A stretch of DNA of 64,000 nucleotides, taken from positions 174,985 to 238,984 of the IMG/VR virus record IMGVR_UViG_3300042922_001182. One strand, 5' to 3'. Below, piece after piece: positions 1 through 64,000 of this stretch. How positions within the stretch are numbered: position 1 is the first letter of the stretch; each line of letters begins with the position of its first letter. A program made the position numbers and the translations under genes. The notes beneath the pieces are model-generated. The model worked only from the letters and a program-made list of their open reading frames with translations, searched no databases and had not been told where the DNA came from.

Positions 1-124
1 GTCATCGAGGCAATAACCTACGACCTGGTCTAGTTCGAGACCCACAGCTAAAGAAATACGGTCTCGGACCACGGCTAATGAGCATACCTCACCTAGAGCA
101 AAGCCGGTTTACCGGCTGGGGATC

Positions 125-163
125 GGAGGCGGGGCCCTAGCGGCCACGCCTCCCTTCTTTTTT
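125..163 (+). terminator. Intrinsic terminator
   Basis: GGAGGCG..GGCC/GGCC..CGCCTCC stem plus T-tract. Confidence 0.65.
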
Positions 164-191
164 GGGTGTGACCAAGACCCCCGTGCAAACT

Positions 192-203
192 AACATTTCA
201 TTA
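192..203 (+). promoter_or_regulatory. Late-type promoter AACA-N6-TA
   Basis: AACAtttcatTA. Confidence 0.7.
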
Positions 204-250
204 TCGAAAGCGCATTAATCCCTTCAAGGAGAGAGCGAGGAAAACTGTTT

Positions 251-1435
251 ATGCTTAAGGACATTTTCGAAGTGGTCCGGGCGGTGGCGGACTACGCTGA
301 CGTCGATTCGGCCAAGGAGAACATCAAGGACGCTCTCCTCACCAAGAGGAGGGATTCCATCGTCAGCAGGGCGAAGGACTCGATCGCCATGTTCCCGGCG
401 ATCTTCTCGACCAGCGTCAGCCAGACCACGGCCATGATGCTGATCAAGGCCCTGGAGGTCGAGTACGCGGAGCTGTTCCGGATCGTGCTGAGCAACGAGG
501 GAATCATCGACCTCGACAGCAACGACGCGAACACCAAGCGGAGTCTCGTCCGCAAGTTCCACCAGAACACCTACGTCGGCGCCCGTGACGGCATCGATGT
601 TAGCTCCGTCGTCAGGGAGCAGGTCCAGCCCGAGCACGTCTTCCAGGCCTGCCGCGAGCTGCTGACCGCCAGCGCCGAGGACCTCAACCTGGAGAGCCTC
701 AACGACATGACGATCAAGAACGTGCGGATCTTCACCGAGGCCCGCGAGAACGAGATCAAGAACAACGGCGTCCGGAGCCAGATCGACACCAAGGAGATCA
801 AGAAGTTCGGCACGATGGAGCCCCTGATCCTCCGGATCGAGGTCCAGTACAAGACGAACGCCGGTAGCACGACCACCACCGAGCTGGTCCTCGGCGTGAA
901 GGTCGTCCCCCACTTCGTCGACACGAACGAGATGACCTACTACGTGGGCAGCTCGATCAAGCACGAGTCGGTCGTCTTCCGCATCATCCAGTGGGCCACC
1001 GGCGAGATCCAGTTCTTCCGCGACCTGCTCCTGACCGTGGACCAGGCGAAGGACGACGCCCGCTCCAGCTCGTCCATGGGCCGCACCTCGGCCTCCCTGT
1101 GGTGGCACAAGCTCCGCAGCCTGGCAAAGTCGTCGAAGTTCCGCAACCTGCTCGGCACCGAGAAGATCCTGCCCAACGCGACGATGGTCCTGACCATGGA
1201 CGAGGCGCAGCACCTCAAGGCCACCGAGGGCCTGGACCTCATGGACCCCAAGAACGCCCAGAAGCTCGTCGAGGTGTTCTTCCTCATGAGGCTCACCGTG
1301 GTGGACGAGGCCGATGAGATCGCGTACATGTACGACGAGGACACCATGTCGTACAACCGCTACTCCTACTCGTCGTTGTCGAAGTCCGGCAACACCAACG
1401 AGCTCAAGGCGCTAGTCTCCCTGCTCAGCAGGTAG
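251..1435 (+). CDS. Putative virion (head) structural protein
   Basis: 394-aa ORF with GC3-rich codons; late-type promoter at 192-203; first of a 3-gene operon ending in a terminator. Confidence 0.55.
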   Translation: MLKDIFEVVRAVADYADVDSAKENIKDALLTKRRDSIVSRAKDSIAMFPAIFSTSVSQTTAMMLIKALEVEYAELFRIVLSNEGIIDLDSNDANTKRSLVRKFHQNTYVGARDGIDVSSVVREQVQPEHVFQACRELLTASAEDLNLESLNDMTIKNVRIFTEARENEIKNNGVRSQIDTKEIKKFGTMEPLILRIEVQYKTNAGSTTTTELVLGVKVVPHFVDTNEMTYYVGSSIKHESVVFRIIQWATGEIQFFRDLLLTVDQAKDDARSSSSMGRTSASLWWHKLRSLAKSSKFRNLLGTEKILPNATMVLTMDEAQHLKATEGLDLMDPKNAQKLVEVFFLMRLTVVDEADEIAYMYDEDTMSYNRYSYSSLSKSGNTNELKALVSLLSR

Positions 1436-1451
1436 TAACGGAGAGAAGAAG

Positions 1452-2438
1452 ATGAACCAGGACTTCGTTTACAGGACGATCCCCAACGTGGGCATCAACA
1501 GGGACGCGTTCCTCAAGCACACCTTGGTGCGCGAGGCCTCCGACGCCATGCGTTGGAACCGCCTCAACGAGGACGACAAGAGGGAGCTCCAGGCCAAGGT
1601 GGCGGAGTCCCTCTTCTTCACCGTGAAGGACAAGTCGTCGGAGCTCGAATACGACTCCATCGACAAGAGCGGCGGCGATATCGAGGACATGCCCGGCTAC
1701 GACGTGCTGAGCAACAGCATCCACAGCCTGCAGACCATGTACGCCAGCACCAAGTCGGCTCCCAGCGAGGTCAACGACCTCTTCCGGTGCCTGACCAACC
1801 TCCAGAAGTTCAAGCGCTACTTCACCCAGGCCTACGCCAAGGGCGACGAAGCCACCAAGCTGCTCTACCGCAACATGGTGGTGGCGCTGATCGCCGGTAC
1901 CTCCTTCATGGTGGCGACCCACGTCGAGTACATCAAGGAGCCGGGCGGAGAGTTCTCCGCGAAGCTGAAGACCCTGCGCACCATGGAGCGCAGCCTCTTC
2001 CTCGACAACATCGCGAAGTTCAACAGCATGGCCGACTCCGGCCAGCTGAAGACCTTCCTCGACGCCTCCTCCGGCCGCGACAACCTCGTCGGCATGGAGC
2101 TGGTGGCGGTGGGCGTGGGCGCGGTGGCGGTCGTGGGCTTGGTCCTCTGGACCCTGCGCGAGATCGTCTTCACCTACTTCAGGTTCCGAGTCGCCCTCTC
2201 GGAGGAGTTGAAGATGCTGGCGCTGTTCGTCCAGCTCCACTCCAACTCGCTCGCCCCCGAGAAGAAGAACGTGGCCGACAAGCAGCGGGCGATCGTGGAC
2301 GAACTGAATAAGTGGTCCGACCGAATCGCCGTCGATCAGAAGGCGGCTACCAAGGCGGCCGTGGCCGACCTGTCGGACGCGGATCGCGGGGCCACCATGA
2401 CGGCAGTGTCGAGCGCCCCCAGCGGAAACCTGCTGTAA
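1452..2438 (+). CDS. Putative virion/inner-head protein with a hydrophobic segment
   Basis: 328 aa; hydrophobic stretch LVAVGVGAVAVVGLVLWTL; lies in the late operon. Confidence 0.5.
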   Translation: MNQDFVYRTIPNVGINRDAFLKHTLVREASDAMRWNRLNEDDKRELQAKVAESLFFTVKDKSSELEYDSIDKSGGDIEDMPGYDVLSNSIHSLQTMYASTKSAPSEVNDLFRCLTNLQKFKRYFTQAYAKGDEATKLLYRNMVVALIAGTSFMVATHVEYIKEPGGEFSAKLKTLRTMERSLFLDNIAKFNSMADSGQLKTFLDASSGRDNLVGMELVAVGVGAVAVVGLVLWTLREIVFTYFRFRVALSEELKMLALFVQLHSNSLAPEKKNVADKQRAIVDELNKWSDRIAVDQKAATKAAVADLSDADRGATMTAVSSAPSGNLL

Positions 2439-2454
2439 GGGACACCCTCGGGAC

Positions 2455-2466
2455 AACAAAAAGATA
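2455..2466 (+). promoter_or_regulatory. Late-type promoter AACA-N6-TA
   Basis: AACAaaaagaTA. Confidence 0.7.
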
Positions 2467-2532
2467 AGGGTAAGAGGTGACCGCCGCTACGGTCCACTTT
2501 TTTGCATGCAAAAAGAAAGAAGGAGAAGCGGA

Positions 2533-3540
2533 ATGTTTCTGAACGAGAACAACAACACTTTCCGGAACGTGAACACCGGTATCGAGGCCAGCGAGACCAA
2601 CCTGATGGGCGGCTCGGTCGGCATGATGGACATCGCCCTGGAGTCGGAGACGACCTGGAACAACATCTGCGTCGCCATGATGCGTCTGGAGCACACCTCC
2701 TACGTGGAGAAGGACGACGTTCTGATGGAGCGCGGCGTCAAGGCCTTCTGGGGCAAGGTCGTCGCCTTCTTCAAGAAGATGATCGCCAAGGTCAAGGAGT
2801 GGGCCAAGAAGACCTGGAACTCGATCCAGTCGTTCTTCGCCAACTCCAAGAAGTGGCTGGAGCTGAACAAGGCCGCCCTCATGAAGAAGAACCTGAACGG
2901 CTTCAAGTTCTCCATCAACACCTTCCAGAACATCGAGACCGCCAGCGGCAAGATGGACGCCGCCGCTGCCAAGCAGGCCGTCGCCGCCTCCGCCGCTGCT
3001 GGTCGCAGCACGAAGGAAGATGACATGGACGAGTACGACTCGAACTTCCGCGAGGCCTTCCTCCAGGCCATGGGCATCGACGATGACTCCGATGCCCTCG
3101 GCACCGCCTTGAGCCTCTACTTCCGCGCCGACGAAGGCGTCAAGAAGGAGAAGGCCCTGTCGGCGGCCGAGATCGTCAAGGTCCTCGAAGAGACCCCCAA
3201 GGCCCAGCAGCAGGTGGATACCGGCGCCAAGGTGATGGAGCGCCTCGCCGCCCAGGGCATCACCCAGGCCGAGAAGGCCGAAGCCGCCGCCGAGAAGAAG
3301 GACAACGACAAGGGCCGCAAGGAGGCCGCCGGTCACCAGCGTGCCGTCAGCGCGATCCGCAGCCTGCTGGGCCTCCAGCAGCAGGTCCTGTCGGCTCTGG
3401 CCGGTGCCATCGCCGATCGCCACAACCAGTACTTCGCCGCTGCCAAGGCCGCGCTGTCGTACAAGCCCGCGAACGTGAAGGAGTCGACCGACTTCGGCAC
3501 CGACGAGGACGACGTGCTCGACGCGTTCATGCCCATCTAG
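2533..3540 (+). CDS. Putative internal head protein (phiKZ-like), Ala/Lys-rich
   Basis: SD AAGGAG before ATG 2533; own late promoter at 2455-2466; IALE/EASE possible cleavage sites followed by amphipathic GVKAFWGKVVAFFKKMIAKVKEW. Confidence 0.55.
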   Translation: MFLNENNNTFRNVNTGIEASETNLMGGSVGMMDIALESETTWNNICVAMMRLEHTSYVEKDDVLMERGVKAFWGKVVAFFKKMIAKVKEWAKKTWNSIQSFFANSKKWLELNKAALMKKNLNGFKFSINTFQNIETASGKMDAAAAKQAVAASAAAGRSTKEDDMDEYDSNFREAFLQAMGIDDDSDALGTALSLYFRADEGVKKEKALSAAEIVKVLEETPKAQQQVDTGAKVMERLAAQGITQAEKAEAAAEKKDNDKGRKEAAGHQRAVSAIRSLLGLQQQVLSALAGAIADRHNQYFAAAKAALSYKPANVKESTDFGTDEDDVLDAFMPI

Positions 3541-3567
3541 TAGCTCCGGCAAGCAACCAAGGAAACA

Positions 3568-3606
3568 AAGGACCGCATCCCCACTCGGGGATGCGGTCTT
3601 TCCTTT
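3568..3606. terminator. Bidirectional terminator
   Basis: GACCGCATCCCC/GGGGATGCGGTC hairpin between convergent genes. Confidence 0.7.
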
Positions 3607-3609
3607 GCT

Positions 3610-4938
3610 TTATCTCTTCGAGAACGTGCACGTCATCGTGCAGATCATCTCCTCCGTCTGGAGGTTGCGACCGACCCCGTGCAGCGAGAGGGCGTAGTCC
3701 CTCATGACGTACTCGCCGTTGAGCTCCTCCGACCTCTCCTTGTTGCTGAAGATGACGAAGAAGGACTTGTTGGGGGTGAAGATGGAGGGGTCGACGCCGG
3801 AGAAGCTGAAGGCCACCTCGCTGTTGTGCTCCGTGACGTGATGAGCGTGCGTCGTTTCGGCCATCGGGTTGTCGAACCTGTTGTAGAGGACCTTGATCTT
3901 GTCCTCCCCGGCGGCGAAGTTCCCTGGCCCGGCGGCCCCGTCCGTGCTGGTGCCCTCCTGGATGGCCACCTCCCTGATCTGTCCACCCAGCTCCTGGGAG
4001 TCCGAGAGGACGAAGAGCTTGGAGCCGAAGATCTCCTTCGTAGCTCGCCCTCCACGGTTGATGGCCACGGCGTTCTGCACCTTCACCTGGAAGGTCTTGT
4101 TCTTGGTGTCCTCGAAGACGCCGTTGAGCTCCGAAGAGGCGTCCACCTTGTCAGTGACGAAGATGTGGACCTCCCCGTACTCCGTCTTCTCCTTGACCTT
4201 GGAGTCCGCGCCAAGCATGTAGTGGCGGTCCAGGTCGAAGAAGAGGCGCATGCCGCCCTTGTAGATGCCGTAGGCGTCCTGGAGGTAGCGGAGCGAGCTG
4301 ATCACGTTCCCGGGCGGGACCAGGATCTGGTCGTAGACCTTGGTGTTGTCCGGGTTGCCGATCAGCTTGGGGGCGTCCCCGGAGGCGGTCTTCAGCATGT
4401 GAAGGACCACCGGGAGAACCGGGGTCTCCGTGTAGACGTCGTTGAAGATGGCCTTGTTGATGTCCAGGTGCTTCGAGGAGAGAAGCGTGGCCGTCCACTC
4501 GATGTCCCTTCGCTCTTCGGTCTCTACGGCCTGAGCTGGTTGCTCGGTGGGGGAGCGGTCGAAGTCGATGACCCGGAACTCCAGCTGCTTCCAGAGATCG
4601 GTCGGCGGCGGGGGCTCGGAGGCGCTGTTCTCGTCGGAGCTGTCGATGGTCCTATATCGCTTGATGCTGATCACCACCTTGGCGTCGTCGGTGTACTTCT
4701 GGAAGGCCAGCAGGAGCTCGTAGTTCAGCCGTAGGCCTAGGCCGATGACGGGGAAGAACTCGTCCCCGTCCACCTTGCCCTTGACCTGAATCTCCACGAT
4801 GCTCTTGATCAGGCTCATCACCCCGGCGTCCTCCGGGAGGATGAGGTCGGCCTGGGTGATTCGGAACTTGTACCGAGTCAGGTCCCCCAGGACCTTGTTG
4901 GACAGTCTGCCGTCTGCCTCGAAACCGGTGGGTGCCAT
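3610..4938 (-). CDS. Putative tail/baseplate structural protein
   Basis: 442-aa beta-rich ORF, last gene of a reverse operon with a late promoter; hub-like size; family not firmly recognised. Confidence 0.35.
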   Translation of the reverse strand: MAPTGFEADGRLSNKVLGDLTRYKFRITQADLILPEDAGVMSLIKSIVEIQVKGKVDGDEFFPVIGLGLRLNYELLLAFQKYTDDAKVVISIKRYRTIDSSDENSASEPPPPTDLWKQLEFRVIDFDRSPTEQPAQAVETEERRDIEWTATLLSSKHLDINKAIFNDVYTETPVLPVVLHMLKTASGDAPKLIGNPDNTKVYDQILVPPGNVISSLRYLQDAYGIYKGGMRLFFDLDRHYMLGADSKVKEKTEYGEVHIFVTDKVDASSELNGVFEDTKNKTFQVKVQNAVAINRGGRATKEIFGSKLFVLSDSQELGGQIREVAIQEGTSTDGAAGPGNFAAGEDKIKVLYNRFDNPMAETTHAHHVTEHNSEVAFSFSGVDPSIFTPNKSFFVIFSNKERSEELNGEYVMRDYALSLHGVGRNLQTEEMICTMTCTFSKR

Positions 4939-4939
4939 T

Positions 4940-5308
4940 CTAGATCCTCCTGATAACCCGGTGGCGCTTGAGCCTCATGCGCTGCGCCACATCGTACATG
5001 TTCCTCGACCCCGGGGAGCAACCGTCCCAGAGGACGACGACCCCCTTGGCCTTGCCCTGGTGGGCCATCTGGTAGTTGCGGAGGTGCCCGGCCATGTCCC
5101 CCAGGCCCTCCCAGTCGGGGGAGAAGGGGTGGATGGGGATGCCCCGCTCTATGGCGAAGCGCTCCCCCAGGTTGTCGGCCCCCCTCTTGGCACGGCCGCT
5201 GATCACCGAGGTGATGACGACGCCGTGCATGGCCTCGAACTCCTCGGCGGCCCGGACCATGGCCGCGTAGTCCCAGAGCCCCCTGGAGCCCGCTAGTATG
5301 ACCCGCAC
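4940..5308 (-). CDS. DUF2493/YspA-like SLOG-family protein
   Basis: MRVILAGSR, VISGRAKRGAD, AGHLRNYQM motifs. Confidence 0.8.
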   Translation of the reverse strand: MRVILAGSRGLWDYAAMVRAAEEFEAMHGVVITSVISGRAKRGADNLGERFAIERGIPIHPFSPDWEGLGDMAGHLRNYQMAHQGKAKGVVVLWDGCSPGSRNMYDVAQRMRLKRHRVIRRI

Positions 5309-5310
5309 GG

Positions 5311-6417
5311 CTAGGTGCCCACCACGCCGCTGAAGCCCTCGAAGAGGTAGTCCAGCTTGATGTAGTTGGCGCCGTAGTAGCGCTCGTTCACGCGCTTGAG
5401 CGACTCGGGGTCGTACAGGTCGGTGATCTGGGAGCGGAGCATCGCCACCTCGGCGTCGGTGATGCAGGCGAAGGAGTCCTTGATGCTCAGCACTCGGAAG
5501 TTCTGCTCCAGGACCTTCAGCTCCTCGTCGGTTAGCGCTCCCTTCCGCTCGTCCTTGGACACGCGGGCGATGAGGTCATCGGGGTCGTCGTAGGCGGTCT
5601 GGGAGATCAGGCCGTCCTCCAGCCACCCCCGGATGCGCCCCAGGGCCTTCAGCGGGCCGATGCCCCGGCGCACCGCGTCGATGTCGTACCTCTTGGACCC
5701 GGAAAGGGCGAAGACGTACGGCAGGAGCTCGGGGCTGATGAAGCCGGGCACCTTGTCGTCGCTGCCCGCCACGGAGGCGATGGCGCTCTCCCGGTCGACG
5801 ACGTCGCTCTTCTCGCCCTTGGCGGTCATGACGATGGCGTACTCGTCGATCTCGGTGTACTGAACGGCCAGCGGGTCGTTGCTGATGACGCAGGTGAGCT
5901 GCCCGGGGACGTGGAACAGGTAGGGCACCACCCGGTGATCGGTCTCACCGGTGTCGAGGAAGTAGACGTAGGGGATGTACTCGCACACGCCCCGGGCCAG
6001 CTTGATGTTGATGTCCATGACCTCGTTCAGACCGGCGAACTCCGGCGAGGCGGGACCGCGCTTCCGGTAGTAGTCGCTGCGGTACTTGTCGTTGATCTGA
6101 AGCATCCGCTTGGCGGGCTTGCCGGAGTAGTAGAAGTAGACGTTGGTGTACATCTCCAGGCGGCTCCAGAAGTAGTGCCGGTAGTGGGCGGCGGCGTTGA
6201 GGATGCCCTCGGAGGAGATCGCCAGCCGCTGCTCCCTCTTGAGCTTGCCGAACATCTGCAGCATCTCGGGCTTGTAGAGGCTGTTCAGGATGCTCCCCAC
6301 ATCCAGGAAGATGTTGACGGTGTCGTAGCCCTCGGGGATCTTCGTCTTCGTCACCTCGTTGAGCACGTCGTACCGGATCTTCTTGCTGTGCAGGATCTTT
6401 TCAAGCGCGTCGTTCAT
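5311..6417 (-). CDS. PIN/FEN-like 5-prime-3-prime exonuclease-fold protein
   Basis: N-terminal VNIFLDVGSILNSL, later ISNDPL and LSGSKRYDIDAVRRGIGP (H3TH-like); catalytic acidic residues look partly degenerate. Confidence 0.45.
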   Translation of the reverse strand: MNDALEKILHSKKIRYDVLNEVTKTKIPEGYDTVNIFLDVGSILNSLYKPEMLQMFGKLKREQRLAISSEGILNAAAHYRHYFWSRLEMYTNVYFYYSGKPAKRMLQINDKYRSDYYRKRGPASPEFAGLNEVMDINIKLARGVCEYIPYVYFLDTGETDHRVVPYLFHVPGQLTCVISNDPLAVQYTEIDEYAIVMTAKGEKSDVVDRESAIASVAGSDDKVPGFISPELLPYVFALSGSKRYDIDAVRRGIGPLKALGRIRGWLEDGLISQTAYDDPDDLIARVSKDERKGALTDEELKVLEQNFRVLSIKDSFACITDAEVAMLRSQITDLYDPESLKRVNERYYGANYIKLDYLFEGFSGVVGT

Positions 6418-6461
6418 GGCCGGTCGGGGCCTCCTTTGCGGGTAGGGTCGGGGGAAGGTCG

Positions 6462-6473
6462 TATGGGGCTGTT
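6462..6473 (-). promoter_or_regulatory. Late-type promoter AACA-N6-TA
   Basis: AACAgccccaTA. Confidence 0.7.
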
Positions 6474-6758
6474 GGCGGGGGCATTTCCAGGTTATGCGGA
6501 GGCGTGCCTCGCTCGCGGTTAATGATTCCGTATGTCAGAGTAAGTTCTAGGATACATAGTTGCAAATGAAAGAGAGAAAGGAGTACAACAACTCCTTTCT
6601 TCTTATTTAAACACGAAGTTACCTAGAGGTCCCCTAGAGAACCTGGAAAAGGTCATCAAAGGATAGTTTTGACCGGTAATTAACTTTTTAGGGAAGACCT
6701 TAAAGGTCTAAACGGTATGTATCTGTAAATCGCGCGAAATCCCACCCAGGGAATAAAG

Positions 6759-6789
6759 CGAATCTAAGCCATTTCCGACCGTATATTAT
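6759..6789 (+). promoter_or_regulatory. Bipartite early-type promoter CGAATCT-N16-TATATTAT
   Basis: Exact 16-nt spacer, as in 3 other copies. Confidence 0.75.
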
Positions 6790-6833
6790 TGTTGTGACGT
6801 GATTGGATACTTAGCTATAGGAGGTTATTAATC

Positions 6834-7595
6834 ATGAACAACAACAAGCCTTTCGTCCGTGGTAACTTCGAGCAGGCCACCTGGCTGACCGAGCGGATCA
6901 TGCAGCACATCGTCACCGGCAAGGCGAAGCGCGTGCGGGACTACCTGGAGTTCGCCCGCCGCCAGCTCCAGGTTTCTGAGATCCCGGCGGACAACAAGCT
7001 GAAGGTCAGCAGCCTGAAGGTCATCGGCATCCACGAGGACGTCCTCGAACTCGCCATCGAGCTCCTCAAGTCGGAGGGCTGGAAGGCGGGCAACGTCTCC
7101 CAGGAGGACTTCCTCAATGGTTCCCCCTGGCTCCTCGACGCCAAGATGCAGGAAGATCTCCTGAAGAAGGCGGAGAAGGACGAGGAGAAGAAATCCGAAT
7201 CCATCGGGTCCATCTTCCTCTTCGTCAAGGCCAACCAGGTGGTCCTGGACAAGACCACCATCTACCGCGCCGAGTGCGTCGCGGAGGACATCGTCCTCCA
7301 GAGCAAGATGCGCAGCTGCATCGGACTGACCGTCGAGGAGATCGAGGACCGAGGCGGCTTCCTCGCGGAGGCCATGCACGACCTCCAGGGCAAGATGCTC
7401 ACGAAGACCTTCAACTTCCTGAAGAGCTTCGACGACAACGAGCTCAGCACCGCCCAGCGGGACAAGCTCTTGGGCATCATCCTGGGGAACACCGTCGCTC
7501 ACCTCGACGCGATCATCCCCGGCTGCGGGGAGGCCTTCGAGGCGTCCTCCAGCGCCAAGGTCCAGGCCCTGGTCAAGACCGGTTCCAAGCGCTAA
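6834..7595 (+). CDS. Hypothetical early protein
   Basis: 253 aa; SD AGGAGG; bipartite early promoter at 6759-6789. Confidence 0.8.
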   Translation: MNNNKPFVRGNFEQATWLTERIMQHIVTGKAKRVRDYLEFARRQLQVSEIPADNKLKVSSLKVIGIHEDVLELAIELLKSEGWKAGNVSQEDFLNGSPWLLDAKMQEDLLKKAEKDEEKKSESIGSIFLFVKANQVVLDKTTIYRAECVAEDIVLQSKMRSCIGLTVEEIEDRGGFLAEAMHDLQGKMLTKTFNFLKSFDDNELSTAQRDKLLGIILGNTVAHLDAIIPGCGEAFEASSSAKVQALVKTGSKR

Positions 7596-7633
7596 GAAGA
7601 AGGGGAAGCCAGGCGGCTTCCCCTTCTTTTTTT
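7596..7633. terminator. Bidirectional terminator
   Basis: AGAAGGGGAAGCC/GGCTTCCCCTTCT plus T-run. Confidence 0.75.
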
Positions 7634-8396
7634 AGCCCTCGGAGTCCTTCAACCGGACCAGGTAGGCCATGAACGAGTCGTAGTCCTTGTCGACGATCTT
7701 GAAGTACCTGATTCCGAGCCTCTTCACCTCGGCCTCCTTGGCGATCTCCTTGACCCGTTCTCGCTCCCTGTAGTCGTGGGTGTTGGCGATAGATGGGTCC
7801 ACGCCGTCTGCAACGGAGGAACCCTTCACCTCCACGATGAGGTCGTAGCTGGTGAGGTAGAAATCGGGGATGTAGACCCGCTTGACGCCTCCCTCCTCGT
7901 AGACGATGGTCTGCGGGGCGGGGGAGATCACGTCGCTGGGGTTCCACTCAAGGACGACGTCCATGAACTCAAGGAAGTCCCTCTCGTAGGAGCCGGTGTA
8001 GGTGGAGCTGGTGCCGTCCCTCCACTCGTAGGTGCCCGAGATGCCACGGTTGGCGAGCATCTTGCGCTGCTGCTCGGGGTCGTCCAGAAGGTGCTCCTTC
8101 CCGAACTTCTTGACCATCCGCTCCCTGAACTGGCTGCGGTACTTCTCCCGGCAGGAGGTCTCCGGACGGGAGCACAGGCGCTCGTAGCGGCCCGCCTTCT
8201 CGTTGAACGGGACGGACTTGCGGCACATGATGCAGCTACCCCTACGGCCGCCGTTCCTGGAGTCGAAGAGGGCCTGGAGGGGGCTGACGCCGCCGATGGC
8301 CTTGAGCCCGTCCGAGTGCTCCCGCTCGATGTGCTCGCATAGGAGCTTCTCGTCCTTGCCCGTCCTGTCGCAGAACGGGCACTTCTGCTTCCTCAT
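7632..8396 (-). CDS. Zn-finger plus TnsA-like PD-(D/E)xK endonuclease
   Basis: CPFC..HIEREH, CIMC, and YIPDFYLTSYDLIVEVKG nuclease motif. Confidence 0.65.
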   Translation of the reverse strand: MRKQKCPFCDRTGKDEKLLCEHIEREHSDGLKAIGGVSPLQALFDSRNGGRRGSCIMCRKSVPFNEKAGRYERLCSRPETSCREKYRSQFRERMVKKFGKEHLLDDPEQQRKMLANRGISGTYEWRDGTSSTYTGSYERDFLEFMDVVLEWNPSDVISPAPQTIVYEEGGVKRVYIPDFYLTSYDLIVEVKGSSVADGVDPSIANTHDYRERERVKEIAKEAEVKRLGIRYFKIVDKDYDSFMAYLVRLKDSEG

Positions 8397-8422
8397 ATCG
8401 TCCTCCTGTTCTTTCCTGGCTA

Positions 8423-8434
8423 TAATATGGTGTT
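8423..8434 (-). promoter_or_regulatory. Late-type promoter overlapping an early-type CATATTAT
   Basis: AACAccatatTA; CATATTAT at 8422-8429 on the same strand. Confidence 0.6.
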
Positions 8435-8455
8435 TCCACCAGAAGGGCGAAGGCC

Positions 8456-8467
8456 AACAAAACCATA
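8456..8467 (+). promoter_or_regulatory. Late-type promoter AACA-N6-TA
   Basis: AACAaaaccaTA. Confidence 0.7.
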
Positions 8468-8497
8468 ACTTCGCAGAGCCAACAGGAGGAAAGACGG

Positions 8498-8926
8498 ATG
8501 GCAGACGAAATCGTGCCCGAGTACCAGAAGGAGGAGTTCTTCCTCCAGGTGGGCGACTTCAAGAAGGCCAACTCGGTGACCAAGAACCTAGCCCTCGCGA
8601 GGGTGCTGCAGACCCTCATCATCCTGATGCCGGGCACCTACCCCAACGCCCCCGACATGGGCGTCGGGATCGAGCAGTACCTCTTCGAGTTCCTGGACGG
8701 CGTGACCATCCAGCAGCTCACCCAGAGGCTGCGGGACCAGATCGACACCTACATCCCCAACAACGACATCAACGGGATCGAGATCCAACCGATCAAGGGC
8801 CCCGACGGCAAGACCAACACCCTGGGAATGATCTTCACGCTGGGGAATTCGGAACAGGTGGCCTTGGCCTTCGACCTGGCCGCATCCCGCAAGACCAAGG
8901 TGGTCTCCCGCGTCGTCCTCGCCTGA
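8498..8926 (+). CDS. Baseplate wedge protein, gp25/GPW-like
   Basis: LILMPGTYPNAPDMGVGIEQYLFE motif; 142 aa; late promoter at 8456-8467. Confidence 0.65.
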   Translation: MADEIVPEYQKEEFFLQVGDFKKANSVTKNLALARVLQTLIILMPGTYPNAPDMGVGIEQYLFEFLDGVTIQQLTQRLRDQIDTYIPNNDINGIEIQPIKGPDGKTNTLGMIFTLGNSEQVALAFDLAASRKTKVVSRVVLA

Positions 8927-9026
8927 CGAGTTTTAAAGAAAAAGGCATGGGGCCAACAACAGCAGTAGGGCCGCCCTGGGCCTGACCCACCGTGGCACAA
9001 CACCACAGGAAAGGATTCGAGGAAGT

Positions 9027-10550
9027 ATGGAAAGCTTCGACAACACCAACCCCCAGGCCGGGGCGGACTCCACCCCGGCCGGAACCCCCATGTACGGTAG
9101 CGATCAGGCTGAGCCTCCTTTCGCCCGTCCCAAGGCCAGCGAGCCCCAGCAGGCTCCGGCCTACGACCCTCCGTTCGAGAGGAACGCCGGTGTCCCGCTT
9201 CCCGGAGCCACCCCTCTGAAGCAGCTCGTGGAGAAGCAGCAGAGCGTGGCTCCCGTCCAGGGCTACGTCGTCGACATCGACAACGCCCCGGAGGAGACCC
9301 CCGAGGAGATCATGGGAACCGTCTCCGGCTACCTGGAGGCCTACGACAACCTCTTGGGAGAGACCCCGACCAAGAGCCAGGAGCCTTCTGCCCCGGCGGT
9401 CGAGCGGGAGCCCGTCGTCCACGCTCCGACGACCCCTCCCCCTGTGGTCGAGCAGAAGAAGGACGAGATGTGGTCGGAGCCGGTCTCGCCTCCCCCTGTC
9501 CACAACCCGCCCCCGGATCAGCAGCCCGTCCTGGCCATCCAGCTCACCGAGGACGAGCGGCAGGAGCGAGAGAACGGCAAGATCACGACGCGCAACGTCT
9601 TCGACGGTCTGAACGTCTCGATCGACGTCAACAAGATCGTCCTCTCCGAGTCGAACAAGCTGGTCCAGATGACCTCCATGGAGTCGGTGTTCAACGCCGT
9701 GCCCACCATGAAGGTGATCCTCACCCAGTCCGGCTGGTGGGGTGAGATGTCGGCCCTCAGCATGGCGGAGATCAACTCCATCAACCTGTCGACGAACGAC
9801 CCCTACACGGACACCCGCCGCCAGTACCAGATCCTGCACAAGCACATCGAGTCCAGCAACCTGGGCAAGATCGGCTTCAACGACTTCCTGAAGGCCACCG
9901 CCTTCTACGACGTCGACAGCTTGTACTACGGCTGCTACTGCATGACGTTCCCCGGCGAGAACGAGTTCGAGATCACCTGCCCGTCGTGCCAGAAGAAGAC
10001 CGTCGCGATCATCACCAACAACAGCCTCTTCAAGCGCCCGTCGGCGGAGACGATCGCCAAGGTGAAGCAACTGCGCAACACGGTCGCCACCCCGCAGGAG
10101 CTGGTCGCCGCGTCGCTGCTCTCGGAGACGCACCGCGTCGCCCTGCCGGACAGCAAGATGGTCGTCGAGCTGCGTTCGCCCACGCTGGAGGACTACCTGG
10201 AAAACCTGAACGGCATCACCCCCGAGCAGGCCGACAAGTACGCCAGCGCCGTCGGCATCCGGGCCTTCGTCAGCCGCCTGTTCATGCTGGACATCCCCGC
10301 CACCAAGCGGGCCAACGAGCCCAGGTTCTTCGAGGTCCACGGCGACGTGCTGTTCGAGGCCCTGTGCCGCCTGAGCAAGGTCGACGGCAAGACCGTCAGC
10401 ACGGCCATCGAGGGGGACGTCAAGCGGTACATCATCGGCTACTCTCTGAAGCCGTTCCCCTGCCGCAACTGCAACGACACCATCCCGGAGATGCCCGTCA
10501 ACATGGAGCGCGTGCTTTTCACCCAGATCGCGAAGGAGGTGAGGTCCTAA
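9027..10550 (+). CDS. Baseplate/tail assembly protein (T4 gp26-like) with Pro/Glu-rich N-terminus
   Basis: CPSC and CRNC Zn pairs, LRSPTLED motif, follows the gp25-like gene. Confidence 0.5.
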   Translation: MESFDNTNPQAGADSTPAGTPMYGSDQAEPPFARPKASEPQQAPAYDPPFERNAGVPLPGATPLKQLVEKQQSVAPVQGYVVDIDNAPEETPEEIMGTVSGYLEAYDNLLGETPTKSQEPSAPAVEREPVVHAPTTPPPVVEQKKDEMWSEPVSPPPVHNPPPDQQPVLAIQLTEDERQERENGKITTRNVFDGLNVSIDVNKIVLSESNKLVQMTSMESVFNAVPTMKVILTQSGWWGEMSALSMAEINSINLSTNDPYTDTRRQYQILHKHIESSNLGKIGFNDFLKATAFYDVDSLYYGCYCMTFPGENEFEITCPSCQKKTVAIITNNSLFKRPSAETIAKVKQLRNTVATPQELVAASLLSETHRVALPDSKMVVELRSPTLEDYLENLNGITPEQADKYASAVGIRAFVSRLFMLDIPATKRANEPRFFEVHGDVLFEALCRLSKVDGKTVSTAIEGDVKRYIIGYSLKPFPCRNCNDTIPEMPVNMERVLFTQIAKEVRS

Positions 10551-10720
10551 GGTTCAAGTACCGCAAGTACGCTGAACTTTTGGTCTCAATCATCGACCTA
10601 TTCGAGGGTCGCCTCCAGATAGAGCACGTCATGAACCAGCCGATGCCGATCGTGAAGGACATGATCGACGCTAAGATAAAGCAGATCGAGAAGGAGCGGG
10701 CCAAGATGCCCAAGGTGTAG
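10547..10720 (+). CDS. Small assembly-chaperone-like ORF with no clear start codon
   Basis: Coding-like frame LRFKYRKYAELLVSIIDLFEGRLQIEHVMNQPMPIVKDMIDAKIKQIEKE overlapping the upstream stop in the -1 frame. Confidence 0.4.
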   Translation, partial: LRFKYRKYAELLVSIIDLFEGRLQIEHVMNQPMPIVKDMIDAKIKQIEKERAKMPKV

Positions 10721-10760
10721 GTCCGCTCCCCTCCCACCCACAGAAAGAGAAAGAAAGTCA

Positions 10761-11087
10761 ATGAGCACCAACGAGCAGAACGCCCCCGAGCAGAACGACG
10801 AGCAGAACGCCCCCGAGCAGTCCCCTCCTCCCGTCGAGCTGAACCTGGAGCTCTACAGCGCCACCGTCGTCGCTCAGGACGGTAGCAGCGCCCAGACGGC
10901 GCAGCTGTGGCCCAACCGTGGGACCGCCCTTGCCGAGGCCGAGGCCATGGCCGACCGAGCCAAGGTCGCCATCGTCAAGGTCGACGTCGTCACCCACCGC
11001 ATCAACAGCTCCGTCGTGGAGGCCCTGTCGCAGCACATCGCGGCCCTCCGAGCCCAGATGGCCGAGCAGCAGCAGCCGCAGGGCTAG
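10761..11087 (+). CDS. Hypothetical protein with EQNAPEQ duplication
   Basis: 108-aa ORF, typical codon usage. Confidence 0.7.
   Translation: MSTNEQNAPEQNDEQNAPEQSPPPVELNLELYSATVVAQDGSSAQTAQLWPNRGTALAEAEAMADRAKVAIVKVDVVTHRINSSVVEALSQHIAALRAQMAEQQQPQG
10771..10820 (+). repeat. 23-nt direct repeat, period 27
   Basis: ACGAGCAGAACGCCCCCGAGCAG at 10771 and 10798. Confidence 0.85.
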
Positions 11088-11142
11088 GAGGTAGAGCCAT
11101 GCTGACCTCCGATATCCGGGGTCTGACGGTAGGAGGTCGGCT

Positions 11143-11538
11143 ATGAACATCGAGCTCTACCGTTCGGTGACAGGCGGGAGCGGCGACGTCAACGAGGACA
11201 GGGACCGCCTTCTCAAGGGCTTGAGCTTCACCAGCAACTTCAAGCGACTGGAGCAGGCGGTCAACCTCCTTCTCGAATACAGCCTCTTCTCCGTGGCCTC
11301 CAACTTCAGACCGGGTGAACTGGAAGAGTATCCCCAAGAGGCGAAGCTGGAGAGCGTCCGTCTGGACTTCTCCAGCTACGAAGACGCCGAGGCCCTCTAC
11401 GAGAGGATGTCCTCCGGCGCAATCCCCCAGGTGACACCCCTCCGGTACGTCGTCCTGCACCAAGACAGCATCTACCTCTACCTCCACAACGAGGAAGAGC
11501 ACGGTGTCGAGGCCACCGAGTACTCCGTGGCACTGTAA
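11143..11538 (+). CDS. Hypothetical protein
   Basis: 131 aa; SD AGGAGG. Confidence 0.7.
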   Translation: MNIELYRSVTGGSGDVNEDRDRLLKGLSFTSNFKRLEQAVNLLLEYSLFSVASNFRPGELEEYPQEAKLESVRLDFSSYEDAEALYERMSSGAIPQVTPLRYVVLHQDSIYLYLHNEEEHGVEATEYSVAL

Positions 11539-11627
11539 GGGCGAAAGACCTCCGCTGCAAGGCCAATGCGCCTTGCAGCGGAATGGTTCTCCACACTATA
11601 CCAAGACAGGAAAGAGGAAAGACAACC

Positions 11628-13382
11628 ATGTCCCAGAAAAAGAAGACCGACGTGGACAGGAAGATGCCGTTGGAGGAGACCTTTATCACCTCGAACGTCG
11701 TGACCGAGGCCGACACCCGTCGGCAGATCGGGGACACCCTGACCTTCGTCTCCAAGGCGCTCGCCAAGACGCTCGGCCCCTACGGCTCGACCACCATCGT
11801 CCACGATCGCGAGGCCATGGCCCACTTCATGACGAAGGACGGCTACAAGGTGCTCAACTCCATCCAGATCATGGAGGAGGTCCCGCGCACGGTTCTGAAC
11901 ATCATCACCCGCGTCAGCCGGACCCTGGTCCGCACGGTGGGCGACGGATCGACGTCCTCGATCGTGGTTTCCAACAACCTCTACCACCGGATCGCCAAGC
12001 TCCTCCAGAAGTACTCCATCGCCCCCAAGGACATGGTGGACGCGCTCACCCTCGCCTCCCAGATGCTCGCCGACCTGATCGACAAGAAGGCGTACCAGAT
12101 CCCCGACCTCGACACCGAGGAGGGGCTGGAGCTGGTCGCGTGCGTTGCCGCCGTGTCCACCAACAACGACCTGGCGTCGGGCGACCTCGTCGCCAAGATC
12201 TTCCAGGAGATCGGCCGACACGGCTTCGTCACCATCGACGACAACTTCTCCGAGACCGACGAGTACAAGATCACGAACGGCCTGGAGCACAACCGGGGCT
12301 GGATCGACTCTGTCTTCATCAACGACCACAACCGCAGGTCGGTAGAGTTCGAGAACGCATTCGTCCTCCTGGTGGACGACTTCATGACGCAGAACGACCT
12401 CCAGGTGCTGGCTGAGATGATGACAGAGATCGTTGTCAATAACCGCTCTCCCATGGTCATCGTGGCACGCGGCTTCGACGATGCCACGACCAAGTTCTTC
12501 CGGGACAACAAGGTGAGCAGCCCCACGCTCCCCATCTGCGTGGTGGACATCGCCATGTCGAGCAAGGACCACCTGGAGCGCTTCGAGGACATCGCGGCCT
12601 TCATCGGCGGGCGACCCCTCCGCAAGAGCCAGGGCGAGAAGCTGAGCGAAATCAGCCCTGAGGAGCTCGGCATCGTGAAGGCCTTCAGCAGCGACGAGCT
12701 GAAGACGCGCTTCGTCGGCGGTCGGGGCGTCGCCACGGCGAAGCTGAACGAACGCGTGGAAAAGCTCAAGGAGAAGATCCAGGAGCTCTCCGGCGTCAGC
12801 GACCGGGTCAACCGGGACGCCGAGATCCGACTGGTGGAGAAGCGCATCGCCGCGCTGACCTCCGGGATGGCCGTCCTCCGGGTCGGCGGCGCGACGGACT
12901 CCGAGCGGAGCGCCCGCAAGGACCTGTTCGAGGATGCCGTCTACGCCGTCCAGAGCGCCCTGCGCCACGGCATCGTCATGGGCGGCACCCTGGCGGTCCC
13001 GCACATCATCGCCTCCACCCCTACCATCTACGGCGACTTCGCCAACCTGGTGAGGGAGCGCGAGATGCTGCCCACCGTCGAGAAGCTGAACGACTTCAGC
13101 AAGGACTTCCTGGAGTGCATCCTGAAGTCGTTCAAGATGTCGTTCCGCCAGGTGCTGCTCAACTCCGGCATGAAGGAGAACGTCGCCGATGACAACGTGA
13201 ACCGCTGCGTCACCGGGGGCGTAATCTACAACCTCAGCACCCGGGAGTTCGAGCCGTGGGAGGAGACCTCGATCGTGAACTCGGCGGACACGGAGAAGGA
13301 GATCATGAAAGCGGCCTTCTCCATCATCTCGCTCCTCGCAACGTCGAACCAATTCCTTGCCTCCCGGCCGGGGACGCTCTAA
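11628..13382 (+). CDS. groEL: Phage GroEL-like chaperonin
   Basis: KTLGPYG, TKDG, VGDGSTSS and RKDLFEDAVYAVQSALRHGIVMGG motifs; SD before ATG 11628. Confidence 0.9.
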   Translation: MSQKKKTDVDRKMPLEETFITSNVVTEADTRRQIGDTLTFVSKALAKTLGPYGSTTIVHDREAMAHFMTKDGYKVLNSIQIMEEVPRTVLNIITRVSRTLVRTVGDGSTSSIVVSNNLYHRIAKLLQKYSIAPKDMVDALTLASQMLADLIDKKAYQIPDLDTEEGLELVACVAAVSTNNDLASGDLVAKIFQEIGRHGFVTIDDNFSETDEYKITNGLEHNRGWIDSVFINDHNRRSVEFENAFVLLVDDFMTQNDLQVLAEMMTEIVVNNRSPMVIVARGFDDATTKFFRDNKVSSPTLPICVVDIAMSSKDHLERFEDIAAFIGGRPLRKSQGEKLSEISPEELGIVKAFSSDELKTRFVGGRGVATAKLNERVEKLKEKIQELSGVSDRVNRDAEIRLVEKRIAALTSGMAVLRVGGATDSERSARKDLFEDAVYAVQSALRHGIVMGGTLAVPHIIASTPTIYGDFANLVREREMLPTVEKLNDFSKDFLECILKSFKMSFRQVLLNSGMKENVADDNVNRCVTGGVIYNLSTREFEPWEETSIVNSADTEKEIMKAAFSIISLLATSNQFLASRPGTL

Positions 13383-13540
13383 CCTCCGCTTCTCGGGGCC
13401 TCAATGCGAGGCCCTGCGGCAATTTGCGGGAAAAGCGTGCTTTTTTGTTCGGGTCGGGGTATAATGCGGGGGCCGGGGTGTGAGGTAGAGCCTGCTACCC
13501 TCCCCGGCACCCGCCTCGGGGCAATCCCCCGCATCGACTG

Positions 13541-13548
13541 TATATTAT
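13541..13548 (+). promoter_or_regulatory. Early-type motif TATATTAT
   Basis: Intergenic, upstream of 13616. Confidence 0.6.
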
Positions 13549-13615
13549 ACCCTCGATGCGTAACACCGCAAACCCTGGCGGGCAGAACGCACATTCCACA
13601 GGAAGGACAACCGTA

Positions 13616-14446
13616 ATGGCAAGCGAAAGACGGATCTACACCCCGAACGATGAGGTTTGGGATATGACCATTGGTCAGCTCCTGCAGAACCCCACCGGCT
13701 GGGGCTCGGCCGCCGTCGGGAACCGCGAGCGGATCAAGAAGGACCTGGCCGACAGGTTCCAGGTGCTGATGGTGAAGGCCAAGGGCGAGATCGTCCACCA
13801 GGTCTACACCGACGGCGACGACTTCGTGGTTCACCTGCGCGTTCCTTCGGAGACCATCGAGGGTCTCAAGTACGACGTGGTCCTGCGCCTCCACCCCGAG
13901 ACGGCCGACCAAGCCCTATCGGACTACCGGATGACGCTGTTCTCCAACAGCCCTCACTTCGTCTTCACGTACGCGTACGTGCTGAACCAGAAGGGCTCAT
14001 TGGAGGAGACGGTCAAGGGCAAGATGTCCAGCAAGGCGCTGGACGAGGAGCCCAAGATCAGGAACCCGATCGAGACCTGGGGCTTCGAGAAGAGCACGTA
14101 CTTCGCCTGCCTGTACCTCCGGCACTCCATGCGCACCCGCTCTAGGAATGCCATGGCCAAGGACTCCCTCAAGCTCAACCGGAAGCTGCTCCTGGCGAAC
14201 GTCAAAACGTCGGAGGCGAAGATGGTCGAGTACAAGCAGAAGGAGAAGGAGGCCAAGGAGGCCCGGAAGTCCAAGAAGGCGGCTGCGGCCGGTCGTAATG
14301 CCACCAGGGGGCTGGGGCAGGAGGCCGGGGCAGAGGGCCGCGTCGGGAAGGTCAGGGAGGCCCCCGGCGCTGCTGGTCGTCAGGTCAAACAGTCCAAGTC
14401 GGTCGGTAAGACCGGACGGACCCAGCGCAAGCGCCCTACCCGCTAG
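13616..14446 (+). CDS. Hypothetical protein with basic C-terminal tail
   Basis: SD before ATG 13616; early motif TATATTAT at 13541-13548. Confidence 0.75.
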   Translation: MASERRIYTPNDEVWDMTIGQLLQNPTGWGSAAVGNRERIKKDLADRFQVLMVKAKGEIVHQVYTDGDDFVVHLRVPSETIEGLKYDVVLRLHPETADQALSDYRMTLFSNSPHFVFTYAYVLNQKGSLEETVKGKMSSKALDEEPKIRNPIETWGFEKSTYFACLYLRHSMRTRSRNAMAKDSLKLNRKLLLANVKTSEAKMVEYKQKEKEAKEARKSKKAAAAGRNATRGLGQEAGAEGRVGKVREAPGAAGRQVKQSKSVGKTGRTQRKRPTR

Positions 14447-14486
14447 TATTCCCCCTCAACCCCCAGAAGGGAAGGAACATCATCAC

Positions 14487-15938
14487 TTGCAAGAGACCGT
14501 AGAAATCAGAGAATCCGGGAAGATCATCGCGATCGACTTCTCCACCCCGTTCAAGCACGACCTTGAGCACCTTCACGAGTTCAGCCTCGCTCCGAAGCGC
14601 AACTTTGCCAACATCGCCGACTCCATCAAGGAGATCCTCGGCTATGTTATCGGGCGCAGCGAATCCGTGTTGTACGGCTTCCTCCACTTGCAGAACCGTC
14701 TGCAGGACGAGGACGTCATCCTCTCGGAGGAGGAGGTCGCGGACCTGGTGATGTCGGAAATCGTCAACGACGACGCCCGAGCCATCATCGACGAGCACAT
14801 CGAGTCCACCTACTCGGTGAACCTGGACGAGATGACCAAGACGACCAAGAAGGTCAACGAGGAGCTCCAGTTCACCGACATGCACGCCCGCATCATCCTG
14901 AAGGCGAGCATGGCGATGCGCCTGTCCATCCCGGCGCTCACCCAGTATCTACACGTCTACCAACTCGGCAAGTCCGAGAACCTGTTCTTCAACGTCTTCA
15001 GCCGGATCATGGACGCCTTCACGCCGGAGGGTTACGACGCCAAGGCCAAGATCATGAAGCTGACCGGGTCGATCCTGTCGTCCACCCGGTACAGCGACAA
15101 GGTGCTGTGGGCGTACCTGAAGAACATGGCGCTCGACATCCAGACGCTCCACCGGGAGTTCTTCAAGAAGCTGCTCGTCAATGTGCTCCCCAAGCTCAAG
15201 GTCGATCAGAACGTCGTCCCCTACCTCCACGTCACGATCAAGAACCAGATCGACTTCCTGTTCCGCTCCAAGTTCGCCGTCTCCTACAAGTCGGTGAACA
15301 TGATGGAGTCGGACTCGGAGGGCCTGACGGAATTCGACAAGTTCGAGTCCCAGATGGCGATGGTGGACGAGGGCATGTCGGTCATCTCGAAGGACTCCAT
15401 CTCGGAGGAGATCGAGAACACCGCCCGCGCTATCGGAACCACGCTCACGGTCCAGGAGCTGGAGTACTTCCGGGAGCGCATCGTCATCAACAAGACGCAG
15501 ACCAACCTCGTGTTCACCTTCTTCAGCAAGTTCGTGGGCGATTACTTCGACCTGTACAACTGCTCGAAGGACGAGTACGTGGCGCTCTGCGTGCTGACCC
15601 GCAAGTGGCTCCAGAAGAACGGCTACCGCTACCTGTGGCAGTACGTCACCGGTATCCCGGACGAGCTCCGGGAGCGGAAGACGATCAACAAGAAGGAGTT
15701 CATGGACCGACTGCTGTCGTCGCGCCAGTACAAGTCGCTCTTCGACCAGCAGTACAAGCACACGGTCAGCAACATCGTCGACAGCGGCGTCATCCTCAAG
15801 ACGATCGCCACCCTGAAGGCGAACAAGTTCTACAACATCCCGGACATGGAGGAGGGCTCGGACGTCATGGCCGAGATCGATCCCAAGATCGAGGACCTCA
15901 GCGCGGAGTTCTTGAACTTCGTGGCTGCGGCGGTCTAG
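14487..15938 (+). CDS. Candidate non-virion RNAP promoter-specificity (sigma-like) subunit
   Basis: About 483 aa, alpha-helical; TTG start after SD; two genes from the chaperonin as with AR9 gp228/gp226. Synteny inference only. Confidence 0.4.
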   Translation: MQETVEIRESGKIIAIDFSTPFKHDLEHLHEFSLAPKRNFANIADSIKEILGYVIGRSESVLYGFLHLQNRLQDEDVILSEEEVADLVMSEIVNDDARAIIDEHIESTYSVNLDEMTKTTKKVNEELQFTDMHARIILKASMAMRLSIPALTQYLHVYQLGKSENLFFNVFSRIMDAFTPEGYDAKAKIMKLTGSILSSTRYSDKVLWAYLKNMALDIQTLHREFFKKLLVNVLPKLKVDQNVVPYLHVTIKNQIDFLFRSKFAVSYKSVNMMESDSEGLTEFDKFESQMAMVDEGMSVISKDSISEEIENTARAIGTTLTVQELEYFRERIVINKTQTNLVFTFFSKFVGDYFDLYNCSKDEYVALCVLTRKWLQKNGYRYLWQYVTGIPDELRERKTINKKEFMDRLLSSRQYKSLFDQQYKHTVSNIVDSGVILKTIATLKANKFYNIPDMEEGSDVMAEIDPKIEDLSAEFLNFVAAAV

Positions 15939-16014
15939 CGCCGGAACGGCAAAGGAGAGGGGGAGGGCTTCGGCCCTTCCCCAACCAACTTCCCCTAGGA
16001 CAAGGAAACTCAAC

Positions 16015-16512
16015 ATGAACGTATTCGGTAAGAAGCGCTACAACGCCTACACCAGGCCCTGGACCGTGGGTAGCGTGCTGCACATGCTCGGGGACGGCCA
16101 GCTGATCCTGGACGCGCCCTACCAGAGGGGCCACGTCTGGTCCCAGGAGCAGCAGGAGCGGCTCATCGACTCCCTGGCATCCGGCCTGGGCATCCCGCCT
16201 ATCTACATCCGCGAGCTGGATGCGGGCGAGCAGGCGTGGATAGAGGTGATCGACGGCAAGCAGAGGATTACCGCCCTGCAAGCCTTCGTCCGTGGTGAGT
16301 TCGCCTACAAAGGCCACCTCTACCCGGACCTTCCCAGGTCCCAGCAGAGGTTCTTCGAGGCCATCGGCTTCGGGGCGCTCTCCCTAAAGGAGATCACCGA
16401 CGAGGAGGCGTGGGAGGTCTTCAGGCGGGTGAACTTCTGCGGGGTGCCGCAGGACACGCTGTCCTTCGAGGAGAGGCTCCACGACTACCTAGCAAAGAAA
16501 GCAGACCAATGA
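16015..16512 (+). CDS. DUF262 (ParB/Srx-like) domain protein
   Basis: PYQRGHVWS, LIDSL..GLGIPPIY, VIDGKQRITAL motifs. Confidence 0.85.
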   Translation: MNVFGKKRYNAYTRPWTVGSVLHMLGDGQLILDAPYQRGHVWSQEQQERLIDSLASGLGIPPIYIRELDAGEQAWIEVIDGKQRITALQAFVRGEFAYKGHLYPDLPRSQQRFFEAIGFGALSLKEITDEEAWEVFRRVNFCGVPQDTLSFEERLHDYLAKKADQ

Positions 16513-17039
16513 TTCCGACCAACTGGGTACACATCTCCAAGGTTCGCCTCTTCGTCGGCGAGATGACCTCCCTGACGGAGGAGCACCTGGCCGCCGCCGG
16601 TTACGTCCCCTCAGGCGACGAGAACTCCGACGAGTGGCGTGCCTTCCACAAGAACCAGGCGGACCACTTCCGGGAGGCCCTCTGGAAGATCGGGTACGGC
16701 ACCCCCGACTGCTGGAACTCCGGGATGGCGAAGGCGGCCAGGAAGGCCCTGGACACCGCGCCGAAGACCCTGGAGACCGTCGGGGGTCTCCTCAAGGCCC
16801 CCTCCGACTGCGTCTACTTCGTGAACGGGAAGGCGTACGCCAGCTCTGGCGTCCTCATCGGTGGCCGGGAGGTGCTGGGGATGGCCCTCATCCAGGGGGA
16901 CTTCAACCCGCTGACGCAGTCCATGTGGCAAGAAAACCAGGACGGGGAGGACTTCCGGGTCCACTCTGATATGTCCTTCAACATCCAGGGCCAGCGGGTC
17001 TACTTCTACACCGCTCCCAACCAGATCAACGGAGGCTAG
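16509..17039 (+). CDS. Hypothetical protein
   Basis: ATGA overlap with the previous gene; typical codon usage. Confidence 0.7.
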   Translation: MIPTNWVHISKVRLFVGEMTSLTEEHLAAAGYVPSGDENSDEWRAFHKNQADHFREALWKIGYGTPDCWNSGMAKAARKALDTAPKTLETVGGLLKAPSDCVYFVNGKAYASSGVLIGGREVLGMALIQGDFNPLTQSMWQENQDGEDFRVHSDMSFNIQGQRVYFYTAPNQINGG

Positions 17040-17042
17040 AAC

Positions 17043-17699
17043 ATGCACATGAAGAACTGGGCCTGCTCGCGCTGCGGCCTCAAGGGGGAGAACCGGACCT
17101 TCGCGGACGGCACCGTTGTCAAGCTCTGCGGGGCCCATGTCCTGGAGTCGTGCCACGCCTGCGGGGCCGCGATGGGCGTCGGGTCCATGGCGGTAGCGGT
17201 GGACCACCGCTCGACCGGCGTCCACGGGCTCTGCAAGGGCTGCTCCAAGGCGCTCGTCTTCTCCAGCGACGAGCGGTGGAAGAACTGCATGTTCGGCGGC
17301 CTGCGGATGACGCCCATCGGCCTTCCTCACGTCGTCGCCACCAACATGGAGGATGTGGTCGAGGCGGTCCTGAGTGGCCGGGAGGTCCTGGGCGAAGTGG
17401 AGAACGCTGGCTGGGTGGTCTCGAAGGTCGCCCGCCAGAACGGCCGCAATTCCAACTCGCAGCTGGTCTCCATCGACTTCAGCGCCCCGGAGCCGACCAA
17501 TTTCGAGTTGCCTGAGGAGCTCGTTATCCCGAAGGACCACTACGAGAAGATGGACAAGCTCTTCCAGGATCTGTCGCGAAGCGGGGACCTCCACGTCACT
17601 GCCGTTCAGGGTGGTAAGACTATCGTCTGGGACACCCTGGCCGTCGTTGCGGACGAGTTCGCGAGCTGCGGTGGCCCGGTGCTGGCCGATGGCGAGTAG
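17043..17699 (+). CDS. Hypothetical Cys-rich (Zn-binding) protein
   Basis: CSRC, CHAC, CKGC pairs. Confidence 0.65.
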   Translation: MHMKNWACSRCGLKGENRTFADGTVVKLCGAHVLESCHACGAAMGVGSMAVAVDHRSTGVHGLCKGCSKALVFSSDERWKNCMFGGLRMTPIGLPHVVATNMEDVVEAVLSGREVLGEVENAGWVVSKVARQNGRNSNSQLVSIDFSAPEPTNFELPEELVIPKDHYEKMDKLFQDLSRSGDLHVTAVQGGKTIVWDTLAVVADEFASCGGPVLADGE

Positions 17700-18750
17700 C
17701 GACTCCCTGAGCCTCGGGGAGCTGTTCTACGAGGTGGCCTTGCGCCACCTCGCGGTCTGCTACCCGAACGCGGCCGGTACGGACCTGACCATCCGGTGCC
17801 CCTACTGCGGCGACTCCGACAAGAGCACCCGGAAGGGGCACTTCTACGTCAGCCTCCTGGACGAGCCCCTGCGGTTCTACTGCCAGCGCTGCACCGTCTC
17901 CGGGGTGGTGACGGCTACCACCCTCCGCGATCTCAACCTCCCGGACGACTCCCTGCTCATCCGGGTGTACAAGAGCTGCAAGGAGGCGAAGTACTACCGG
18001 AAGCTCAAGACCAGGGAGACCGGCTTCGCCGACAAGCAGCTGGTGGTCCCGTACCCCCTCGGGACGGCCAGGGAGCTGGAGAACCTGGCCTACATCAACG
18101 AGCGGCTCGGCTCCGACATCACCCTTGCCGAAGCGGCGGAGACCTACCGGGTCCTGCTCAGCTTCAGCGCCTTCTTCAAGGCCAACAAGATCAGCGTCCA
18201 CACCGAGGACCCCGACCGCCTGCGCCTCTACGACAAGGCGTGCGTGGGGTTCCTCAGCTACGACCAGTCCCATGTCGGCTTCCGCTCCCTCAACGAGAGG
18301 TCCACCGGATTCCGTTACCGGACTTACAACATCTTCGGCGAGTACGAGGATGCGTCTCGCTTCTACACCATCAAGTCGGAGGTAGACGTCCTGAAGCAGC
18401 GCCAGCACGTCGTGCTGGCCGAGGGATTCTTCGACATCGTGGGCGTCCACCAGCACGTCTACGGCGGGGAGACGAACGGGTCCATATTCGTCGCCATCAA
18501 CGGCAAGGGCTACAACGTGGTCCTTCTCCACCTCCTCCGCCTGGGCTTCCTGGAGATGGACGTGGACATCTACTCCGACGACGAGCTGGAGCTCGGCTTC
18601 TACAAGAACATGCTCAGCCGTGAGCCCAAGCTAGCCGCGCAGAACTACCGGATACACTACAACCGCAAGTCCAAGGACTTCGGAGTCCCGGCGGACAGCA
18701 TCGCCGTTCGATCCGCCACCCTTAGGATAGAGAGGAACATCAGAAGATGA
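17689..18750 (+). CDS. DNA primase (T4 gp61/DnaG-like)
   Basis: RCPYCGDS..GHFY..YCQRC Zn finger; TOPRIM VLAEGFFD and YSDDE. Confidence 0.75.
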   Translation: MASSDSLSLGELFYEVALRHLAVCYPNAAGTDLTIRCPYCGDSDKSTRKGHFYVSLLDEPLRFYCQRCTVSGVVTATTLRDLNLPDDSLLIRVYKSCKEAKYYRKLKTRETGFADKQLVVPYPLGTARELENLAYINERLGSDITLAEAAETYRVLLSFSAFFKANKISVHTEDPDRLRLYDKACVGFLSYDQSHVGFRSLNERSTGFRYRTYNIFGEYEDASRFYTIKSEVDVLKQRQHVVLAEGFFDIVGVHQHVYGGETNGSIFVAINGKGYNVVLLHLLRLGFLEMDVDIYSDDELELGFYKNMLSREPKLAAQNYRIHYNRKSKDFGVPADSIAVRSATLRIERNIRR

Positions 18751-19037
18751 CGACCCCCAACCGAGAAGAGATCGCCCTCCAGCGCACCAACGCCCTCATG
18801 GCCCGCCTAGCCCCCGTGTACGATGGCGTGTACGTCGCCACCGTGGAGGCGAAGATGGATCTGGACCACGCCGAGCTGGCCTACAAGGCGGCGAGCTCGA
18901 ACATGGAATCCGCCAAGGCTCTGTCGAACGTGCTCAACAACCGACCCTCCGTCGCCATGCTCGATTGGGCGGAGAACATCCTCCAGCAGCTGGAGTCCGG
19001 CTACCTGCCCCAGCCCGAGGAAGAGGCGCAGCAGTGA
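18747..19037 (+). CDS. Hypothetical protein
   Basis: ATGA-coupled ORF, 96 aa. Confidence 0.65.
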   Translation: MTTPNREEIALQRTNALMARLAPVYDGVYVATVEAKMDLDHAELAYKAASSNMESAKALSNVLNNRPSVAMLDWAENILQQLESGYLPQPEEEAQQ

Positions 19038-19489
19038 TCGGGACGACGCCCGCTCTGGCCCTGCTGGTCGTCCTCGCGGTCCTACTCAGCGCCCTGGCCC
19101 TGGGGGTGGCCCTCGGTAGGGGCCCCGCCCCCAAGCCCGCAGCGCCCGCCCCCGCGCCCTTCAAGTCCAACTTCGAGGAGGACGTGAAGTACCTCAGCTT
19201 CCTGGTCCTGAGGTCGGTCACGAATCACGTCCTCCTGGTCCTTCGACCGCACATGGACGCCCACCCCAACAAGATCATCAACGACACCATGCTCAGGGAG
19301 GGCATCGAGGCCTGTCTGGATCAGGTCTTCGACAAGATCAGCCCCGAGTACAGGGCGCTCATGTCCAGGTACACCGGAGAGGAGGGCTTCGATCTCCTGG
19401 TCGCGGACATGGTGCTGATCGAGCTCACCAGCGTCGCCACGATGAAGATGAACTCCCCGAGGCTCAAGAAGATGGCCTCCTTCAGCTGA
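19034..19489 (+). CDS. Hypothetical membrane-anchored protein
   Basis: GTG start overlapping the stop; N-terminal TM LALLVVLAVLLSALALGVAL then a Pro/Ala linker. Confidence 0.65.
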   Translation: MIGTTPALALLVVLAVLLSALALGVALGRGPAPKPAAPAPAPFKSNFEEDVKYLSFLVLRSVTNHVLLVLRPHMDAHPNKIINDTMLREGIEACLDQVFDKISPEYRALMSRYTGEEGFDLLVADMVLIELTSVATMKMNSPRLKKMASFS

Positions 19490-19502
19490 CGATCCAGAGA
19501 AC

Positions 19503-19548
19503 GTAGAGACCCCAACGCCGCGATGGCGTTGGGGTCTCTACTTTTTTT
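19503..19548 (+). terminator. Intrinsic terminator
   Basis: GTAGAGACCCCAACGCC/GGCGTTGGGGTCTCTAC 17-bp stem plus T7. Confidence 0.8.
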
Positions 19549-19639
19549 GGCTAGAACGAGAACGGCCTGACGTGGATGACCAACAGGGCCAGAAGGGCCA
19601 CGACCAGGGCCACAGGATATAGGAGCGGTGCTAGACCGC

Positions 19640-19873
19640 CTAGGAGGCGCACCACTCCGCCCTGATGTGCTTGATGTTAGGCTGCTCAGTGAGCCCGTCG
19701 GTGATCACTTCCTTGCAATCGGTGCACTGCACCCACCACTGGAAGCGACCCCCTCCGAGGTCGCCGGTGAAGAGCTCGTGCCTGGTGTGCTTAGCACCTG
19801 GGCACCTCCACCGCTTTCCCTTTCTCGGGCTCTTGTCGCCCTCACCATTCCCGCCTTTGCTTTTGTCCGCCAT
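19640..19873 (-). CDS. Small Zn-ribbon-like protein
   Basis: CPGAKH..CTDC; late promoter at 19922-19933. Confidence 0.55.
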   Translation of the reverse strand: MADKSKGGNGEGDKSPRKGKRWRCPGAKHTRHELFTGDLGGGRFQWWVQCTDCKEVITDGLTEQPNIKHIRAEWCAS

Positions 19874-19921
19874 AAGGATCCCTCTTCCATTTCCGGGCGG
19901 TTGGACCACCCTTGTAGGCGC

Positions 19922-19933
19922 TATCTTGGTGTT
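19922..19933 (-). promoter_or_regulatory. Late-type promoter AACA-N6-TA
   Basis: AACAccaagaTA. Confidence 0.65.
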
Positions 19934-19946
19934 ACCCGAGGGCGCT

Positions 19947-20726
19947 CTACAGGATCAGGGAGATTAGCGGGATGAGGACGCGGGTGTAGTTGTACGTGAT
20001 GTCGATCTCGTCGAGGTCGCCCTCCGTGGCGTTGTGCATGTAGACGGGGGAGCCCGTCACGGAGAGCCTGGTGCGGTAGGCGTTGTTCAGCCCCATCTCC
20101 CGGTACGTCTCGACTGGGAGGTCCCGGCTGAGGTACTTGGATCGATACCTGCGGAGGACCGCTAAAATGCCTGCTTGGTCCAGTCGCTCGGAGGCCCTCA
20201 CGAGGCCCCCGAGGTCCTTGATCAGGAAGTCCTGCTGGGACTCCCTCGCCCCCTTGGCGATGCCCTTCACGTCGAGGCGGTCGTCCCACGCGCTGTAGTA
20301 CAGCTCCACCTGGCGATCCAGCCGGTAGAAAGAGCTGTAACGGTTCTTGGCCTTGAAGCGGTATGCTCCGTTGCAGACCTCGGTCTTGAGTGCGGTCCTA
20401 CCGACGACGAAGAGGGCGTCCCTCTTGATGGCGAGGATCTGGTAGTCCTCGATGCCGTTGTCCTCGACGAAGGCCACGCGGGCCCTCGCCAGCTCGGCCA
20501 TGAACTCCTTGGAGGCGGTCTTGTTGTCGATGAGCAGCTTGCCCACCGCCACGTTTCGCTCGTGCTTGCCGAGGCCCTCCAGGCGCTCGATGACGCCGTC
20601 CTTGAAGATGCGGCGTCGCTTGATTATGCTCCAGCCCGCGTCCTCCATGTCGTACTCCCTGAGCACGGTGGAGCGCAGGTTCAGGACCGCGTTGTTGCTG
20701 TACTGGTGGCGCTCCGCCAGGCTCAT
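19947..20726 (-). CDS. Family-B DNA polymerase-like palm/thumb fragment
   Basis: REYDMEDAG and ILAIKRDALFV resemble PolB motifs A and C; SD TAAGGAG before ATG 20726. Confidence 0.5.
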   Translation of the reverse strand: MSLAERHQYSNNAVLNLRSTVLREYDMEDAGWSIIKRRRIFKDGVIERLEGLGKHERNVAVGKLLIDNKTASKEFMAELARARVAFVEDNGIEDYQILAIKRDALFVVGRTALKTEVCNGAYRFKAKNRYSSFYRLDRQVELYYSAWDDRLDVKGIAKGARESQQDFLIKDLGGLVRASERLDQAGILAVLRRYRSKYLSRDLPVETYREMGLNNAYRTRLSVTGSPVYMHNATEGDLDEIDITYNYTRVLIPLISLIL

Positions 20727-20737
20727 TCTGTGTCTCC

Positions 20738-20944
20738 TTAGTCTACCCTGCCGACGCCGCAGTGGCACTGGCAATCGCACTCTTCTTTCGCTCCCTCCGG
20801 GGAGAAGGCGACCGCTAGGCCGCTGAACACCAGGAGGCCCACCACGATCCAGAAGTAGCGGTTGAACAGGACCTCCCAGTCCGGGGCCCGCTGGCTCCCG
20901 ACCCACCGCTTCAGCCGTCTCTTGAGCTCCCTCATCACACCCAC
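20738..20944 (-). CDS. Small membrane protein
   Basis: One TM segment; Cys-rich tail CDCQCHC. Confidence 0.55.
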   Translation of the reverse strand: MGVMRELKRRLKRWVGSQRAPDWEVLFNRYFWIVVGLLVFSGLAVAFSPEGAKEECDCQCHCGVGRVD

Positions 20945-21087
20945 CTCCCGGTGATCTTGTGGAACGCCGTCGCGAGCATCGCCACGGCGACCAGGAGCAT
21001 GACGAATGACGTCGTCAGCTCCTCGTGGTTGTCAGCCACCCAATCCGCCGCCTTGCCGAGGGCGTCCTGCACCACCCGGGGGTACAT
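20935..21087 (-). CDS. Small membrane protein
   Basis: TGATG overlap with the kinase stop; TM SFVMLLVAVAMLATAF. Confidence 0.5.
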   Translation of the reverse strand: MYPRVVQDALGKAADWVADNHEELTTSFVMLLVAVAMLATAFHKITGRWV

Positions 21088-21683
21088 CAGTCGTCCCTCG
21101 GGTCGGCAACACCGGAGGTCATCAGCTCTACGGGGGCCTCCTTGGCGTCGGGCGGCAGGTAGCCGCGCTCCACGAGGAGGTCCACTACCCCCTGGCACTG
21201 GACGTAGGGGCCGTTCTCCTGACGCACGAAGACGAAGTCGCACATGCGCAGGACCCTGGCCTCCTCGGCCACGAAGCCCGCGTCGCGGCCCTCGCGGACC
21301 ACGGGGTTCAGCACGTCCAAGCCCAGGAAGAAGTAGTCCCAGCCGTGTAGCTCGGCCTGCTCGCGGAAGTCCACGAATCCGGCCCGGTTGAGGATGATCG
21401 TGTTGACCCGGTCGGTGTTGACGGACTCGGGCTTGGTGCCGTAGCTGTTACCCAGGAAGTGCGTGCGGCCGATCAGGCCCGACTCCATCTCGTGGTACCG
21501 CTCGCGGTCGATGAACTCGTAGGTGTCGTCCGGCTCGTCGGCCCTCTGCGCCCTGGTGGTGACCTGAACGGTCTTGTTGAACAGGTCCGGGCGCTCCCGC
21601 ACCAGGGCCCGTTCGAGCTCGTTCTTGCCGGAGCCGGAGACCCCGGCGATGATCAGGAAGCGCCTGTCTTGTTGTTGGTTCAT
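21087..21683 (-). CDS. gmk: Guanylate kinase-like protein
   Basis: P-loop GVSGSGK, VTTRAQR..E....YEFI and GNSYGT motifs; late promoter at 21714-21725. Confidence 0.8.
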   Translation of the reverse strand: MNQQQDRRFLIIAGVSGSGKNELERALVRERPDLFNKTVQVTTRAQRADEPDDTYEFIDRERYHEMESGLIGRTHFLGNSYGTKPESVNTDRVNTIILNRAGFVDFREQAELHGWDYFFLGLDVLNPVVREGRDAGFVAEEARVLRMCDFVFVRQENGPYVQCQGVVDLLVERGYLPPDAKEAPVELMTSGVADPRDD

Positions 21684-21713
21684 GGTGTTACCTCTCTGGA
21701 AGAGTCTCGCGTT

Positions 21714-21725
21714 TAGGGGGTTGTT
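21714..21725 (-). promoter_or_regulatory. Late-type promoter AACA-N6-TA
   Basis: AACAacccccTA. Confidence 0.7.
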
Positions 21726-21769
21726 GGGGAGGGGTTTAGCGCGGTAGGCGGGATGCTCCTTCCGGAAAC

Positions 21770-21800
21770 CGAATCTAGGCAAAACCCGAACGCATATTAT
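21770..21800 (+). promoter_or_regulatory. Bipartite early-type promoter CGAATCT-N16-CATATTAT
   Basis: Exact 16-nt spacer. Confidence 0.75.
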
Positions 21801-21866
21801 TACTGTGACATGATAAGGCATTGGAGACGATGCCTGCCTTATAGCTCTTGAAAGGAGCCCAACACC

Positions 21867-22232
21867 ATGACCACCACCAACATCACCGCCGCCGCCGAGC
21901 TCTCGATCGAGCAGCTGGAAGCCCTCCTCGCCAAGAAGAAGGCTGTGGAGAGCGAGCAGAAGGCCATCGAGGGCGGTGCCAAGACCTACGCCATCTGGCT
22001 CACCACGCTCGGCGACAACGTCAAGTTCGGCCAGATCGTCAAGCTCGTGAAGATGATCGGCGACGAGCCCTTCATGAGCATGATGCACAGCTTCGAGAAT
22101 ACCACCGCCCTGAAGACCTTCGTCAAGGTCCTGGCCTGCTCGACCGCCCGCCCCGGCAACGCGGACGACTGCATCATCCTGGGCGGTCGCTACGCCGTGG
22201 AGGCCCTGGCCAAGGAGAACGGCTGGATGTAA
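21867..22232 (+). CDS. Hypothetical early protein
   Basis: SD AAAGGAG; bipartite early promoter upstream; terminator downstream. Confidence 0.8.
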   Translation: MTTTNITAAAELSIEQLEALLAKKKAVESEQKAIEGGAKTYAIWLTTLGDNVKFGQIVKLVKMIGDEPFMSMMHSFENTTALKTFVKVLACSTARPGNADDCIILGGRYAVEALAKENGWM

Positions 22233-22235
22233 GAG

Positions 22236-22267
22236 GAACGGGAGCCTTCGGGTTCCCTTTTCTTTTT
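22236..22267 (+). terminator. Intrinsic terminator
   Basis: GGGAGCC TTCG GGTTCCC plus T-tract. Confidence 0.7.
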
Positions 22268-22272
22268 GCCCA

Positions 22273-22280
22273 TATATTAT
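22273..22280 (+). promoter_or_regulatory. Early-type motif TATATTAT
   Basis: Just after a terminator, upstream of 22307. Confidence 0.65.
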
Positions 22281-22306
22281 AACGTGACTAGCGAAAGGAG
22301 TCTTTC

Positions 22307-22963
22307 ATGAGTATCGTTATCCCCTACTGTGTTCCTAACACCGAGGTACTGCGTTCCCACATTCCCCTCTGGGCCTTTCCGGCTGTCTCCGAGGCGATCA
22401 AGATGGCCACAGCACAGAACGCCTGGGGGACCGGGAGCGTTGAGGTGATGCTTGACCGCTCGGACGTGCTGCGGTTCGAGGGGGTTGGCATGGCGCGCTC
22501 CCTGGAGGACGGTGGTCCAGAGGACGCGACCTTCGACGAGGAGCGCGGCTGCTGGAGTCTGCTGTTCAACTCCCCGAGCGGTCGCTGGCGGCAGGTGGTC
22601 GTCAACGAACAACATCTCGGTGAGCGAGAGAAGTCAATCCTGATGGACAGGAAGCTGGCCTTCGAGCAGCTCCGGGAGAAGCAGCTGGAGAAGTCCAGGG
22701 TCCTGGTGCGGTGGGCCCTCTCCCAGCAGAGCCTCAACCTGGCCGCCGTGATGGTGGTCCTTGGCGATGTGGGTCTGGATCTCTGTCAGAAGAGCCTGGC
22801 ATTCCTCGGTAACGAGGAGCTGCGCCTCTTCGGGGATATCCTTCTGCGATCCTGCCTCGGTGCGGATCCCCACTCCGACGTCACCGTGGAGGCCACTCGC
22901 CTCCTCTCTGATCTGGACGACTCGCTTGAGTATGTCCAACGGAGAATCATCTCTAAGACCTAA
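22307..22963 (+). CDS. Hypothetical early protein
   Basis: TATATTAT at 22273-22280; SD AAAGGAG. Confidence 0.75.
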   Translation: MSIVIPYCVPNTEVLRSHIPLWAFPAVSEAIKMATAQNAWGTGSVEVMLDRSDVLRFEGVGMARSLEDGGPEDATFDEERGCWSLLFNSPSGRWRQVVVNEQHLGEREKSILMDRKLAFEQLREKQLEKSRVLVRWALSQQSLNLAAVMVVLGDVGLDLCQKSLAFLGNEELRLFGDILLRSCLGADPHSDVTVEATRLLSDLDDSLEYVQRRIISKT

Positions 22964-22973
22964 GGGTGGAAAC

Positions 22974-23004
22974 CGAATCTTCTGCAATCGTCTCCATATA
23001 TTAT
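22974..23004 (+). promoter_or_regulatory. Bipartite early-type promoter CGAATCT-N16-TATATTAT
   Basis: Exact 16-nt spacer. Confidence 0.75.
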
Positions 23005-23043
23005 CTACATGACATACACCCCCATTAGATAGGAGATGATAAA

Positions 23044-23361
23044 ATGAAGCAAGAAGGTTGCAAGGATCGCGACTGCGGCGTCGTGTCGGATCTCGGCGTG
23101 TTGACCTGTCAGCGTTGCGCCGCCGTCCGGGACGCGGCCAGCACCCCCGTGGGCCAGCAGAAGGCCAAGGTGGCCCGGCTCAAGTCCTTGGCCGAGTCCA
23201 TGGAGGCCGACTACCACCGGAAGCTCCGTAAGGGGTTCGAGGACGAGATAGCCAAGGCGGAGCTCCTGATGGACAAAGCCCAGGACGAGTACTACGAGGA
23301 GGACATGAAGCTCTCCGAGATGCTCTACGCCGAGGAAGACAATGAGAGGAACGCCGCGTGA
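23044..23361 (+). CDS. Hypothetical early coiled-coil/Zn protein
   Basis: CKDRDC..CQRC then an acidic helix; bipartite early promoter upstream. Confidence 0.7.
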   Translation: MKQEGCKDRDCGVVSDLGVLTCQRCAAVRDAASTPVGQQKAKVARLKSLAESMEADYHRKLRKGFEDEIAKAELLMDKAQDEYYEEDMKLSEMLYAEEDNERNAA

Positions 23362-23386
23362 GCGGCGTTCCTCTTTCTTTTTTTTT
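23345..23386. terminator. Terminator between convergent genes
   Basis: AGAGGAACGCCGC/GCGGCGTTCCTCT plus T-run. Confidence 0.75.
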
Positions 23387-23387
23387 G

Positions 23388-24086
23388 CTACGACGTCGGT
23401 CCCTTGAGCCTGCCGGTGCCCTTGCACCTGCGGTGGCCCGAGGGGTCGTTGTTGAACTTCAGCTGCTCCTTCTTGGACTTCCTGCGAAGGTGGTCCTGGA
23501 GGTTGGCGTCCTCCTTGCGGTAGGACTCGCTGCCGTCCCACTGGGTGCCCTTGACGTGGGTGTTGAACAACCTGTCCTTCGCCAGGGCGTCGCAGCGGTC
23601 GTTCAGCACGGAGTCGGTCTCGAAGGAGTCCGTGTGGGCCTTGACCCACTTGAAGTCCATCATGAAGTCCGGGTGCTCCATGCACGCGAGGATCCTGACC
23701 CAGAGGTCCCTGTTGGGCACGGGGTTCCCGGTCGAGTTGACCCAGGCGTTCTTCTGCCACGTCCTGAGGTAGTTGTTGATCGACTTGATGACGTAGGCCG
23801 AGTCCGACACCACGGTCACCCGGATGGGCTTGGGGACGTTGCTCAGGTCCCACGCGTTCAGCAGGTCCTCCATGCCCAGGAGCACCGCCCGGAGCTCTCC
23901 CTCGTTGTTGGTGATGCCCTCGGTCGAGTCCACCATCTCCCCGATGACGTCGCCGTTCATCGTGGTGATGCACGCCCACGCGGCGAAGCAGGGCTTGCTG
24001 GGGTCCTTCCGCCCGTTGTTGAACGAGGCGGCGTCCCCGTAGATCCTGAACCTCAGGCCGCCGTCGCGGTTGGGTCTCCTGCGCAT
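23388..24086 (-). CDS. rnhA: Ribonuclease HI
   Basis: IYGDAAS, TNNEGELRA, VVSDSAYV, PNRDLW, FKWVKAH and NDRCDALAK motifs. Confidence 0.92.
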   Translation of the reverse strand: MRRRPNRDGGLRFRIYGDAASFNNGRKDPSKPCFAAWACITTMNGDVIGEMVDSTEGITNNEGELRAVLLGMEDLLNAWDLSNVPKPIRVTVVSDSAYVIKSINNYLRTWQKNAWVNSTGNPVPNRDLWVRILACMEHPDFMMDFKWVKAHTDSFETDSVLNDRCDALAKDRLFNTHVKGTQWDGSESYRKEDANLQDHLRRKSKKEQLKFNNDPSGHRRCKGTGRLKGPTS

Positions 24087-24144
24087 GTCTCCTCCTAAAT
24101 CTCCCTAGGGGGCTTTTGGACGGGGGAGGGCCGGTGCCCGCCCC

Positions 24145-24156
24145 CATCTTGGTGTT
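24145..24156 (-). promoter_or_regulatory. Late-type promoter AACA-N6-TG
   Basis: AACAccaagaTG upstream of RNase H. Confidence 0.55.
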
Positions 24157-24173
24157 CCCGGCCCCCTAACCGG

Positions 24174-24488
24174 CTAGCCGCCAGCCGGTGCGTGGTCGCC
24201 GACGCTGGCGTAGATGAAGAAGCCCTGGGTGCGATGGTCCAGGCTGACCAAGCGGAGGCGGACCTCGTCGGCGAGGTCGAGGTGCCTCACCCTCACCGGG
24301 CCCTTCTCGATGGAGGGCTGGACCATCGCCACCTCCCCGTTCACCAGGACCTCCACGGCGGCGTATCCCTCGGAGCCGAAGTTGCCCTCGATGAGGACGA
24401 CGCCCTGGCCCCTGCAGTCGATGGGGGGAGTGGTGATAGAGGCCCCCGGGTCGAGGCGCCCGACTTGGTAGATGGTGTGCTGTATCAT
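24174..24488 (-). CDS. Hypothetical beta-rich protein
   Basis: Start at MIQHTIY (24488), coupled to the upstream gene. Confidence 0.55.
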   Translation of the reverse strand: MIQHTIYQVGRLDPGASITTPPIDCRGQGVVLIEGNFGSEGYAAVEVLVNGEVAMVQPSIEKGPVRVRHLDLADEVRLRLVSLDHRTQGFFIYASVGDHAPAGG

Positions 24489-24489
24489 C

Positions 24490-25221
24490 CTACGCGGTGG
24501 CCTCCCTGTTCTCGATGACGAGGTCCTCAAGGGTCAGGGGGCGCATGCCCTCCATCTCGACGATGGTGATCGTCCGCTCAAGGGCCTCCGGGACGCGGTC
24601 GCACGCGCCGATACGCTCCATGCGCTCGGCGACGTCGAGCAGGGTGCGGAGGCGGATGAGCTGCTCGTCGTCGAAGCCCTCGCGGTACCGGTTGACGAAC
24701 GTGCGCATGTCGCCGAAGACCTGGTCGGCCGTGATGAACAGGTCGCCGCTGTGGACCAGCTTGTGGGCCGTATTCGACAGGGGGACCAGGGGAATGATGT
24801 TCTCGTAGTGGCACTTCAGGATCTCGTCCGCGATGTCGTAGGGGGAGATCCTGGTGGCCGGACCGCCCTTGACGCACCTCGCCCGCACGACCGCGCTAGT
24901 GACGTCGTACAGGGTCAGGATGGCGTGGTGCATCTCGATCTTGACGCCCTTGTGCTCCTTGGGGTCCGCGCCCGCGATGAACGAGCACCGGCTGATGTCG
25001 AGGCCGGTGCCGACGTAGTGGACGTAGTCCCGGTACTCCATCGACCCGCGCACGATGCGCTCCACGCGCTTCACGTAGTTCTTGAAGTCCTTGGCCTCGT
25101 CGATCTGCCAGGCCTGCATCCTGTGGTCGGTGGTCCTGATCTTCTGGGGGACGCTCAGGGTCTCGAACTTCTCCTGATCGTCGCCGGAGCCCCTCACGGC
25201 CCCGCTGTTGGGCAACTTCAT
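24490..25221 (-). CDS. HNH/His-Me-finger-like protein (paralog A)
   Basis: RCSF..IEMHHAILTLYD..LVPLSNTAHKLVHSG. Confidence 0.5.
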   Translation of the reverse strand: MKLPNSGAVRGSGDDQEKFETLSVPQKIRTTDHRMQAWQIDEAKDFKNYVKRVERIVRGSMEYRDYVHYVGTGLDISRCSFIAGADPKEHKGVKIEMHHAILTLYDVTSAVVRARCVKGGPATRISPYDIADEILKCHYENIIPLVPLSNTAHKLVHSGDLFITADQVFGDMRTFVNRYREGFDDEQLIRLRTLLDVAERMERIGACDRVPEALERTITIVEMEGMRPLTLEDLVIENREATA

Positions 25222-25233
25222 CTCACACCTCCT

Positions 25234-25593
25234 CTAGCTGGTCCAGATGCTCGCCGAAGCCGGGAGCACCATGGAGAGACCTTCGCGGTTGTTGTGCTCC
25301 TCGCAGAGGTCGTAGGGCGTCTCGTTGCAGACGGCGAGGCCCTGGGTGAACTCGCCGCAGACCCTGCACTTGTGCATGCTGTTGCCGCCGCCCTTGACGC
25401 CGTACCGGGTCAGGTGGTCCAGCTTGTACTGCCTGTAGTGCTCTGCGGCACCCTCCCGGCTGTCGTGGCCGGGGCAGCCGTCGGCGCAGTAGCCGGTCGG
25501 GGCGACGACCCCCCGGATGTCGGAGGTCATATGGAACAGACCCGTGCCGACGCCATTCTCGTCCGCCTTCTCCAAAACAGTGTAGTGGCGCAT
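25234..25593 (-). CDS. Hypothetical Cys/His-rich protein
   Basis: YCADGCPGH, CRVC, CEEH. Confidence 0.65.
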   Translation of the reverse strand: MRHYTVLEKADENGVGTGLFHMTSDIRGVVAPTGYCADGCPGHDSREGAAEHYRQYKLDHLTRYGVKGGGNSMHKCRVCGEFTQGLAVCNETPYDLCEEHNNREGLSMVLPASASIWTS

Positions 25594-25596
25594 ATG

Positions 25597-26289
25597 CTAA
25601 ACCTCCTCCGACCCCATGGGGGTCACTCCGCTCTTGTTCCAAGTCCTGCGCTCGTAGGCCAGGGCGCCGCCGTGGGGGGCGCTGCGCTGGCTCTCCTCCA
25701 CCAGGGTGGCCAGCTTGTCGAAGTTCTTAGGGTGGACGCCCTCCTTGTACTTCTCGACGAAGGCGCGGATGTCCCCGAAGACCATGGACAGGGGGATGAA
25801 CAGCTGGCCGCTGTGGGCCATCTGGTGGGCCGTCTCGGAGAGCATGACCCCGCCGATACGGTCGGCGTAGTGCTCCTCCAGGAGCCTGTCGACCAGCCTC
25901 GGAACGGAGACCATCTCGCCGTTCAGGGCCATCTGCACGGCGATCGCCTCGGCGCAGTCGTACAGGGTCAGGGGGTAGTGGTGGAACTCGATGTCGGCGT
26001 TGTCGCCGTCGACGTTGCCCAGGAAGGCGCACCGGTCCATCCCCACGCTGCTCCTGAGGTAGGCCAGGTACGACGTGTACTCGTCGCTGCGCCTGAACAG
26101 AGTCTCCGCGTTCTTCACGAACTTCTTGAGCCTCTTGGGGTCGGCGTCGAAGCTCTCCGTGTAGTAGGGGAGGACGTAGTATCCTCCGTCCCTGACCTCC
26201 ACGTTGCCGTTCTTCAGCCGGAAGGCGTCGATATTGGCCACCTTGCCTAGGGGCTGCTCCTCCGCGCCGTTATCGAAATAGTCGTCCAT
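25597..26289 (-). CDS. HNH/His-Me-finger-like protein (paralog B)
   Basis: RCAF..IEFHHYPLTLYD..VMLSETAHQMAHSG; late promoter at 26317-26328. Confidence 0.5.
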   Translation of the reverse strand: MDDYFDNGAEEQPLGKVANIDAFRLKNGNVEVRDGGYYVLPYYTESFDADPKRLKKFVKNAETLFRRSDEYTSYLAYLRSSVGMDRCAFLGNVDGDNADIEFHHYPLTLYDCAEAIAVQMALNGEMVSVPRLVDRLLEEHYADRIGGVMLSETAHQMAHSGQLFIPLSMVFGDIRAFVEKYKEGVHPKNFDKLATLVEESQRSAPHGGALAYERRTWNKSGVTPMGSEEV

Positions 26290-26316
26290 CTCTTGGATCT
26301 CCTTTCCTCTCTATCC

Positions 26317-26328
26317 TAATCATTTGTT
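26317..26328 (-). promoter_or_regulatory. Late-type promoter AACA-N6-TA
   Basis: AACAaatgatTA. Confidence 0.7.
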
Positions 26329-26341
26329 CGCCGTTCGTCCA

Positions 26342-26349
26342 CATATTAT
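26342..26349 (+). promoter_or_regulatory. Early-type motif CATATTAT
   Basis: Upstream of 26386. Confidence 0.65.
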
Positions 26350-26385
26350 GAGGGTGAATCCTATTGAACCAAACCGCAAGGAGGT

Positions 26386-27531
26386 ATGGAGTTGCGCGAT
26401 ACCGATAGCACTAAGAAGAAAGAAATGATCGAGTTCATCTTCAAGGCGATCGTGTCCTACATGGAAAGGCACAGCCTGGCCACCGATAGCTTCGAGAACT
26501 ACGATAAGGATAGAGCCTGCACCGCCGCCTACCAGAGCCACATCGAGGCGATCCTTAGTGGGTTGGGGCTCAACTGGCACGTCGTGTTCGACATTATGTC
26601 ACCCGGTGGGAACATCCTCGCGATGAGCTCCGCGAAAGATGTCCCCACGACGGAGGGTGGTACCATGTACCGTGGTTGCGTGAAGTACCTGACGGATTTC
26701 CTCGGAGGTCTGTACGGCAACGCATCGGGCCACCCCGGCGTCGACTACTTCGCCGCCGATCTGTACGACATGGCCGTTGAGAGCAACACCACGCTCCGGG
26801 TGCCCCACTGGGACGTGGCCACCCCGAAGGAAACCCGGAAGGCTGAGCCGGTGACCTTCGAGGTCAGCGTGCTCCTGTTCAGCAGGGAGAAGCTACGCAT
26901 GTACCAGTCCGAAATCGCCAGGGCCGAAGAGTGCGAGGCCAACCCTAGCACCATCCCCGACGAAGAGTTGCTCGGCATGGCCGTCACCAACTTCGGGGAG
27001 GCGAGGTCACTGGAGATGGGCTACCAGATCCGCACCTGCAGGGTCGTCCATAAAGCCACGGCACTGGAGGAAGGGGAGAAGGAGGCCGACACGAAGCTGC
27101 TGGAGTACTGGCAGCTCGGCACCCACTTCCCCTTCAACCCCACGGAGGCGGACCTCCGTGATCTGGAGGCGACCCGAGAGGTCGTACTGAGGTACATGGT
27201 GGACAACTCCCTGGGCACCGGGGCGTTCAACCAGTCCAATAGCGCCCCGAACGAGGCGTCGGAGGTCATCGACCACTACCGGGCCATCCTCAACAAGCTG
27301 GAGCTCGACACCGACGGCTGGGACGTGCGCTTCACCTCCGGCGAGACCTTCTACGAGCTCACGGCCGAGCGCCAGACCACCGAGTACGGCGGTCTCCTCG
27401 GGTCCCTGACTTGCATGAAGCAGGTGAAGAAGATCGCCCACATCTTCAACGGAACCTACAACAACGTGGACACCGCAGCGAAGTTCCTCGCCCTCGACCT
27501 CGTCGACATGAAGAGACTGTCAGAAAGGTAG
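26386..27531 (+). CDS. Hypothetical early protein
   Basis: 381 aa; SD AAGGAGG; CATATTAT at 26342-26349. Confidence 0.75.
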   Translation: MELRDTDSTKKKEMIEFIFKAIVSYMERHSLATDSFENYDKDRACTAAYQSHIEAILSGLGLNWHVVFDIMSPGGNILAMSSAKDVPTTEGGTMYRGCVKYLTDFLGGLYGNASGHPGVDYFAADLYDMAVESNTTLRVPHWDVATPKETRKAEPVTFEVSVLLFSREKLRMYQSEIARAEECEANPSTIPDEELLGMAVTNFGEARSLEMGYQIRTCRVVHKATALEEGEKEADTKLLEYWQLGTHFPFNPTEADLRDLEATREVVLRYMVDNSLGTGAFNQSNSAPNEASEVIDHYRAILNKLELDTDGWDVRFTSGETFYELTAERQTTEYGGLLGSLTCMKQVKKIAHIFNGTYNNVDTAAKFLALDLVDMKRLSER

Positions 27532-27540
27532 GCTAGAGCC

Positions 27541-29331
27541 TTGGAAGACAAAGAGAAGAAGTACGGGGACCTGATCAACCAGGACGCCGCCCGTCGAGTA
27601 CTGCGCGGGATGTTCAACGACTCCGTCCCCGGGGTCGTCGCCGAGCTGCTGCAGAACGCCCAGCGGGCGGGCGCCACCCGCGTGGAGTTCGCCACCTCGG
27701 GGGAGGGTGGGTCCTACGCCGTCTCCTACAGGGACGACGGCCACGGTCTCCTCGGCGGTATGGACGGGCTGCACGCCTTCCTGAAGCTGGCCGAGACCTT
27801 CTTCGAGAACCCCGACGTGTACGACCAGCAGCCCATGGGGGTCGGCATCTACTCCCTCCTGGCCCACCCCGACATCCAGTCGGTGGTCGTCCGCTCCGGG
27901 GGCCTGGCGCTGGAGGTCGACACCCAGCGGTGGTGGGTGGAGCCCGGCTACTCGAAGACCTGGTTCGACCGCGTCCTTGAGTCGTCTGCCGAAGCCGACC
28001 CCGGCCTCAGGCTCAACATCACCTGCAACGCGTCCTTCGCGAAGGCCCTGAAGGACTGCCTCCCACCCTACCGCCCTCAGGCCCTGGAGGCCGAGGGCAG
28101 GGTCCGGGAGGTGCTAAACTTCCCCGCCGTCGGGTACGAGGGCATTCTTTCTGTGTCCCTTGATGGAACCCCTGTCTACACTGGTATCCCCCGCCGCATC
28201 CGAATCCCCGAATCCATCCTGAACTTCGAGTTCAGGGGCTCCATGGTCCGTGCCTCCTGGGTGGACCCGGAGGGCGGTGGCGCTACCCCGTCCTCCGTCG
28301 TGAACTGGTACGGCCAGCTCATCCCGATCGCCTCCAAGCGCCTCCGTAGGCTGCAGTTCTTCATGGACGTGAAGGACGGAAGGCCGCTGAACCCGCTGAC
28401 CCCCACCAGGAAGGGCATCGTCGAGGACGAGGCGTTCACCGAGCTCCTACAGGAGCTGGAGGACAAGCTGTTCGCATTCGTCTGCGACGAGTCCAACCGC
28501 CACCGGATCGGGCCCACCGTGATCGCTGGCCTGTTCACCATCGACGCGGCGAGGGCCCGCCGCCGGTGCCCCTACTACCTCGCCGCCAGGGTGGACAAGG
28601 CGGAGCCGTACCCCACCTCGTTCGAGTCCCTGACCCACACAAGCGATCTCGTGATCCTCTCCTACGACGAGGTGGTCACGGTCGTCGAGCCAGCCGTCCG
28701 GGTGTTCGACCAGGCCACGAAGAAGGAGATCAGCCTGACCATGAAGGGCCTCTCTACCTTCGCAGCCCTGGAGGGGGCCCCGGAGATGGTCATCCCCACC
28801 AGGTTCGCCGACTCCAAGCGGCTCCACAAGCAGGCTGTCTGGTGGGTGGTGGACACCGCCGCAGCTAACAAGGCAGCACGGTTCATCGTCCCTCCCGGCT
28901 TCTGGGCCGTCGGCGGTGTCGACGAGGTCCCCACCAACCTGAAAGCCGTGGAGGGGGAGGTGTTCGCCCTGGAGGTCCCCGCAGCCAGGGAGATCAGGGA
29001 CGCCGAGTGGCTCTGCGGCACCGACGACCCCGTAGGGTTCCTCCAGAGGTGGTCCAACGCGGCCTTCGAGCCCGCAGTGGAGGAGCGCCTGTTCGAAGAC
29101 GAGCTCTCCGACTACAGCGACTCCGTCAAGCGGCTGATCCGCAAGGTGCTCGGGAACCGCATACCCCTCAACTTCACACACGGGGAGCTCCAGCAGTTCT
29201 TCCCCGAGCGTCAGAAGACGAAGATATCCTCCGTGGTGTTCATCCACGGCAACCCGGGGTCGTCGATCCCGACAGAGATAGCAGTCTACTCCTCCGACGG
29301 GCAGGAGGTTCGCCTCACCATCATGGAGTAG
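27541..29331 (+). CDS. GHKL (Hsp90/MORC-like HATPase_c) ATPase protein 1
   Basis: AELLQNAQRAGA (N box), YRDDGHGL (G1), QPMGVGIYSLL (G2). Confidence 0.8.
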   Translation: MEDKEKKYGDLINQDAARRVLRGMFNDSVPGVVAELLQNAQRAGATRVEFATSGEGGSYAVSYRDDGHGLLGGMDGLHAFLKLAETFFENPDVYDQQPMGVGIYSLLAHPDIQSVVVRSGGLALEVDTQRWWVEPGYSKTWFDRVLESSAEADPGLRLNITCNASFAKALKDCLPPYRPQALEAEGRVREVLNFPAVGYEGILSVSLDGTPVYTGIPRRIRIPESILNFEFRGSMVRASWVDPEGGGATPSSVVNWYGQLIPIASKRLRRLQFFMDVKDGRPLNPLTPTRKGIVEDEAFTELLQELEDKLFAFVCDESNRHRIGPTVIAGLFTIDAARARRRCPYYLAARVDKAEPYPTSFESLTHTSDLVILSYDEVVTVVEPAVRVFDQATKKEISLTMKGLSTFAALEGAPEMVIPTRFADSKRLHKQAVWWVVDTAAANKAARFIVPPGFWAVGGVDEVPTNLKAVEGEVFALEVPAAREIRDAEWLCGTDDPVGFLQRWSNAAFEPAVEERLFEDELSDYSDSVKRLIRKVLGNRIPLNFTHGELQQFFPERQKTKISSVVFIHGNPGSSIPTEIAVYSSDGQEVRLTIME

Positions 29332-29356
29332 ACGACACTAGGAAGGAGAAACACCA

Positions 29357-29845
29357 ATGACCGTTAAGAAGGCCGTCCCGCCCAAGCCGAAGGCCGCCGC
29401 CAAGCAGCCCACCCGCATCACCCCGAAGGGGGACCACGCGGCCCTCGCCGTCATCCCCTCGGAGCAGCCGCCCGGCACCGCCCTGCTGTACGCCACCGTC
29501 GGCGGCCAGGAGGACCCGGAGACGGACCACGAGTACGCCGAGGGCGTCATGCTGTTCGTCAACGGCAAGCTCATCATGGAGGACTTCGGCGGCTGCTTCG
29601 CGGCGGCTGGAGTCGGCCTGTGGGCGATGGCCGCGAACCTCTCCGAGGCCCTCGGCGCCGAGATCGTCAAGGAGGAGATCGGCAAGGAGCACGAGGAGCG
29701 GATGGAGAAGTACTCCTACTCCGAGGCCCTGAACGGCCGCTCGGCCGACTCCCTCGACATGGCGATGTGGACCCTCGCCGACCGAGGCCTCATCGACTAC
29801 ACCCCTATGCACCTGCGAGAGCAGGAGAAGGAGATCACCGAATAA
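29357..29845 (+). CDS. Hypothetical protein (single LFxxGxL domain)
   Basis: Shares a motif with the next gene; SD AGGAAGGAG. Confidence 0.7.
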   Translation: MTVKKAVPPKPKAAAKQPTRITPKGDHAALAVIPSEQPPGTALLYATVGGQEDPETDHEYAEGVMLFVNGKLIMEDFGGCFAAAGVGLWAMAANLSEALGAEIVKEEIGKEHEERMEKYSYSEALNGRSADSLDMAMWTLADRGLIDYTPMHLREQEKEITE

Positions 29846-30459
29846 TGAGCGACGCGATCCTCAACCCCACCCACGTCTCCATCAACGACCACGTCCTGGT
29901 CTCGACCGAGGCGGCGGAGTACGCACTCGTCCTGTTCATCGGCGGCCAGCTCGTCACCCACGGCTCCGAGGGCGCCGGGGCCGAGACCGTCCGGCAGCTG
30001 GCCACCCAGCTCGCCTCCCTCTACGGCCAGAACGTGGTCGACCTGAGCTTCGAGGCCGCCCAGGTCGGCTACGAGTTCGACGACATCTACAATGACCAGG
30101 ACGTGCTGTTCAGCACCCTGACGAAGTGGCTGACGTCGCTGCGCACCGGCGAGGAGGAGCCCCGCGTGACGTTCGTCGAGGTCATCAGCCTGAACGACGC
30201 CGACAAGTCGCAGGCCGCCTTCCTCAACGGCCAGCTGGTCGTCTTCGACCGCGACCGCCGCAACCCGGACTTCACGGCCTCCGAGGTCGCCAACCGCATG
30301 GCGACGGCGCTCGGAGTCGGCCTGGAGTCGGTGGAGTGTCCCATCGAGCACATCGCCATGCCCCAGAACGGCGACTACGAGGTGACGGACCTCGTCCAGT
30401 GGGTCCAGATCAACTACTTCCCGGAGCTCCTGGAGGAGGAGTCCGCTCAGCCCGAGTAG
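29845..30459 (+). CDS. Hypothetical acidic protein with two LFxxGQLV repeats
   Basis: TAATG coupling; LFIGGQLV..LATQLASLYG and FLNGQLV..VANRMATALG. Confidence 0.7.
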   Translation: MSDAILNPTHVSINDHVLVSTEAAEYALVLFIGGQLVTHGSEGAGAETVRQLATQLASLYGQNVVDLSFEAAQVGYEFDDIYNDQDVLFSTLTKWLTSLRTGEEEPRVTFVEVISLNDADKSQAAFLNGQLVVFDRDRRNPDFTASEVANRMATALGVGLESVECPIEHIAMPQNGDYEVTDLVQWVQINYFPELLEEESAQPE

Positions 30460-30486
30460 GGCCAGGGCGAACGAGTTTTAATCCGA

Positions 30487-30520
30487 AAGGGTGGGTGCCA
30501 GCAGGCGCCCATTCTTTTTG
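30487..30520 (+). terminator. Intrinsic terminator
   Basis: GGGTGCC/GGCGCCC stem plus T-tract. Confidence 0.55.
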
Positions 30521-30524
30521 TCCA

Positions 30525-30532
30525 CATATTAT
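30525..30532 (+). promoter_or_regulatory. Early-type motif CATATTAT
   Basis: Just after a terminator, upstream of 30568. Confidence 0.65.
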
Positions 30533-30567
30533 AGACGCGAGCCCAACCCAACATAGGAGGTAAGACA

Positions 30568-31029
30568 TTGATCGAAATACGCCAAGAGAGCGAGGCCACC
30601 GCCCTGCTCGCCAACCCCGACCTCAGCCCCGCCATGCGGGCCATGATCGAGGGGTGCGGCAGCATCCAGAAGGCCATCGTCGATGGTCTGTCGGATGGAC
30701 CCTGGACGGTCGAGGACGTCGGCTGGTGCGTCATCATCGAGAACGTAAACGATCTCGCCTCCTTCGAGGCGAGCGGCGAGATCGAAGACGGCATCGTGTG
30801 GACGACGGCCGAGGCCGTCACCTACAACAGCGAGCACCAGTTCTTCAGCATCACCATCATCTACAACAACGACTTCGGCAAGAACTTCTTCGTTCCCTAC
30901 GAGATCCTGGGTAACAACGAGCGCGTCGAGCTGCTGAAGCAGGCCGTCGAATACGAGCGGTCGGCCCTGAAGACGCTCTCGGAGGCCTACGAGATCCTCA
31001 AGGACTCCAAGAAGGACGGCCCCAAGTGA
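30568..31029 (+). CDS. Hypothetical early protein (family shared with 36427)
   Basis: TTG start, SD AGGAGG, CATATTAT at 30525-30532; IIYNNDFGKNFFVP. Confidence 0.7.
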   Translation: MIEIRQESEATALLANPDLSPAMRAMIEGCGSIQKAIVDGLSDGPWTVEDVGWCVIIENVNDLASFEASGEIEDGIVWTTAEAVTYNSEHQFFSITIIYNNDFGKNFFVPYEILGNNERVELLKQAVEYERSALKTLSEAYEILKDSKKDGPK

Positions 31030-31226
31030 GCGCCCCGAACCGCTGCGGGGAGTGCCCCGCCTGCATCCGCTTCAAGCGGGTGCAGCAGCAGATGCTCTCC
31101 AACCTGCCCCTGATCGCCAACGGCATGATGGTCCAGGGGAGCCACCTAACGGACAGCGACGTGGCCTTCTACAACCGCTCCCTAGAGGAGAACCCCTGCG
31201 AAAAGAAAGAAGGTGAGCAACAGTGA
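31026..31226 (+). CDS. Small CxxCxxC protein
   Basis: CGECPAC; GTGA coupling. Confidence 0.55.
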   Translation: MSAPNRCGECPACIRFKRVQQQMLSNLPLIANGMMVQGSHLTDSDVAFYNRSLEENPCEKKEGEQQ

Positions 31227-32047
31227 ACGAGCCCATCAGCACCCAGGACATGCTCCTGGCCGTCTGCACGACCCTCATGTGGAGCATGTTCGGGGGAGGT
31301 CGGAGGCCCCTCACCACCAAGAGCGACGGGAAGGAAGTGGCGTTGCTGTACCTCCCCGAGCGGTTCAGCGGGGTCGAGGCCCTGATCGCCGTGAGGTCGG
31401 AGAACATCGTTGGGAAGGCCCTCCACATCAAGGGGTTCTCCCTGGTCTTCACCGCGACGACGGCCGTCGGTCGCGACGCCCTCATGGACGCCCAGCAGGA
31501 CATGCGGCAGAGGAAGGGCTGGTTCGACTCGCCCAGCGAGCCCATCCGGGCGCTGGCGCAGTGGGGGCTTGAGGGGGAGGACCCCTCGTCCATCACCGTC
31601 GAGCTGGACACCGGCTCCATCACGGAGGCCGTGCACGTCTTCACGGAGGCGATGGTCATCGTCGACAACCTGTTGAAGAGCACGACCGACGCGGCGTGCT
31701 CCTCTTTCCGCGAGAAGGTCAGGCGGGTGGCCGAGGACACCCTCGACGAGATGTCGCACATCGACCGCCCGCTCTTCAACCTGTGCATGCAGGCCGTCGG
31801 CCTGGGGCGCATCCAGACCGTCGTCGACACGACGACCGACAGGGCGGGTGTCGCGATCGCGCCCGTCACCAGGCTCACCGCCCTGGTCCCCTTCCCCTTC
31901 AACACCAACGGCAACAGCGCCCTCTCCCTGAGCATGCTGCTCTCCGCCAGCGCCCCCGAGGAGTGCGAGGAGGCCTTCATGCTCACGTTGAAGGAGGCCA
32001 TCCATACCTCCGTCAACTACAGCCAGGAGGCTGAGACCACGCCCTGA
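31223..32047 (+). CDS. Hypothetical protein, distant paralog of 39518/40851
   Basis: VVDTTTD..LVPFP resembles IVDTSTD..LVPVP of 40851. Confidence 0.6.
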   Translation: MNEPISTQDMLLAVCTTLMWSMFGGGRRPLTTKSDGKEVALLYLPERFSGVEALIAVRSENIVGKALHIKGFSLVFTATTAVGRDALMDAQQDMRQRKGWFDSPSEPIRALAQWGLEGEDPSSITVELDTGSITEAVHVFTEAMVIVDNLLKSTTDAACSSFREKVRRVAEDTLDEMSHIDRPLFNLCMQAVGLGRIQTVVDTTTDRAGVAIAPVTRLTALVPFPFNTNGNSALSLSMLLSASAPEECEEAFMLTLKEAIHTSVNYSQEAETTP

Positions 32048-32056
32048 GGGCGAACT

Positions 32057-32087
32057 GCGGGGGGCCTCGGCCCCCCGTATTTTTTTG
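32057..32087 (+). terminator. Intrinsic terminator
   Basis: GCGGGGGGCC/GGCCCCCCGT plus T-run. Confidence 0.75.
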
Positions 32088-32095
32088 GGCACGGC

Positions 32096-32107
32096 AACAA
32101 TCCCATA
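32096..32107 (+). promoter_or_regulatory. Late-type promoter AACA-N6-TA
   Basis: AACAatcccaTA. Confidence 0.7.
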
Positions 32108-32136
32108 GGCAACTACGTGAGAATTTCCGACTGGGG

Positions 32137-34203
32137 GTGACCGCATTGAAACTAACGGACAGCCAGAGAGAAGACCTGGACAGGCTCTTCGAATTCGTGC
32201 TCACCCTCGTCGTCAAGGACGAGTGGCAGGCCGAGGCCAACGAGACCGTCGAGTCGGCGAGGCTGGCCTACGAGTACATGGACGCCATCCTTGGCGTGGA
32301 CGGCAGGACCGAGGCGGAGAGGCAGCTGCTTATCTCCTCGTACGTCGAGCCCAATCCCTACTACAAGAAGCTGCAGGACGACCACGGCATCTCGCCGTTC
32401 GAGGCCAGGTCGGCCAAGAACTTCCAGATCCTCAGCTACGAGCGATTCATCCTCCCGCAGGCCAGGTACGCCGTCTTCCTGGACGAGTACTACAAGGTGA
32501 TGAGGTACTTCACGGCCGTCCTCTACACGAAGGCGTTCGAGTCCGACCTCCTCTACCCCAACTTCTGCAGGCTCTACATCACGATGATGGCGATCCTCCG
32601 GTACCTGGACGCGTCCATGGACCAGACCGGCAACATCGACTTCCTGAGCTCCAGCGCCCTGGAGAACATGCTCAAGTCCCACGGCCTGGGCATCCTGACC
32701 ACCCTCCCCGCCGTGTACCAGCGGAAGGTGCTGAAGAACCTGACGGAGCTCATCCGATTCAAGGGAACGACGACCGCCATCGAGCGCATCGTGGACCTGT
32801 TCGGCTTCAGCGGCGTCTTCATCTACCGTCACTACCTCTTCAAGGACTACCCGAGAGACGAGGCGGGCGCGATCGTCGACTGGTCCTCCCCCGACATCAG
32901 GTTCCTCAAGATCCGGCACGACGCCGAGGACGTCGAGAGGGAGATCCCCGACGCGGCGTCCGACAGCTACGACTTCTTCACTGGGCGCGATCCCTACTGG
33001 CAGTGCAGCCGCGAGGAGCTGCTGGCGAAGGACTTCAACCTCCTGGCCACCAAGTACATCTCCATCGGCTCGACGCTGGACTTCGTCGGCACGGCCCTTG
33101 AGCTGTCCTACTTCAGGACGCTCATCAACCGCATCGAGACGACGGGCATCCCGGCGCACCTCCAGTTCCTCAACGAGAAGATCTCGGCGGAGGAGATCAA
33201 GGTCTACGATGCCCTCATCGCGGCGCAGATCCTCGTCACGAGGTTCCTCGGCTTCAACGATACCATCATCACGAGCGAGACCGGGGTGGCGACCGTCTAC
33301 GGGTACTCCTTCGACCAGGCCGACAAGTTCGAGATCGACGGGGTCAGCGACGTCGTCGACCCGGCCACGCTGCCGAAGGCCGACGAGCAGGCGTTCATCG
33401 AAACGTACCGGCGAAACAACATCTACCGTAGGGCCTTCGAGAGAATCACAGCAGGGACGCAGGACTACGAGACCTACAAGGAGCTCGCCAGGATCCACAA
33501 GGTGAAGTTCATCGCGCAGTACCAGTCGGCGGTCTTCGACGGCTTCGCGACGTACTCCGCGTACCTCCTCACCAGGAACCCGGACCTGCACAAGTACGTC
33601 GAGGAGGCCCTGGTGCTCACCGAGGACCAGGACGTCGACGTGGAGGCCACGAGGAACATCATCGTCGATCGGCTCTCGGAGATCGTCACCTCGCTGGACA
33701 ACTACCTCGACCTTGAGGACGGCGCGTTGAACATCTTCGCCTCGGCCAACTCGGCCCTGGTGGACCAGATCAAGGTCTACATGCGCCAGGTGGTCCAGCT
33801 GTTCAAGTCCTACACCGTGGACCTGCGCGACTTCGTCGTGACCTACATGGTGAAGGGCGACCCCTTCAACACCGGCATCCACTGGCGCGAGAGGAAGACG
33901 CTCACCTCCGAGCTCTGGAAGGCGGACGACGCCTCGGAGCACGCCTACGACAGGTTCTCCATCATCATCCCCGTACAGAGGGGCACGATCGACCACATGG
34001 TCTTCGAGGACGAGCTCTGGATCACCTCCAGGGTGCGTAAGCGAGACGACGCGGCGTTCAGCGACGACAGGACCATCACCGCCAGCACGGCGAGGGCCGA
34101 CCTGCTGCCGCTCAGCGACGACAGGAAGACCCACGGCTTCTTCCAGAGGGCGGACGGCCTGACGGGAATGCACGACACGTTCACCATCACGGTGATACCA
34201 TAA
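32137..34203 (+). CDS. Putative baseplate wedge/tail protein
   Basis: 688 aa; LKNLTELIRFKGTTTAIERIVDLFG motif typical of wedge (tail-I-like) proteins; late promoter at 32096-32107; exact start uncertain. Confidence 0.55.
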   Translation: MTALKLTDSQREDLDRLFEFVLTLVVKDEWQAEANETVESARLAYEYMDAILGVDGRTEAERQLLISSYVEPNPYYKKLQDDHGISPFEARSAKNFQILSYERFILPQARYAVFLDEYYKVMRYFTAVLYTKAFESDLLYPNFCRLYITMMAILRYLDASMDQTGNIDFLSSSALENMLKSHGLGILTTLPAVYQRKVLKNLTELIRFKGTTTAIERIVDLFGFSGVFIYRHYLFKDYPRDEAGAIVDWSSPDIRFLKIRHDAEDVEREIPDAASDSYDFFTGRDPYWQCSREELLAKDFNLLATKYISIGSTLDFVGTALELSYFRTLINRIETTGIPAHLQFLNEKISAEEIKVYDALIAAQILVTRFLGFNDTIITSETGVATVYGYSFDQADKFEIDGVSDVVDPATLPKADEQAFIETYRRNNIYRRAFERITAGTQDYETYKELARIHKVKFIAQYQSAVFDGFATYSAYLLTRNPDLHKYVEEALVLTEDQDVDVEATRNIIVDRLSEIVTSLDNYLDLEDGALNIFASANSALVDQIKVYMRQVVQLFKSYTVDLRDFVVTYMVKGDPFNTGIHWRERKTLTSELWKADDASEHAYDRFSIIIPVQRGTIDHMVFEDELWITSRVRKRDDAAFSDDRTITASTARADLLPLSDDRKTHGFFQRADGLTGMHDTFTITVIP

Positions 34204-34221
34204 GAAAGGAAGAGTAAAGGG

Positions 34222-35022
34222 ATGCAGAAGAAGGAGAACATCGTCGTCAAGACCTTCAAGGAGCTGCTCAAGCTCCGGGAGAAGGTCGTCGGCCTGACGG
34301 CAGAGGCGGTGGGCGCCACCGTCAGCGCCTACGAGAGGCAGCCGATGGGCGGCGCCCTGACGACCGGCCACAAGAAGAACAAGATCATCATCAGGGACGC
34401 CATCACCAACGAGATCCTCCTGGAGGACTGGCCCAACCTGATCGTGCTCCGTGGGCGCACCTACGCCCTGGAGAAGCTGTTCGCCGACCCCATCGGCGCC
34501 TCAGGCACCAACCCGGCGTACGTCAACAACCTGAACCGCAAGATCGCCCTCTTCTCGATCGGCGACGGCGGGGCCCCCTCGGCCGACCCCTTCAACCCCA
34601 CGCCCCCTGAGCCGCTGGACCAGGCGCTCGGCAACCGCATTCCGTTCAGGACGGTGGACTCCAGGGACGCGGCCACCAACCTCAGCGTCCCCGAGCAGTC
34701 GATGTACTACCAGTCCGTCGTCACCAACCTGAACGACGGCGCCCCGTACACCCTGACGAAGTACTACGCCAAGACGTTCGACGTGGCCGACCCCGAGTGG
34801 GGCCTGGACACGGCGAACAACGAGGTGTACAAGAAGATCGTCCTCCGCATCAGCGACAAGGACGCCCGCAACCTCGGCGTGAACGAGATCATGCTCATGA
34901 TCGCCGAGTGGACCGGGAGCACCTACGCGGACATCGAGGCGTACTCCATCATCACCTTCCCGACGGAGTCGCTCCTGGACCCCACGAAGCAGCTCATCAT
35001 CGAGTACTACGTCTACTCCTAG
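34222..35022 (+). CDS. Putative virion baseplate/tail-collar protein
   Basis: NLIVLRGR..LEKLF and FSIGDGG motifs; downstream of the wedge gene. Confidence 0.45.
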   Translation: MQKKENIVVKTFKELLKLREKVVGLTAEAVGATVSAYERQPMGGALTTGHKKNKIIIRDAITNEILLEDWPNLIVLRGRTYALEKLFADPIGASGTNPAYVNNLNRKIALFSIGDGGAPSADPFNPTPPEPLDQALGNRIPFRTVDSRDAATNLSVPEQSMYYQSVVTNLNDGAPYTLTKYYAKTFDVADPEWGLDTANNEVYKKIVLRISDKDARNLGVNEIMLMIAEWTGSTYADIEAYSIITFPTESLLDPTKQLIIEYYVYS

Positions 35023-35036
35023 GCGATCATCAAGCA

Positions 35037-35044
35037 CATATTAT
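35037..35044 (+). promoter_or_regulatory. Early-type motif CATATTAT
   Basis: Upstream of 35102. Confidence 0.6.
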
Positions 35045-35046
35045 AG

Positions 35047-35081
35047 ACCGGCAAGCCTTCGGGCTTGCCGGTTTCCGTTTT
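35047..35081 (+). terminator. Intrinsic terminator or leader hairpin
   Basis: ACCGGCAAGCC TTCG GGCTTGCCGGT plus T-rich tail. Confidence 0.6.
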
Positions 35082-35101
35082 CGCCCTATAGGAGGCTAGA
35101 C

Positions 35102-35578
35102 ATGATCGCAGACATCGCCCGTCAGGACGACGTGGAGACGAAGACCCTGGTCCTCTACAGGGCCGCCATGGACTTCAAGCCCTCGCGGCACAGCATGCTC
35201 ACCCACCTCGTCGGCAAGGTGGTCAAGGATGAGGTTTACTACGTTTCCTACATGGCCCGCATGGCGGCCAAGTGGGGCGTTCAGCTCTACCTCCGCTCCT
35301 CCGAGCTGAAGATCTACAGGATCGAGGCGAGCCACGCCTACGGGTGGAGCCGACAGTACCAGAACTGGGACGAGAAGAAGCTCTGGCGGTCCGGAGAGAA
35401 GATGCCGGAGGACGGATTCACGATCGTCCGCAGCACCCGCGAGGCCTCTCGCGAGGCCCACTGCGAGCTGATCACGCCGCCGGAGCTCATCGTCCCCAAG
35501 ATGGCGATCATCACTTACGATGAGCTCTCCCCCGAAGAGACGAAGCGCTACCTCATTGATGCGTCCTACAGGTGCTAG
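35102..35578 (+). CDS. Hypothetical early protein
   Basis: SD AGGAGG; CATATTAT at 35037-35044. Confidence 0.7.
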   Translation: MIADIARQDDVETKTLVLYRAAMDFKPSRHSMLTHLVGKVVKDEVYYVSYMARMAAKWGVQLYLRSSELKIYRIEASHAYGWSRQYQNWDEKKLWRSGEKMPEDGFTIVRSTREASREAHCELITPPELIVPKMAIITYDELSPEETKRYLIDASYRC

Positions 35579-35695
35579 CAGGGGAAGAACAAATCTTCTG
35601 AAGAGAAAGAAAAAAAACGCGGATCCGTTTGGAACCCGTGGGTTCTGGGTATGAAGGACGGGGCGAGAGGTCGCCCCCACTAGAAAGGAGGAGTC

Positions 35696-36430
35696 TTGCA
35701 GTTCCAGGTGATCAACAAAGGCACGGGTGAGGAGGTCATCCTGATAGGGGTGGAGAGCAGGGAAGAGATCTACGAACGTCTCTTCAAAATGCAGGGATTC
35801 ACTATCAACGGACTCGATGAGAATGGGTTCGACAGCAAGGTCGAGCACTTCCTCAGAAGCACGTCCAAGCTGCACAGGGACGACACCTGGTACCCCGAGG
35901 ACGAGACCCACACCGTCCCCCGGCAGGTGGCGGACGTGGTCTGGCCGAAGGGGGCCAGCGGCCCCTCGGTCCACTACAGGGTGAATGGGTCGGCGTCCGT
36001 CCGGAGGTGCTCCGTGGAGGTCTGGTACGGCTGGGCGTTCTCCTACCGGTGCCGCCCGCGCACGGGACCGCCCCCGGCCCACGCGGCCCCCGACTGGGAC
36101 CCCCTGGTGGACGCCATCGGGGCGGTGATCAACAACTCCTCCCCGCTGATGCGAGAACCGGCGGAGCCGTGGGGAGGCGTTAGCTTCCACACCCTGCTAC
36201 AGATGATCACCGGGAGGCTCCGCTTCCTCCCTAGGGGGACCAAGCAGCACGACCTATGGCCCGGGACCGAGGGCAAGCTCGTCCAGCGCCTCCGCAGCCA
36301 GGAGTTCATCGTCAGGCTGGCGGAGCGCCAGAACATCTACTACCACCTTGACAAGCAGTCGGCCACCTTCATGCGCGTCCCGGGAACGGGACGCCCGATG
36401 AGCCGCGACCAGAGAGGAGAAACAACTTGA
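35696..36430 (+). CDS. Hypothetical protein
   Basis: TTG start after AAAGGAGG. Confidence 0.65.
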   Translation: MQFQVINKGTGEEVILIGVESREEIYERLFKMQGFTINGLDENGFDSKVEHFLRSTSKLHRDDTWYPEDETHTVPRQVADVVWPKGASGPSVHYRVNGSASVRRCSVEVWYGWAFSYRCRPRTGPPPAHAAPDWDPLVDAIGAVINNSSPLMREPAEPWGGVSFHTLLQMITGRLRFLPRGTKQHDLWPGTEGKLVQRLRSQEFIVRLAERQNIYYHLDKQSATFMRVPGTGRPMSRDQRGETT

Positions 36431-36825
36431 TCCGTTTCATGACCCAGGCCCAGCTCGAAGCCGACAGGGAGAACCTGCAGCCGAGCGTCTACACCTCCAT
36501 CGTCCACCGCATCGACGAGCTCGCCACCTTCGACGAAGACCCGGCCTTCCACGGGCCGATCGTCTTCCTGGAGGACAGCGACCCCCTGGACGACCTGACC
36601 GCCTTCGGGGTGAGCAAGGAGCAGCGCGGGCTGTACGGCCCCGCCATCGACGGCGTCCACCTCTACGACAACGGCCTCGTCTGGATGGCCACCTTCCTGG
36701 TCGGCGTCGGCAAGAGCGGCACCGGCTCCGGGGTGGACGTCTTCGTCCACGACACCCACCCGGCCATGAACGAGGCCGTCCGGCAGAACCTGCTGGCGAT
36801 CTACAGGAAGGCAGGCGGTCGATGA
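36427..36825 (+). CDS. Hypothetical protein (family shared with 30568)
   Basis: GPIVFLEDSDPLDDL similar to GWCVIIENVNDL; C-terminal GxxxFV. Confidence 0.65.
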   Translation: MIRFMTQAQLEADRENLQPSVYTSIVHRIDELATFDEDPAFHGPIVFLEDSDPLDDLTAFGVSKEQRGLYGPAIDGVHLYDNGLVWMATFLVGVGKSGTGSGVDVFVHDTHPAMNEAVRQNLLAIYRKAGGR

Positions 36826-37502
36826 AGAAGACCATCGAGTTCGCGCAGGACCTCGGCGACCTGGCCCTTGAGGTGGGGCGCATGGCCCAGGACAAGGAGA
36901 ACGAGCACCGCACGGAGGACGCCAAGATCGCCATCAAGCTGGTCGAGCTCCTCCAGGCCATCGCGGCGGCCCCCACGGGCCGTCTGGAGGCGGCCTTCAA
37001 CAACATGAACGCCAAGGCTGCCCTCAAGGGCGCCTTGGCGCGTTCCAAGCACGCGATCAGGTTCGAGGAGCTCCCCCCGGAGACCACCGGGCTGATGATC
37101 GGCGCTGGTCCGCGCATGTGGACCAGCGGCTCCATGGGGGCCAACATGTACCCCTACCGCTACGACGAGAAGGGCAGATTGGTGCCCGTGTCGGAGGACG
37201 ACCGCTGGATGTTCCAGGACTCCATCGATCACGGTTTCTCCGTCATCAACCTCCTCCCCGTCGGGCCACACGGCCCCGGGATGGCTCGCACCCTGACGAC
37301 CGGGGACCTCCTCTCCGTCCTGGCCCCGGACATCCAGGTCCGCGTCGTCAGCGGGGAGCTTGAGCTCACCTGGGGGCACATGGACCAGAAGGAGGTCTAC
37401 GTCGTGGACCCGTCCGACCTGACCCAGGAGCTCCCCTGGATCCCCGACCCCTACGAGTCGGTGGACAGCTCCAACCCCGCCAAGACCAAGGAGATCACCT
37501 AG
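36822..37502 (+). CDS. Hypothetical protein
   Basis: ATGA coupling, 226 aa. Confidence 0.7.
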   Translation: MKKTIEFAQDLGDLALEVGRMAQDKENEHRTEDAKIAIKLVELLQAIAAAPTGRLEAAFNNMNAKAALKGALARSKHAIRFEELPPETTGLMIGAGPRMWTSGSMGANMYPYRYDEKGRLVPVSEDDRWMFQDSIDHGFSVINLLPVGPHGPGMARTLTTGDLLSVLAPDIQVRVVSGELELTWGHMDQKEVYVVDPSDLTQELPWIPDPYESVDSSNPAKTKEIT

Positions 37503-37503
37503 C

Positions 37504-39468
37504 ATGACGAAGAGCACCAAGGACTACACCAAGCTCGTCAACGAGCACAAGATCCGCAGCGGCATCCGCCGCGCCTTCACCGGCGAGGTCGGCGAGGTCG
37601 TCGCCGAGCTGCTGCAGAACTCCCAGCGGGCAGGTGCCCGCACCGTGGACGCCCGCACCGAGTACGAGGGGGAACCTTCGGTCCCGCAGATGAAGGCGGC
37701 GGCCCCCAAGATGAAGGGGGGACCCATGCCCAAGAGGGCTCCCTCACCCGCGCCCATCCCCAGCGCCGCGAAGAAGGCCGGTAGCGGGGAGTGGAAGGAT
37801 CAGGCCGCCGGACGTTTCTGCTACAGCGACGACGGCCACGGCCTCTCGCGTGGTAAGGACTCTTTCCACGACCTCCTGAGCATGGGGGACAGCGGCTACG
37901 ACCGCCCCGAGGTGGAGCAGCAGCATCCCATGGGCATCGGCATCAACTCCCTTTTGGCCCTGGAGGGCGTCAAGCGTGTGGTCCTCCGCTCCAACGGCCT
38001 CCGCCTGAGCATCGACACCCACTCCTGGTGGGAGGACGAGGGGTACTACACGACCTGGGCGGACCGCGTGGAGGCGGACCCCCTACCGGTGGACGGGCTC
38101 GCCATCGAGGCCGACCTGGCCCCCGGGGTCCTCTGGGAGTTCGAGAAGTGCTTCCTCCGCTACGATCGAGGCGATAGCGCGCTCCTAGCTGTCACCGGCT
38201 ACGGCGAGGTATTCGACGCCCTCCGGATCAACGGGGTTCAGGCCGACACCGCAATCCCCTCCGCCGTCCTTCCGTTCTCGTCGGAGCCGCTGGTCGACAC
38301 CGACTTCGACGGCTCGCGCCTCCGCGTCTGGCACGTGCCGCCGGAGAACCGCTACGACTACTCCAAGAAGAGCCTCGTGAGCTGGTATGGCCAGCTCATT
38401 CCCATTCACATCGAGGCGATGCAGTACCGCCAGCGGTTCTTCTTCCACCTCCAGGTCGGCTCCGGCACCCCCGTCACCCCCAAGAGCCCCACCCGGGACT
38501 CGATCGTGAAGGACGCCAAGTGGGACAAGCTCAACCGGGCCATCGTCGACGCCCTGTTCGCCTCCGCATCCGACGAGTCCAAGGTGGAGACGTGGACCGC
38601 AAAGGCTGTAAAGGCGCTCTACCATATCGACCGCATCCGCGCCTCACGCACCCTCTTCTTCGTGGCGGCCCCCGTCGATGAAGAGGCCATCAAGAAAGCG
38701 CAAACGCACGCGCACGACGGTTCCAGCTACGACGAGCCTCCGGATCTAGAGGTCTACCGCACCAAGGAGATCAGCCAGCTGATGACCATCTCCGGCGTCG
38801 TCCGGGTGATCGGCGGCGAGGGCAAGAAGGCGAAGAAGAAGAAGGAGGAGGAGAAGGGGTTCAAGGCGGAGAACCTCGGCTGCCTGGGCTCCTTCGCGCT
38901 CCCCGAGGGGACGGTCCTCCTGACCGACCTCCAGGTTCCAGACGGCTGGGAGGGTCGCCTGTTCGACCTGGAGGTCTCCCTGGACGCCGAGCCCTTCTTC
39001 GTCTGGGCTGACGCGTCCTTCTTCCGCTCCGCCAGCTGGCGGCTCGTGCCCCGGGACCACGGGACTGCGACGGACTGGAAGCCGCTCGCCAAGGACGCGT
39101 GGTTCCTGAAGGAGGACTTCCAGTACACCTTCGGCGACGTCAAGACCAGCGCGGTGGTGCTCGACGGCAACGTCAAGCGCTTCCTGAACGAATTCGGCGA
39201 CTACCTCATCTACCTCGGCGAGGACGACCAGGACGGCCAGGAGGAGAACCACTCCGACTGCATCGCCACCGCCATCCGAGAGTTCGTCGGCAAGGACGTC
39301 ATCGAGGAGGGCTTCACGATGCACACCCTCTCCATGATGTTCAAGAAGCTCACCGGTAAGAAGCAGGAGGTCGAGAGCATCAAGGTCAATCGCGACAAGG
39401 ACGGCAACATGACCAGCATCGACGTCGTCAGCACCACCGGGACCGCGCAGACCCTGCGCGTCCTTTAG
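37504..39468 (+). CDS. GHKL (Hsp90/MORC-like HATPase_c) ATPase protein 2
   Basis: AELLQNSQRAGA, YSDDGHGL, HPMGIGINSLL, SWYGQLI; paralog of 27541. Confidence 0.8.
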   Translation: MTKSTKDYTKLVNEHKIRSGIRRAFTGEVGEVVAELLQNSQRAGARTVDARTEYEGEPSVPQMKAAAPKMKGGPMPKRAPSPAPIPSAAKKAGSGEWKDQAAGRFCYSDDGHGLSRGKDSFHDLLSMGDSGYDRPEVEQQHPMGIGINSLLALEGVKRVVLRSNGLRLSIDTHSWWEDEGYYTTWADRVEADPLPVDGLAIEADLAPGVLWEFEKCFLRYDRGDSALLAVTGYGEVFDALRINGVQADTAIPSAVLPFSSEPLVDTDFDGSRLRVWHVPPENRYDYSKKSLVSWYGQLIPIHIEAMQYRQRFFFHLQVGSGTPVTPKSPTRDSIVKDAKWDKLNRAIVDALFASASDESKVETWTAKAVKALYHIDRIRASRTLFFVAAPVDEEAIKKAQTHAHDGSSYDEPPDLEVYRTKEISQLMTISGVVRVIGGEGKKAKKKKEEEKGFKAENLGCLGSFALPEGTVLLTDLQVPDGWEGRLFDLEVSLDAEPFFVWADASFFRSASWRLVPRDHGTATDWKPLAKDAWFLKEDFQYTFGDVKTSAVVLDGNVKRFLNEFGDYLIYLGEDDQDGQEENHSDCIATAIREFVGKDVIEEGFTMHTLSMMFKKLTGKKQEVESIKVNRDKDGNMTSIDVVSTTGTAQTLRVL

Positions 39469-39517
39469 CCAATCGAGGGAGGGGCCTGCGCCCCTCCCCC
39501 TTAGAAAAGAGGAAACC

Positions 39518-40897
39518 ATGGAAAACACCGGGCACCGCGAGGTCCAGGGGTACGAGGAGATACGCCAGGAGGCCGCGAAGGCCGACGAGCGCGGTAACGA
39601 GCTCTTTGCCCTCGCCTGGAGGCACCACGCGATCATCGAGGAGAACACGGAGGAGGGGGAGCGGGACTCCATCGGTCCGATCCTGGTCTTCCTCCCCAAG
39701 GGGGAGGAAGACAGCGACGAGGAGCTGGTCCGGATCACCGAGGACACCTTCGAGGAGCTGGTCTATGTCCCTGCGGTCAGGGCCTTCACCGGCATCATCA
39801 TCACCGGTGAGGAAGGCTTCGGGGTCGTGTTCCCCGAGGAGCGCCTGTCGCCGAGGGATGTCGAGCACCTCAAGACCGTCGCGACCGAGTACGGGGACCA
39901 GCAGGTCATCTCCCCCCTGGCGGGCTTCGGCACCCCCGAGGCCCAGGCCAAGGAGGCCCAGGACGTCATGACCCAACACCTGTTCCAGCACGGCGGCTTC
40001 TACGCCGTCGGCCCCGTCTGGACCTTCTCGAACTCTCGTAGCAAGGTCACTTACCGGGACGCCATGATCGCGGAGCGGATGACCCACGTCGTCGCCTGCG
40101 CCATCGAGGCTGGCCTCAAGGAAGGCCGGGAGGAGATCCTCAAGACGTCGGAGGCGCTGGCGCAGGCCCTCGGCTCGTACTCCTCCGTCCTCTCCAACGT
40201 CGCCATGGCCACCTTCTTCGCCCGCTTCCCGGGAGTGACCGGCGATTTCGGCCTCAAGGACAACGAGGCGTTCATCCACCTCGTGCGGAAGGTCGTCGAA
40301 GGCGGTGGCCTCTCTGTGGGGGCCGTGATCTACGCCAAGAGGGAGCTCGCCGAGCGCTCCGAGATGCAGGTCGCCGCCCTCCCGGAGGCGGTGTCGGAGG
40401 CTGGCGGCGCCGTGCCGGAGGACATGGTGCCAGTCTCCGTGACGGGCCTCGGGGCGGGCCACCACCCCCTTGACGAGGACGCGGTCGACATCCTGGAGGA
40501 GGCCGCGACGCTGATCGGCATCTCCGAGGTGATCAGCTCGTACCTGGATCAGCCCATCCTGCTCACCGCCTTCCTGTCAATGGAGCAGCTCCAATCCCTC
40601 AACCAGCGGCTCACCGGCCACATCCAGTGGCTGCAGTCCGGCTTCATGGCGGATGCCGCCGAGGCCCTGAAGGACAAAGACGAGGCCCGGCGTGGGGATC
40701 CCGATCCCATCCTGGTGCTCCAAGGCCCCAGCGGTGCCCCGATGCTCCTGACGTGCAAGTGCGTCCTGGATCGGGCGGGGATGAAGGTCGAGGGCCTCGA
40801 CAAGGTCCCCAATAAGGTCATCTACGAGATCGTCGGCATCGTGACCGACGTTGAAGAGAAAGGAAACGACGACAGTGGATCCGAATCGCAAGAGTAG
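39518..40897 (+). CDS. Hypothetical acidic protein, paralog of 40851
   Basis: VSVTGLGAGHHPL and LLTCKCVLDRAG. Confidence 0.75.
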   Translation: MENTGHREVQGYEEIRQEAAKADERGNELFALAWRHHAIIEENTEEGERDSIGPILVFLPKGEEDSDEELVRITEDTFEELVYVPAVRAFTGIIITGEEGFGVVFPEERLSPRDVEHLKTVATEYGDQQVISPLAGFGTPEAQAKEAQDVMTQHLFQHGGFYAVGPVWTFSNSRSKVTYRDAMIAERMTHVVACAIEAGLKEGREEILKTSEALAQALGSYSSVLSNVAMATFFARFPGVTGDFGLKDNEAFIHLVRKVVEGGGLSVGAVIYAKRELAERSEMQVAALPEAVSEAGGAVPEDMVPVSVTGLGAGHHPLDEDAVDILEEAATLIGISEVISSYLDQPILLTAFLSMEQLQSLNQRLTGHIQWLQSGFMADAAEALKDKDEARRGDPDPILVLQGPSGAPMLLTCKCVLDRAGMKVEGLDKVPNKVIYEIVGIVTDVEEKGNDDSGSESQE

Positions 40898-41780
40898 CAC
40901 CGACCCCTTCGGCAGGCAGCAGTTCGAGGAGCACGCCCGCGACCACGGCGGCTTCTTCATCGCGGGCCAGGTCTGGGACTGGGGCACCAAGAACGAGCAG
41001 GAGCTGTACAAGCTCCTCGCCGTCATGAAGACGCAACTCGTTCGCCTCTTCTCCCTGGCCCGGGTCAACGACAAGAGCCGTGACCTCACCGAGGCCGCCG
41101 CAGTCCTCTCCTCGTCCCTGGCCCTGGCCTCCAGGCTGTCCAGCAGCGCGGCCATCGAGGCCTTCTGCAAGGACAAGACCGCCGAGGAGATCCTGACCGG
41201 TGGGGTTGGCACCGTCATCAAGCAGACCAAGTTCGAAGGCGCCCACGGCGGCATCGAGATCTACGTCTTCATGCTCCCGGAGTTCGCCGAGTCCCTCGGC
41301 ATGGCCGCCGTGGAGCCCCCGCGCCACGTCGCGGATCAGCTCCCTCCCGGGACCGTGCTCGTCTCGGTCACCGGGCGAGGCGCCCTGGACCACAACCCCC
41401 TCCCTGCTCGGGCCCTGCTGCGGTTCATGAGCTCGGACGTCTACCACACCGTGAGGCCCTTCCTCCTCAAGGCCTCCCAGTCCAAGTCCGCCGTGAAGTC
41501 CCTGCTCCAAGGGGACTTCTTCCAGGCCTTCGAGGAGAAGCTTCGCAACGACACGGAGGCCCTCAGGACGGTCCTCTTCTACAAGGCGGTCGACGCCCTC
41601 GGCGTCGGCGTCGGCGAGGAGTCCAGGGACCCCCTCCTCTCCATCGTCGACACCTCGACCGACGCGGTCGCCCTGGTGACCTGCCAGTGCGTCATGGACC
41701 GCAACGGCATCGAGAAGCTCGTCCCCGTCCCGCTGAGCGTCGTCCGGGAGGCCCTGGACGCCGGTCTGGCTGGCGGCTGA
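40851..41780 (+). CDS. Hypothetical protein, paralog of 39518
   Basis: VSVTGRGALDHNPL and LVTCQCVMDRNG; start uncertain. Confidence 0.75.
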   Translation: MKRKETTTVDPNRKSSTDPFGRQQFEEHARDHGGFFIAGQVWDWGTKNEQELYKLLAVMKTQLVRLFSLARVNDKSRDLTEAAAVLSSSLALASRLSSSAAIEAFCKDKTAEEILTGGVGTVIKQTKFEGAHGGIEIYVFMLPEFAESLGMAAVEPPRHVADQLPPGTVLVSVTGRGALDHNPLPARALLRFMSSDVYHTVRPFLLKASQSKSAVKSLLQGDFFQAFEEKLRNDTEALRTVLFYKAVDALGVGVGEESRDPLLSIVDTSTDAVALVTCQCVMDRNGIEKLVPVPLSVVREALDAGLAGG

Positions 41781-41828
41781 ATCTCAAACACCGCTTGAAG
41801 ACACACATTATCGGGTTGGACTCGATAC

Positions 41829-41858
41829 AGGAAAGGCCCTGGCAAGGCCTTTCTTTTT
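41829..41858 (+). terminator. Intrinsic terminator
   Basis: AAAGGCC/GGCCTTT plus T-tract. Confidence 0.55.
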
Positions 41859-41875
41859 CGGACAGGAGAAACGAC

Positions 41876-42283
41876 TTGACAAGAGAAGAGTTGCTGGCCA
41901 GGTTCAGCGACCCCAAGGGGGAGGCTTACGCCAGTTGGAGGAAGAAGAAGGAGAGCGGGGAGTCCGATCGCCGGATGGCCGAGGAGCTGAAGGCGGCTAA
42001 GGAAGACCTGGCCGTGACCCTCGGGCGAATCAGGAGCATGACGGAGAAGACCGGCTCGCCTTTCAGCTTCACGATGAAGCGGTTCGAGGCCGAGGACAAG
42101 CACAGGGAAGAGGTCCACAGGATCGAATCGAAGTACCGATGGCCCCGAGACGTCAAGGGAGACGAGGTGCTCGACGCCATCCTGCGGAACCAACGGCTGA
42201 TCGTCGAGCAGCTGAGCCTGCCGAAGAAGCCCGAGAGAAAGCCGAGGCGGTGGAAGACCGCCTCCAGCCCAATCAGAAGATAG
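41876..42283 (+). CDS. Hypothetical charged coiled-coil protein
   Basis: TTG start after SD AGGAG. Confidence 0.55.
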   Translation: MTREELLARFSDPKGEAYASWRKKKESGESDRRMAEELKAAKEDLAVTLGRIRSMTEKTGSPFSFTMKRFEAEDKHREEVHRIESKYRWPRDVKGDEVLDAILRNQRLIVEQLSLPKKPERKPRRWKTASSPIRR

Positions 42284-42296
42284 GAGAAACGAAATC

Positions 42297-42821
42297 ATGA
42301 TCAAGATCACCTGCATCGAGGAGCTCAAGGCGCTTCCGGACGGGGCCCCGCTCTTCGTGGTCGAGCCCGACAACTTCACCATGCTGTGGGGCTGGTTCGA
42401 CAAGGAGGGGACGGATGAGAGCGGCGAAGAGCTATCCGTCATCCCCGAGAGCAAGGCCCACCACGGCCAGGGAGACATCGAGTACCTCAGCGCCGTTTAC
42501 TACCCGCTGGAGTTCATCTTCCAGCAGGAGGGCAGCTGCTCCCCCGAGGCCGGCACCCACGTCTACCACCTCGACAACTCCGCCGAGACGCGTGGAATGG
42601 AGGAGCCCCTGCCGGAGCCCACCGAGCAGGACAAGAAGAACGCCAGGGAGGTCCTGCGCCTCGCCACTTCCGACGACGATACCGAAGACGTCGATCTGGC
42701 CTTCCTGGCCGAGGCGGCGGCCGAGGTTCTGAACGGCTGGCCGAAATGGGTGGGCTACCTGAACAAGGAGCTCGAAGAGCGTCGTACGGGTAAGAAGGAG
42801 GAGAACGGCGATGAGGGATAG
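42297..42821 (+). CDS. Hypothetical acidic protein
   Basis: 174 aa; SD AGGAG. Confidence 0.7.
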   Translation: MIKITCIEELKALPDGAPLFVVEPDNFTMLWGWFDKEGTDESGEELSVIPESKAHHGQGDIEYLSAVYYPLEFIFQQEGSCSPEAGTHVYHLDNSAETRGMEEPLPEPTEQDKKNAREVLRLATSDDDTEDVDLAFLAEAAAEVLNGWPKWVGYLNKELEERRTGKKEENGDEG

Positions 42822-43164
42822 CACCGAGGGGGCGGTCGTCGCCCCCGAGCTCTACCGCACCCTTCTGGGCCCCGAGCTCTACCGCACGCGCCAGGGCGTC
42901 GGCTGCCGGGAGATCCTCGACGTGCTCGGCAAGACCGTCAAGGTCGACATCTACCGGGACTCCGTAGAGTTCCAGTCCCACGCCAGGGCGAAGATCTGGG
43001 ACGGCTTCCAGTGGAACTCCATGGCGTCCGTCCACTGGTCGAACATGGAGACCCCGGAGAACCTGCACGTCAAGAAGTCGGCCAGCACCGCCGTCTTCCT
43101 GGTCGACCGGGCGGCGGTCCTCGAACAGGTCCTCGTCATCCTGCGGCCCCGTGAGGGCGGCTAG
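42811..43164 (+). CDS. Hypothetical protein with PELYRT duplication
   Basis: 117 aa. Confidence 0.65.
   Translation: MRDSTEGAVVAPELYRTLLGPELYRTRQGVGCREILDVLGKTVKVDIYRDSVEFQSHARAKIWDGFQWNSMASVHWSNMETPENLHVKKSASTAVFLVDRAAVLEQVLVILRPREGG
42843..42887 (+). repeat. 18-nt direct repeat, period 27
   Basis: CCCCGAGCTCTACCGCAC at 42843 and 42870. Confidence 0.85.
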
Positions 43165-43165
43165 G

Positions 43166-43411
43166 ATGGGTTCGACGATCAGGTTCTACGCCGTGGCGAT
43201 CCTGGTCGGTGCCTTGGTCGGCTGGCTCCAGCCCATCAAGCCCGCAGCCGCCGCCAGGGGGTACTACGACCAGCTCAACTGGGCCCCGAACCAGGAGACG
43301 GCCAACCTCTGGCTGGCCGACCCGCGCTACGAGACCCACGTCCTTTCTGTAGTCCACGACCGTTACAGCCAGGTCGTGGGCGTATGGCTCATCAGGAGGC
43401 AACCGAGATGA
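43166..43411 (+). CDS. Small exported/membrane protein
   Basis: N-terminal hydrophobic signal-like segment. Confidence 0.55.
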   Translation: MGSTIRFYAVAILVGALVGWLQPIKPAAAARGYYDQLNWAPNQETANLWLADPRYETHVLSVVHDRYSQVVGVWLIRRQPR

Positions 43412-43731
43412 TGCAATCCAAGCTTGAGGAGATCCTCAGCCTAGTCTCAGTGTCCGGAGAGGAGGGAGTCGACCGGAAGACGACCGACTCTCACGTCGTC
43501 CACTACGACCTCGGCACCAGGGACGACCGGTGGATCTCCATCACCGTCGGCATCGCCGGGGAGAGACCGGAGGTCACGTTCATGAGCGTCGTGATCCTCG
43601 GGGAGGATCCCGGCATCTTCTTCCACAGCTCCCCGAACGTCGTCGGGGCGGAGGTCCTGGTCGACCTCCTCTTCGGCGACTACCTCTACGGCGACAGGGC
43701 CCCTCAGGGCGGGGGGTACATCGGTGGCTGA
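43408..43731 (+). CDS. Hypothetical protein
   Basis: ATGA coupling. Confidence 0.6.
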   Translation: MMQSKLEEILSLVSVSGEEGVDRKTTDSHVVHYDLGTRDDRWISITVGIAGERPEVTFMSVVILGEDPGIFFHSSPNVVGAEVLVDLLFGDYLYGDRAPQGGGYIGG

Positions 43732-44422
43732 CCCGCAGAACGCCAACACCTGGGGGCCGACGCCCCCCTCTCGCCCGAACCTGGGCCCCCTGCCGGAGTT
43801 CCTGAGGGGGACCCACTGGAGGGCGAGCAAGACGCTCCCCTTCCGCCTCTGGCCCGAGGTCGTGGCCAAGTACGGACCGCCGAAGACGTTCCAGGAGGTC
43901 TTCCCAGGGGAGGTCTACCTGGAGATGGAGTTCACCAACATGAGAGCGGGATTCCTGATGAACAGCTACAAGCCCCTCGAACGGGGCACCCCCGAGAGGG
44001 AATCCTACGAGAACGAGCTGGGGAAGGCCCTGGAGGAGTGCTTCCGGTACTCCCTGCGGGCGGTTGCCCACCTGGACACGAAGGAGGAGATCTGGGTCCA
44101 CCTCGGCGAGTTCTGGGAGGGGTTCGGCCACATGGCCCTCGACTCCCTGCTCCCCGCCGTCGGCATCCGGGACTGGGACCTCTACTTCCCCCCTGGGTTC
44201 CGGTTCGAGGAGGACGAGCGGACCCGCACCGCCAGCTCCGCGCACAGCGCGATCGGCTGGCAGGCCGGAGGCGCCGCGTCGGAGCGGTGGTTCCTCGGCG
44301 GCATGATGACCCCCTGGATGGGTAAGAGGATGGCGTTCGCCATCATCGAATCCGTGCAGGAGCAGCTGGAAGAGATCGAGGAGTACAGGAAGAGTGAATC
44401 AGAGCAACGCGAGGGGGTTTAG
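43724..44422 (+). CDS. Hypothetical protein
   Basis: 232 aa, aromatic-rich. Confidence 0.65.
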   Translation: MADPQNANTWGPTPPSRPNLGPLPEFLRGTHWRASKTLPFRLWPEVVAKYGPPKTFQEVFPGEVYLEMEFTNMRAGFLMNSYKPLERGTPERESYENELGKALEECFRYSLRAVAHLDTKEEIWVHLGEFWEGFGHMALDSLLPAVGIRDWDLYFPPGFRFEEDERTRTASSAHSAIGWQAGGAASERWFLGGMMTPWMGKRMAFAIIESVQEQLEEIEEYRKSESEQREGV

Positions 44423-44816
44423 CCCCCACGTCGAACCGCTGGTCCCCATCCGGGTCGACGTCCAAATGAACCATGCGCAACAGGAGCGCCTCAGGTCTAT
44501 GATCCTTGGTCACCCGAGTCACAACGACTACAACAAGGGGGACGAAGGCTACCTGAACCACCTGACCCTCACGCAGACCATCAAGGACAAGAACTACACC
44601 TACGACTACGACGTCAAGATAGCCATCTGGCCTGACAGACCGGTCAGGATCTACACCGGCTTCGGGCAGAACACGACGCTCGTCTCACGTATCTTCGACG
44701 TATCGAAGGCCGACGACGAGCTCAAGCGGCGGCTGGCGTCGATCGCGGCGGGGCTCCTCCTGGACGTCCAGGCCATGCTCCTCGAACTCTTCGCCGAGAT
44801 CAGGGAGGCGCAGTGA
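44394..44816 (+). CDS. Hypothetical protein
   Basis: 140 aa; start uncertain. Confidence 0.6.
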   Translation: MNQSNARGFSPHVEPLVPIRVDVQMNHAQQERLRSMILGHPSHNDYNKGDEGYLNHLTLTQTIKDKNYTYDYDVKIAIWPDRPVRIYTGFGQNTTLVSRIFDVSKADDELKRRLASIAAGLLLDVQAMLLELFAEIREAQ

Positions 44817-45514
44817 GGAAGCTGTACACCTTCGCTCCTGCCCACAGGCTCCTGGGAGGGGTCCCAGGGGTGCGCCCCATCGCCGAGCTAGCGGAGGAGG
44901 TCGGCATGTACTCCGCCAGCCCGGACTTCGTCCGCCGGAACGGCGGCCCCATCGCCAACCAGATCCTGGACTCCGTGCCCCCCTCGTGGTTCGAGGAGTG
45001 CGAGGCCAGGGGGCTCGTCCCGAACATCGACGTCCGGGTCCACCGGCTCTACCCCGGCGACTACCCGGCCTTCCCCGGCTGGCACTGCGACGGGGAGTTC
45101 CGGGAGACCTACTTCTCCCAGCCAGACCTGGATCGGGTTCCGGTCTCGGGGCACATGGTCGCCACCGTGGCGAGCCACGAGTCCGGCGTCTCCCGCACGG
45201 AGTGGCTCAACGAGGCGTACGACTTCTTCCTCGACAAGGTCGGGGAGGGCGACCAAGGGCTCTGGGCCCAGGTCGACAAGAAGCTGAACGCCATCTCGGA
45301 GAACCACCGGCTGTGGACCACGTCGTACCCTCCCGGGTCCATCGTGTCCTTCGACTCCCGGACCCTCCACCGCGCCACGGCTACGGCCGTTCGCGGGTGG
45401 CGGCTCTTCTTCCGTATGAGCCAGTGGCACAAGCCGGGGCTGGGCCCCGACAGCGAGGGGAGGCTCGCGAAGCAGGAGCAGATATACCGCATGGTAGGCC
45501 CCACCGGTTGGTAG
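44813..45514 (+). CDS. 2OG-Fe(II) dioxygenase-fold protein
   Basis: PGWHCDG (HxD) and distal LHRAT..RLFFR (His, Arg). Confidence 0.75.
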   Translation: MRKLYTFAPAHRLLGGVPGVRPIAELAEEVGMYSASPDFVRRNGGPIANQILDSVPPSWFEECEARGLVPNIDVRVHRLYPGDYPAFPGWHCDGEFRETYFSQPDLDRVPVSGHMVATVASHESGVSRTEWLNEAYDFFLDKVGEGDQGLWAQVDKKLNAISENHRLWTTSYPPGSIVSFDSRTLHRATATAVRGWRLFFRMSQWHKPGLGPDSEGRLAKQEQIYRMVGPTGW

Positions 45515-45529
45515 GGCGGAAAGGAAATT

Positions 45530-45817
45530 ATGACCGACAGAATAACCTGGGACTGCCTAGAGAGGCACGATGGCCCTGACCTCACCGTGTACAGCTTCAA
45601 CGCAGAGAACTGCACGGACCGAGAGATCACGGAGTTCATGAAGCTGCACGGCTTCGAGGAGGTCCTGACAGAGAGCCAGGAGCCCGTCGTGCGCTCTTTG
45701 GAAGCGGCCAACCGCCGCCTGGCCGAGCACGGGCTGGAGCTGGAGCTGCTGGACGCGCAGACGGACGGGTCCCACCACCTCTCCGTCCGGGCCGTCAGTA
45801 TGAAGGGGGTGGAATAG
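45530..45817 (+). CDS. Hypothetical protein
   Basis: SD AAAGGA; 95 aa. Confidence 0.65.
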   Translation: MTDRITWDCLERHDGPDLTVYSFNAENCTDREITEFMKLHGFEEVLTESQEPVVRSLEAANRRLAEHGLELELLDAQTDGSHHLSVRAVSMKGVE

Positions 45818-46246
45818 ATGTACATCACCGACCGCAACAGGCACCCCAACCGGATGGTGCTTGAGAACAGCCTGCTGGTCGTCGGCGACATCGACGAGAA
45901 GACGCTGGATGTCGTCATTCGGATACCGGACATCAGGACGAAGATCCAGTTCTCCGTCACCGGTGCGGACGAGATCAAGAAGATGCTCGCCCGCTTCGAG
46001 GTTGGGAAGGTCGTCCTGCTGGAGCACGACATGGGCCAGGAGGAAGGCTACTACGTGACCCTCACGCCCACCTCCGTGAGCCTCGTGGGCAGCACTCTGA
46101 CGGTCGAGGCGACCGCCAAGGAGCACGGCTGCGACGGTCGAGGCGTGTCCTACGGCGACACCCCCGACGAATGGCGGTACTGCGGCAACAGGGATTGCGA
46201 GATCTGTGAAGGAAGGAAATCGGCCGATGACGACTACCCGGATTAG
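45818..46246 (+). CDS. Hypothetical protein with C-terminal Cys cluster
   Basis: CGNRDCEIC; QEEGYYV shared with the next gene. Confidence 0.65.
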   Translation: MYITDRNRHPNRMVLENSLLVVGDIDEKTLDVVIRIPDIRTKIQFSVTGADEIKKMLARFEVGKVVLLEHDMGQEEGYYVTLTPTSVSLVGSTLTVEATAKEHGCDGRGVSYGDTPDEWRYCGNRDCEICEGRKSADDDYPD

Positions 46247-46955
46247 GGCCCTTGAGGTCGCCGAGGGCAAGATGCTCCTCGACAACGTCCACTGCCACCC
46301 CCCGGCGCCCCTCGACCGGGAGGAGGGCGGGGCCACCACGCCGGAGGTGTTCTGGGCCCTGCGGCTCGGGGAGCACGTCGTCATCAGCGGCACGTCCTTC
46401 GAGGACGAGGACTGCGAGGACCGGGACCACCTCCACGTCTTCGTCGTCCCCGAGGCCAAGGAGTACGTCTTCGGCTGGACGCAGGAGGAGGGCTACTACG
46501 TCGAGTACGACGCCCAGCACGCCTGCGAGACCTGCAAGGGGCCGATGGTGGCCGCCGGTAGGGGCCGCTGGATCTGCGCCCCGTGCGCGGCCGACAGCCT
46601 CCAGGAGATGGCGGAGGCCCTGGAGGGAGAGGACCTGGGCGAGGAGCTCGGTAGGATGGTCTGGACCCCCGGGCAGCCCGACAAGCTCCAGCAGGGGACG
46701 CCGGTGGTCATCACTCGGGAGTTCCGGGGGGTGAACGCCTACAAGGACGGCGACTTTGCGGAGACGCCGCCCTGGGAGGAGATCGAGCCCGACGACATCG
46801 TCGTGCCCGTGGGCACCCCGGCGTCCGTGTCCCAGTACGTGGGGGAGGGTCAGTACCAGCTCCTCGTCGAGCACGATTCCATCGACGGGGGCAGGCTGCA
46901 CTACTGGGTCGTCTCCGAGGACGACTTCTCCTCCGTAGAGAGCACTGCGGAATAA
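46227..46955 (+). CDS. Hypothetical acidic Zn-binding protein
   Basis: CETC, CAPC; QEEGYYV. Confidence 0.65.
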   Translation: MTTTRIRALEVAEGKMLLDNVHCHPPAPLDREEGGATTPEVFWALRLGEHVVISGTSFEDEDCEDRDHLHVFVVPEAKEYVFGWTQEEGYYVEYDAQHACETCKGPMVAAGRGRWICAPCAADSLQEMAEALEGEDLGEELGRMVWTPGQPDKLQQGTPVVITREFRGVNAYKDGDFAETPPWEEIEPDDIVVPVGTPASVSQYVGEGQYQLLVEHDSIDGGRLHYWVVSEDDFSSVESTAE

Positions 46956-46970
46956 GCACATATCATTATC

Positions 46971-47008
46971 CGGGAAGGCCTGACGCCTTCCCGGGTACTT
47001 TTTCTTTT
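46971..47008 (+). terminator. Intrinsic terminator
   Basis: CGGGAAGGC/GCCTTCCCG plus T-tract. Confidence 0.65.
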
Positions 47009-47029
47009 AGCTGAAAGTAGGACTGATCA

Positions 47030-47329
47030 ATGCCCTTTGATGAAGATCCCAGGGACGGCATTCCTTATGACAAGGAGTCGTACGAGGAGTGGGAGCGCTC
47101 CCAACAGAAGAAGGTCCAGGTGACCTGGAATGTCGTCGACGAGCAGAAGCTCAGGGCGGCGTACGCCCGGCTCAGCGAGTCCGATCCGCAGGCCTTCCCC
47201 CCGGTGCTGGACGGCGGCGTCGAGCAGGTCGCCCGCTACGTCGCCGTCAACATCGACACCTACTGCCACCGCTTCACCAAGGTCCCGCTCGGGAGCTGGG
47301 GGGACGTCGGACTGGAGCTGACGAAATGA
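47030..47329 (+). CDS. Hypothetical protein, paralog of 60073
   Basis: VTWNVVDEQKLRAAYARL. Confidence 0.7.
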   Translation: MPFDEDPRDGIPYDKESYEEWERSQQKKVQVTWNVVDEQKLRAAYARLSESDPQAFPPVLDGGVEQVARYVAVNIDTYCHRFTKVPLGSWGDVGLELTK

Positions 47330-47343
47330 GAAAGGAAGGAACG

Positions 47344-47805
47344 TTGAGCGAGTACAAGCTATTGACGGGGGCGTTCAACCCCCTCGACATGATGCTCCCG
47401 CACGGCTACGACGACGACTTCGAGACGGAGTGCGCCGCCGGTGAGGCCTACGGGCGGGAGATGCTCATCGCGCTCGGCGGCGACCCCGACCGGGACGAGC
47501 TCGTCGTCATCTACGGCTACGAGACCCCCACAGGGGCCAACGCGGAGCTGTGGGCGGCCGTTCACCTGGGGTTCTTCCCGGGAGCAACCGGCCCCCTCGC
47601 GGAGGCCCTGGGGGTCTTGTGCGTGCAGTCCAAGGGCGTCAGCGCCTCGGTCCACCATGACGTCGAGGGCCACGAGCCGGTCATCGGCATCGCCAACCAG
47701 GACTCCTGCCCCGTCGGCGTCTTCGTGCTGAAGCGCGAGCTGGTCCGCCTGAAGGAGCAAGGCGGGATGGACTACGAGCTTGAGGAGGCGAAAGAAAATG
47801 GCTAG
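47344..47805 (+). CDS. Hypothetical acidic protein
   Basis: TTG after SD (or ATG at 47326). Confidence 0.65.
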   Translation: MSEYKLLTGAFNPLDMMLPHGYDDDFETECAAGEAYGREMLIALGGDPDRDELVVIYGYETPTGANAELWAAVHLGFFPGATGPLAEALGVLCVQSKGVSASVHHDVEGHEPVIGIANQDSCPVGVFVLKRELVRLKEQGGMDYELEEAKENG

Positions 47806-48424
47806 AACCTTCACCCCCATCGAATCCGTCGACTTCCCCATGACCGCCCGACCCGGTTACACCTACCGGGCCTCGTTCGGGTACCAGCAGAGGCACGGCG
47901 GCGAGGGCGTGGTCGCAGCTGTCATCGTCCGGGTGGTGGACGACCGCACCGGCCACGTTCTGGGTCGCATGAGCCCCACCTATGCCAACGCCACCGACCT
48001 GGAGCGGATGCACAAGGAGGTGGACAGCCTTGTGGAGAAGTACAAGCAGCAGCTCGACAAGAACGAGGCCGCCGTCAAGGACAACAGCTCGGCCGTGGAA
48101 CGGGCCAAGGCCATCGTAGGTTTCAAGGACAAGCTCAAGTCCATGGAGTTCCACGGCGACCTGTGGATCGGGGTCGGGGAGGTGTCCGTCACCTTCGGCG
48201 AGAAGCTGGGGCTGGATGACAAGCGCCATTTCACGGACGAGCAGCTGCTCGGCGTCTTCGCCGACCACTTCGCCAACCAGTTTCCGGCAGCCTTCGGCAA
48301 GAAGCGCCAGGAGATCATCGACCTCCTCGACGAGTGGGAGAAGTACGATCCCTTCGACGACAAGGAGCTCCTGCTCGGCGTCGCCAACAGGATCGTGCCC
48401 ATCCTCAGTAAAATGGTGGAATAG
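47798..48424 (+). CDS. Hypothetical protein
   Basis: SD GAGGAGG; terminator downstream. Confidence 0.7.
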   Translation: MARTFTPIESVDFPMTARPGYTYRASFGYQQRHGGEGVVAAVIVRVVDDRTGHVLGRMSPTYANATDLERMHKEVDSLVEKYKQQLDKNEAAVKDNSSAVERAKAIVGFKDKLKSMEFHGDLWIGVGEVSVTFGEKLGLDDKRHFTDEQLLGVFADHFANQFPAAFGKKRQEIIDLLDEWEKYDPFDDKELLLGVANRIVPILSKMVE

Positions 48425-48436
48425 GAAGGAAAGAGT

Positions 48437-48464
48437 CCCAAGGGCCCCTGTCGGGTCCCTTGGG
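48437..48464. terminator. Hairpin between convergent genes
   Basis: CCCAAGGGCCC/GGGTCCCTTGGG imperfect stem. Confidence 0.55.
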
Positions 48465-48476
48465 GTTGTCTCGATC

Positions 48477-48878
48477 CTAGTCCTTGGTCTCCTCCACGGA
48501 GACCTTGCCCTTGAAGCCCTTGAGGTCCACGCCGTCCTTGGCCCTCGCGACGGCCTCGCCGCCGCTACCGGCCCAGCCGACGACCACCTTGTCCTCGCCG
48601 CCGTCGGCGGAGTGGAAGGTGACCTTGAACTTCTTGTCGCCGGGCTGCTTGCCGTCCTCGCCGGTCTTGAACGACGCCAGCTCGGCCTCGCTCACCACCC
48701 GGTTCAGGCCGGTCAGGCGGCACCCGGGGTACTCCCGGGCGAAGCCCTCAAGGATGGCCACGGCGTCCTCGGAGTCGCTGAACCTCGTCAGCACACCCCC
48801 CTCCAGGGTGACGTACTCGACGGCCCAGACGGCGCCATCCGGCGCAGCGCCCGCGAGCGCTGAGAAACGATCTGTCAT
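48477..48878 (-). CDS. Hypothetical late protein (isolated antisense gene)
   Basis: SD AGGAGGT before ATG 48878; late promoter at 48909-48920. Confidence 0.7.
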   Translation of the reverse strand: MTDRFSALAGAAPDGAVWAVEYVTLEGGVLTRFSDSEDAVAILEGFAREYPGCRLTGLNRVVSEAELASFKTGEDGKQPGDKKFKVTFHSADGGEDKVVVGWAGSGGEAVARAKDGVDLKGFKGKVSVEETKD

Positions 48879-48908
48879 AGCTTTACCTCCTACGCGCCTC
48901 TGCGCTGT

Positions 48909-48920
48909 CATAGGAGTGTT
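48909..48920 (-). promoter_or_regulatory. Late-type promoter AACA-N6-TG
   Basis: AACActcctaTG. Confidence 0.6.
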
Positions 48921-48967
48921 CCCCACCACAGCGAAAGTCCCCTCTGAGGGAGAATAGGAGAACCGAA

Positions 48968-49159
48968 ATGACCTACAACTACACCGTTACCGGCGTGCTG
49001 CCTGACGAGAACGCGGAAGTGATGATCTCCTCGGAGAAGGAGATCAAGGTCAACGACATCATCCGTGTGGATAACCAGGAGTACTACGTCACCGAGGTTG
49101 ATGGCCGTAGCGTCGAAGTCGTCGATGTCGCCATCGTCCAGGTCCAGCGAATCAGCTAG
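48968..49159 (+). CDS. Small beta-rich protein
   Basis: SD AGGAG; 63 aa. Confidence 0.65.
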   Translation: MTYNYTVTGVLPDENAEVMISSEKEIKVNDIIRVDNQEYYVTEVDGRSVEVVDVAIVQVQRIS

Positions 49160-49178
49160 AGAAAGGAACACAGAGAAA

Positions 49179-49790
49179 ATGGATAAGACCAAGGTAATCG
49201 ACTCCCTCATCGCGGCCCCCATCACCGTGGAACGGAATACCGTCATCCGCCAGACCTGGGAGAACGAGCAGGGGCACCAGGTGGTCCTGGCGTACAGCCC
49301 GCTGGCGTCCTACCCCAAGGCCCCCTTCTCGGTGGAGGTGTTCAGCGTCCCCCTGGCCGAGGGCGAGCCGGAGTACGTCGTCAGCGCCCCGACCATCGGG
49401 AGGGCCCTGATGGAGGCCTCCTACGACGTCGGCTTCATCCGCCCCCAGCTCATCGCCAGGTCGCTCCTCCAGGACGCCCTCGCCCTGGAGGAGCGGGGGT
49501 GGGTCATCACCGACATCTCGGAGCCCTTCCAGAGGGTCTACGAGTCCGCCGTGGAGATCCGCGCCTTCTGGAAGAAGCACAGCTCCTACCACATCTCCCT
49601 AGCGAACGAGAGCGGTACGGTGATCACCGTCAGCGGCGGCGAGGGCGCTAACCTCTTCTCCGAGACCGAGATCGGCGGCGAGGAGCTCAACCGGTGGAAC
49701 TGGCACCCCCTCCTCAGCCGCAAGGTCATCCCTGACCTCTCGGAGGTCGTCACGGTCGCCGAGGAGCACATCAACGAAGTTAGCTGCTAG
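49179..49790 (+). CDS. Hypothetical protein
   Basis: SD AAAGGA. Confidence 0.7.
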   Translation: MDKTKVIDSLIAAPITVERNTVIRQTWENEQGHQVVLAYSPLASYPKAPFSVEVFSVPLAEGEPEYVVSAPTIGRALMEASYDVGFIRPQLIARSLLQDALALEERGWVITDISEPFQRVYESAVEIRAFWKKHSSYHISLANESGTVITVSGGEGANLFSETEIGGEELNRWNWHPLLSRKVIPDLSEVVTVAEEHINEVSC

Positions 49791-49815
49791 CGCGGCGAAA
49801 GGAAAGGAGAACGCA

Positions 49816-50235
49816 TTGGAAGACAAGGAATTCGTGCTGAGCCGGTTCCCCGACTCGAAGGCCGAGACCGGCGAGGACGGCGGCGTGTACATCGTGACCT
49901 CCGTCCGGGGCCAATACCGCTCCAGGGCCATCGTCGAGGTGGACCCCGAGCCCGACAACGAGGCCGACGCCTGGACCGAGGTGGCCAACTTCATCCGATC
50001 GGCCGACGAGGACAGAGCGAAGTCCTACATGATGCCCCTGACCAAGGAGGACTGGATGCGGTCGTTCTCCGACTACGTCCCGCCCGAGAAGCCCGGGGGC
50101 GAGCCCAACCTCATCACCGTGGTGGTTGAGATCTTACCCGGGCTGAAGCCCGACGACGTGGCCGAGGAGCTGGTAGGCGCCTTGTCCAAGGTCAACGGAA
50201 TCATCGAGACACGAGAGATCAAGGAGGTCAAGTAG
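49816..50235 (+). CDS. Hypothetical acidic protein
   Basis: TTG start after SD AAAGGAG. Confidence 0.65.
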   Translation: MEDKEFVLSRFPDSKAETGEDGGVYIVTSVRGQYRSRAIVEVDPEPDNEADAWTEVANFIRSADEDRAKSYMMPLTKEDWMRSFSDYVPPEKPGGEPNLITVVVEILPGLKPDDVAEELVGALSKVNGIIETREIKEVK

Positions 50236-50238
50236 ACC

Positions 50239-50883
50239 ATGAGCAACTACGTGGACCCGACCACCGCCGCCATCAGGAACGCGTGGGTGGAAGAGGGCAA
50301 GGAATTCCCGGTGGACATGGCCCTCGGGCGGCGAACGTTCGTCCGAGTCGGGAACGCCGTGGAGGAGCGCGGTACGTACTGGCAATCCGGCGAGAGCTAC
50401 GTCGTCCACCGCTACCGAGTCCTGGACAACGACTACATCGACTACCTCTCGGAGGAGAAGATCGCCGTGCTGGAGCGGTACCCCGACGCCAGGGAGGTGC
50501 AGGGTGAGGACGGTACCTGGGACATCCTCACGCCCCAGTACCGGCTCAGCGAGGGTGACGACCACGTCGAGGCCAAGGATGCCTGGAAGGACGCCGCCAA
50601 GAGCATCCGACAGAACGACGAGGACGCCGCCGTCACCCTGGACGAGACCTGGGCCTACGTCAACTCCGAGGAGGACAAGGACCCCGAAGGCGAGGAGTGG
50701 CAGCACGGCGGCGAGGGTCGGGACGCCAAGGTCGGTATCCTGAACGCCGTCGGGGCGGTCAAAGAGCTCGTCGAGAAGATGGAGGCCATGGACAAGGTCA
50801 AGGCTCTCCCCGTCGACCTCTGGGCGGCTGTCGAGAAGGTCAAGCTCTACGTCCAGGGACCCGACAAGGAGCCGACGTCATGA
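50239..50883 (+). CDS. Hypothetical acidic protein
   Basis: 214 aa; SD AAGGAGG. Confidence 0.7.
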   Translation: MSNYVDPTTAAIRNAWVEEGKEFPVDMALGRRTFVRVGNAVEERGTYWQSGESYVVHRYRVLDNDYIDYLSEEKIAVLERYPDAREVQGEDGTWDILTPQYRLSEGDDHVEAKDAWKDAAKSIRQNDEDAAVTLDETWAYVNSEEDKDPEGEEWQHGGEGRDAKVGILNAVGAVKELVEKMEAMDKVKALPVDLWAAVEKVKLYVQGPDKEPTS

Positions 50884-51221
50884 GCGAAAGCGAGGATCAG
50901 AAGCCCCCCGTCGTCCACCACCCCCTCTCCTACGACGTCGCGGAGGAGAGATCGATCTACATCCCATCCTCCCAAGAGGAGCACTACAACGCCACCGGCT
51001 TCTGGCTCGGCGATGGAAGGCTCATCGTCAACATCCGGGACTACAACACCGACGACAACTTCAACACCGTCTTCGAGGGAATCCCTGATTCGGACCTGAC
51101 CCTGATCATGTACACAAACGGCGAGGGTCAGTACGTGGCCGCGCTGGTCGAGGGGGATGTCGAGTGGGACGGCGACCCGTCGTCGCTGGGGCTCCCCGGT
51201 GGGAAGGGGGGCAACGCGTGA
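50880..51221 (+). CDS. Hypothetical acidic protein
   Basis: ATGA coupling. Confidence 0.65.
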   Translation: MSESEDQKPPVVHHPLSYDVAEERSIYIPSSQEEHYNATGFWLGDGRLIVNIRDYNTDDNFNTVFEGIPDSDLTLIMYTNGEGQYVAALVEGDVEWDGDPSSLGLPGGKGGNA

Positions 51222-51502
51222 ACGAGTTCCTGATCGAGAGCCTGTTCGCCGACGTCCCTCCCCTCCAGGTCACCCTGGGCAACTGGAGGGACACCCCCGA
51301 CGGCAGGGAGGTGTGCGACGCCACCCTGACGGACGGGGCGGAGAGCGTGGTCATGACCCGCTACTCCCCCTCACCAATCAGCCGGGGCCAGGACGACTGG
51401 GTCGACGACATGGTGACCTTCATCGAGGCCGTCACGGACGACCCAGATCAGAGAAGGGCCCACGAGCTGTGGGCGGGCAAGTACGAGAGCCCCATCGACT
51501 AG
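51218..51502 (+). CDS. Hypothetical acidic protein
   Basis: GTGA coupling. Confidence 0.6.
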   Translation: MNEFLIESLFADVPPLQVTLGNWRDTPDGREVCDATLTDGAESVVMTRYSPSPISRGQDDWVDDMVTFIEAVTDDPDQRRAHELWAGKYESPID

Positions 51503-51515
51503 AGAGGAAAAGGCC

Positions 51516-52169
51516 ATGATCACACATCAACAGAGGCTGACCGCCCTGTTCAAGAGCCTGGCGGAGCTACGCGGGGCCGCCCTGGACGAGAGGCCGGTCA
51601 ACGACGAGGGCGCCACGCCGGTCGCCATCGTGGCCCGGCTACCCTCTGGCAGGGGGGTCAAGCTCAACACGGGGGACAGGTACACCCCCCACGAGGGGTA
51701 CGTCTGGTTCAGGGAGGCGGACTCCTACCAACAGGCCGCGTTCGACCTCATGGACGAGGAGTACGGGTCCAAGCTGCTCCTAGCCGCCTTCGACCGCAAG
51801 CGCCTACCGAGCGCCTCCAAGACCGCCAAGGCCGACAACCAGGCGTGGGCCGACAGGGTGAAGCGCGTCGTGGAGTCCATGGGGCTCGGCTGGGAGCTGC
51901 GCTGGGCCGAGGCGTACCTGAACGACGGGAACGAGGCCAAGGCGTGCGCCATCTACGGCCTGCCGGGCACAGCAACGGACAACGCCGAGAGCCGAGCGAT
52001 GACGGCCTCGTTCCAGGCCAAGACGGGGGCGTACGCCCACTTCCACCACGGCCCCCCGTGGGGGCCTCCGACCGCCTCCGCCAGGTGGGACGACGACGAG
52101 GGCATCCGACGGGCCGTTCAGGCCATCGCCGACCTCGGGCCGTTCCAGATGAACGAAGGCGTCAGGTAG
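51516..52169 (+). CDS. Hypothetical protein
   Basis: 217 aa; SD GAGGA. Confidence 0.7.
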   Translation: MITHQQRLTALFKSLAELRGAALDERPVNDEGATPVAIVARLPSGRGVKLNTGDRYTPHEGYVWFREADSYQQAAFDLMDEEYGSKLLLAAFDRKRLPSASKTAKADNQAWADRVKRVVESMGLGWELRWAEAYLNDGNEAKACAIYGLPGTATDNAESRAMTASFQAKTGAYAHFHHGPPWGPPTASARWDDDEGIRRAVQAIADLGPFQMNEGVR

Positions 52170-52300
52170 GTGGAGCCCTTGCCCCACCTCTACGACTGGG
52201 GGATGTGGTTGGTGCTCGCCGCGATGGCGGGCGTCTCGGCCCTGGTCGGCGTGATAGCGGAGGCCCTCATCAGGAGGGCCAGAGAAAGAAGGCTAGAGAA

Positions 52301-52561
52301 ATGATTCTGAAGATGAAGGGGTACCCTACGGTCGAGATCGCCGATTTCGCCGAGGCCTCCAAGGTGTTCTGCGAGCGGCGCGAGGAGTCGGGCCTCGGTT
52401 TCAGGGACTTCGTCGACGGGTTCGTCTACGAGGGGAAGAAGAAGGTCGCCCGGATCAGCTACAACGGCCGCGTCTGGCCGCCGGGGCCCTACAAGGAGGG
52501 CCAGGTCCCCCTCTGGGACAACCGGAGGGGTAGCGATACTAGAGAGAAAGAAGGTAGCTAG
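52301..52561 (+). CDS. Hypothetical protein (ARISYNGRVW motif)
   Basis: ATG 52301; typical codon usage. Confidence 0.6.
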   Translation: MILKMKGYPTVEIADFAEASKVFCERREESGLGFRDFVDGFVYEGKKKVARISYNGRVWPPGPYKEGQVPLWDNRRGSDTREKEGS

Positions 52562-52562
52562 C

Positions 52563-52736
52563 ATGTCCAAGAAGTACAAGTTCGACGTCATGGTGCAGAA
52601 GCCCAACAGCAGCGCTCATCGCCACGACGGGGTCAACTCCTTCGTCCAGACCATCGAGGTGGAAAGCACCCAGGAGGCCCTGGAGGCCCTCGGGAGCTAC
52701 AAGCTCGTCGTGGTCCCCTCGGACCAGGAGGGCTAG
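52563..52736 (+). CDS. Small hypothetical protein
   Basis: 57-aa ORF MSKKYKFDV read manually; below the ORF-track cutoff. Confidence 0.55.
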   Translation: MSKKYKFDVMVQKPNSSAHRHDGVNSFVQTIEVESTQEALEALGSYKLVVVPSDQEG

Positions 52737-52739
52737 GGC

Positions 52740-52946
52740 ATGGCGGACACGCACACCTTCGCCAACCTCATCTCCCCCCTGGTGGCCTCGCTCGTCATGT
52801 ACGAGCGGGCCGGGGACGGCAACGACCTCAAGGACGAGTTCGCCGACCACCTGGCCGAGACCTCGCGCAGGATGATCGTCAAGATGGCGGACATCGAGGG
52901 CCCCCACCAGGAGGCCTTCAGGGCCGCCGCCAGGCTGCTCACGTAG
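52740..52946 (+). CDS. Small hypothetical protein
   Basis: SD GGAGG; 68 aa. Confidence 0.6.
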   Translation: MADTHTFANLISPLVASLVMYERAGDGNDLKDEFADHLAETSRRMIVKMADIEGPHQEAFRAAARLLT

Positions 52947-52961
52947 AGGGGGGCATCCACC

Positions 52962-53261
52962 ATGGACAAGTTCACGAAGGAGCTCCTGGACGGGCTGACG
53001 AAGGTCGACCCCATCGAGGAGCGCCCCAACCTCTACCACGCCGTCGTCACGGAGAAGCTCGAAGATGATCTCGACTGGGGCACCCTGGAGGACCTGGGGT
53101 ACCGCATGCTGGGCCTCGATGAGGGGGCCATCTCCGACGAGGCCCTGCTCACCTTCGCCGACGCCCTGGACGAGATCGGCGTGGACCTCCACGTCGTCGA
53201 GCACTGGTGCTGCGGCCCCCAGGCCATCAAGCTGGTCAAGAGAGAGGAGACCGAGTCGTGA
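52962..53261 (+). CDS. Small, highly acidic protein
   Basis: 99 aa, D/E-rich. Confidence 0.65.
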   Translation: MDKFTKELLDGLTKVDPIEERPNLYHAVVTEKLEDDLDWGTLEDLGYRMLGLDEGAISDEALLTFADALDEIGVDLHVVEHWCCGPQAIKLVKREETES

Positions 53262-54004
53262 AGAAGGAACCCGGCATCGTCGAGATGCTCGACGCCCTGA
53301 TCGCACTCCAGCAGGAGACCAACCGCCTCCTGGGGATCCTCGTGGAGCGAGAGCTACCCGGGGTGGACCACACGCAGCCCACCATGGCCCGCCGCCGCGA
53401 GACCGTCCTCGGGGTGGACCACACGCAGCACACCAGGAAGCCCACCCGGATACGGGAGTACCCGGAGGACTACCGGAGGGAGGCGGTCTCCCTTTACGAG
53501 GACCAGTCCCTCACCTCCTGGCACACCGCCGAGGAGATGGGCAGGCTCCATCCGGAGATCCAGAAGCCCTCCACCAAGATTATCGACCACTGGGTCAGCC
53601 AGGTCCGTAAGGCCAAGGCATCGAGGCCGGAGAAGCTTCCGGTGATCGAGGCGGGTCAGAGGTGGGTCATTCCCTCTGGTGGCAAGGGATTCAACGCCAC
53701 CGCTCGCAGGGTCTACGAGGTCTCCTATGGGATGGTCTACTTCCTCGGGTCCAACGGGAAGGGCCGCGTAGACAGCCTGAGCAACTTCCAGAGGTTCGTC
53801 GCGGAGCGGAACCCCAGGCTGACGAGCTGGACCCCCGTCCCCACGAAGGCCAAGTGCCTCGTATGCGGGGCGTGGGTAGAGGGTCAGATGCCATCCCACC
53901 TCCGGTGGAACGCCAAGGAGCACCTGCAGAGGAGCCACAAGCTACCTGCGAAGTTGCCCACCTGTTTGAACAAATTCCTTTCCCCGGTGGCGGTTGACCA
54001 ATAA
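53258..54004 (+). CDS. Hypothetical protein with HTH-like and Zn-finger segments
   Basis: REYPEDYRREAVSL (transposase-HTH-like), CLVC..HL..HL..H; GVDHTQ duplicated. Confidence 0.6.
   Translation: MKKEPGIVEMLDALIALQQETNRLLGILVERELPGVDHTQPTMARRRETVLGVDHTQHTRKPTRIREYPEDYRREAVSLYEDQSLTSWHTAEEMGRLHPEIQKPSTKIIDHWVSQVRKAKASRPEKLPVIEAGQRWVIPSGGKGFNATARRVYEVSYGMVYFLGSNGKGRVDSLSNFQRFVAERNPRLTSWTPVPTKAKCLVCGAWVEGQMPSHLRWNAKEHLQRSHKLPAKLPTCLNKFLSPVAVDQ
53359..53429 (+). repeat. 20-nt direct repeat, period 51
   Basis: CGGGGTGGACCACACGCAGC at 53359 and 53410. Confidence 0.85.
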
Positions 54005-54025
54005 TAGAAGAGGAACTATAACACA

Positions 54026-54559
54026 ATGCCTTCAGGAGAGCACGCTAGGAAGATCGGCTACAAGAAGCACGCGGAGATCCAGGCCCTCAGGACCTCCGGG
54101 ATGACGCTCAGGGCCATCGGGTCCAGGTACGGGGTGTCCGCAGAGGCCGTCCGGCTGATCCTCAAGAAGATGGGGTACGTCCACGTCCCCAAGGAGGACC
54201 CCCTCGTAGGGCTGGCCGCGAAGCTGGGCTTCGACCTCGTTTCCAAGAGCGCCAGGGGAATCTGGACGTACCGCTGCCGCAGCTGCGGGCACGAGGCGCA
54301 GTCCAAGCGATCCTCGATCGAGGACGGCACGTTCCGGTGCTCGAAGTGCTCCTACGCGGGCCTGCGGGCGTCCCAGGTGGGCCAGAAGCACGGCCTCTGG
54401 ACCGTGGTGGGCTACCCGGAGACCGGAAAGTGGAGGGTCAGGTGCGCCTGCGGCGTGGAGCGCCTCAGGAACGCCGCCGCCATCAGGACGGGTCGCTCCA
54501 AGGGGTGCTGCAAGTGCCGCCACAGGGCCAGGCAAGACGAGAGGAACGAAGAATCATGA
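54026..54559 (+). CDS. HTH plus CxCG Zn-ribbon DNA-binding protein (homing-endonuclease-associated modules)
   Basis: GMTLRAIGSRYGVSAEAVRLIL HTH; YRCRSCG, GQKHGLWTV..WRVRCACG..GRSKGCCKC. Confidence 0.65.
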   Translation: MPSGEHARKIGYKKHAEIQALRTSGMTLRAIGSRYGVSAEAVRLILKKMGYVHVPKEDPLVGLAAKLGFDLVSKSARGIWTYRCRSCGHEAQSKRSSIEDGTFRCSKCSYAGLRASQVGQKHGLWTVVGYPETGKWRVRCACGVERLRNAAAIRTGRSKGCCKCRHRARQDERNEES

Positions 54560-54871
54560 TAAGTAGAGACACCAGCGTCCTGAGGATGCTCGACGTGAGC
54601 ACCCAGCACCTGGCCCTGCCCACCCGGGCGAGCTACCTCCCGGCCTGCGTCAGGAACCGGGGGGGACTACCCCCTCATCGTCTACGAGAAGGGCGAGTAC
54701 GGGTGGCTCGTCAGGGTCCCCCAGGAGCCCATGGGGGTCCGTGACGCGCACCTCGTCCCCCACGACCTGTGGGGGGTGCTGGTGGTGGCCCGCGAGAGGG
54801 GCTGCGAGTGGGTCCAGCTCGACGTCGAGGGCGACGAGCACCCGTGGCTACCCAGGTACGAGGACGTGTAG
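54556..54871 (+). pseudogene. DUF5983-like gene split by a +1 frameshift at a G7 run
   Basis: LDVSTQHL in one frame; YEKGEYGWLV..ARERGCEWVQLD continues in the +1 frame after G7 at 54659-54665. Confidence 0.6.
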
Positions 54872-54892
54872 AGAAGAAAGGATACCAAGGAT

Positions 54893-55264
54893 ATGTGGAC
54901 AGTGCAGGTCGGCATCGACCTCATCAAGTTGCTCGACGAGGGCGACTACGAGACCGTCAGGCAGTTCGTCGACGCCCACGAGGACGCGGTCAAGACCAAG
55001 CTTACCGTGGACACGGCGGCGGACCACCACAACGGGGAGGAGACGTGGTTCGAGGCCGAGGTCGGCCCGTTCGACGACGCGGTCTCCTACGCGGCGGCCC
55101 TTCCGGCCCTCTCGGGGGCTTTCGTCGTCGTCAGCTGGTCGGCCATGATGGAGCAGGAACCCGTGACCCCTCCCGAGGGCGCCGACCGGGCCCTGATCGA
55201 GGCCGGTTTCGTCCGGCCCGACGAGTCCCCCTACTGGCGCCGAGATCCCAAGGAGGAGAGCTAG
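54893..55264 (+). CDS. Hypothetical acidic protein (tandem paralog A)
   Basis: WTVQV..D...LL..D..TVRQF.DA..WFEAEV. Confidence 0.7.
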   Translation: MWTVQVGIDLIKLLDEGDYETVRQFVDAHEDAVKTKLTVDTAADHHNGEETWFEAEVGPFDDAVSYAAALPALSGAFVVVSWSAMMEQEPVTPPEGADRALIEAGFVRPDESPYWRRDPKEES

Positions 55265-55636
55265 ATGGCCTGGAAGGTACAGGTCGTCGTCGACTTCCAC
55301 CAGCTCCTCCTGGAGCGCGACCACTGGACCGTCAGGGAGTTCATGGACGCCTACGGGATGGCCAAGGAGGACGACATCCTCAACGGCGTGGGCGAGAAGC
55401 ACGAGAGCCAGGACGCCTGGTTCGAGGTCGCCGTGTCCACCTTCGTCGAGGCGAGGGACTACGCCCTGGGCCTGCCCCCGCTGAGGGGCGCGGCGGTCAA
55501 CCTCCGCTGGGACGACGAGGGGGAGCCCCCGGCCTACAGCGCGACCCGCGTGGACGTGCTACTCCAGAGGGGCTTCGTCAAGGACAAGGAAGAGCAGCAC
55601 ATGTGGCGAAAGGAGCCCCAGTATGGAAAGCAATAG
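55265..55636 (+). CDS. Hypothetical acidic protein (tandem paralog B)
   Basis: WKVQV..D...LL..D..TVREF.DA..WFEVAV; same 123-aa length. Confidence 0.7.
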   Translation: MAWKVQVVVDFHQLLLERDHWTVREFMDAYGMAKEDDILNGVGEKHESQDAWFEVAVSTFVEARDYALGLPPLRGAAVNLRWDDEGEPPAYSATRVDVLLQRGFVKDKEEQHMWRKEPQYGKQ

Positions 55637-56222
55637 CAAGGTAGAGTACGAGGAGGCCGAGGAGGGCTCCATCCGCTTCGCCGTCGTGGAGGACATGAAC
55701 GTCGTGGACATGGACGCCCCCGGGTGGCTCCACCTGGGCCCCGGCGAGCCCGTCGCCCGGACCCTGAGGCGGTTCGTCGACGAGCACCAGGCCTCCGTGG
55801 GCCGGGGACCCCTCCAGACGGAGCTCCCCGAGGACGACCCCGCTCACACCGAGGGCAACGAGTGGCCCGAGGACCTCTCCGGGGACGAGGCCGCCGCGAT
55901 GCTCAACGAGGAGCTGGCCGACAGGGGCTACGAGATCGTCGGCGTCATGGACGACTCCGGCGAATCCATCCAGCTGAAGGTGGTGGAGCTGGGCGCGAGC
56001 CCCGAGATCCCCATGAAGAGGTACACGCTCTGCACCGTCGACGTCCAGCTGTCGTTCATGGTGCGGGAGGGCGAGGATCCCATGCCGGTCTACAACCAGC
56101 TCAGCAGCGCCGCAGACGCCCTGGCCAACCACGGGGCCGTCTCCGAGCTCACCTTCGGACCCGGCTACAGCAGCCGCCCCGCCACCGAGCGGGAGGTCCG
56201 TGATCACATCTACGACGCCTAG
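55623..56222 (+). CDS. Hypothetical highly acidic protein
   Basis: 199 aa, D/E-rich. Confidence 0.65.
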   Translation: MESNSKVEYEEAEEGSIRFAVVEDMNVVDMDAPGWLHLGPGEPVARTLRRFVDEHQASVGRGPLQTELPEDDPAHTEGNEWPEDLSGDEAAAMLNEELADRGYEIVGVMDDSGESIQLKVVELGASPEIPMKRYTLCTVDVQLSFMVREGEDPMPVYNQLSSAADALANHGAVSELTFGPGYSSRPATEREVRDHIYDA

Positions 56223-56238
56223 AGAGAAGGGAATAGCC

Positions 56239-56508
56239 ATGCAGTTCGAGATAGAGGTCAAGCCCCTGGGAGACCTCCCGGTGGTGGTGACCGGCCCCGG
56301 GCGGTACCGCACCAGGGGCGGGCTCCGGGTGGAGGTCTTCGAGGGGCGCGGGACGGGCACGTTCCCCGTAAGGGGGTGCTGGTTCGACGCCGGGAAGGAG
56401 AAGCGCAGCAAGAGCTACCCCGGGGAGTACAGCATCTGGCACCCCTCGGGGCGCTACATGCCCCTGGCGGAGCACCCCCTGGACATCGTGGGGCCTTGGG
56501 AGGGATGA
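56239..56508 (+). CDS. Hypothetical protein
   Basis: SD before ATG 56239. Confidence 0.6.
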   Translation: MQFEIEVKPLGDLPVVVTGPGRYRTRGGLRVEVFEGRGTGTFPVRGCWFDAGKEKRSKSYPGEYSIWHPSGRYMPLAEHPLDIVGPWEG

Positions 56509-57077
56509 AGAGGCACGAGATCTTCACCGAGATGGCCAAGAGGCTCGTCCCCGAGCTGGCTGACGGGATCTCCGTCCAGACCCACGCCGACGGCAGGATC
56601 AGCGCCTACTACAAGAGGACCAGGATGGGGGGCCTATACAGGCCCGGCTGGAACGCCCCGCTGACCTCCAGCAGGGTCGAGGAGATCCTACCCCTGGTGG
56701 CCTTCTCCACCCGCCGCAGGCTGTTCCCCACCCCCGAGGAGCTGTCCGTGCCTCCCAGGGTCTTCTCCATGACCATCACCCCGGAGGAGGAGAAGGAGGC
56801 CATGGAGCTCTTCCTGGAGATCCGCGCCCACGGGGGCTCCTCCGACAGGTGGAGGAGGGCCGCCCGGACCCCGTGCCTGCAGGCCAGGGTCAAGTACCTG
56901 CTGGGGATGGGGCGGTACGACCCGGAGGACGTCCTGGAGCAGTTCTACCGCTACGGGGACTCCGGGATGCCCTCCGGGGACCACATCTGGAGGCGGGACG
57001 TGGACGTGCCAGCGGAGGAGAAGGAAAAGGGGCCCGACTCGGGCCTGTCCCCCTCTTTGGGGGGAGAAAGGAGCTAG
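56505..57077 (+). CDS. Hypothetical protein
   Basis: ATGA coupling. Confidence 0.6.
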   Translation: MKRHEIFTEMAKRLVPELADGISVQTHADGRISAYYKRTRMGGLYRPGWNAPLTSSRVEEILPLVAFSTRRRLFPTPEELSVPPRVFSMTITPEEEKEAMELFLEIRAHGGSSDRWRRAARTPCLQARVKYLLGMGRYDPEDVLEQFYRYGDSGMPSGDHIWRRDVDVPAEEKEKGPDSGLSPSLGGERS

Positions 57078-57081
57078 AGAA

Positions 57082-57501
57082 TTGGAAAGCGATCAGAGGA
57101 TAGTCAGGCCGGGTCAGCCCATCGTGTCCGGCGCTCTCACCATCATGCCGCCCAAGGAGCACAGGACCCTCATCGTGAGGTGCCCTCCCGGGCTCCCCGT
57201 CAAGGCGGCGGACGCCCTCATCGACCGGCGGTTCACCGTGCTGTTCGTGCAGGACAGGGCCCATCGCGGCTTCGTCAGGTACCACTGGGTGGCCGGTTGG
57301 GACTGGCCGGACCTCTGGCTCCTGGACTACCGCAGGGGGTGCTCCTCCGGGTGGCAGGCCGCTGCGGCCCAGGTTGTGGAGGGCAGGCTGACGCCGGTGG
57401 AGAGGTCCCTGTTCCGCGTCAGGTCGATGCCGCACGAGACGGCGGCCCGGATCCACCCCAAGCTGCAGCCCAGCCGCTGGAACTGGGGGTTCGAGGTATG
57501 A
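57082..57501 (+). CDS. Hypothetical protein
   Basis: TTG start after SD AAGGAG. Confidence 0.55.
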   Translation: MESDQRIVRPGQPIVSGALTIMPPKEHRTLIVRCPPGLPVKAADALIDRRFTVLFVQDRAHRGFVRYHWVAGWDWPDLWLLDYRRGCSSGWQAAAAQVVEGRLTPVERSLFRVRSMPHETAARIHPKLQPSRWNWGFEV

Positions 57502-57917
57502 TCAGGATCTACGCGGTCCCCTACGCCAGGGAGATGGTGAACCTCGTCCACGAGGACGATCTGAGGGCGTTCGAGGAGCTGCTGGGCCTGACCCTGGCCG
57601 TCCCCCTGGACCGGGTGTTGGTCGTCTACGACTACGACCTCGGGGAGGGCCGGGTGGAGGAGATGAACGACGGGGACGGGCTCCTGACCGTGGAGGGCGT
57701 CGAGCTGGAGCTGGCGCCCCGGGCGGCCGAGATCCTGAGGGACCTGGAGTCCAGCACCTCGCTGTGCGGGCTGTCCGCGTCCCCCTCCTACGGGATCGCG
57801 GGGATAGCCAACGGCGAGGTGTTCGTGGCGGGCGTCTACGTGCGCCGGGACAGCCTGGAGAGGCTGGCGAGGCACATCGGTGCCGAGATAGTAGAGGAAG
57901 GAATCCAAGAATCATGA
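57498..57917 (+). CDS. Hypothetical protein, paralog of 59634
   Basis: VPYA..PSYGIAGIANGE..GVYVRRDSLERL. Confidence 0.7.
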   Translation: MIRIYAVPYAREMVNLVHEDDLRAFEELLGLTLAVPLDRVLVVYDYDLGEGRVEEMNDGDGLLTVEGVELELAPRAAEILRDLESSTSLCGLSASPSYGIAGIANGEVFVAGVYVRRDSLERLARHIGAEIVEEGIQES

Positions 57918-58540
57918 GCAACGTCACCAACATCGTCCTGGCGACGACCCACGTCTTCCCTGAGGACGAGTTCCAGCCCTTCCTGGAGAGGGTCAACGCC
58001 TACTTCGCGGGGACGGCGAGGCCCGGGGGCTTCGTGGCCGTCGAGGACCCCACCAGGGCGACCGAGATCTGGGCCTCCGGCACCGGATGGGCCCTGGAGT
58101 GCTCCTTCGCGCTGGGCGCCTTCAACCACCTGGACCTGGACGAGCTGGTGGCCCACATCAGGGCCATCGAGGTGGACGACGAGACCGTCCAGCTGCTCGT
58201 CCACCGCCAGGAGGACCTGAACTTCCACGTCGTCGACGTCCACCGCAGGGCTTCCCCCCGGGAGGACGAGCGCTACAAGGCCCTCAACATGGAGCCCTTC
58301 AACGACGCCGACCGGTGGACCCTGGCCCACCTCAGCAGGACCGTCGTGGCCACCACCGGGGAGCTGGCGGCGTACAGGGGGACCGAGTACACCATGCTGG
58401 GGCGGACCCCGGACGACGAGTACGAGCGCGTCGAGCCCGAGGCGGGCTCCCTGTGGCGTATCAGGCTGCACGACGGCGAGGTCGTCAACGCTTACGGCGA
58501 CGAGATCGCCAAGGAGGTCAAGGAAAATGGCGGAGAGTGA
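57914..58540 (+). CDS. Hypothetical two-domain protein
   Basis: ATGA coupling; C-terminal WRIRLHDGEVVNAYGDEI. Confidence 0.65.
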   Translation: MSNVTNIVLATTHVFPEDEFQPFLERVNAYFAGTARPGGFVAVEDPTRATEIWASGTGWALECSFALGAFNHLDLDELVAHIRAIEVDDETVQLLVHRQEDLNFHVVDVHRRASPREDERYKALNMEPFNDADRWTLAHLSRTVVATTGELAAYRGTEYTMLGRTPDDEYERVEPEAGSLWRIRLHDGEVVNAYGDEIAKEVKENGGE

Positions 58541-58832
58541 CCAGCAGGTGGTGAGCGGGTGGACCTGGACGAGGGACCACCTGGACTGCACCCCGATCAA
58601 GGCCAAGAGGGTCTCCGAGGGGTCTATCGAGGTAGTGGAGGCGGACGAGGCCCTCACCCGGATGGGGAAGGGGAGCATCCGCTCGGCGTCGGTGCTGCTC
58701 GACTCCCCCCTGGCGGTCCTCGCCCGCCTGGAGGAGTGGAAGAGGGAGGAGCTCAAGCGGGCCCAGAGCGCCGTCGGGCGGGCCGAGGCGGACCTCGTCA
58801 CCCTGGAGGCCAGGAGGAAGGACCTCCGCTAG
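58527..58832 (+). CDS. Hypothetical coiled-coil protein
   Basis: 101 aa. Confidence 0.6.
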   Translation: MAESDQQVVSGWTWTRDHLDCTPIKAKRVSEGSIEVVEADEALTRMGKGSIRSASVLLDSPLAVLARLEEWKREELKRAQSAVGRAEADLVTLEARRKDLR

Positions 58833-58859
58833 ACTGTAGAGAAAGGACACAGAAAGACC

Positions 58860-59633
58860 ATGGAGAACGATACCAACGACGGGGTCGTCCGCACCGAGGG
58901 GTGGGGCGAGGCCCTGGAGGAGATCCTGGAGGACAGCGTCAACGAGATCGGCCTGGCCGAGATGCACGACAACTCCCCCGGGGAGCCCAGCGGGCGCTAC
59001 GCCCTGGCCACCCGCTCGGGCCTCTGCGGCTACCTGCTGCACGTCGAGGACTTCAACACCGAGGGGGAGCTGTGGGCCAAGGCCCGCGAGGTGGCCGCCC
59101 ACGGGGTAGGGGAGTGGCTGTCCTACATGCCCTCGAACGCGTGGGACCTGGAGGAGAAGCGCGAGCTGCAGTGGCCCGAGGACGTCCTGCGCTGGCGCGG
59201 CGTCCCCTCCGAGGACGGCGAGTTCTGGCCCGCCGACCTGGACGGCTGGTTCGGCATCATCTCCGCCCTCCACAGCGCCGACTTCGCCCTGGAGCTGGCG
59301 GGCCACGTAGCCGAGGGGCTCTCCGGGCTGGGCGTCCTCCTGGACTGCGTCCGCTCCGGGGACGACGTCAAGATGCGCCTCTCCACCCAGGGGTACTCCC
59401 CGGAGGAGCCCACGGAGTGGCGCACCTTCCAGATCGTGGACCTCGGGGCGGACGGTCGCGTCGACTCCCTGGGCGAGCGGTGGCCCGACGAGGAGGGCCA
59501 GCTCTTCGACGCCGAGCAGGTCCTTGAGGCCCTCCAGCAGCACCTCGCCCTCATCGGGGTGGGGCTGGAGTTCAGCGCCCCCGACAGGGAGGGCGGCCAC
59601 GTCGCCTACCGGTTCACCAAGGAGGAGGCCTAG
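58860..59633 (+). CDS. Hypothetical highly acidic protein
   Basis: 257 aa, D/E-rich. Confidence 0.7.
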   Translation: MENDTNDGVVRTEGWGEALEEILEDSVNEIGLAEMHDNSPGEPSGRYALATRSGLCGYLLHVEDFNTEGELWAKAREVAAHGVGEWLSYMPSNAWDLEEKRELQWPEDVLRWRGVPSEDGEFWPADLDGWFGIISALHSADFALELAGHVAEGLSGLGVLLDCVRSGDDVKMRLSTQGYSPEEPTEWRTFQIVDLGADGRVDSLGERWPDEEGQLFDAEQVLEALQQHLALIGVGLEFSAPDREGGHVAYRFTKEEA

Positions 59634-60080
59634 ATGACCAAGGCCATCCACTGCGTGCCCTACGCCCCCGAGACGGTCTGCGCCGTGGACGAGCAGGTCC
59701 CCCTCTTCGAGGAGCTCCTCACGCTCTTCTTCGGGGTGTCCCTCGACCAGGTAGCGGTCGTCTACGGCTACGACGTCGGGCAGGGCCTGGTCCACGAGCT
59801 CTACGCGGACGACTCCGACGAGTTCATACTGACCGAGGGTGTGGATCCCTTCACCGGCAGGATGAAGGATATCGTCGACTCGCTGGAGTGGAAGTGGACC
59901 GGGTCCTGCACCATCGGCCTCGGGCCCTCCTACAGGATCGCGGGCGTCGCCAACGGCGAGATCACCCTGGGGGTGTACGTCCGCAAGGACAGCCTGGAGC
60001 GCCTGGGGAGGTACTCCGGGGTGGAGATCGTCGAAACGGGGAACGCAGACGACGAGGAGAAGGGAGGGGACAATGCCTAA
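59634..60080 (+). CDS. Hypothetical protein, paralog of 57498
   Basis: VPYA..PSYRIAGVANGE..GVYVRKDSLERL. Confidence 0.7.
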   Translation: MTKAIHCVPYAPETVCAVDEQVPLFEELLTLFFGVSLDQVAVVYGYDVGQGLVHELYADDSDEFILTEGVDPFTGRMKDIVDSLEWKWTGSCTIGLGPSYRIAGVANGEITLGVYVRKDSLERLGRYSGVEIVETGNADDEEKGGDNA

Positions 60081-60300
60081 AGGAGGCAACGTGAAGACGC
60101 TGACGATGTCCTGGAGGATCGTCGACGAGGCCAGGGTCAGGGCCGCCTACGCCAAGCTCATGAGCCTCCAGTGGGACGGGGCGGAGTTCGACTCCGTCGA
60201 GAAGATGGCCGAGGAGCTGGTCACCTTCATGGACGTCTGGGGCAAGAACTTCGGCGAGGTGGACTGGCTCGACCTCGGCATGCAGCGGACGTACGTCTGA
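60073..60300 (+). CDS. Hypothetical protein, paralog of 47030
   Basis: MSWRIVDEARVRAAYAKL. Confidence 0.65.
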   Translation: MPKGGNVKTLTMSWRIVDEARVRAAYAKLMSLQWDGAEFDSVEKMAEELVTFMDVWGKNFGEVDWLDLGMQRTYV

Positions 60301-60311
60301 CGGCGATCGCC

Positions 60312-60351
60312 AAAAAAAAGAAGGGACCTGCGAGGGCCCCTTCTTTTTTTT
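60312..60351. terminator. Bidirectional terminator
   Basis: A8-GAAGGG..CCCTTC-T8. Confidence 0.8.
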
Positions 60352-60364
60352 GCTGCAGAACGAC

Positions 60365-60601
60365 CTACCCCTGCCCCGCGAGGTTCTTGAGGACGACGTT
60401 CTGGTGGTAGTCCGCGCACGGGGCGCACCGGCCGCCGCGCATGGTCTCCAGGGGGACCTCGGAGCTGCACCGGACGCACTCGTTCTCCGGGGGCACGTCG
60501 TACGCCTCCGGGTTGCAGTCCTTGCACTTGCCGTCGACCGTCGACGGGACGTCCTGGCCGCAACCGGTGCAAGACACGTTCTCCCAAAGTGAGTTCTCCA
60601 T
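60365..60601 (-). CDS. Small multi-CxxC Zn-binding protein
   Basis: CTGC, CKDC, CVRC, CAPC. Confidence 0.65.
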   Translation of the reverse strand: MENSLWENVSCTGCGQDVPSTVDGKCKDCNPEAYDVPPENECVRCSSEVPLETMRGGRCAPCADYHQNVVLKNLAGQG

Positions 60602-60634
60602 GGTGATGTCTCCTATCTGCCCTCTAGGGGCTAA

Positions 60635-60985
60635 TTACCAAACCGCCTCGCTAGCCTTGGGCTGACCGGGGTAGAGCGGGGTGCCGTCGAGCTTCACCCA
60701 CCGCCCGTCGGCGTAGTAGGCCCCGACCGTCTTGGTCTCCTCCTCGATGCGCTTGAGGCGCCCCGCGTCGGCCTTGATGGGCTTCCCGTCCTGGGAGACC
60801 CGGGTGGCGGTGTGCCCCACCGCGTACCCGACCGTGACCTCCCCCTGGGGGGTGGCGACCTTGCGGGCCTGGACGTGGTCGAACGCCACGAAGTCCACCG
60901 TCACCCGCCTGCACCCCCGGTGCCCCTCGATCCACAACGGGGCCTTGTAGAAGGTGGGGGCGTCGTTCCTGAGCTGGTCGTTCAT
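60635..60985 (-). CDS. Hypothetical early protein
   Basis: SD AAGGAG; 116 aa. Confidence 0.7.
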   Translation of the reverse strand: MNDQLRNDAPTFYKAPLWIEGHRGCRRVTVDFVAFDHVQARKVATPQGEVTVGYAVGHTATRVSQDGKPIKADAGRLKRIEEETKTVGAYYADGRWVKLDGTPLYPGQPKASEAVW

Positions 60986-61045
60986 GCTCGTTCTCCTTCG
61001 CTAGCTATTGTGGAAAAATAAGAGGCCTGCTAGGGCCTCTTACCT

Positions 61046-61231
61046 CTAGGGGACGACGGTGATGGGGGTGCTCTGCCAGCACTCGGGGCACTTGCCCGAG
61101 GGCTCGGTCGCCATCCCGTGGCGGGCCCCCTCGCCGCCGGTGAGGCGCACCTGGGGGACGCCCACGGTGGAGGTGACGCGGCTGAGGTCGTTGAGGGCGG
61201 CCTGGAGGCCGGGGTTGAACTTGGACTGCAT
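61046..61231 (-). CDS. Small early protein
   Basis: SD AAGGAG; bipartite early promoter at 61272-61302. Confidence 0.6.
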   Translation of the reverse strand: MQSKFNPGLQAALNDLSRVTSTVGVPQVRLTGGEGARHGMATEPSGKCPECWQSTPITVVP

Positions 61232-61271
61232 ATCTCTAATCTCCTTCTACAGACTGTGGGTTATCGTAGGA

Positions 61272-61302
61272 ATAATATGTGTAGACCCCTCCGCTAGATT
61301 CG
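61272..61302 (-). promoter_or_regulatory. Bipartite early-type promoter CGAATCT-N16-CATATTAT
   Basis: Reverse complement, exact 16-nt spacer. Confidence 0.75.
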
Positions 61303-61311
61303 GTTACGACG

Positions 61312-61323
61312 AACAACCCCATA
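61312..61323 (+). promoter_or_regulatory. Late-type promoter AACA-N6-TA
   Basis: AACAaccccaTA. Confidence 0.7.
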
Positions 61324-61347
61324 CCGCAGAGAGGAGAGGCTAGACAG

Positions 61348-61668
61348 ATGTTACACGAGTACTTCATGCTCCAACCCCCCAAGGGGCGCCCAGCCCCCTC
61401 CGACCCCAAGGACGGCGAGGGGCACCTCCCCTCGGTGCTGAGGTCGCTGGCCCGCATCAGGGGGGTCCCCGCCTCCAGGGTGGACCCCGACCTCCCGTTC
61501 GAGGCCTACGACGGCGGCCCGACCGACCGCGTCGAGGCCCTCATGGCGGCGGAGTCCCGCCTGAGGATCGAGATCCCCGACCACTTGGCCGACCAGGCCA
61601 CCACCCCCCGCCGTCTCGCCGGGATCATAGGGAATATCGAGTCGAACAAGCAGCTGTACAGGCATTAG
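61348..61668 (+). CDS. Acyl carrier protein-like protein lacking the Ppant serine
   Basis: GV....V....F.....D.VE..MA.E....IEIPD..A....T aligns by eye with AcpP; DSL replaced by GPT. Confidence 0.65.
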   Translation: MLHEYFMLQPPKGRPAPSDPKDGEGHLPSVLRSLARIRGVPASRVDPDLPFEAYDGGPTDRVEALMAAESRLRIEIPDHLADQATTPRRLAGIIGNIESNKQLYRH

Positions 61669-61679
61669 GAGGATACACC

Positions 61680-62912
61680 ATGTCCAAGGACAAGAAGAAG
61701 CGGAGGGAGCCCAGGCACCTCTCCAAGGAGGAGGTCCAGACCTTGATCATCCTGCCCCAGCAGGAGGTCACCCTCGCCTGGGTCCGGGGGGTGCTGGCGT
61801 CCACCTCCCAGAGGGAGGCCCGGTACCTCCCCAACGACACCCTCACCCTCCCCAAGGGGAGCCTCCCGGGGACGTCGGGCAAGCTACCCGCCTCCGACCT
61901 CAAGACCACGGTCGGCAGGCTCATCTTCAACCGCGCCGTCGTCGAGCCCCTCGGCTACGACGTCCTCGGCTACAGGAACGAGCCCATGGGCAAGCCCGGC
62001 ATCTCCAAATTGGACAGGGACGTGGCCGACCTCCTCCTGGAGGGGAGGGTCACCGCGCCCCAGGCGATCGCCCACGTCGACCGGCTCCAGTGGCTCGGGT
62101 TCTCCGCGTCGGCGTTCGTCAACCCGTCGCTCTCCCCCTGGCTCGTCGTCCCCCTCCCGGAGGTGGAGAAGCGCAAGAAGGAGCTCGTCAAGATCCACGA
62201 GGAGGCCATCCAGGCCGGTGACGTCTTCAAGGCCGGTGAGATCGAGGCGGAGCTGTTGAACCTGGCCCGAGGGATCCTCAAGGACGACCCGAGCTACGCC
62301 ATCTACGCCTCGGAGAGTCGCGGGGACTTCAAGAACAACTACAAGAACACGGCGGTGATGCGCGGCGCCATGCGCTCCGGCGTCGACGGCTCCTACTCGG
62401 TCTCCAGCGCCAACCTGGCCGAGGGGATCCCCCGGGGGGAGTACGATAAGTACGCGGACATGGCCGTGGAGGCGTCCTACGGTCGAGCCGTGCAGACGCG
62501 GATGGGCGGGTACGAGGCCAAGAAGCTTTCCGCCGCCTTCCAGTCCGTAGTTCTGGGCGAACCGTCTTCCGACTGCCTCACACGCGGGCTCCTGACCGTG
62601 GACATCACGCGTGAGAATGCGCCGGGGTTCAAGTACAGGTTCGTGAAGGAGGGCAACCGCCTAGTCGAGCTTACCCCCGACGTCCTCCAGACGTACATCG
62701 GCAGGTCCGTCCAGGTCCGGTCCCCCATGTTCTGCCGGGGCGAGGCCCTGTGTAGCCGCTGCTCGGGCACCCTCTACCACCGGATGGGCATCCGCAACGT
62801 GGGGCTCCTGAGCAGCCGGGTGGGGACGCGAATCCTCAACCTGGCCCTGAAGGCGTTCCACGACAGCTCGGTGAAGACCGCGAGGCTCTCGGTGGACAGG
62901 TACGTGTACTAG
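61680..62912 (+). CDS. rpoC: Phage multisubunit RNA polymerase beta-prime subunit, C-terminal part
   Basis: Bridge helix GRAVQTRMGGYEAKKL, SDCLT, and RSPMFC....LCSRCSG Zn site; split-gene size typical of phiKZ/AR9-like phages. Confidence 0.85.
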   Translation: MSKDKKKRREPRHLSKEEVQTLIILPQQEVTLAWVRGVLASTSQREARYLPNDTLTLPKGSLPGTSGKLPASDLKTTVGRLIFNRAVVEPLGYDVLGYRNEPMGKPGISKLDRDVADLLLEGRVTAPQAIAHVDRLQWLGFSASAFVNPSLSPWLVVPLPEVEKRKKELVKIHEEAIQAGDVFKAGEIEAELLNLARGILKDDPSYAIYASESRGDFKNNYKNTAVMRGAMRSGVDGSYSVSSANLAEGIPRGEYDKYADMAVEASYGRAVQTRMGGYEAKKLSAAFQSVVLGEPSSDCLTRGLLTVDITRENAPGFKYRFVKEGNRLVELTPDVLQTYIGRSVQVRSPMFCRGEALCSRCSGTLYHRMGIRNVGLLSSRVGTRILNLALKAFHDSSVKTARLSVDRYVY

Positions 62913-62916
62913 GGAG

Positions 62917-63183
62917 GTGATGACGATGTTCTACGACGAGCAGAGGCCGGTGGCCTGGGCCGGGGCCGACCCGGACCCGTTCCAGGCGCTCTTCGAGGAG
63001 CTCACCGACGGGCTCCCCGAGCGCCCCATGGCGATCGTGAGGGACTGGTGGGGCGGCAAGTGCATCCAGAGGTCCTCCGACCCCGAGCCCGCCATGGCGC
63101 CGGAGTACGCGGGGTACACGCTGGAGGAGCGCCGGGAGGCGGCGAGGATTGTGACGTACCTGGCCTGCAGGGGCCTGGGGTAG
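62917..63183 (+). CDS. Hypothetical protein
   Basis: SD GGGAGG; 88 aa. Confidence 0.55.
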   Translation: MMTMFYDEQRPVAWAGADPDPFQALFEELTDGLPERPMAIVRDWWGGKCIQRSSDPEPAMAPEYAGYTLEERREAARIVTYLACRGLG

Positions 63184-63210
63184 CTGAGATAGACTAGGAG
63201 GTAACGGGAT

Positions 63211-63777
63211 ATGGCCGAGAGGGTGGTGGACGGCAGGACGGAGCGCCTGTACGTCCTTCTTACGAGGACGGGGAGCCTGGTGGGCGAGCTGGTGATACAC
63301 CCGTACACCCAGCAGCCCTACGGGCACGTGTCGCTGGCTTTCGACGAGAGCCTGAGGGACGTGTACTCGTTCGTGATGGTGAAGGGCTTCGTCAAGGAGA
63401 CCCTGGCGGCGTACCCGCCCGACACGACGTACTCCCTGTACGAGCTGAGGGTCACGCCCGCGCAGAAGCGGGAGGCCCGGAGGCAGGTGGAGGCGCTGTG
63501 GCGCAGGCGGCACAAGCTGGAGTTCAACCTGATGGGCATGGCCACCGGATTCCTGCTCGGCAGGCCCGTGGAGAACAAGGACGCCATGTTCTGCAGCCAG
63601 TTCGTGGTGACGGTCCTGAAGGCGGCGGGCGTGGACTGCTTCAAGAAGCCCGCGTACATGACCACCCCGTTCGACGTGGTGGAGAGCCGGGAGTTCCGGT
63701 TCGTGTCCAAGGGCAGGCTCAGGGACCTGTGGGAGGGCGCCGACGGCGACCCCCGGGAGGACGTGACCAGGGCATAG
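63211..63777 (+). CDS. Permuted papain-like (YiiX/YebB NlpC/P60) amidase
   Basis: YGHVSL (His) precedes MFCSQFV (Cys). Confidence 0.8.
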   Translation: MAERVVDGRTERLYVLLTRTGSLVGELVIHPYTQQPYGHVSLAFDESLRDVYSFVMVKGFVKETLAAYPPDTTYSLYELRVTPAQKREARRQVEALWRRRHKLEFNLMGMATGFLLGRPVENKDAMFCSQFVVTVLKAAGVDCFKKPAYMTTPFDVVESREFRFVSKGRLRDLWEGADGDPREDVTRA

Positions 63778-63789
63778 GCCCGACGAGAA

Positions 63790-63824
63790 GACCCCAACGA
63801 CCTTCGATAGGTCGTTGGGGCTTT
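63790..63824 (+). terminator. Terminator-like hairpin
   Basis: CCCCAACGACC/GGTCGTTGGGG stem. Confidence 0.6.
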
Positions 63825-63888
63825 CGTACACACATTATGGAGGTGAGACTGAGATACCCACACCCCAACCGAGACCAAGGAGGCGACC

Positions 63889-64000
63889 ATGCCCATCTGC
63901 GAGTGCTACCCCGGCCACACCTGCGGCACCTGCATGTCGGACATGGAGGCCGACTACGACGAGATGACGACCTACACCCACTCAAGAGGAGACAACGACA
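63889..64000 (+). CDS. Partial hypothetical protein (runs off the window)
   Basis: SD AAGGAGG then MPICECYPGHTCGTC. Confidence 0.55.
   Translation, partial: MPICECYPGHTCGTCMSDMEADYDEMTTYTHSRGDND

What the first reader, a model, noticed from the sequence alone, without database searches (positions are those of the whole stretch)
192..61323. AR9-type late promoter AACA-N6-TA/TG, 12 copies, in a GC-rich genome
Seen: exact-spacing copies at 192, 2455, 6462, 8423, 8456, 19922, 21714, 24145, 26317, 32096, 48909 and 61312. All are intergenic, sense to the next gene, and mostly precede head, baseplate, RNAP or core genes. Known: Bacillus phage AR9 non-virion RNAP recognises this consensus in the template strand and requires deoxyuridine there, and AR9 is very AT-rich. 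Inference: this promoter logic is conserved in a much more GC-rich phage. That raises the question of whether this DNA contains dU or whether its RNAP reads T.
Basis: partly seen in the sequence, partly recalled or inferred. Interest (0 to 1): 0.7.

Follow-up and report, generated by a model that had tools for sequence, protein, structure and literature searches.

The report
AR9-type late promoters, GC-rich jumbo phage
A 239-kb, 63.5 % GC soil phage distantly related to the uracil-DNA Bacillus phage AR9 keeps AR9's short late-promoter signal (AACA-N6-TA/TG) and the polymerase subunit that reads it. This extends a known promoter type to a new, GC-rich lineage and leaves open whether its DNA carries uracil.

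Summary
All 12 sites exist, are intergenic and point at the next gene, 24-66 nt before its start codon. The motif is not chance. Genome-wide, upstream regions hold 39 copies at spacing 6 against 4-11 at other spacings, and 5.6±2.4 in shuffles. The genome is a complete IMG/VR soil phage whose only phage relatives are the AR9/PBS1, phiR1-37, S6 and LPJP1 group, at about 27-30 % protein identity with long synteny. It encodes all four non-virion RNAP core subunits and, inside the window, the gp226 promoter-specificity subunit. The same scan recovers AR9's known late promoters. Orthologous genes carry the motif in both phages (p = 2e-4), and relatives from 24 to 66 % GC keep it at the same intergenic positions. 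AR9's early promoter (ATATTAT-N5-TG) is also conserved. The dU question stays open. For dU: the U-selecting Val206 is kept, a dTMP-phosphatase homologue is kept, and there is no thymidylate synthase, dUTPase or UDG. Against: no dCTP deaminase of any fold, βN K375 replaced by Asp, and very high GC. Verdict: a new member of a known kind, of moderate interest.

The parts
192..203 (+). Late-type promoter AACATTTCATTA, 47 nt before the virion structural gene 251-1435 (AR9 gp213 homologue)
2455..2466 (+). Late-type promoter AACAAAAAGATA, 66 nt before the virion structural gene 2533-3540 (AR9 gp215 homologue)
6462..6473 (-). Late-type promoter AACAGCCCCATA, 44 nt before gene 5311-6417(-) (AR9 gp219 homologue, function unknown)
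8423..8434 (-). AACACCATATTA, 26 nt before the endonuclease gene 7632-8396(-). It overlaps an early-type ATATTAT core, so the class is ambiguous or dual. The AR9 orthologue also has AACA-N6-TA.
8456..8467 (+). Late-type promoter AACAAAACCATA, 30 nt before the baseplate-wedge gene 8498-8926. The position is conserved in AR9 and seven relatives.
19922..19933 (-). Late-type promoter AACACCAAGATA, 48 nt before the small gene 19640-19873(-)
21714..21725 (-). Late-type promoter AACAACCCCCTA, 30 nt before the guanylate-kinase-like gene 21087-21683(-) (AR9 gp237 homologue)
24145..24156 (-). Late-type promoter, TG variant AACACCAAGATG, 58 nt before the RNase H gene 23388-24086(-)
26317..26328 (-). Late-type promoter AACAAATGATTA, 27 nt before gene 25597-26289(-) (AR9 gp260 homologue). 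It lies back to back with the early-type core at 26343-26349(+).
32096..32107 (+). Late-type promoter AACAATCCCATA, 29 nt before the probable GTG start at 32137 of the virion structural gene ending at 34203 (AR9 gp259 homologue)
48909..48920 (-). Late-type promoter, TG variant AACACTCCTATG, 30 nt before gene 48477-48878(-), function unknown
61312..61323 (+). Late-type promoter AACAACCCCATA, 24 nt before the ACP-like gene 61348-61668. The virion-RNAP β' C-terminal piece (61680-62912) follows in the same operon.
14487..15938 (+). Homologue of AR9 gp226, the nvRNAP promoter-specificity subunit. Its helix YSDKVLWAYLKNM aligns to AR9 YSDVVIWTYLKNM (V206, I207, Y210).
13542..13548 (+). Early-type promoter core ATATTAT, upstream of the operon 13664-14446 plus the gp226 homologue
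   Evidence: AR9 early promoters
61680..62912 (+). Virion RNAP subunit (homologue of the AR9 gene at 220773-221978), a late gene as expected for a packaged enzyme

Best explanation
The 12 sites, and about 40 genome-wide, are late promoters of the AR9 type. Shown: exact-spacing AACA-N6-T(A>G) motifs sit a median of 38 nt before start codons of mostly virion genes and virion-RNAP genes. The phage encodes a complete AR9-like non-virion RNAP, with β'N, β'C, βN and βC pieces plus a gp226-like specificity subunit. Inferred by homology with AR9: a virion-packaged RNAP first transcribes early operons from CACATATTAT-N5-TG promoters. These operons include several non-virion RNAP genes; early-type motifs lie upstream of the βC, β'C and gp226 units. 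The resulting five-subunit holoenzyme then binds the template strand 3'-(T/U)(T/U)G(T/U)-5' at -11 to -8 through the gp226 2.1bis helix and βN, and starts RNA at the final A or G of the motif. Whether the template pyrimidines are dU (as in every characterised relative) or T is unresolved. I put dU at about 0.55-0.6.
For: Enrichment, strandedness and exact spacing of the motif. The distance to the start codon is like AR9's: median 38.5 nt (IQR 30-53.5) against 30 nt (26-42). The method recovers AR9's dRNA-seq-defined consensus (consensus from PMC7598289 and PMC9209446). All five nvRNAP subunits are present. The gp226 helix T-x-Y-S-D-K-V-[ILM]-W is conserved. Motif presence is associated between orthologues of this phage and AR9, including major head, tail sheath, tape measure, head protease, baseplate wedge and virion-RNAP genes (p = 2e-4). 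Positions are conserved across relatives of 24-66 % GC. Sigma-70-like promoters are not enriched: 1 found against 2.8 expected in 20 kb. An AR9-like early motif lies upstream of nvRNAP βC, of the unit holding β'C, and of the gp226 operon. For dU: V206, Y210 and βN R363 are kept. A homologue of AR9 gp150, the probable PBS1 dTMP phosphatase, keeps its DxD motif (PMC12697855). There is no ThyA, ThyX, thymidylate kinase, dUTPase or UDG.
Against: No transcription start data exist for this phage; no RNA run was listed. A few motif-bearing genes are not obviously late: a DnaB-like helicase, one DNA-polymerase piece, RNase H and a guanylate-kinase-like gene. Some of the ~40 sites must therefore be chance, or belong to AR9's 'continuous' class. 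A transcription-unit-level class comparison with AR9 is only weakly significant (p = 0.035). Against dU specifically: no cytidine-deaminase-fold or trimeric dCTP deaminase is present, although all four isolates and 4 of 5 complete relatives have one. βN K375, which hydrogen-bonds the -10 U in AR9, aligns to Asp. GC of 63.5 %, with GC3 of about 0.93, is unlike every known dU jumbo phage. Unrepaired C-to-U deamination in U-DNA should push a genome toward AT; this last point is my inference.
Confidence: 0.82

Rival explanations
1. The promoter is the same, but the DNA is ordinary T-DNA. The high-GC lineages gave up dU, which explains the loss of the dCTP deaminase, and their nvRNAP reads 3'-TTGT-5' through pocket changes other than the engineered V206G.
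For: No Dcd of any fold is present in this genome or in the other complete high-GC genome G008, while 8 of the 8 other complete genomes (4 isolates, 4 complete IMG/VR relatives) have one. The two high-GC lineages are not sisters in the gp226 tree, and the nearest gp226 relatives are 31-34 % GC. βN K375 aligns to Asp and gp226 I207 to Leu. Very high GC3 argues against a deamination-driven AT bias (inference).
Against: V206 is kept, and in AR9 only its removal allowed T at -10. T at -11 is excluded by the bound DNA conformation rather than by one residue (PMC9209446). The dTMP-phosphatase-like gene is kept with its catalytic motif; if it still acts as a dTMP phosphatase it would deplete a T-DNA phage's own precursor (inference). 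No thymidylate synthase or thymidylate kinase is encoded. Host RNR or host Dcd plus a dUTPase inhibitor could supply dUTP without a phage Dcd (inference).
Confidence: 0.38
2. The matches are a compositional by-product: AT-richer intergenic DNA in a GC-rich genome produces AACA...TA by chance.
For: Intergenic DNA is AT-richer (57 % GC against 63.5 %). Twenty-two of the 37 window hits lie in coding DNA and are probably chance.
Against: The effect is specific to spacing 6: 39 hits against 4-11. Shuffles of the same upstream regions give 5.6±2.4. There is a strand bias of 39 sense to 14 antisense, the distance to start codons is tight, and positions are conserved in relatives.
Confidence: 0.02
3. 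The motif is read by a host RNA polymerase holoenzyme (an alternative sigma factor), or it is the operator of a phage DNA-binding regulator, rather than a site for the phage nvRNAP.
For: There is no direct biochemical link between the motif and the enzyme in this phage.
Against: The motif is identical in sequence and spacing to the one AR9 nvRNAP uses in vitro (PMC9209446, PMC7598289). It is shared by relatives infecting hosts as different as Bacillus and Yersinia, with metagenomic relatives spanning 24-66 % GC, which a host factor would not explain. The specificity subunit is conserved. Sigma-70-like sites are not enriched.
Confidence: 0.05
4. The motif acts at the RNA level, as a processing site or 5'-UTR element, not as a promoter.
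For: It lies in 5' leaders, and transcription starts are unmapped here.
Against: In AR9 the terminal purine is a primary 5' end by differential RNA-seq, and the motif works in vitro on DNA (PMC7598289). Several sites follow terminator-like hairpins with T-runs, which marks unit boundaries. No Rfam family was found in the window.
Confidence: 0.04

Closest known systems
Late promoters of Bacillus phage AR9/PBS1 (5'-AACA-N6-T-A/G(+1)-3'), read on the template strand by the five-subunit non-virion RNAP with gp226
   Same: The tetramer, the 6-nt spacing and the terminal T-purine are identical. The distance to start codons is similar. The same classes of downstream genes carry it (head, sheath, tape measure, wedge, virion RNAP). 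All five enzyme subunits have homologues, and the 2.1bis helix is conserved, including V206 and Y210.
   Different: The genome is 63.5 % GC against 27.8 %. Protein identity is only about 25-48 %. βN K375 aligns to Asp and gp226 F261 to Ser. No Ugi, Dcd or RNR homologues were found. The GC-rich background exposes extra preferences: A/T at motif position 10 in 34 of 40 sites (p = 5e-8), and G depletion in the spacer (27 of 200 against 57 expected), also seen in AR9. Transcription starts and U-dependence are untested.
Early (virion-RNAP) promoters of AR9 and the MarsHill-like Staphylococcus phages (AAATATATATTAT / TATATTAT)
   Same: The ATATTAT core is followed by N5-TG, and the motif lies upstream of nvRNAP and other non-structural operons (bioRxiv 10.1101/2020.12.14.422802).
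   Different: The 5' half has become C-N3-CAC instead of A/T-rich. There are 25 sense sites within 150 nt of a start codon.
phiKZ-type nvRNAP late promoters (TATG at the start site)
   Same: Both are short start-site-proximal signals read by a split-subunit phage RNAP with a fifth subunit.
   Different: There is no AACA element in phiKZ. The fifth subunit is different, and phiKZ has T-DNA and a phage nucleus (PMC7598289). The present motif is clearly of the AR9 kind.

Membership tests
AR9-type nvRNAP late promoter | Non-template consensus AACA, exactly 6 nt, then T and A/G | tested here: met
   39 sense upstream copies at N6 against 4-11 at other spacings, and 5.6±2.4 in shuffles. The same scan recovers AR9's sites.
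AR9-type nvRNAP late promoter | Located upstream of late (virion and virion-RNAP) genes | tested here: met
   Major head, sheath, tape measure, head protease, wedge, tail fibre, several virion proteins and three virion-RNAP units carry it. The orthologue association with AR9 gives p = 2e-4. A minority of downstream genes are not obviously late.
AR9-type nvRNAP late promoter | Phage encodes the four split β/β' nvRNAP subunits | tested here: met
   β'N at G000 2363-3736, βC at 73653-75590, βN at 83807-85225 and β'C at 145002-146873, E 1e-77 to 1e-150 against AR9. βN against PDB 7S00, E 2.5e-108.
AR9-type nvRNAP late promoter | gp226-like specificity subunit with a conserved 2.1bis helix | tested here: met
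   Window 14487-15938 against AR9 gp226/PDB 7S01_A, E 6e-46. YSDKVLWAYLKNM aligns to YSDVVIWTYLKNM.
AR9-type nvRNAP late promoter | Transcription starts at the terminal purine (+1) | not testable with these tools
   No RNA run was listed for this sequence.
AR9-type nvRNAP late promoter | Template-strand recognition that requires dU at -11 and -10 | not testable with these tools
dU-DNA jumbo phages (PBS1/AR9, phiR1-37, S6, LPJP1) | Phage dCTP deaminase (Dcd) supplying dUTP | tested here: not met
   No PF00383 match, no PF22769 match, and no H/C-A-E...P-C-x-x-C signature in six frames. A Dcd is present in all four isolates and 4 of 5 complete relatives.
dU-DNA jumbo phages (PBS1/AR9, phiR1-37, S6, LPJP1) | Enzyme removing dT nucleotides (Dtm or Dtt) | tested here: inconclusive
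   A homologue of AR9 gp150 lies at G000 137991-138689 (E 4e-29, DxD motif kept), and 12 of 14 relatives have one. The Pfam NT5C match is sub-threshold (E 0.008). That gp150 equals Dtm_PBS1 (A0A223LEB8) is my inference from the paper's description. Activity is untested. No Ham1-type Dtt was found.
dU-DNA jumbo phages (PBS1/AR9, phiR1-37, S6, LPJP1) | No thymidylate synthase, dUTPase or UDG of its own | tested here: met
   PF00303, PF02511, PF00692, PF08761, PF03167 and PF02223 are all absent from a genome CheckV rates 100 % complete. ThyA and ThyX are also absent in all 14 relatives.
dU-DNA jumbo phages (PBS1/AR9, phiR1-37, S6, LPJP1) | Proteins reported as exclusive to uracil-DNA phages (PMC10303552, Table 3) | tested here: met
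   The five AR9 entries visible in Table 3 (the excerpt read was cut off) have homologues here. Four are in the window: 13664-14446, 24490-25221(-), 25597-26289(-) and 32137-34203. The fifth is at G000 170070-172646. These may mark the clade rather than the DNA chemistry.
dU-DNA jumbo phages (PBS1/AR9, phiR1-37, S6, LPJP1) | dU chemically present in virion DNA | not testable with these tools
   The sequence is a metagenome assembly, and only assembler contigs are held for the one run that contains it.

The most novel reading that the evidence does not exclude
This is a dU-substituted genome at 63.5 % GC, the first high-GC member of the uracil-DNA jumbo-phage lineage. It keeps U-dependent template-strand promoter recognition but has lost the phage dCTP deaminase. 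It would therefore obtain dUTP from host pathways (host Dcd or RNR, with dUTPase blocked). A second, independent high-GC lineage (G008) lacks the deaminase too.
Probability: 0.5. Interest if true: 0.7.

Novelty: new member of a known kind. Interest (0 to 1): 0.5.

Why it matters
In the literature I could read, the AR9 late promoter is defined experimentally only for AR9. Two papers say it cannot be found bioinformatically in AT-rich relatives (PMC7598289; the MarsHill preprint). In this GC-rich genome the motif stands out from the background without any transcript data. That shows the signal is conserved across a family spanning 24-66 % GC. It also exposes extra preferences, A/T at position -2 and G-poor spacers, that AT-rich genomes hide. 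The genome is a natural test case for U-versus-T promoter reading. It retains the valine that excludes thymine in AR9 but lacks the deaminase that all characterised dU relatives use. Reconstituting its polymerase, or probing its DNA, would show whether uracil-dependent transcription survives at high GC. It would also show how a phage leaves or maintains uracil DNA.

Tried and rejected
(1) Megablast of 8 kb of the window against the phage collection found nothing. Relatives are visible only at protein level.

(2) I tried a dU-versus-T test by restriction-site avoidance. The idea was that T-containing palindromes should be unconstrained in U-DNA. The genome strongly avoids CTCGAG, CCGCGG, GCCGGC and CACGTG. 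But the dU control AR9 also avoids T-containing sites (GGTACC, CTGCAG, GAGCTC), so the test does not discriminate.

(3) Complex prediction with gp226, βN and the template strand of the 8456 promoter was not folded by the tool. It counts neither way.

(4) RNA runs: none was listed. The only holder is the probable source metagenome, kept as contigs.

(5) The Pfam NT5C six-frame search of the genome missed the AR9 gp150 homologue. A direct hmmscan gave only E 0.008, so that call rests on homology to AR9.

(6) A transcription-unit-level early/late class comparison with AR9 was noisy, because AR9's AT-rich background gives many false late hits (p = 0.035).

(7) Pfam scans of ten large window proteins without AR9-based names gave nothing. 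tRNA and Rfam scans of the window were empty.

(8) The metagenome record of the closest gp226 relative (L028) could not be searched for Dcd. The J Virol version of the MarsHill paper was not held, so I used the preprint.

(9) The unlisted hit 6782(-) is the reverse complement of an early promoter's spacer. Hits 61341(-) and 6610(+) are too far from a start codon or antisense. I do not count them as late promoters.

Full report
**What the window is.** The window is the last 64 kb of a single-contig record of 238,984 bp (G000:C1:174985-238984). IMG/VR classes it as a virus with direct terminal repeats, and CheckV rates it 100 % complete. The one sequencing run that holds it is a soil metagenome. 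GC is 63.5 %. Real genes have GC3 of 0.8-0.98, which let me build a gene map of 274 genes covering 93 % of the genome. Megablast finds nothing in the phage collection. At protein level the only phage relatives are AR9/PBS1 and allies, Yersinia phiR1-37, the S6/MarsHill-like Staphylococcus phages and Listeria LPJP1. Weaker hits go to Fusobacterium phages. Identity is about 27-30 %. I rebuilt AR9 (251,042 bp, 27.8 % GC) from six annotated stretches. Sixty-nine of the 274 proteins hit it, in long syntenic runs.

**The observation.** All 12 listed coordinates match AACA-N6-T[AG]. The window has 37 matches against 14.2±3.9 in shuffles.
- Fifteen matches are intergenic: the 12 listed plus 6610(+), 6782(-) and 61341(-).
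- Every listed site points at the next gene and ends 24-66 nt before its start codon.
- For 32096 the true start is probably the GTG at 32137. The stretch up to 32277 has GC3 of 0.87, and the AR9 orthologue has a matching N-terminal extension. That puts the motif 29 nt upstream.

Genome-wide there are 49 hits in 17.7 kb of intergenic DNA and 122 in 221 kb of coding DNA. In sense upstream regions, spacing 6 gives 39 hits, while spacings 2-5 and 7-10 give 4-11. The antisense count at spacing 6 is 14, explained in part by divergent intergenic regions. Shuffling each upstream region 1000 times gives 5.6±2.4, maximum 15. An unsupervised scan of all 4-mer/gap/2-mer dyads ranks AACA-6-TA second (29 observed, 3.6 expected). 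The top dyad belongs to a second motif, described below.

Forty sites lie within 120 nt of a sense start codon. Their consensus is AACA-N5-W-T-A(>G). Position 10 is A/T in 34 of 40 (p = 5e-8). The spacer is G-poor, with 27 of 200 against 57 expected.

**What it is.** AR9's late promoters were defined by differential RNA-seq as 5'-A(-11)ACA-N6-T-A/G(+1). The non-virion RNAP holoenzyme reads them on the template strand, 3'-UUGU-N6-AU-5' (PMC7598289; PMC9209446). Four lines tie the present motif to that system.

1. *The enzyme is present.* Homologues of β'N, βC, βN and β'C are found at E 1e-77 to 1e-150. The specificity subunit gp226 lies inside the window at 14487-15938 (E 4e-48 against AR9; E 6e-46 against PDB 7S01_A).
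2. *The method is validated.* The same gene-calling and spacing scan on AR9 gives 77 hits at N6 against 4-30 elsewhere. The distance to start codons is similar: median 30 nt in AR9 and 38.5 nt here.
3. *Orthologues share the motif.* Among 72 orthologous pairs, 21 have it upstream in both phages, 30 in neither, 5 only here and 16 only in AR9. Fisher p = 2e-4. The shared set includes major head protein, tail sheath, tape measure, tail fibre, baseplate wedge, several virion proteins and two virion-RNAP subunits. Many discordant cases are operon-internal genes.
4. *Relatives keep it in place.* Sixteen IMG/VR loci around gp226 homologues (24-66 % GC) together show 71 hits at N6 against 15-30 at other spacings. 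In the divergent endonuclease/baseplate-wedge intergenic region the motif sits 20-65 nt before the wedge gene in AR9, L010, L011, L012, L017, L020, L021, L023 and this phage. In most of these it also precedes the endonuclease gene, while the flanks are unalignable. The two closest gp226 relatives (45-46 % identity; L028 and L029) are 31-34 % GC and show the same arrangement.

Sigma-70-like promoters are not enriched, with 1 against 2.8 expected in 20 kb.

**The second motif.** The heptamer ATATTAT/ATAATAT occurs 21 times and always between genes. Oriented to the downstream gene it reads C-N3-CACATATTAT-N5-TG(A). There are 25 sites within 150 nt of a start codon. AR9's annotated early promoters read AAATATATATTAT-N5-TG(A/T), and MarsHill has TATATTAT. 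Here the motif precedes nvRNAP βC, the unit holding β'C, the operon with the gp226 homologue (core at window 13542), and the long plus-strand block of small unknown genes at 35-61 kb. So both halves of the AR9 transcription programme are conserved: a virion RNAP on early promoters, then a newly made non-virion RNAP on late promoters.

**Mechanism.** Shown: the motif statistics, gene content, homology and positional conservation. Inferred from AR9:
- The holoenzyme flips the template -11 and -10 pyrimidines into pockets formed by the gp226 2.1bis helix, βN and the DNA backbone.
- It stacks the -9 G on Tyr210.
- It initiates at the terminal purine.

The helix is T-x-Y-S-D-K-V-[ILM]-W in 30 family members. 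This phage has YSDKVLWAY against AR9's YSDVVIWTY.

**dU or T?** In AR9, V206 clashes with the methyl group of T at -10, and V206G accepts T. T at -11 is excluded by the bound DNA conformation.

*For dU:*
- The Val is kept. Across the family this position is V, T, I, S or A, with single R and P in the two most divergent homologues, and never G.
- Tyr210 and βN Arg363 are kept.
- A homologue of AR9 gp150 is kept with its catalytic DxD motif, and it is present in all complete relatives. AR9 gp150 is a HAD 5'(3')-deoxyribonucleotidase-like protein. By its description it is the dTMP phosphatase Dtm_PBS1 of PMC12697855; that mapping is my inference.
- There is no ThyA, ThyX, thymidylate kinase, dUTPase of either type, or UDG.
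- All five AR9 proteins visible in the list of proteins 'exclusive to uracil-DNA phages' have homologues here, four of them in the window (PMC10303552 Table 3, excerpt cut off). These may only mark the clade.

*Against dU:*
- No dCTP deaminase of the cytidine-deaminase fold or the trimeric type is present. Yet AR9, phiR1-37, S6, LPJP1 and 4 of 5 complete metagenomic relatives have one. The other exception is G008, the only other complete high-GC genome (65.7 %). It is not sister to this phage in the gp226 tree, although basal nodes are unresolved and its clade has a long branch.
- βN Lys375, a hydrogen-bond partner of the -10 U, aligns to Asp.
- A genome in which deaminated C cannot be told from legitimate U should drift toward AT, and every known dU jumbo phage is AT-rich. 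This is my inference.

The missing Ugi is uninformative, because non-Bacillus dU phages have no recognisable one either (PMC10303552). I estimate dU at about 0.55-0.6.

**Comparison and novelty.** The promoter class and its reader are known from AR9, so this is a new member of a known kind. Three points are new relative to the papers I could read:
- The late motif is conserved outside the Bacillus phages, across 24-66 % GC.
- It can be found here without transcript data, whereas the review and the MarsHill study report that it cannot be predicted in AT-rich genomes.
- High-GC members have lost Dcd while keeping the U-selecting valine.

**Limits.** The gene map is my own heuristic. The number of true late promoters (about 40) includes some chance hits. 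Site 8423(-) overlaps an early-type core. No transcription start, enzyme activity or DNA chemistry could be tested.

Noticed in passing
window 6783-6789(+), 13542-13548(+), 21794(+), 22274(+), 22998(+), 26343(+), 30526(+), 35038(+), 41805(+), 46960(+), 61272-61278(-); 25 sites genome-wide: There is a second, strictly intergenic motif, C-N3-CACATATTAT-N5-TG(A), sense to downstream genes. It matches the architecture of AR9's early (virion-RNAP) promoter AAATATATATTAT-N5-TG. It precedes nvRNAP genes, the gp226 operon and blocks of small unknown genes.
   Followed up: partly
whole genome G000 (window included): Some 6-bp palindromes are extremely avoided: CTCGAG 0 observed against 138 expected, CCGCGG 0/112, GCCGGC 4/117, CACGTG 2/43, CGCGCG 2/37, GCGCGC 7/42. 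Others, such as GGGCCC (130/145), are normal. This looks like restriction-site avoidance and may hint at the host's restriction-modification systems.
   Followed up: partly
G000 and G008 (record of L022) against 12 relatives: The cytidine-deaminase-fold dCTP deaminase is present in all four isolates and four complete metagenomic relatives. It is absent from the two complete high-GC genomes (63.5 % and 65.7 % GC), which are not sisters in the gp226 tree.
   Followed up: partly
L028 and L029 (closest gp226 relatives, 45-46 % identity): The nearest relatives of this 63.5 % GC phage are 31-34 % GC and syntenic: endonuclease, wedge, GroEL, gp226, guanylate kinase, RNase H. That is a very large lineage-specific GC shift within one phage family.
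   Followed up: partly
window 8423-8435(-): The listed site AACACCATATTA runs into ATATTAT, the early-type core. This promoter may be early, late or both, like AR9's continuously expressed class.
   Followed up: partly
6782(-) is the reverse complement of the spacer of the early promoter at 6783(+). 6610(+) follows a bidirectional terminator-like hairpin 212 nt before gene 6834-7595. 61341(-) overlaps the start of gene 61348-61668 on the opposite strand. None looks like a typical late promoter.
   Followed up: yes
window 61348-61668(+): A small gene with a phosphopantetheine-attachment (acyl-carrier-protein-like) domain (Pfam PP-binding, E 3.5e-5) is the first gene of the late operon that continues into the virion-RNAP β' C-terminal piece.
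   Followed up: no
window 32137-32277(+): The virion structural gene called from 32278 probably starts at the GTG at 32137. GC3 there is 0.87, and the AR9 orthologue has an N-terminal extension of similar length.
   Followed up: yes
G000 83807-85225 (L027), residue aligned to AR9 βN K375: The lysine that hydrogen-bonds the -10 uracil in AR9 aligns to Asp here, in both BLAST and HMMER alignments, next to a 1-residue gap. The neighbouring K372, K377 and the stacking R363 are conserved.
   Followed up: partly
G000 139669-142252(-), outside the window: The family-B DNA polymerase catalytic gene, a single gene in AR9 (125147-127072), is in two ORFs here (248 and 411 aa). They are separated by about 600 bp holding a 61-aa plus-strand ORF and an early-type motif.
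   Followed up: no
window 35000-61000(+): This is a long run of small plus-strand genes with no AR9 homologue. The four largest (301-654 aa) had no Pfam match when scanned. Early-type promoters lie at 35038, 41805 and 46960. These are presumably lineage-specific early genes.
   Followed up: partly
window 11628-13382(+): A GroEL-like chaperonin gene is syntenic with AR9's (34 % identity) and with Cpn60 genes in L028 and L029.
   Followed up: no

Follow-up and report, generated by a model that had tools for sequence, protein, structure and literature searches.

Early promoters of jumbo phages that package a multisubunit RNA polymerase (RNAP) in the virion have mostly been described as a single AT-rich element at about -10. 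In Bacillus phages AR9 and PBS1, the mapped virion-RNAP early promoter is AAATATATATTAT-N6-G+1, with the core consensus ATATATTAT at about -15 to -7, and only this -10-region consensus is described (Lavysh et al. 2017, PMC5312081). The early promoters of phiKZ and 201phi2-1 are reported to have an extended -10 box, TATATTAC, together with a T-rich motif upstream of -19 and conserved -20 and -30 regions (PMC8244752, PMC11512511), so that "single element" is a simplification. As described, the upstream conservation in phiKZ-type promoters is an AT/T-rich feature of the whole promoter class; phiKZ sequences were not analysed by us. Two further systems are of comparable architecture. Bacterial sigma-70 promoters are bipartite (-35 TTGACA and -10 TATAAT), with a spacing of about 17 bp, and may carry a purely A/T UP element at -40 to -60 that is contacted by the alpha C-terminal domain. 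In T4 middle promoters, a phage-specific MotA box at -30 replaces the -35 region at a fixed distance from a shared sigma-70 -10 element and sets a temporal class, but T4 uses the host RNAP with the MotA and AsiA proteins and its box marks a later class. How jumbo-phage virion RNAPs recognise promoters is an open question, as these enzymes have no sigma or alpha homologs (PMC5312081, PMC13282480) and no known specificity subunit.

We analysed a 64,000-nucleotide stretch (hereafter the window) that forms the last 64 kb of a 239-kb, 63.5% GC jumbo phage from a soil metagenome (IMG/VR record IMGVR_UViG_3300042922_001182, positions 174,985 to 238,984). The initial annotation had noted four copies of CGAATCT exactly 16 nucleotides upstream of YATATTAT, and this observation is confirmed. 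CGAATCT-N16-YATATTAT is located at 6759-6789, 21770-21800 and 22974-23004 on the plus strand and at 61272-61302 on the minus strand, whereas none is expected in 100 shuffles, and these are the only four CGAATCT in the window. YATATTAT occurs 10 times, against 0.08 expected. The five sites listed as lacking the upstream element (13541, 22273, 26342, 30525 and 35037) are present, but a sixth at 8422-8429 on the minus strand had been missed, and two further element-less promoters with an ACATTAT core, at 41805 and 63832, fall outside the pattern used. Random spacing of CGAATCT across the genome had been named in advance as grounds for rejecting the observation. Among the 10 CGAATCT in the 238,984-bp genome, 6 lie at the exact spacing from an A[TC]ATTAT core and 4 are intragenic.

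The conserved upstream sequence is longer than the heptamer. Eight of about 27 core promoters in the genome carry GAAA(C/G)CGAATCTAG at -42 to -29. In a weight-matrix scan with this 14-nucleotide block, 7 sites score 20.5-23.6, all with a core at the exact offset, an eighth scores 15.5 and has a degenerate core (ATATTCT), and every other site in the genome scores 13.4 or less. An unbiased position-anchored word test finds 7 promoters sharing words at -40 to -30, against a null maximum of 4. The blocks are conserved while the 16-nucleotide spacer is not, which points to selection on two separate elements. The subclass also differs from the other promoters downstream of the core, with a pyrimidine at -6 in 8 of 8 against 5 of 19 (P = 0.0006). 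We also considered whether the element compensates for a weak core. This is not supported, since CAC at -16 to -14 occurs in 4 of 8 against 12 of 19 promoters (counted by eye), which is not a significant difference.

Four of the eight bipartite promoters are in the window. In the first, the upstream element TAAAGCGAATCTAA (6754-6767, plus strand) precedes the core ATATTAT at -13 to -7 and the predicted +1 G (6783-6796, with G at 6796), ahead of an ORFan gene at 6834-7595 (253 aa). In the second, GAAACCGAATCTAG (21765-21778, plus) precedes the core and predicted +1 G (21794-21807, G at 21807), ahead of an ORFan gene at 21867-22232 (121 aa). In the third, GAAACCGAATCTTC (22969-22982, plus) precedes the core and predicted +1 G (22998-23011, G at 23011), ahead of an ORFan gene at 23044-23361 (105 aa). 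In the fourth, on the minus strand, GTAACCGAATCTAG (61294-61307) precedes the core and predicted +1 G (61265-61278, G at 61265), ahead of three small minus-strand genes starting with 61046-61231 (61 aa), and this promoter is divergent from the virion RNAP subunit operon. Single-element early promoters (core plus +1 G) are located on the plus strand at 13542-13555, upstream of the region of the gene for the gp226-like non-virion RNAP subunit; at 22274-22287, directly after an intrinsic terminator (22240-22257 plus a T-run); at 26343-26356; at 30526-30539; and at 35038-35051. The remaining ones are at 8415-8428 on the minus strand, and, with an ACATTAT core, at 41805-41818 (plus), where a TGAATCT lies 3 nucleotides too far upstream, and at 63832-63845 (plus), at the end of the contig.

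The initial annotation further proposed that these are early promoters read by a virion RNAP, that a -35-like second element or an activator/repressor site defines a stronger or earliest subclass, and that this element had not been described. This interpretation is supported, each claim with qualifications. As to the first claim, the phage encodes split RNAP beta/beta' genes, and its two-RNAP system is closest to that of AR9, rather than being phiKZ-like in the strict sense. The gene at 61680-62912 (plus) is a homolog of the AR9 g264 virion RNAP subunit (about 40% identity), part of the enzyme expected to read these promoters, and the gene at 14148-15938 (plus) is a homolog of AR9 gp226, the promoter-specificity subunit of the non-virion RNAP. 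The core, (C)AC-A[TC]ATTAT, found at 27 sites, is the dominant intergenic word in the genome; ATATTAT is identical to the 3' seven bases of the AR9 consensus. Nearly all sites are intergenic and 30-80 nucleotides before a co-oriented gene, as in AR9, whose sites are also intergenic and upstream of small early genes, and early promoters sit in syntenic places in AR9, where one likewise precedes the gp226 region. A G lies at the AR9 start position, six bases after the core, in 24 of 27 sites; the start geometry is taken from AR9, and as the only sequencing run found to contain this phage is a soil metagenome DNA run, the presence of the G leaves the actual start undecided. Independence from host RNAP and from new protein synthesis was not measured in this uncultured phage, whose host is unknown. 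The promoters differ from those of AR9 in that the part of the core upstream of ATATTAT is CAC rather than AAATAT, in a genome of 63.5% GC against 28%.

We then sought the element in other phages. A matching element, CGWAW with C at -37 or -38, is present in 14-30% of early promoters of AR9, phiR1-37 and Staphylococcus phage S6. It occurs in the soil phage (G000) in 7 of 23 promoters at -37 (P = 3×10−12), in AR9 in 9 of 62 at -38 (P = 4×10−11), in phiR1-37 in 10 of 44 at -37 (P = 5×10−11) and in S6 in 5 of 37 at -37 (P = 6×10−6), and it hardly occurs anywhere else between -70 and -15, although the pattern CGWAW was chosen after seeing the data. About a quarter of AR9's promoters carry a related upstream element, a(a)CCGTAT(T/C)AAAA, with CG at -38/-37. 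In the soil phage the block reads CGAATCT rather than CGTATT and lies 1 nucleotide closer, and the G000 and AR9 elements share only AACCG.AT..A. Another high-GC relative (G001) has the same core geometry but no such element, so the element is dispensable for the enzyme. We found no description of the element in the AR9 transcription paper, the phiR1-37 paper or the 2020 and 2026 reviews, the AR9 genome paper (PMC13189113) not being among the texts examined. In contrast to the phiKZ-type conservation as described, the element is a discrete CG-containing block present in only a subset of promoters.

A comparison of early transcript levels between bipartite and single-element promoters had been suggested beforehand as a test. 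No expression data exist for this phage, but published RNA-seq data allowed the comparison in two cultured relatives. In AR9 (Tables S2 and S4), the 10 element-bearing promoters have a median 5-min/20-min FPKM ratio of 1.16 against 0.21 (P = 3×10−5), and 5 of 10 peak at 5 min against 0 of 28 (P = 5×10−4). The difference holds among pure-early units (1.23 against 0.21, P = 0.002), and the 5-min level is 3.6-fold higher (P = 0.025). The 20-min levels are equal, however, so a simple "stronger promoter" is not the whole story and early shut-off may contribute. All eight "pre-early" genes named by the AR9 authors lie in units headed by element-bearing promoters, including P292, whose upstream region was recovered from PBS1. 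The chloramphenicol test in AR9 used only promoters that lack the element (P087 and P104). The phiR1-37 data (Table S2) agree in direction: early exceeds late in 8 of 8 against 15 of 40 (P = 0.0013), the early-phase level is 10-fold higher (P = 0.02), and none of the eight is in the LATE class, although the kinetic difference shrinks to a trend (P = 0.07) when LATE-class controls are removed. The element is not transcribed, so the association points to transcription rather than RNA stability. Element-bearing promoters are scattered along all the genomes, so the order of DNA entry does not explain the association.

These results could best be explained by a conserved -35-like upstream element, A-rich and then CG(T/A)A(T/A) with C at -37 or -38, that recurs in AR9-like jumbo phages and defines an immediate-early ("pre-early") subclass of virion-RNAP promoters, a reading to which we assign a probability of roughly 0.65. 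In this view, the block is the local version of the element, and promoters carrying it would fire first and hardest after DNA injection and would drive short units of small host-takeover genes that carry no late promoter. What the analysis itself establishes is that the element exists at a fixed spacing and not without the core, that it recurs in three cultured relatives, and that it is associated with the earliest and strongest expression in AR9 and phiR1-37. That it does the same in this phage is inferred, with timing and strength extrapolated from relatives whose RNAP is only about 40% identical and with no mapped start sites, as is the mechanism, in which the virion RNAP or a co-injected specificity factor gains an extra contact near -35 that speeds promoter capture. 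It is about as likely as not that the sigma-less virion RNAPs of AR9-like jumbo phages, or a protein injected with them, read a two-part promoter in which the -37 element is a genuine -35-like recognition determinant that hard-wires an immediate-early gene class. This would be a temporal layer of jumbo-phage transcription that has been observed, as AR9 "pre-early" transcripts, but never explained at the sequence level. Unlike the T4 case, the enzyme would be the phage's own and the class the earliest one, with no activator known. A discrete, position-fixed second element, recurring in phages of Bacillus, Yersinia, Staphylococcus and an unknown high-GC soil host and tracking the earliest transcripts in two independent published data sets, would give a sequence explanation for the "pre-early" class and a simple mutational handle (the -37 CG block and its spacing) for biochemical and structural work on promoter recognition. 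It also helps annotation, since in uncultured relatives the element flags the first genes expressed after injection, which are the likely host-takeover and anti-defence genes.

An alternative, which we consider unlikely but the most likely of the rivals, is that the block is an operator for a phage-encoded regulator made early in infection, and that this subset looks "pre-early" because it is repressed sooner, without any positive contact to the polymerase. Consistent with this, AR9 element-bearing units peak at 5 min and then fall or plateau while other early units rise about 5-fold by 20 min to equal levels, and a site at -42 to -29 overlaps the place where a bound protein would block polymerase. 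A phyletic screen for proteins present in the four element-bearing phages and absent from G001 returned six, most of them baseplate proteins that probably escaped detection in G001. One is a 214-aa protein with an HeH/SAP DNA-binding domain, which is only a weak lead because its AR9 homolog (g163) is a late gene. Moreover, repression alone predicts equal levels at the earliest time point, contrary to the higher 5-min levels in AR9, and in phiR1-37 the element heads the most abundant units at all times (g304, g144 and g330-332). The element is also asymmetric rather than palindromic, and it never occurs away from a core promoter.

It is much less likely that the block is a functionless relic of promoter cassettes duplicated within the genome. 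Some pairs do share bases beyond the block, namely CGAATCTAGCGG at genome positions 3785 and 236262 and AAACCCG in the spacers of 87903 and 196778, and a partial 63-kb relative (G003) has promoters with the same core, of which the three best copies are near-identical duplicated cassettes. However, spacers and flanks have diverged to near-random while the block and its exact distance are kept in 8 of 8 sites, the downstream genes are unrelated to one another, a like element sits at the same position in three distant phages with very different base composition, and it is associated with expression kinetics. Least likely of all are host sigma-factor promoters, with CGAATCT as the -35 element and TATTAT as the -10 element, which would let the phage use host transcription for a few genes, because, although TATTAT matches TATAAT at 5 of 6 positions, the block sits at the classical -35 distance (17-18 bp from the -10 hexamer) and the sigma factors of the unknown host were not examined, the -35 hexamers GAATCT and AATCTA match TTGACA at only 1 of 6 positions, a sigma-70 consensus scan does not call the sites, the core and +1 geometry are identical to those of the element-less promoters and of AR9's virion-RNAP promoters, and the same upstream element is present in AR9 and PBS-type phages, where early transcription does not depend on host RNAP (PMC5312081, PMC13282480). 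The block is not a UP element either, since it lies at -42 to -29 and contains an invariant CG, and jumbo-phage RNAPs lack alpha subunits (PMC13282480).

Megablast and tblastn searches of window pieces against GenBank phages gave no match, and a single-protein locus search in IMG/VR returned nothing; only an alignment-based search reached relatives. The nearest relatives of the RNAP subunit among 5.8 billion proteins are at most 46% identical, and phylogenetic footprinting of orthologous promoters was therefore impossible. A pattern scan of IMG/VR with the bipartite motif was uninformative, as it returned at least 118 loci with one match each, i.e., chance hits in AT-rich contigs. Among the related sequences, two loci of 49% and 44% GC (L119 and L120) and one of 66% GC (L121) are too short to define a promoter motif, and a relative of 37% GC (G005) shows no clear early motif. 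The eight genes downstream of the bipartite promoters have no Pfam or PHROG hit of note. In a k-mer search of intergenic DNA for a late-promoter motif, only the early core and terminator T-runs stand out, as reported for other such phages.

The pattern CGAATCT-N16-YATATTAT occurs four times in the window, at 6759-6789(+), 21770-21800(+), 22974-23004(+) and 61272-61302(-), whereas none is expected in shuffled sequence, and the observation made in the initial annotation is thus confirmed. These are the only CGAATCT sequences in the window, and YATATTAT itself occurs 10 times against 0.08 expected. The five YATATTAT sites listed there as lacking the upstream element are present, but one further site at 8422-8429(-) and two promoters with an ACATTAT core, at 41805 and 63832, had been missed.

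The window is the last 64 kb of a single 238,984-bp contig with 63.5% GC. The only sequencing run in which the contig was found is a soil metagenome DNA run, so that the phage is uncultured, its host is unknown and no RNA data exist. It encodes split RNA polymerase (RNAP) beta/beta' genes. The sequence at window 61680-62912 is about 40% identical to AR9 g264, a virion RNAP (vRNAP) subunit, and that at window 14148-15938 matches AR9 gp226, the specificity subunit of the non-virion RNAP. At window 11583-15938, the gene order GroEL, small gene and gp226-like non-virion RNAP subunit is conserved with AR9 g228-g226, GroEL lies upstream of the gp226 homolog in both phages, and an early promoter lies in the same neighbourhood. 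The closest relatives are the group of AR9/PBS1, Staphylococcus S6, Listeria LPJP1 and Yersinia phiR1-37, and not phiKZ itself. Among 5.8 billion proteins searched, no relative of the RNAP subunit is more than 46% identical, and the lineage is isolated. A 5'-deoxyribonucleotidase-like protein encoded at genome 137991-138689 (minus strand; 992-1690 of locus L157) has homologs in the uracil-DNA phages AR9, phiR1-37 and S6 but was not detected in G001, a high-GC relative, which hints that this phage may also replace thymine with uracil.

The core A[TC]ATTAT occurs at 27 places genome-wide, 24 of them on the plus strand. Only one site (201575) is clearly intragenic, and two others touch the edge of our approximate gene calls, whereas the rest lie in intergenic DNA, mostly 30-80 nt upstream of a co-oriented gene with a Shine-Dalgarno sequence. 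The ACATTAT at window 26591-26597, inside the gene 26386-27531 and without a G at +1, is probably a chance match and not a promoter. The consensus is (C)AC-ATATTAT-N6-G, with the G present in 24 of 27 sites, and this word is the dominant intergenic word in the genome. The experimentally mapped early promoters of AR9, which are read by the virion RNAP, are AAATATATATTAT-N6-G+1 (PMC5312081). Sequence, geometry and position therefore all fit an AR9-type early promoter, including one promoter ahead of the gp226-homolog region and one pointing away from the vRNAP subunit gene toward small genes, as in AR9. With the G taken as +1, ATATTAT occupies -13..-7 and CGAATCT occupies -37..-31.

When the promoters are aligned on +1, eight of them carry a 14-nt block, GAAA(C/G)CGAATCTAG, at -42..-29. 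Their cores are at genome positions 3785, 87903, 127805, 140627, 181767, 196778, 197982 and 236262(-), the last four being the window sites, and the other 19 promoters show no conservation in that region. Random spacing of the upstream sequence across the genome had been named beforehand as evidence that would count against a bipartite promoter. In a weight-matrix scan of the whole genome, seven sites score 20.5-23.6, each with a core at the exact offset, the next score, 15.5, also has a core-like ATATTCT at the offset, and every other site scores 13.4 or less, most of those being intragenic. The block therefore never occurs on its own. An unbiased anchored word test also recovers it, in 7 promoters against a null maximum of 4. 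The 16-nt spacer is not conserved and the downstream genes are unrelated ORFans, and the pattern is therefore one of two selected blocks at a fixed distance, not a recent duplication. At window 41776-41811, TGAATCT lies 20 nt rather than 17 nt before the ACATTAT core at 41805, and may be a mis-spaced or decayed copy of the element. At one bipartite promoter outside the window (genome 3745-3778; locus L154), the CGAATCT block lies in the loop and 3' arm of a perfect 13-bp hairpin, GTAGGCCCGCTAG-AATCGAAT-CTAGCGGGCCTAC, which is probably the terminator of the upstream gene. The subclass also has a pyrimidine at -6 (8/8 against 5/19, P = 0.0006) and tends toward T-1 G+1 A+2 C+3. These promoters head short units of one to three small genes, often as islands inside blocks of opposite-strand genes, and they do not fit a sigma-70 promoter.

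We then examined the relatives. G001 is complete (259 kb, 65.6% GC) and has about 30 promoters of the form CATATCAT-N6-G, with the same geometry and a core that differs by one base, but it has no anchored upstream element. We had not anticipated that a subset of the AR9 early promoters carries a(a)CCGTAT(T/C)AAAA with CG at -38/-37. One unified pattern, CGWAW, was then tested by position in five promoter sets. It is found with C at -37 in 7 of 23 promoters of this phage (binomial P = 3e-12), with C at -38 in 9 of 62 promoters of AR9 (P = 4e-11), with C at -37 in 10 of 44 promoters of phiR1-37 (P = 5e-11) and with C at -37 in 5 of 37 promoters of S6 (P = 6e-6), whereas in G001 it is found in 1 of 31 promoters and not at a fixed position (P = 0.13). 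The pattern hardly occurs anywhere else between -70 and -15. It was chosen after seeing the data, but its positional specificity is overwhelming. The elements of this phage and AR9 share AACCG.AT..A.

A comparison of early transcript levels between promoters with and without the element had likewise been put forward as a test, and it was made with published data on two relatives. The authors of the AR9 study listed eight "pre-early" genes (g048, g109, g111, g120, g169, g235, g289 and g292) and attributed their behaviour to RNA stability or vRNAP affinity, without naming any sequence feature. All eight lie in units headed by element-bearing promoters, namely P048, P108, P120, P169, P234 and P292. 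The upstream region of P292 runs off the end of the AR9 record, and was recovered from PBS1, where it has CCGTATC with CG at -38/-37. Using Tables S2 and S4 of that study and taking the first gene after each promoter, the median 5-min/20-min FPKM ratio is 1.16 for the 10 promoters with the element and 0.21 for the 28 without (P = 3e-5). Expression peaks at 5 min in 5 of 10 against 0 of 28 (P = 5e-4), and the median 5-min FPKM is 304 against 85 (P = 0.025). The classes do not differ at 20 min, where the median FPKM, computed before P292 was added (9 promoters), is 406 against 380 (P = 0.74). Control genes often also have late promoters, but this possible confound does not explain the result, because among pure-early units only the ratio is 1.23 against 0.21 (P = 0.002).

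For phiR1-37 we used Table S2 of PMC4848604, with gene names taken from the annotation of the record, and compared first genes after 8 promoters with the element and 40 other PHIRE promoters. Early expression exceeds late expression in 8 of 8 against 15 of 40 (P = 0.0013), the median early/late ratio is 1.61 against 0.74 (P = 0.0016), the median early-phase level is 15,037 against 1,501 (P = 0.02), and 0 of 8 against 17 of 40 belong to the LATE or MIDDLE class (P = 0.04). When LATE and MIDDLE controls are removed, the kinetic difference is only a trend (P = 0.07). Three of the most abundant transcription units in that table (g304-305, g144 and g330-332) are headed by element-bearing promoters. 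Two element-bearing phiR1-37 promoters, at 163322-163346 (minus strand) and 127520-127544 (plus strand) of AJ972879.2, are marked "unverified" in the published table and precede tiny ORFs (g232 and g188) with almost no reads, and one of them lies just upstream of the vRNAP beta subunit gene g231.

Reviews describe the early promoters of jumbo phages as a highly conserved AT-rich element of about 10 nt at -10 (PMC7598289), and a 2026 review still gives no promoter-specificity determinant for the vRNAP (PMC13282480). Upstream information as such is not unprecedented, since phiKZ and 201phi2-1 early promoters are reported to have a T-rich motif upstream of -19 and conserved -20 and -30 regions (PMC8244752, PMC11512511). 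The initial annotation noted the element as apparently undescribed, and in the papers that we could search we also found none of a discrete CG-containing element that is present in only a subset of promoters and tied to a temporal subclass. The finding is limited mainly by the lack of direct data for this phage and by the post-hoc choice of the cross-phage pattern. 

The element lies upstream of the start site and is not transcribed, and its association with early expression therefore points to transcription rather than RNA stability. Element-bearing promoters are scattered along all four genomes, so that the order of DNA entry does not explain the association. Higher output at the earliest time points favours a positive role, that is, an extra contact near -35 for the virion RNAP or for a co-injected factor. 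The proposal in the initial annotation that a -35-like second element, or an activator or repressor site, defines a stronger or earliest promoter subclass is supported in this respect by AR9 and phiR1-37. The element and its spacing, and the association in these two phages, are shown, whereas the same behaviour in this phage and the extra contact are inferred. The equal 20-min levels in AR9 mean that early shut-off may contribute as well, and an operator for an early repressor remains the main rival explanation. A phyletic screen gave one weak candidate recogniser, a 214-aa protein with a C-terminal HeH/SAP DNA-binding domain (PF12949, 30.8 bits) encoded at genome 150407-151051 (minus strand; 408-1052 of locus L234), which is present in the four phages that have the upstream element and was not detected in G001, but its AR9 homolog, g163, is a late gene. 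A host sigma-factor promoter is unlikely, because the -35 sequence does not match TTGACA, the core is shared with the other vRNAP promoters, and AR9 early transcription is independent of host RNAP (PMC5312081).

Many single-element promoters sit directly after an intrinsic terminator, as at window 22240-22287 and at genome 50933, 97908 and 205510 (window 30526). The T-run of the terminator falls at about -25..-17 of the next promoter, forming compact terminator-promoter modules, an arrangement that the bipartite promoters lack. Two early-promoter leaders, at window 13555-13600 and genome 73580-73625, share the motif AAACCCTGGC inside GC-rich inverted repeats, which may be a conserved 5' leader structure. 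In addition, a 35% GC relative (G003; locus L129) carries three near-identical early-promoter cassettes, TCAAACATATATTATTTAGGT-G plus about 30 nt of leader, at positions 46167, 46721 and 48400 (minus strand), within 2.3 kb, which look like tandem duplicated early units.

What the first reader, a model, noticed from the sequence alone, without database searches (positions are those of the whole stretch)
11628..15938. Candidate sigma-like RNAP subunit two genes from the chaperonin
Seen: gene order is chaperonin, 276-aa ORF, ~483-aa helical ORF, with an early-type motif ahead of the last two. Known: in AR9 the chaperonin is gp228 and the promoter-specificity subunit of non-virion RNAP is gp226. 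Inference: 14487-15938 may be the subunit that reads the AACA-N6-TA promoters. Its pocket residues would indicate whether it needs uracil.
Basis: inference. Interest (0 to 1): 0.6.

Follow-up and report, generated by a model that had tools for sequence, protein, structure and literature searches.

The report
Sigma-like subunit of a jumbo-phage RNA polymerase
The 483-residue gene is the counterpart, in a GC-rich soil jumbo phage, of the AR9 phage protein gp226 that tells the phage's own RNA polymerase where late genes start. This makes it an expected member of a known family, and the only open question is whether this phage writes its DNA with uracil.

Summary
The observation and the interpretation both hold. 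The window is the last 64 kb of a complete 238,984-bp soil virus genome (63.5% GC). It carries chaperonin (11628-13382), a 276-aa gene (13616-14446) and a 483-aa gene (14487-15938), in the same order as AR9 gp228-gp227-gp226 and phiR1-37 g243-g245.

- **Homology.** The 483-aa protein matches AR9 gp226 (PDB 7S01 chain A) by sequence (E 5.8e-46) and by fold (Z 28.5). Weaker matches go to phiKZ gp68 and to sigma region 2.
- **Partners.** All four non-virion RNA polymerase (nvRNAP) core subunit genes are elsewhere in the genome.
- **Promoters.** AACA-N6-TA is strongly enriched in intergenic DNA ahead of portal, sheath, capsid and virion-polymerase genes. The AR9-type early motif ATATTAT-N6-G sits at 13542-13555, ahead of the 276-aa and 483-aa genes.
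- **Uracil question.** The uracil-gating residues are kept (V206, Y210, and R360 in the beta-N subunit). The genome has no thymidylate synthase or dUTPase, and it has a homologue of the PBS1-type dTMP phosphatase. It lacks any dCTP deaminase, which every other complete relative I examined has.

Uracil DNA is therefore likely (about 0.6) but unproven. Verdict: a new member of a known kind, of moderate interest.

The parts
11628..13382 (+). GroEL-like chaperonin (584 aa), counterpart of AR9 gp228
   Evidence: Pfam Cpn60_TCP1 E 3.9e-28. PHROG 5725 E 3e-106. tblastn to AR9 g228: 34% identity, E 7e-110.
13456..13472 (+). G-flanked TATAAT element (core at 13460-13465). It belongs to a third promoter-like class found ahead of all five nvRNAP operons. 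Its function is unknown.
   Evidence: G[GT]TA[TC][AG]AT lies upstream of only 7 of 140 genes that have at least 40 nt of upstream spacer, and those 7 include all five nvRNAP operons. The pattern was defined after seeing the sites, so the p of about 5e-8 is inflated.
13542..13555 (+). AR9-type early (virion RNA polymerase) promoter motif ATATTAT-N6-G, with the predicted transcription start at G13555. It precedes the 276-aa and 483-aa genes.
   Evidence: 9 copies in the window against 0.04 expected. 21 of 21 genome copies are intergenic, and 18 of 21 carry G at N6+1. The AR9 early consensus is AAATATATATTAT-N6-G(+1) (PMC5312081).
13616..14446 (+). 276-aa conserved phage protein of unknown function, counterpart of AR9 gp227 and phiR1-37 g244. 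It is probably co-transcribed with the sigma-like gene.
   Evidence: tblastn to AR9 g227: 37% identity, E 5e-48. PHROG 20045 E 7.5e-54. No Pfam or PDB match. Only viral hypothetical clusters in the Atlas. The phiR1-37 homologue is annotated as a structural protein.
14467..14477 (+). Ribosome-binding site (GAAGGGAAGGA) ahead of the TTG start
   Evidence: Read directly from the sequence.
14487..15938 (+). Sigma-like promoter-specificity subunit of the non-virion RNA polymerase (483 aa), orthologue of AR9 gp226
   Evidence: PDB 7S01_A E 5.8e-46. PHROG 25005 'RNA polymerase' E 1.3e-51. Foldseek E 3e-19 and VIA-align Z 28.5 to 7S01_A. Model pLDDT 80.8.
15036..15278 (+). Sigma-2-like region (residues 184-264)
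   Evidence: Aligns to AR9 gp226 residues 184-264. Weak structural match to sigma-A and sigma-S region 2 over model residues about 124-265, Z 5-6.2.
15099..15125 (+). The '2.1bis' helix (residues 205-213, KVLWAYLKN), with the uracil-gating V206 codon at 15102-15104
   Evidence: Translation. The model has a helix at 205-213. Aligns to AR9 V206, I207 and Y210. The role of V206 is from PMC9209446.
15360..15935 (+). C-terminal domain (residues 292-483), the part shared with phiKZ gp68
   Evidence: VIA-align: AR9 C-terminal domain 7UM1_A Z 15.5, rmsd 2.9 A over 172 residues. phiKZ gp68 8QUE_B Z 13.8, rmsd 3.2 A over 166 residues.
16015..16512 (+). 165-aa GmrSD_N / ParB-like domain protein, inserted between the sigma-like gene and the primase (context only)
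   Evidence: Pfam GmrSD_N E 1.8e-17.
17374..18750 (+). DNA primase, counterpart of AR9 gp225. It closes the conserved gene block.
   Evidence: PHROG 19847 E 6e-72. tblastn to AR9 g225 E 1.5e-42.

Best explanation
The gene at 14487-15938 encodes the dissociable, sigma-like promoter-specificity subunit of this phage's non-virion RNA polymerase (nvRNAP). It is an orthologue of AR9 gp226.

Inferred sequence of events, by analogy with AR9:
1. The injected virion RNA polymerase starts at ATATTAT-N6-G promoters. One of these, at 13542-13555, drives the 276-aa gene and the sigma-like gene as one early transcript. Others drive nvRNAP core subunit genes.
2. The four split beta and beta' subunits (genome 2363-3736, 73653-75590, 83807-85225, 145002-146873) assemble into a core.
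3. The sigma-like subunit docks on the core through its sigma-2-like region, finger and first sigma-4-like helix.
4. Its short 2.1bis helix (residues 205-213), together with beta-N R360, forms the pockets that hold the template-strand bases complementary to AACA at -11 to -8. Transcription starts at the A of TA six bases downstream.
5. This switches on the late genes: portal, sheath, major capsid, prohead protease, tape measure and the virion RNA polymerase subunits.

Because V206 is kept, the -10 pocket should accept uracil and exclude thymine, so the genome is probably dU-substituted (about 0.6).

Shown here: the homology, the fold, the partner genes, the synteny and the promoter statistics. 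Inferred: the binding, the timing and the uracil dependence.
For: - **Sequence.** Full-length match to the solved AR9 gp226 chain, to PHROG 25005, and to gp226 homologues of AR9, PBS1, phiR1-37, LPJP1 and S6-like phages only.
- **Fold.** 7S01_A is the top match.
- **Synteny.** The chaperonin / gp227-like / gp226-like / primase order is conserved in AR9, phiR1-37 and three metagenomic relatives.
- **Partners.** Four nvRNAP core and four virion RNA polymerase subunit homologues are present. 68 of 271 proteins hit AR9. The beta-N subunit matches PDB 7S00_c at E 2.5e-108.
- **Late motif.** AACA-N6-TA occurs 15 times in the window against 3.6 expected. It occurs 36 times in intergenic DNA genome-wide against 5.2 +/- 2.2 in shuffles, with a median of 48 nt to the start codon. 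Every single-base change in AACA, and every other spacer length, drops the count to 8 or fewer.
- **Pocket residues.** V206, Y210 and Y246 are kept, and beta-N R363 is kept as R360. Position 206 is never Gly in 28 homologues.
- **Nucleotide metabolism.** No ThyA, ThyX or dUTPase; these absences are the determinants of uracil DNA named in PMC7824862. A homologue of the PF06941-type dTMP phosphatase is present (PMC12697855).
Against: - There is no direct evidence of expression, of binding to the core, or of transcription start sites. The only public run holding this DNA is the source soil metagenome, and no RNA run holds it.
- Against the uracil clause: the genome has neither a CDA-type nor a trimeric dCTP deaminase. 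AR9 has a CDA-type gene annotated dCMP deaminase (g221), and its PBS1 and phiR1-37 counterparts were shown to be dCTP deaminases (PMC12697855). Four complete relatives and one 25%-complete fragment that I examined each have one or the other.
- No Ugi homologue was found.
- Beta-N K375, which bonds the -10 uracil in AR9, is Asp here. That position also varies in the known dU phages phiR1-37 (Arg) and S6 (Asn).
- The beta' lid that touches the -8 base is 4 residues shorter than in AR9.
Confidence: 0.87

Rival explanations
1. The protein is the same orthologue with the same promoter, but the phage DNA contains thymine. The pocket then tolerates a 5-methyl group despite V206, perhaps because of I207L, beta-N K375D and the shorter beta' lid. 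In that case the enzyme reads 3'-TTGT-5' rather than 3'-UUGU-5'.
For: No dCTP deaminase of either family is present, unlike every other relative examined. No Ugi. Three pocket-neighbouring differences from AR9. The known dU phages of this lineage are low in GC (PMC8460666), whereas this genome is 63.5% GC.
Against: V206 and the whole YSD-V-W-YLKN helix are kept. In AR9 only V206G relaxed the uracil requirement (PMC9209446). No ThyA, ThyX or dUTPase is present, although most jumbo phages with thymine DNA carry a thymidylate synthase. A homologue of the dTMP-destroying phosphatase is kept, which would work against a thymine-DNA phage. A host dCTP deaminase or the ribonucleotide reductase route could supply dUTP.
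Confidence: 0.35
2. It works like phiKZ gp68: an integral fifth subunit needed to assemble an elongation-competent polymerase, rather than a sigma-like factor that can come off the core.
For: The C-terminal domain superimposes on gp68 (Z 13.8, rmsd 3.2 A over 166 residues). gp68 and gp226 are thought to share an ancestor (PMC9209446).
Against: Sequence similarity is to gp226 (E 5.8e-46) and not to gp68, which gave no phmmer hit at E up to 10. The promoters are of the AR9 type (AACA-N6-TA), not the phiKZ late TATG type. In AR9 the core assembles and elongates without gp226.
Confidence: 0.08
3. It is a helical phage protein with another role (structural or regulatory), and it only neighbours the chaperonin by descent.
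For: No Pfam family matches it. No experiment exists for this genome.
Against: Full-length homology and a fold match to a subunit seen in crystal and cryo-EM structures of the holoenzyme. It co-occurs with the complete set of partner subunits and with the cognate promoter motif.
Confidence: 0.02

Closest known systems
Bacillus phage AR9 / PBS1 gp226, promoter-specificity subunit of the non-virion RNA polymerase (PDB 7S01, 7UM0, 7UM1)
   Same: - Length: 483 against 464 aa.
- Two-domain fold.
- The 2.1bis helix with V206 and Y210.
- Partner subunits.
- Gene neighbourhood: chaperonin, gp227-like, gp226-like, primase.
- Early promoter upstream.
- Late promoter word AACA-N6-TA with the same spacing.
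   Different: - Only 28% identity.
- The genome is 63.5% GC (GC3 about 0.94), whereas the characterised uracil-DNA relatives are described as low in GC (LPJP1 25.9%; PMC8460666).
- The early promoter lies before the gp227-like gene instead of between the two genes.
- Residue changes: I207L, S245P, F261S, Y263F.
- Beta-N K375 is Asp.
- The beta' lid is 4 residues shorter.
- No dCTP deaminase, ribonucleotide reductase or Ugi homologues in the genome.
Yersinia phage phiR1-37 g245 and the Staphylococcus S6-like / Listeria LPJP1 homologues
   Same: Same family (E 2e-32 to 1e-11) and the same synteny in phiR1-37. All are jumbo phages with shown or suspected dU-DNA.
   Different: These are low-GC phages of known hosts. 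The host of this phage is unknown, and its source is a soil metagenome.
phiKZ gp68 (PDB 7OGP, 8QUE, 9RJS)
   Same: The C-terminal domain fold (Z 13.8) and the position as fifth subunit of a split-subunit phage RNA polymerase.
   Different: No detectable sequence similarity. gp68 is needed for core assembly, and phiKZ nvRNAP reads thymine-containing double-stranded DNA at TATG promoters.
Bacterial sigma-70 family (sigma-E, sigma-A region 2)
   Same: A weak structural resemblance of residues about 124-265 to sigma region 2 (Z 5-6.2), and the role of choosing promoters through a -10-like element.
   Different: No sigma Pfam domain is detected. In AR9 the protein reads the template strand, not the non-template strand. 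The N- and C-terminal domains are unrelated to sigma.

Membership tests
AR9 gp226-type nvRNAP promoter-specificity subunit (PHROG 25005) | Full-length sequence homology to gp226 | tested here: met
   phmmer against PDB 7S01_A: E 5.8e-46, residues 5-455 aligned to 8-445. PHROG 25005 E 1.3e-51. tblastn 28% identity over 96% of the query.
AR9 gp226-type nvRNAP promoter-specificity subunit (PHROG 25005) | Two-domain fold of gp226 (N-terminal domain with sigma-2-like part, finger, C-terminal domain) | tested here: met
   AF2 model pLDDT 80.8, with the finger region 265-296 at low confidence. Foldseek to 7S01_A E 3e-19. VIA-align Z 28.5 over 428 residues; C-terminal domain alone Z 15.5, rmsd 2.9 A.
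AR9 gp226-type nvRNAP promoter-specificity subunit (PHROG 25005) | 2.1bis helix with the conserved valine (V206) and Y210 | tested here: met
   YSDKVLWAYLKNM aligns with AR9 YSDVVIWTYLKNM. Position 206 across 28 homologues: V 20, I 3, T 2, A 1, R 1, P 1, never G.
AR9 gp226-type nvRNAP promoter-specificity subunit (PHROG 25005) | Co-occurrence with the four split beta / beta' nvRNAP core genes | tested here: met
   tblastn against AR9 g270, g089, g105 and g154: E 3e-77 to 2e-150. Beta-N against 7S00_c: E 2.5e-108.
AR9 gp226-type nvRNAP promoter-specificity subunit (PHROG 25005) | Cognate late promoter AACA-N6-T(A/G) ahead of late genes | tested here: met
   36 intergenic copies against 5.2 +/- 2.2 in shuffles. 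28 have a same-strand start within 150 nt. They precede the portal, sheath, capsid, protease, tape measure and virion RNA polymerase genes. Specific at all four bases and for the 6-nt spacer.
AR9 gp226-type nvRNAP promoter-specificity subunit (PHROG 25005) | Binds the core and confers promoter-specific initiation from the template strand | not testable with these tools
   Needs biochemistry. No complex prediction was run, because orthology to a solved holoenzyme already carries the claim.
AR9 gp226-type nvRNAP promoter-specificity subunit (PHROG 25005) | Requires deoxyuridine at -10 and -11 | not testable with these tools
   Only the predictor residues can be read: V206 is kept, beta-N R363 is kept, and K375 is Asp.
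Bacterial sigma-70 family | Sigma-70 region 2 / region 4 sequence signatures | tested here: not met
   Pfam scan returned no family at E up to 0.01.
Bacterial sigma-70 family | Sigma-2 fold | tested here: inconclusive
   Sigma-A and sigma-S chains align to model residues about 124-265 with Z 5-6.2 and rmsd 3.4-5 A. This is within the range that helical models reach by chance.
phiKZ gp68 | Sequence homology | tested here: not met
   No gp68 chain among the phmmer hits at E up to 10.
phiKZ gp68 | Shared C-terminal domain fold | tested here: met
   8QUE_B Z 13.8, rmsd 3.2 A over 166 residues. 7OGR_B Z 13.3. Foldseek E 1.5e-5.
dU-DNA jumbo phages (PBS1/AR9, phiR1-37 type) | No thymidylate synthase (ThyA or ThyX) and no dUTPase | tested here: met
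   Six-frame searches of the complete genome with PF00303, PF02511 and PF00692 found nothing, while the control genomes were detected. The criterion is from PMC7824862.
dU-DNA jumbo phages (PBS1/AR9, phiR1-37 type) | Phage-encoded dCTP deaminase supplying dUTP | tested here: not met
   PF00383 and PF22769 gave no hit. tblastn with AR9 g221 and with the trimeric deaminases of two high-GC relatives gave no hit. No HxE...PCxxC motif in any frame. The relatives do have one.
dU-DNA jumbo phages (PBS1/AR9, phiR1-37 type) | Enzyme that removes thymidine nucleotides (dTMP phosphatase or dTTP pyrophosphatase) | tested here: inconclusive
   Genome 137991-138689 (-) is 31% identical (E 2e-28) to AR9 g151, a PF06941-type deoxyribonucleotidase. 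PBS1 Dtm belongs to this family. The direct Pfam NT5C score is below the cut-off (16.6 against 24.8 bits). Substrate preference is unknown.
dU-DNA jumbo phages (PBS1/AR9, phiR1-37 type) | Deoxyuridine in virion DNA | not testable with these tools
   Assembled sequence reads U as T.

The most novel reading that the evidence does not exclude
This GC-rich soil phage keeps the uracil-gating valine, the AACA promoters, a dTMP-phosphatase homologue and the absence of thymidylate synthase. Yet, alone among the complete relatives examined, it has no dCTP deaminase of either family. Two readings follow. Either it builds dU-DNA by a route not yet described (host dCTP deaminase plus an unknown dUTPase inhibitor, or one of the unannotated genes at the locus where relatives carry the deaminase). 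Or it is a natural thymine-DNA member in which a V206 pocket reads thymine, which would break the published valine rule. In addition, all five nvRNAP operons carry a sigma-70-like G-flanked TATAAT element. This could mean that the host polymerase helps to launch the phage polymerase, unlike the host-independent scheme described for AR9.
Probability: 0.3. Interest if true: 0.65.

Novelty: new member of a known kind. Interest (0 to 1): 0.4.

Why it matters
gp226 is the only known sigma-like factor that reads the template strand and senses uracil. This orthologue is only 28% identical to it and comes from a 63.5% GC genome, yet it keeps the same promoter word, the same spacing and the same gating residues. 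That shows the mechanism extends far beyond the low-GC phages of Bacillus, Staphylococcus, Listeria and Yersinia where it was described. It also gives a natural set of substitutions near the pocket (I207L, beta-N K375D, shorter beta' lid) for testing which contacts really matter. For annotation, the pair of motifs ATATTAT-N6-G and AACA-N6-TA gives a ready early/late transcription map of this uncultured phage. The missing dCTP deaminase makes it a useful test of the published proposal that dU-DNA phages can be predicted from genomic and metagenomic data (PMC12697855).

Tried and rejected
- **Sigma-70 identity.** Pfam found no family for the 483-aa protein, so it cannot be filed as a sigma-70 member.
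- **Sigma-70 promoter scan.** A scan of 11400-16100 found none under its criteria, and the terminator-like hits were at chance level.
- **UDG inhibitor.** tblastn with AR9 Ugi found nothing, and a list of small acidic proteins gave no convincing candidate.
- **dCTP deaminase.** Two Pfam families, three protein queries and a motif scan were all negative.
- **Deaminase locus.** Pfam on nine small genes in the interval where relatives carry the deaminase found nothing above noise. The Atlas search on the 218-aa gene at 22307-22963 was also empty.
- **Right half of the window.** Pfam on 20 larger genes found no family.
- **Host.** A scan of 185,579 bacterial and archaeal genomes for relatives found none, so no host clue came from co-assembled or integrated copies. 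There are no tRNA genes in the window.
- **Expression.** The only public run holding the stretch is the source soil metagenome, kept as contigs, and no RNA run holds it.
- **The 276-aa protein.** The PDB sequence search and the Atlas search gave no function.
- **Not run.** The exhaustive representative-protein search was skipped because the family scans had already identified the protein. Complex prediction was skipped because orthology to a solved holoenzyme already carries the binding claim.

Full report
**What the window is.** The window is bases 174985-238984 of a complete 238,984-bp IMG/VR virus record with an exact 127-bp direct terminal repeat. It is 63.5% GC, with GC3 of 0.85-0.97 in real genes. 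The only public run that holds it is a soil metagenome, which is probably its source. Of my 271 GC3-based gene calls, 68 have tblastn matches in Bacillus phage AR9, with long stretches in the same order. The phage is therefore an AR9/PBS1-like jumbo phage with an unusually GC-rich genome.

**The observation.** It is correct in every detail.
- The chaperonin lies at 11628-13382 (584 aa; Cpn60_TCP1 E 3.9e-28; PHROG chaperonin E 3e-106).
- A 276-aa ORF lies at 13616-14446, and a 483-aa ORF at 14487-15938. The latter has a TTG start preceded by GAAGGGAAGGA. The public protein collection holds the same 483-aa product.
- The AlphaFold2 model, built on 26 homologues (pLDDT 80.8), is almost entirely helical.
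- An early-type motif, ATATTAT-N6-G, sits at 13542-13555. No such motif lies in the 40-nt gap between the two ORFs.
- In AR9, gp228 is indeed the chaperonin, gp227 a 274-aa hypothetical protein, gp226 the non-virion RNA polymerase (nvRNAP) subunit and gp225 the primase. phiR1-37 has the same order.

**Identity of the 483-aa protein.**
- phmmer against all PDB chains gives one real hit, AR9 gp226 (7S01 chain A), at E 5.8e-46, aligning residues 5-455 with 8-445.
- PHROG 25005 ('RNA polymerase') matches at E 1.3e-51.
- In 50,697 phage records, tblastn hits only the gp226 homologues of AR9/PBS1-like Bacillus phages, phiR1-37, Listeria LPJP1 and S6-like Staphylococcus phages.
- Foldseek on the model puts 7S01_A first (E 3e-19), followed by phiKZ gp68 (8QUE_B, E 1.5e-5).
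- VIA-align gives Z 28.5 over 428 residues for 7S01_A. The AR9 C-terminal domain alone gives Z 15.5 (rmsd 2.9 A over 172 residues), and gp68 gives Z 13.8 (rmsd 3.2 A over 166 residues).
- Sigma-A and sigma-S region 2 give only Z 5-6.2 over model residues about 124-265. This is as weak as Fraser et al. describe for gp226 itself (PMC9209446).

**Partners.** The genome encodes homologues of all four nvRNAP core pieces:
- beta'N at 2363-3736;
- beta-C at 73653-75590;
- beta-N at 83807-85225, which matches PDB 7S00_c at E 2.5e-108;
- beta'C at 145002-146873.

It also encodes four virion RNA polymerase pieces.

**Promoters: a functional read-out from the genome itself.** The AR9 early consensus is AAATATATATTAT-N6-G(+1) and the late consensus is AACA-N6-T(A/G) (PMC5312081).
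- *Early motif.* All 21 ATATTAT copies in this genome are intergenic. Eighteen have a same-strand gene start within 150 nt, and 18 carry G at N6+1. Shuffles give 0.22 intergenic copies against 18 observed, and 0.04 in the window against 9 observed.
- *Late motif.* AACA-N6-TA has 36 fully intergenic copies, against 5.2 +/- 2.2 in shuffles. Twenty-eight have a same-strand start within 150 nt, at a median of 48 nt. The window holds 15 copies against 3.6 expected.
- *Specificity.* Any single substitution in AACA leaves 8 or fewer intergenic copies. Spacers of 4, 5, 7 or 8 nt leave 1-7.
- *Downstream genes.* Late motifs precede the portal, sheath, major capsid, prohead protease, tape measure and virion RNA polymerase genes. 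Early motifs precede the beta-C gene, the gene just ahead of beta'C, and the 276-aa / 483-aa pair.
- This is the AR9 logic: the virion enzyme makes the nvRNAP, and the nvRNAP with its specificity subunit makes virions.
- One difference from AR9: there the early promoter lies between gp227 and gp226, whereas here it lies before the gp227-like gene, so the two are probably co-transcribed.

**Pocket residues.** In AR9 the -10 uracil is wedged between gp226 I207 and beta-N R363. It bonds to the main chain of V206 and I207 and to beta-N K375. The V206 side chain would clash with a 5-methyl group, and V206G makes the enzyme accept thymine. Y210 stacks on the -9 G (PMC9209446).
- Here the helix reads YSDKVLWAYLKNM against AR9 YSDVVIWTYLKNM.
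- Kept: V206, Y210 and Y246.
- Changed: I207 to L, S245 to P, and F261 and Y263 (main-chain contacts) to S and F.
- Among 28 homologues, position 206 is V 20, I 3, T 2, A 1, R 1 and P 1, and never G. IMG/VR relatives spanning 23-66% GC show V, T or S.
- Beta-N R363 is kept, as R360. K375 aligns with Asp, but that position also varies in the known dU phages phiR1-37 (Arg) and S6 (Asn).
- The beta' lid segment that touches the -8 base is 4 residues shorter than in AR9. Even so, the genome's own promoters still specify A at -8 on the non-template strand.
- By the published rule, the pocket predicts uracil specificity.

**Does the genome use uracil?**
- *For.* The pocket residues point that way. 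There is no ThyA, ThyX or dUTPase in a complete genome, and these absences are the determinants listed by Iyer et al. (PMC7824862). There is a 31%-identical homologue (E 2e-28) of AR9 g151, a PF06941-type deoxyribonucleotidase, the family to which the PBS1 dTMP phosphatase belongs. All characterised phages carrying a gp226 homologue have, or appear to have, dU-DNA.
- *Against.* There is no dCTP deaminase. The three characterised dU phages use a CDA-family enzyme (PMC12697855).
  - Three complete low- or mid-GC relatives also carry a CDA-family gene.
  - Two high-GC relatives instead carry a trimeric dCTP deaminase (PF22769, E 6e-19 and 4e-25; PDB dCTP deaminases at E 4e-15). One of these relatives is a complete genome and the other a 25%-complete fragment. 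The gene lies just downstream of the primase, in the same neighbourhood as the AR9 enzyme.
  - This genome has neither type, by Pfam, tblastn or motif search. The corresponding interval holds only unannotatable genes.
  - No Ugi homologue was found.
- *Weighing.* A host dCTP deaminase or the ribonucleotide reductase route could supply dUTP. I put uracil DNA at about 0.6.

**Comparison and novelty.** The protein passes every testable membership criterion of the gp226 family. It fails the sequence criteria for sigma-70 and for phiKZ gp68, which it resembles only in fold. The family is already populated in metagenomes. The word-based protein search found 27 proteins, the query's own record among them, with the closest relative 45-46% identical and located on a 34% GC contig with the same synteny and an ATATTAT-N6-G motif upstream. 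IMG/VR holds 14 loci, including other high-GC ones. No relative was found in 185,579 prokaryote genomes. This is a new member of a known kind. Its interest lies in the extreme GC content, the pocket-adjacent substitutions and the missing deaminase.

**Limits.** There are no expression data, no host and no chemistry. The gene calls are my own GC3-based calls. The promoter classes are inferred from motif statistics and from analogy with AR9. The third promoter-like class was defined after seeing the sites.

Noticed in passing
window 13456-13472; genome 1652, 73537, 83733, 144956, 156893, 166521: A third promoter-like element, G[GT]TA[TC][AG]AT, has G-rich flanks. A TTGCG(C/T)-like hexamer lies 16-17 nt upstream in three cases, and a GC-rich hairpin just downstream in several. 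It lies upstream of only 7 of 140 genes with at least 40 nt of spacer, and these include all five nvRNAP operons. It could be a host sigma-70 promoter or a separate phage class. The statistic was computed after seeing the sites.
   Followed up: partly
L032:9171-9815 (+), L033:3800-4504 (-); compare AR9 g221 in L002:12198-12728: Among phages carrying a gp226 homologue, the dCTP deaminase seems to have been replaced by an unrelated enzyme at a conserved locus downstream of the primase. AR9 and three low- or mid-GC relatives have the CDA family. Two high-GC relatives have the trimeric PF22769 family. The window's genome has neither. The trimeric type is not among the enzymes characterised for dU phages in PMC12697855.
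   Followed up: partly
genome 2363-3736 (beta'N), residues aligned to AR9 gp270 161-177: The beta' lid, which in AR9 is 3 residues longer than in bacteria and tucks in the -8 uracil, is 4 residues shorter here (RPARMM----GKSFVFD against RPATLLTGSKGKVLAFD).
   Followed up: partly
window 21087-21683 (-): A P-loop guanylate-kinase-like gene (198 aa; Pfam Guanylate_kin E 7.6e-12; 36% identical to AR9 g238) was missed by my gene caller because of an overlapping call. It is a candidate deoxynucleotide kinase.
   Followed up: partly
window about 26400-59600: Twenty of the larger genes in this stretch have no Pfam family, and 18 of the 20 have no AR9 counterpart. It is a long block of dark matter at the right end of the genome.
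   Followed up: partly
window 14487-15938 and the whole genome: GC3 is about 0.94, but the sigma-like protein keeps an AT-lineage amino-acid make-up (G+A+R+P 15%, F+Y+M+I+N+K 33%), and its closest relative sits on a 34% GC contig. This suggests a fairly recent shift to high GC, carried mostly by synonymous sites.
   Followed up: no
window 16015-16512: A 165-aa protein with only the N-terminal GmrSD / ParB-like (DUF262) domain is inserted between the sigma-like gene and the primase. phiR1-37 has an unrelated small gene at that position.
   Followed up: no
genome 139669-140415 (-) and 141017-142252 (-): The catalytic DNA polymerase subunit (AR9 g152) is split into two ORFs about 600 bp apart. 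A 61-aa ORF and a one-mismatch early motif lie in the gap. This could be an intron or a true split.
   Followed up: no
L032:4854 (+), L033:9881 (-): The two high-GC relatives carry ATATAATT-N5-G directly before their gp226 homologues. The early promoter word therefore drifts (ATATTAT to ATATAAT) within the family while the gene it drives stays the same.
   Followed up: no
genome 137991-138689 (-): This gene is a homologue of AR9 g151, a PF06941-type deoxyribonucleotidase, the family of the PBS1 dTMP phosphatase. It lies beside the DNA polymerase genes, as in AR9.
   Followed up: partly
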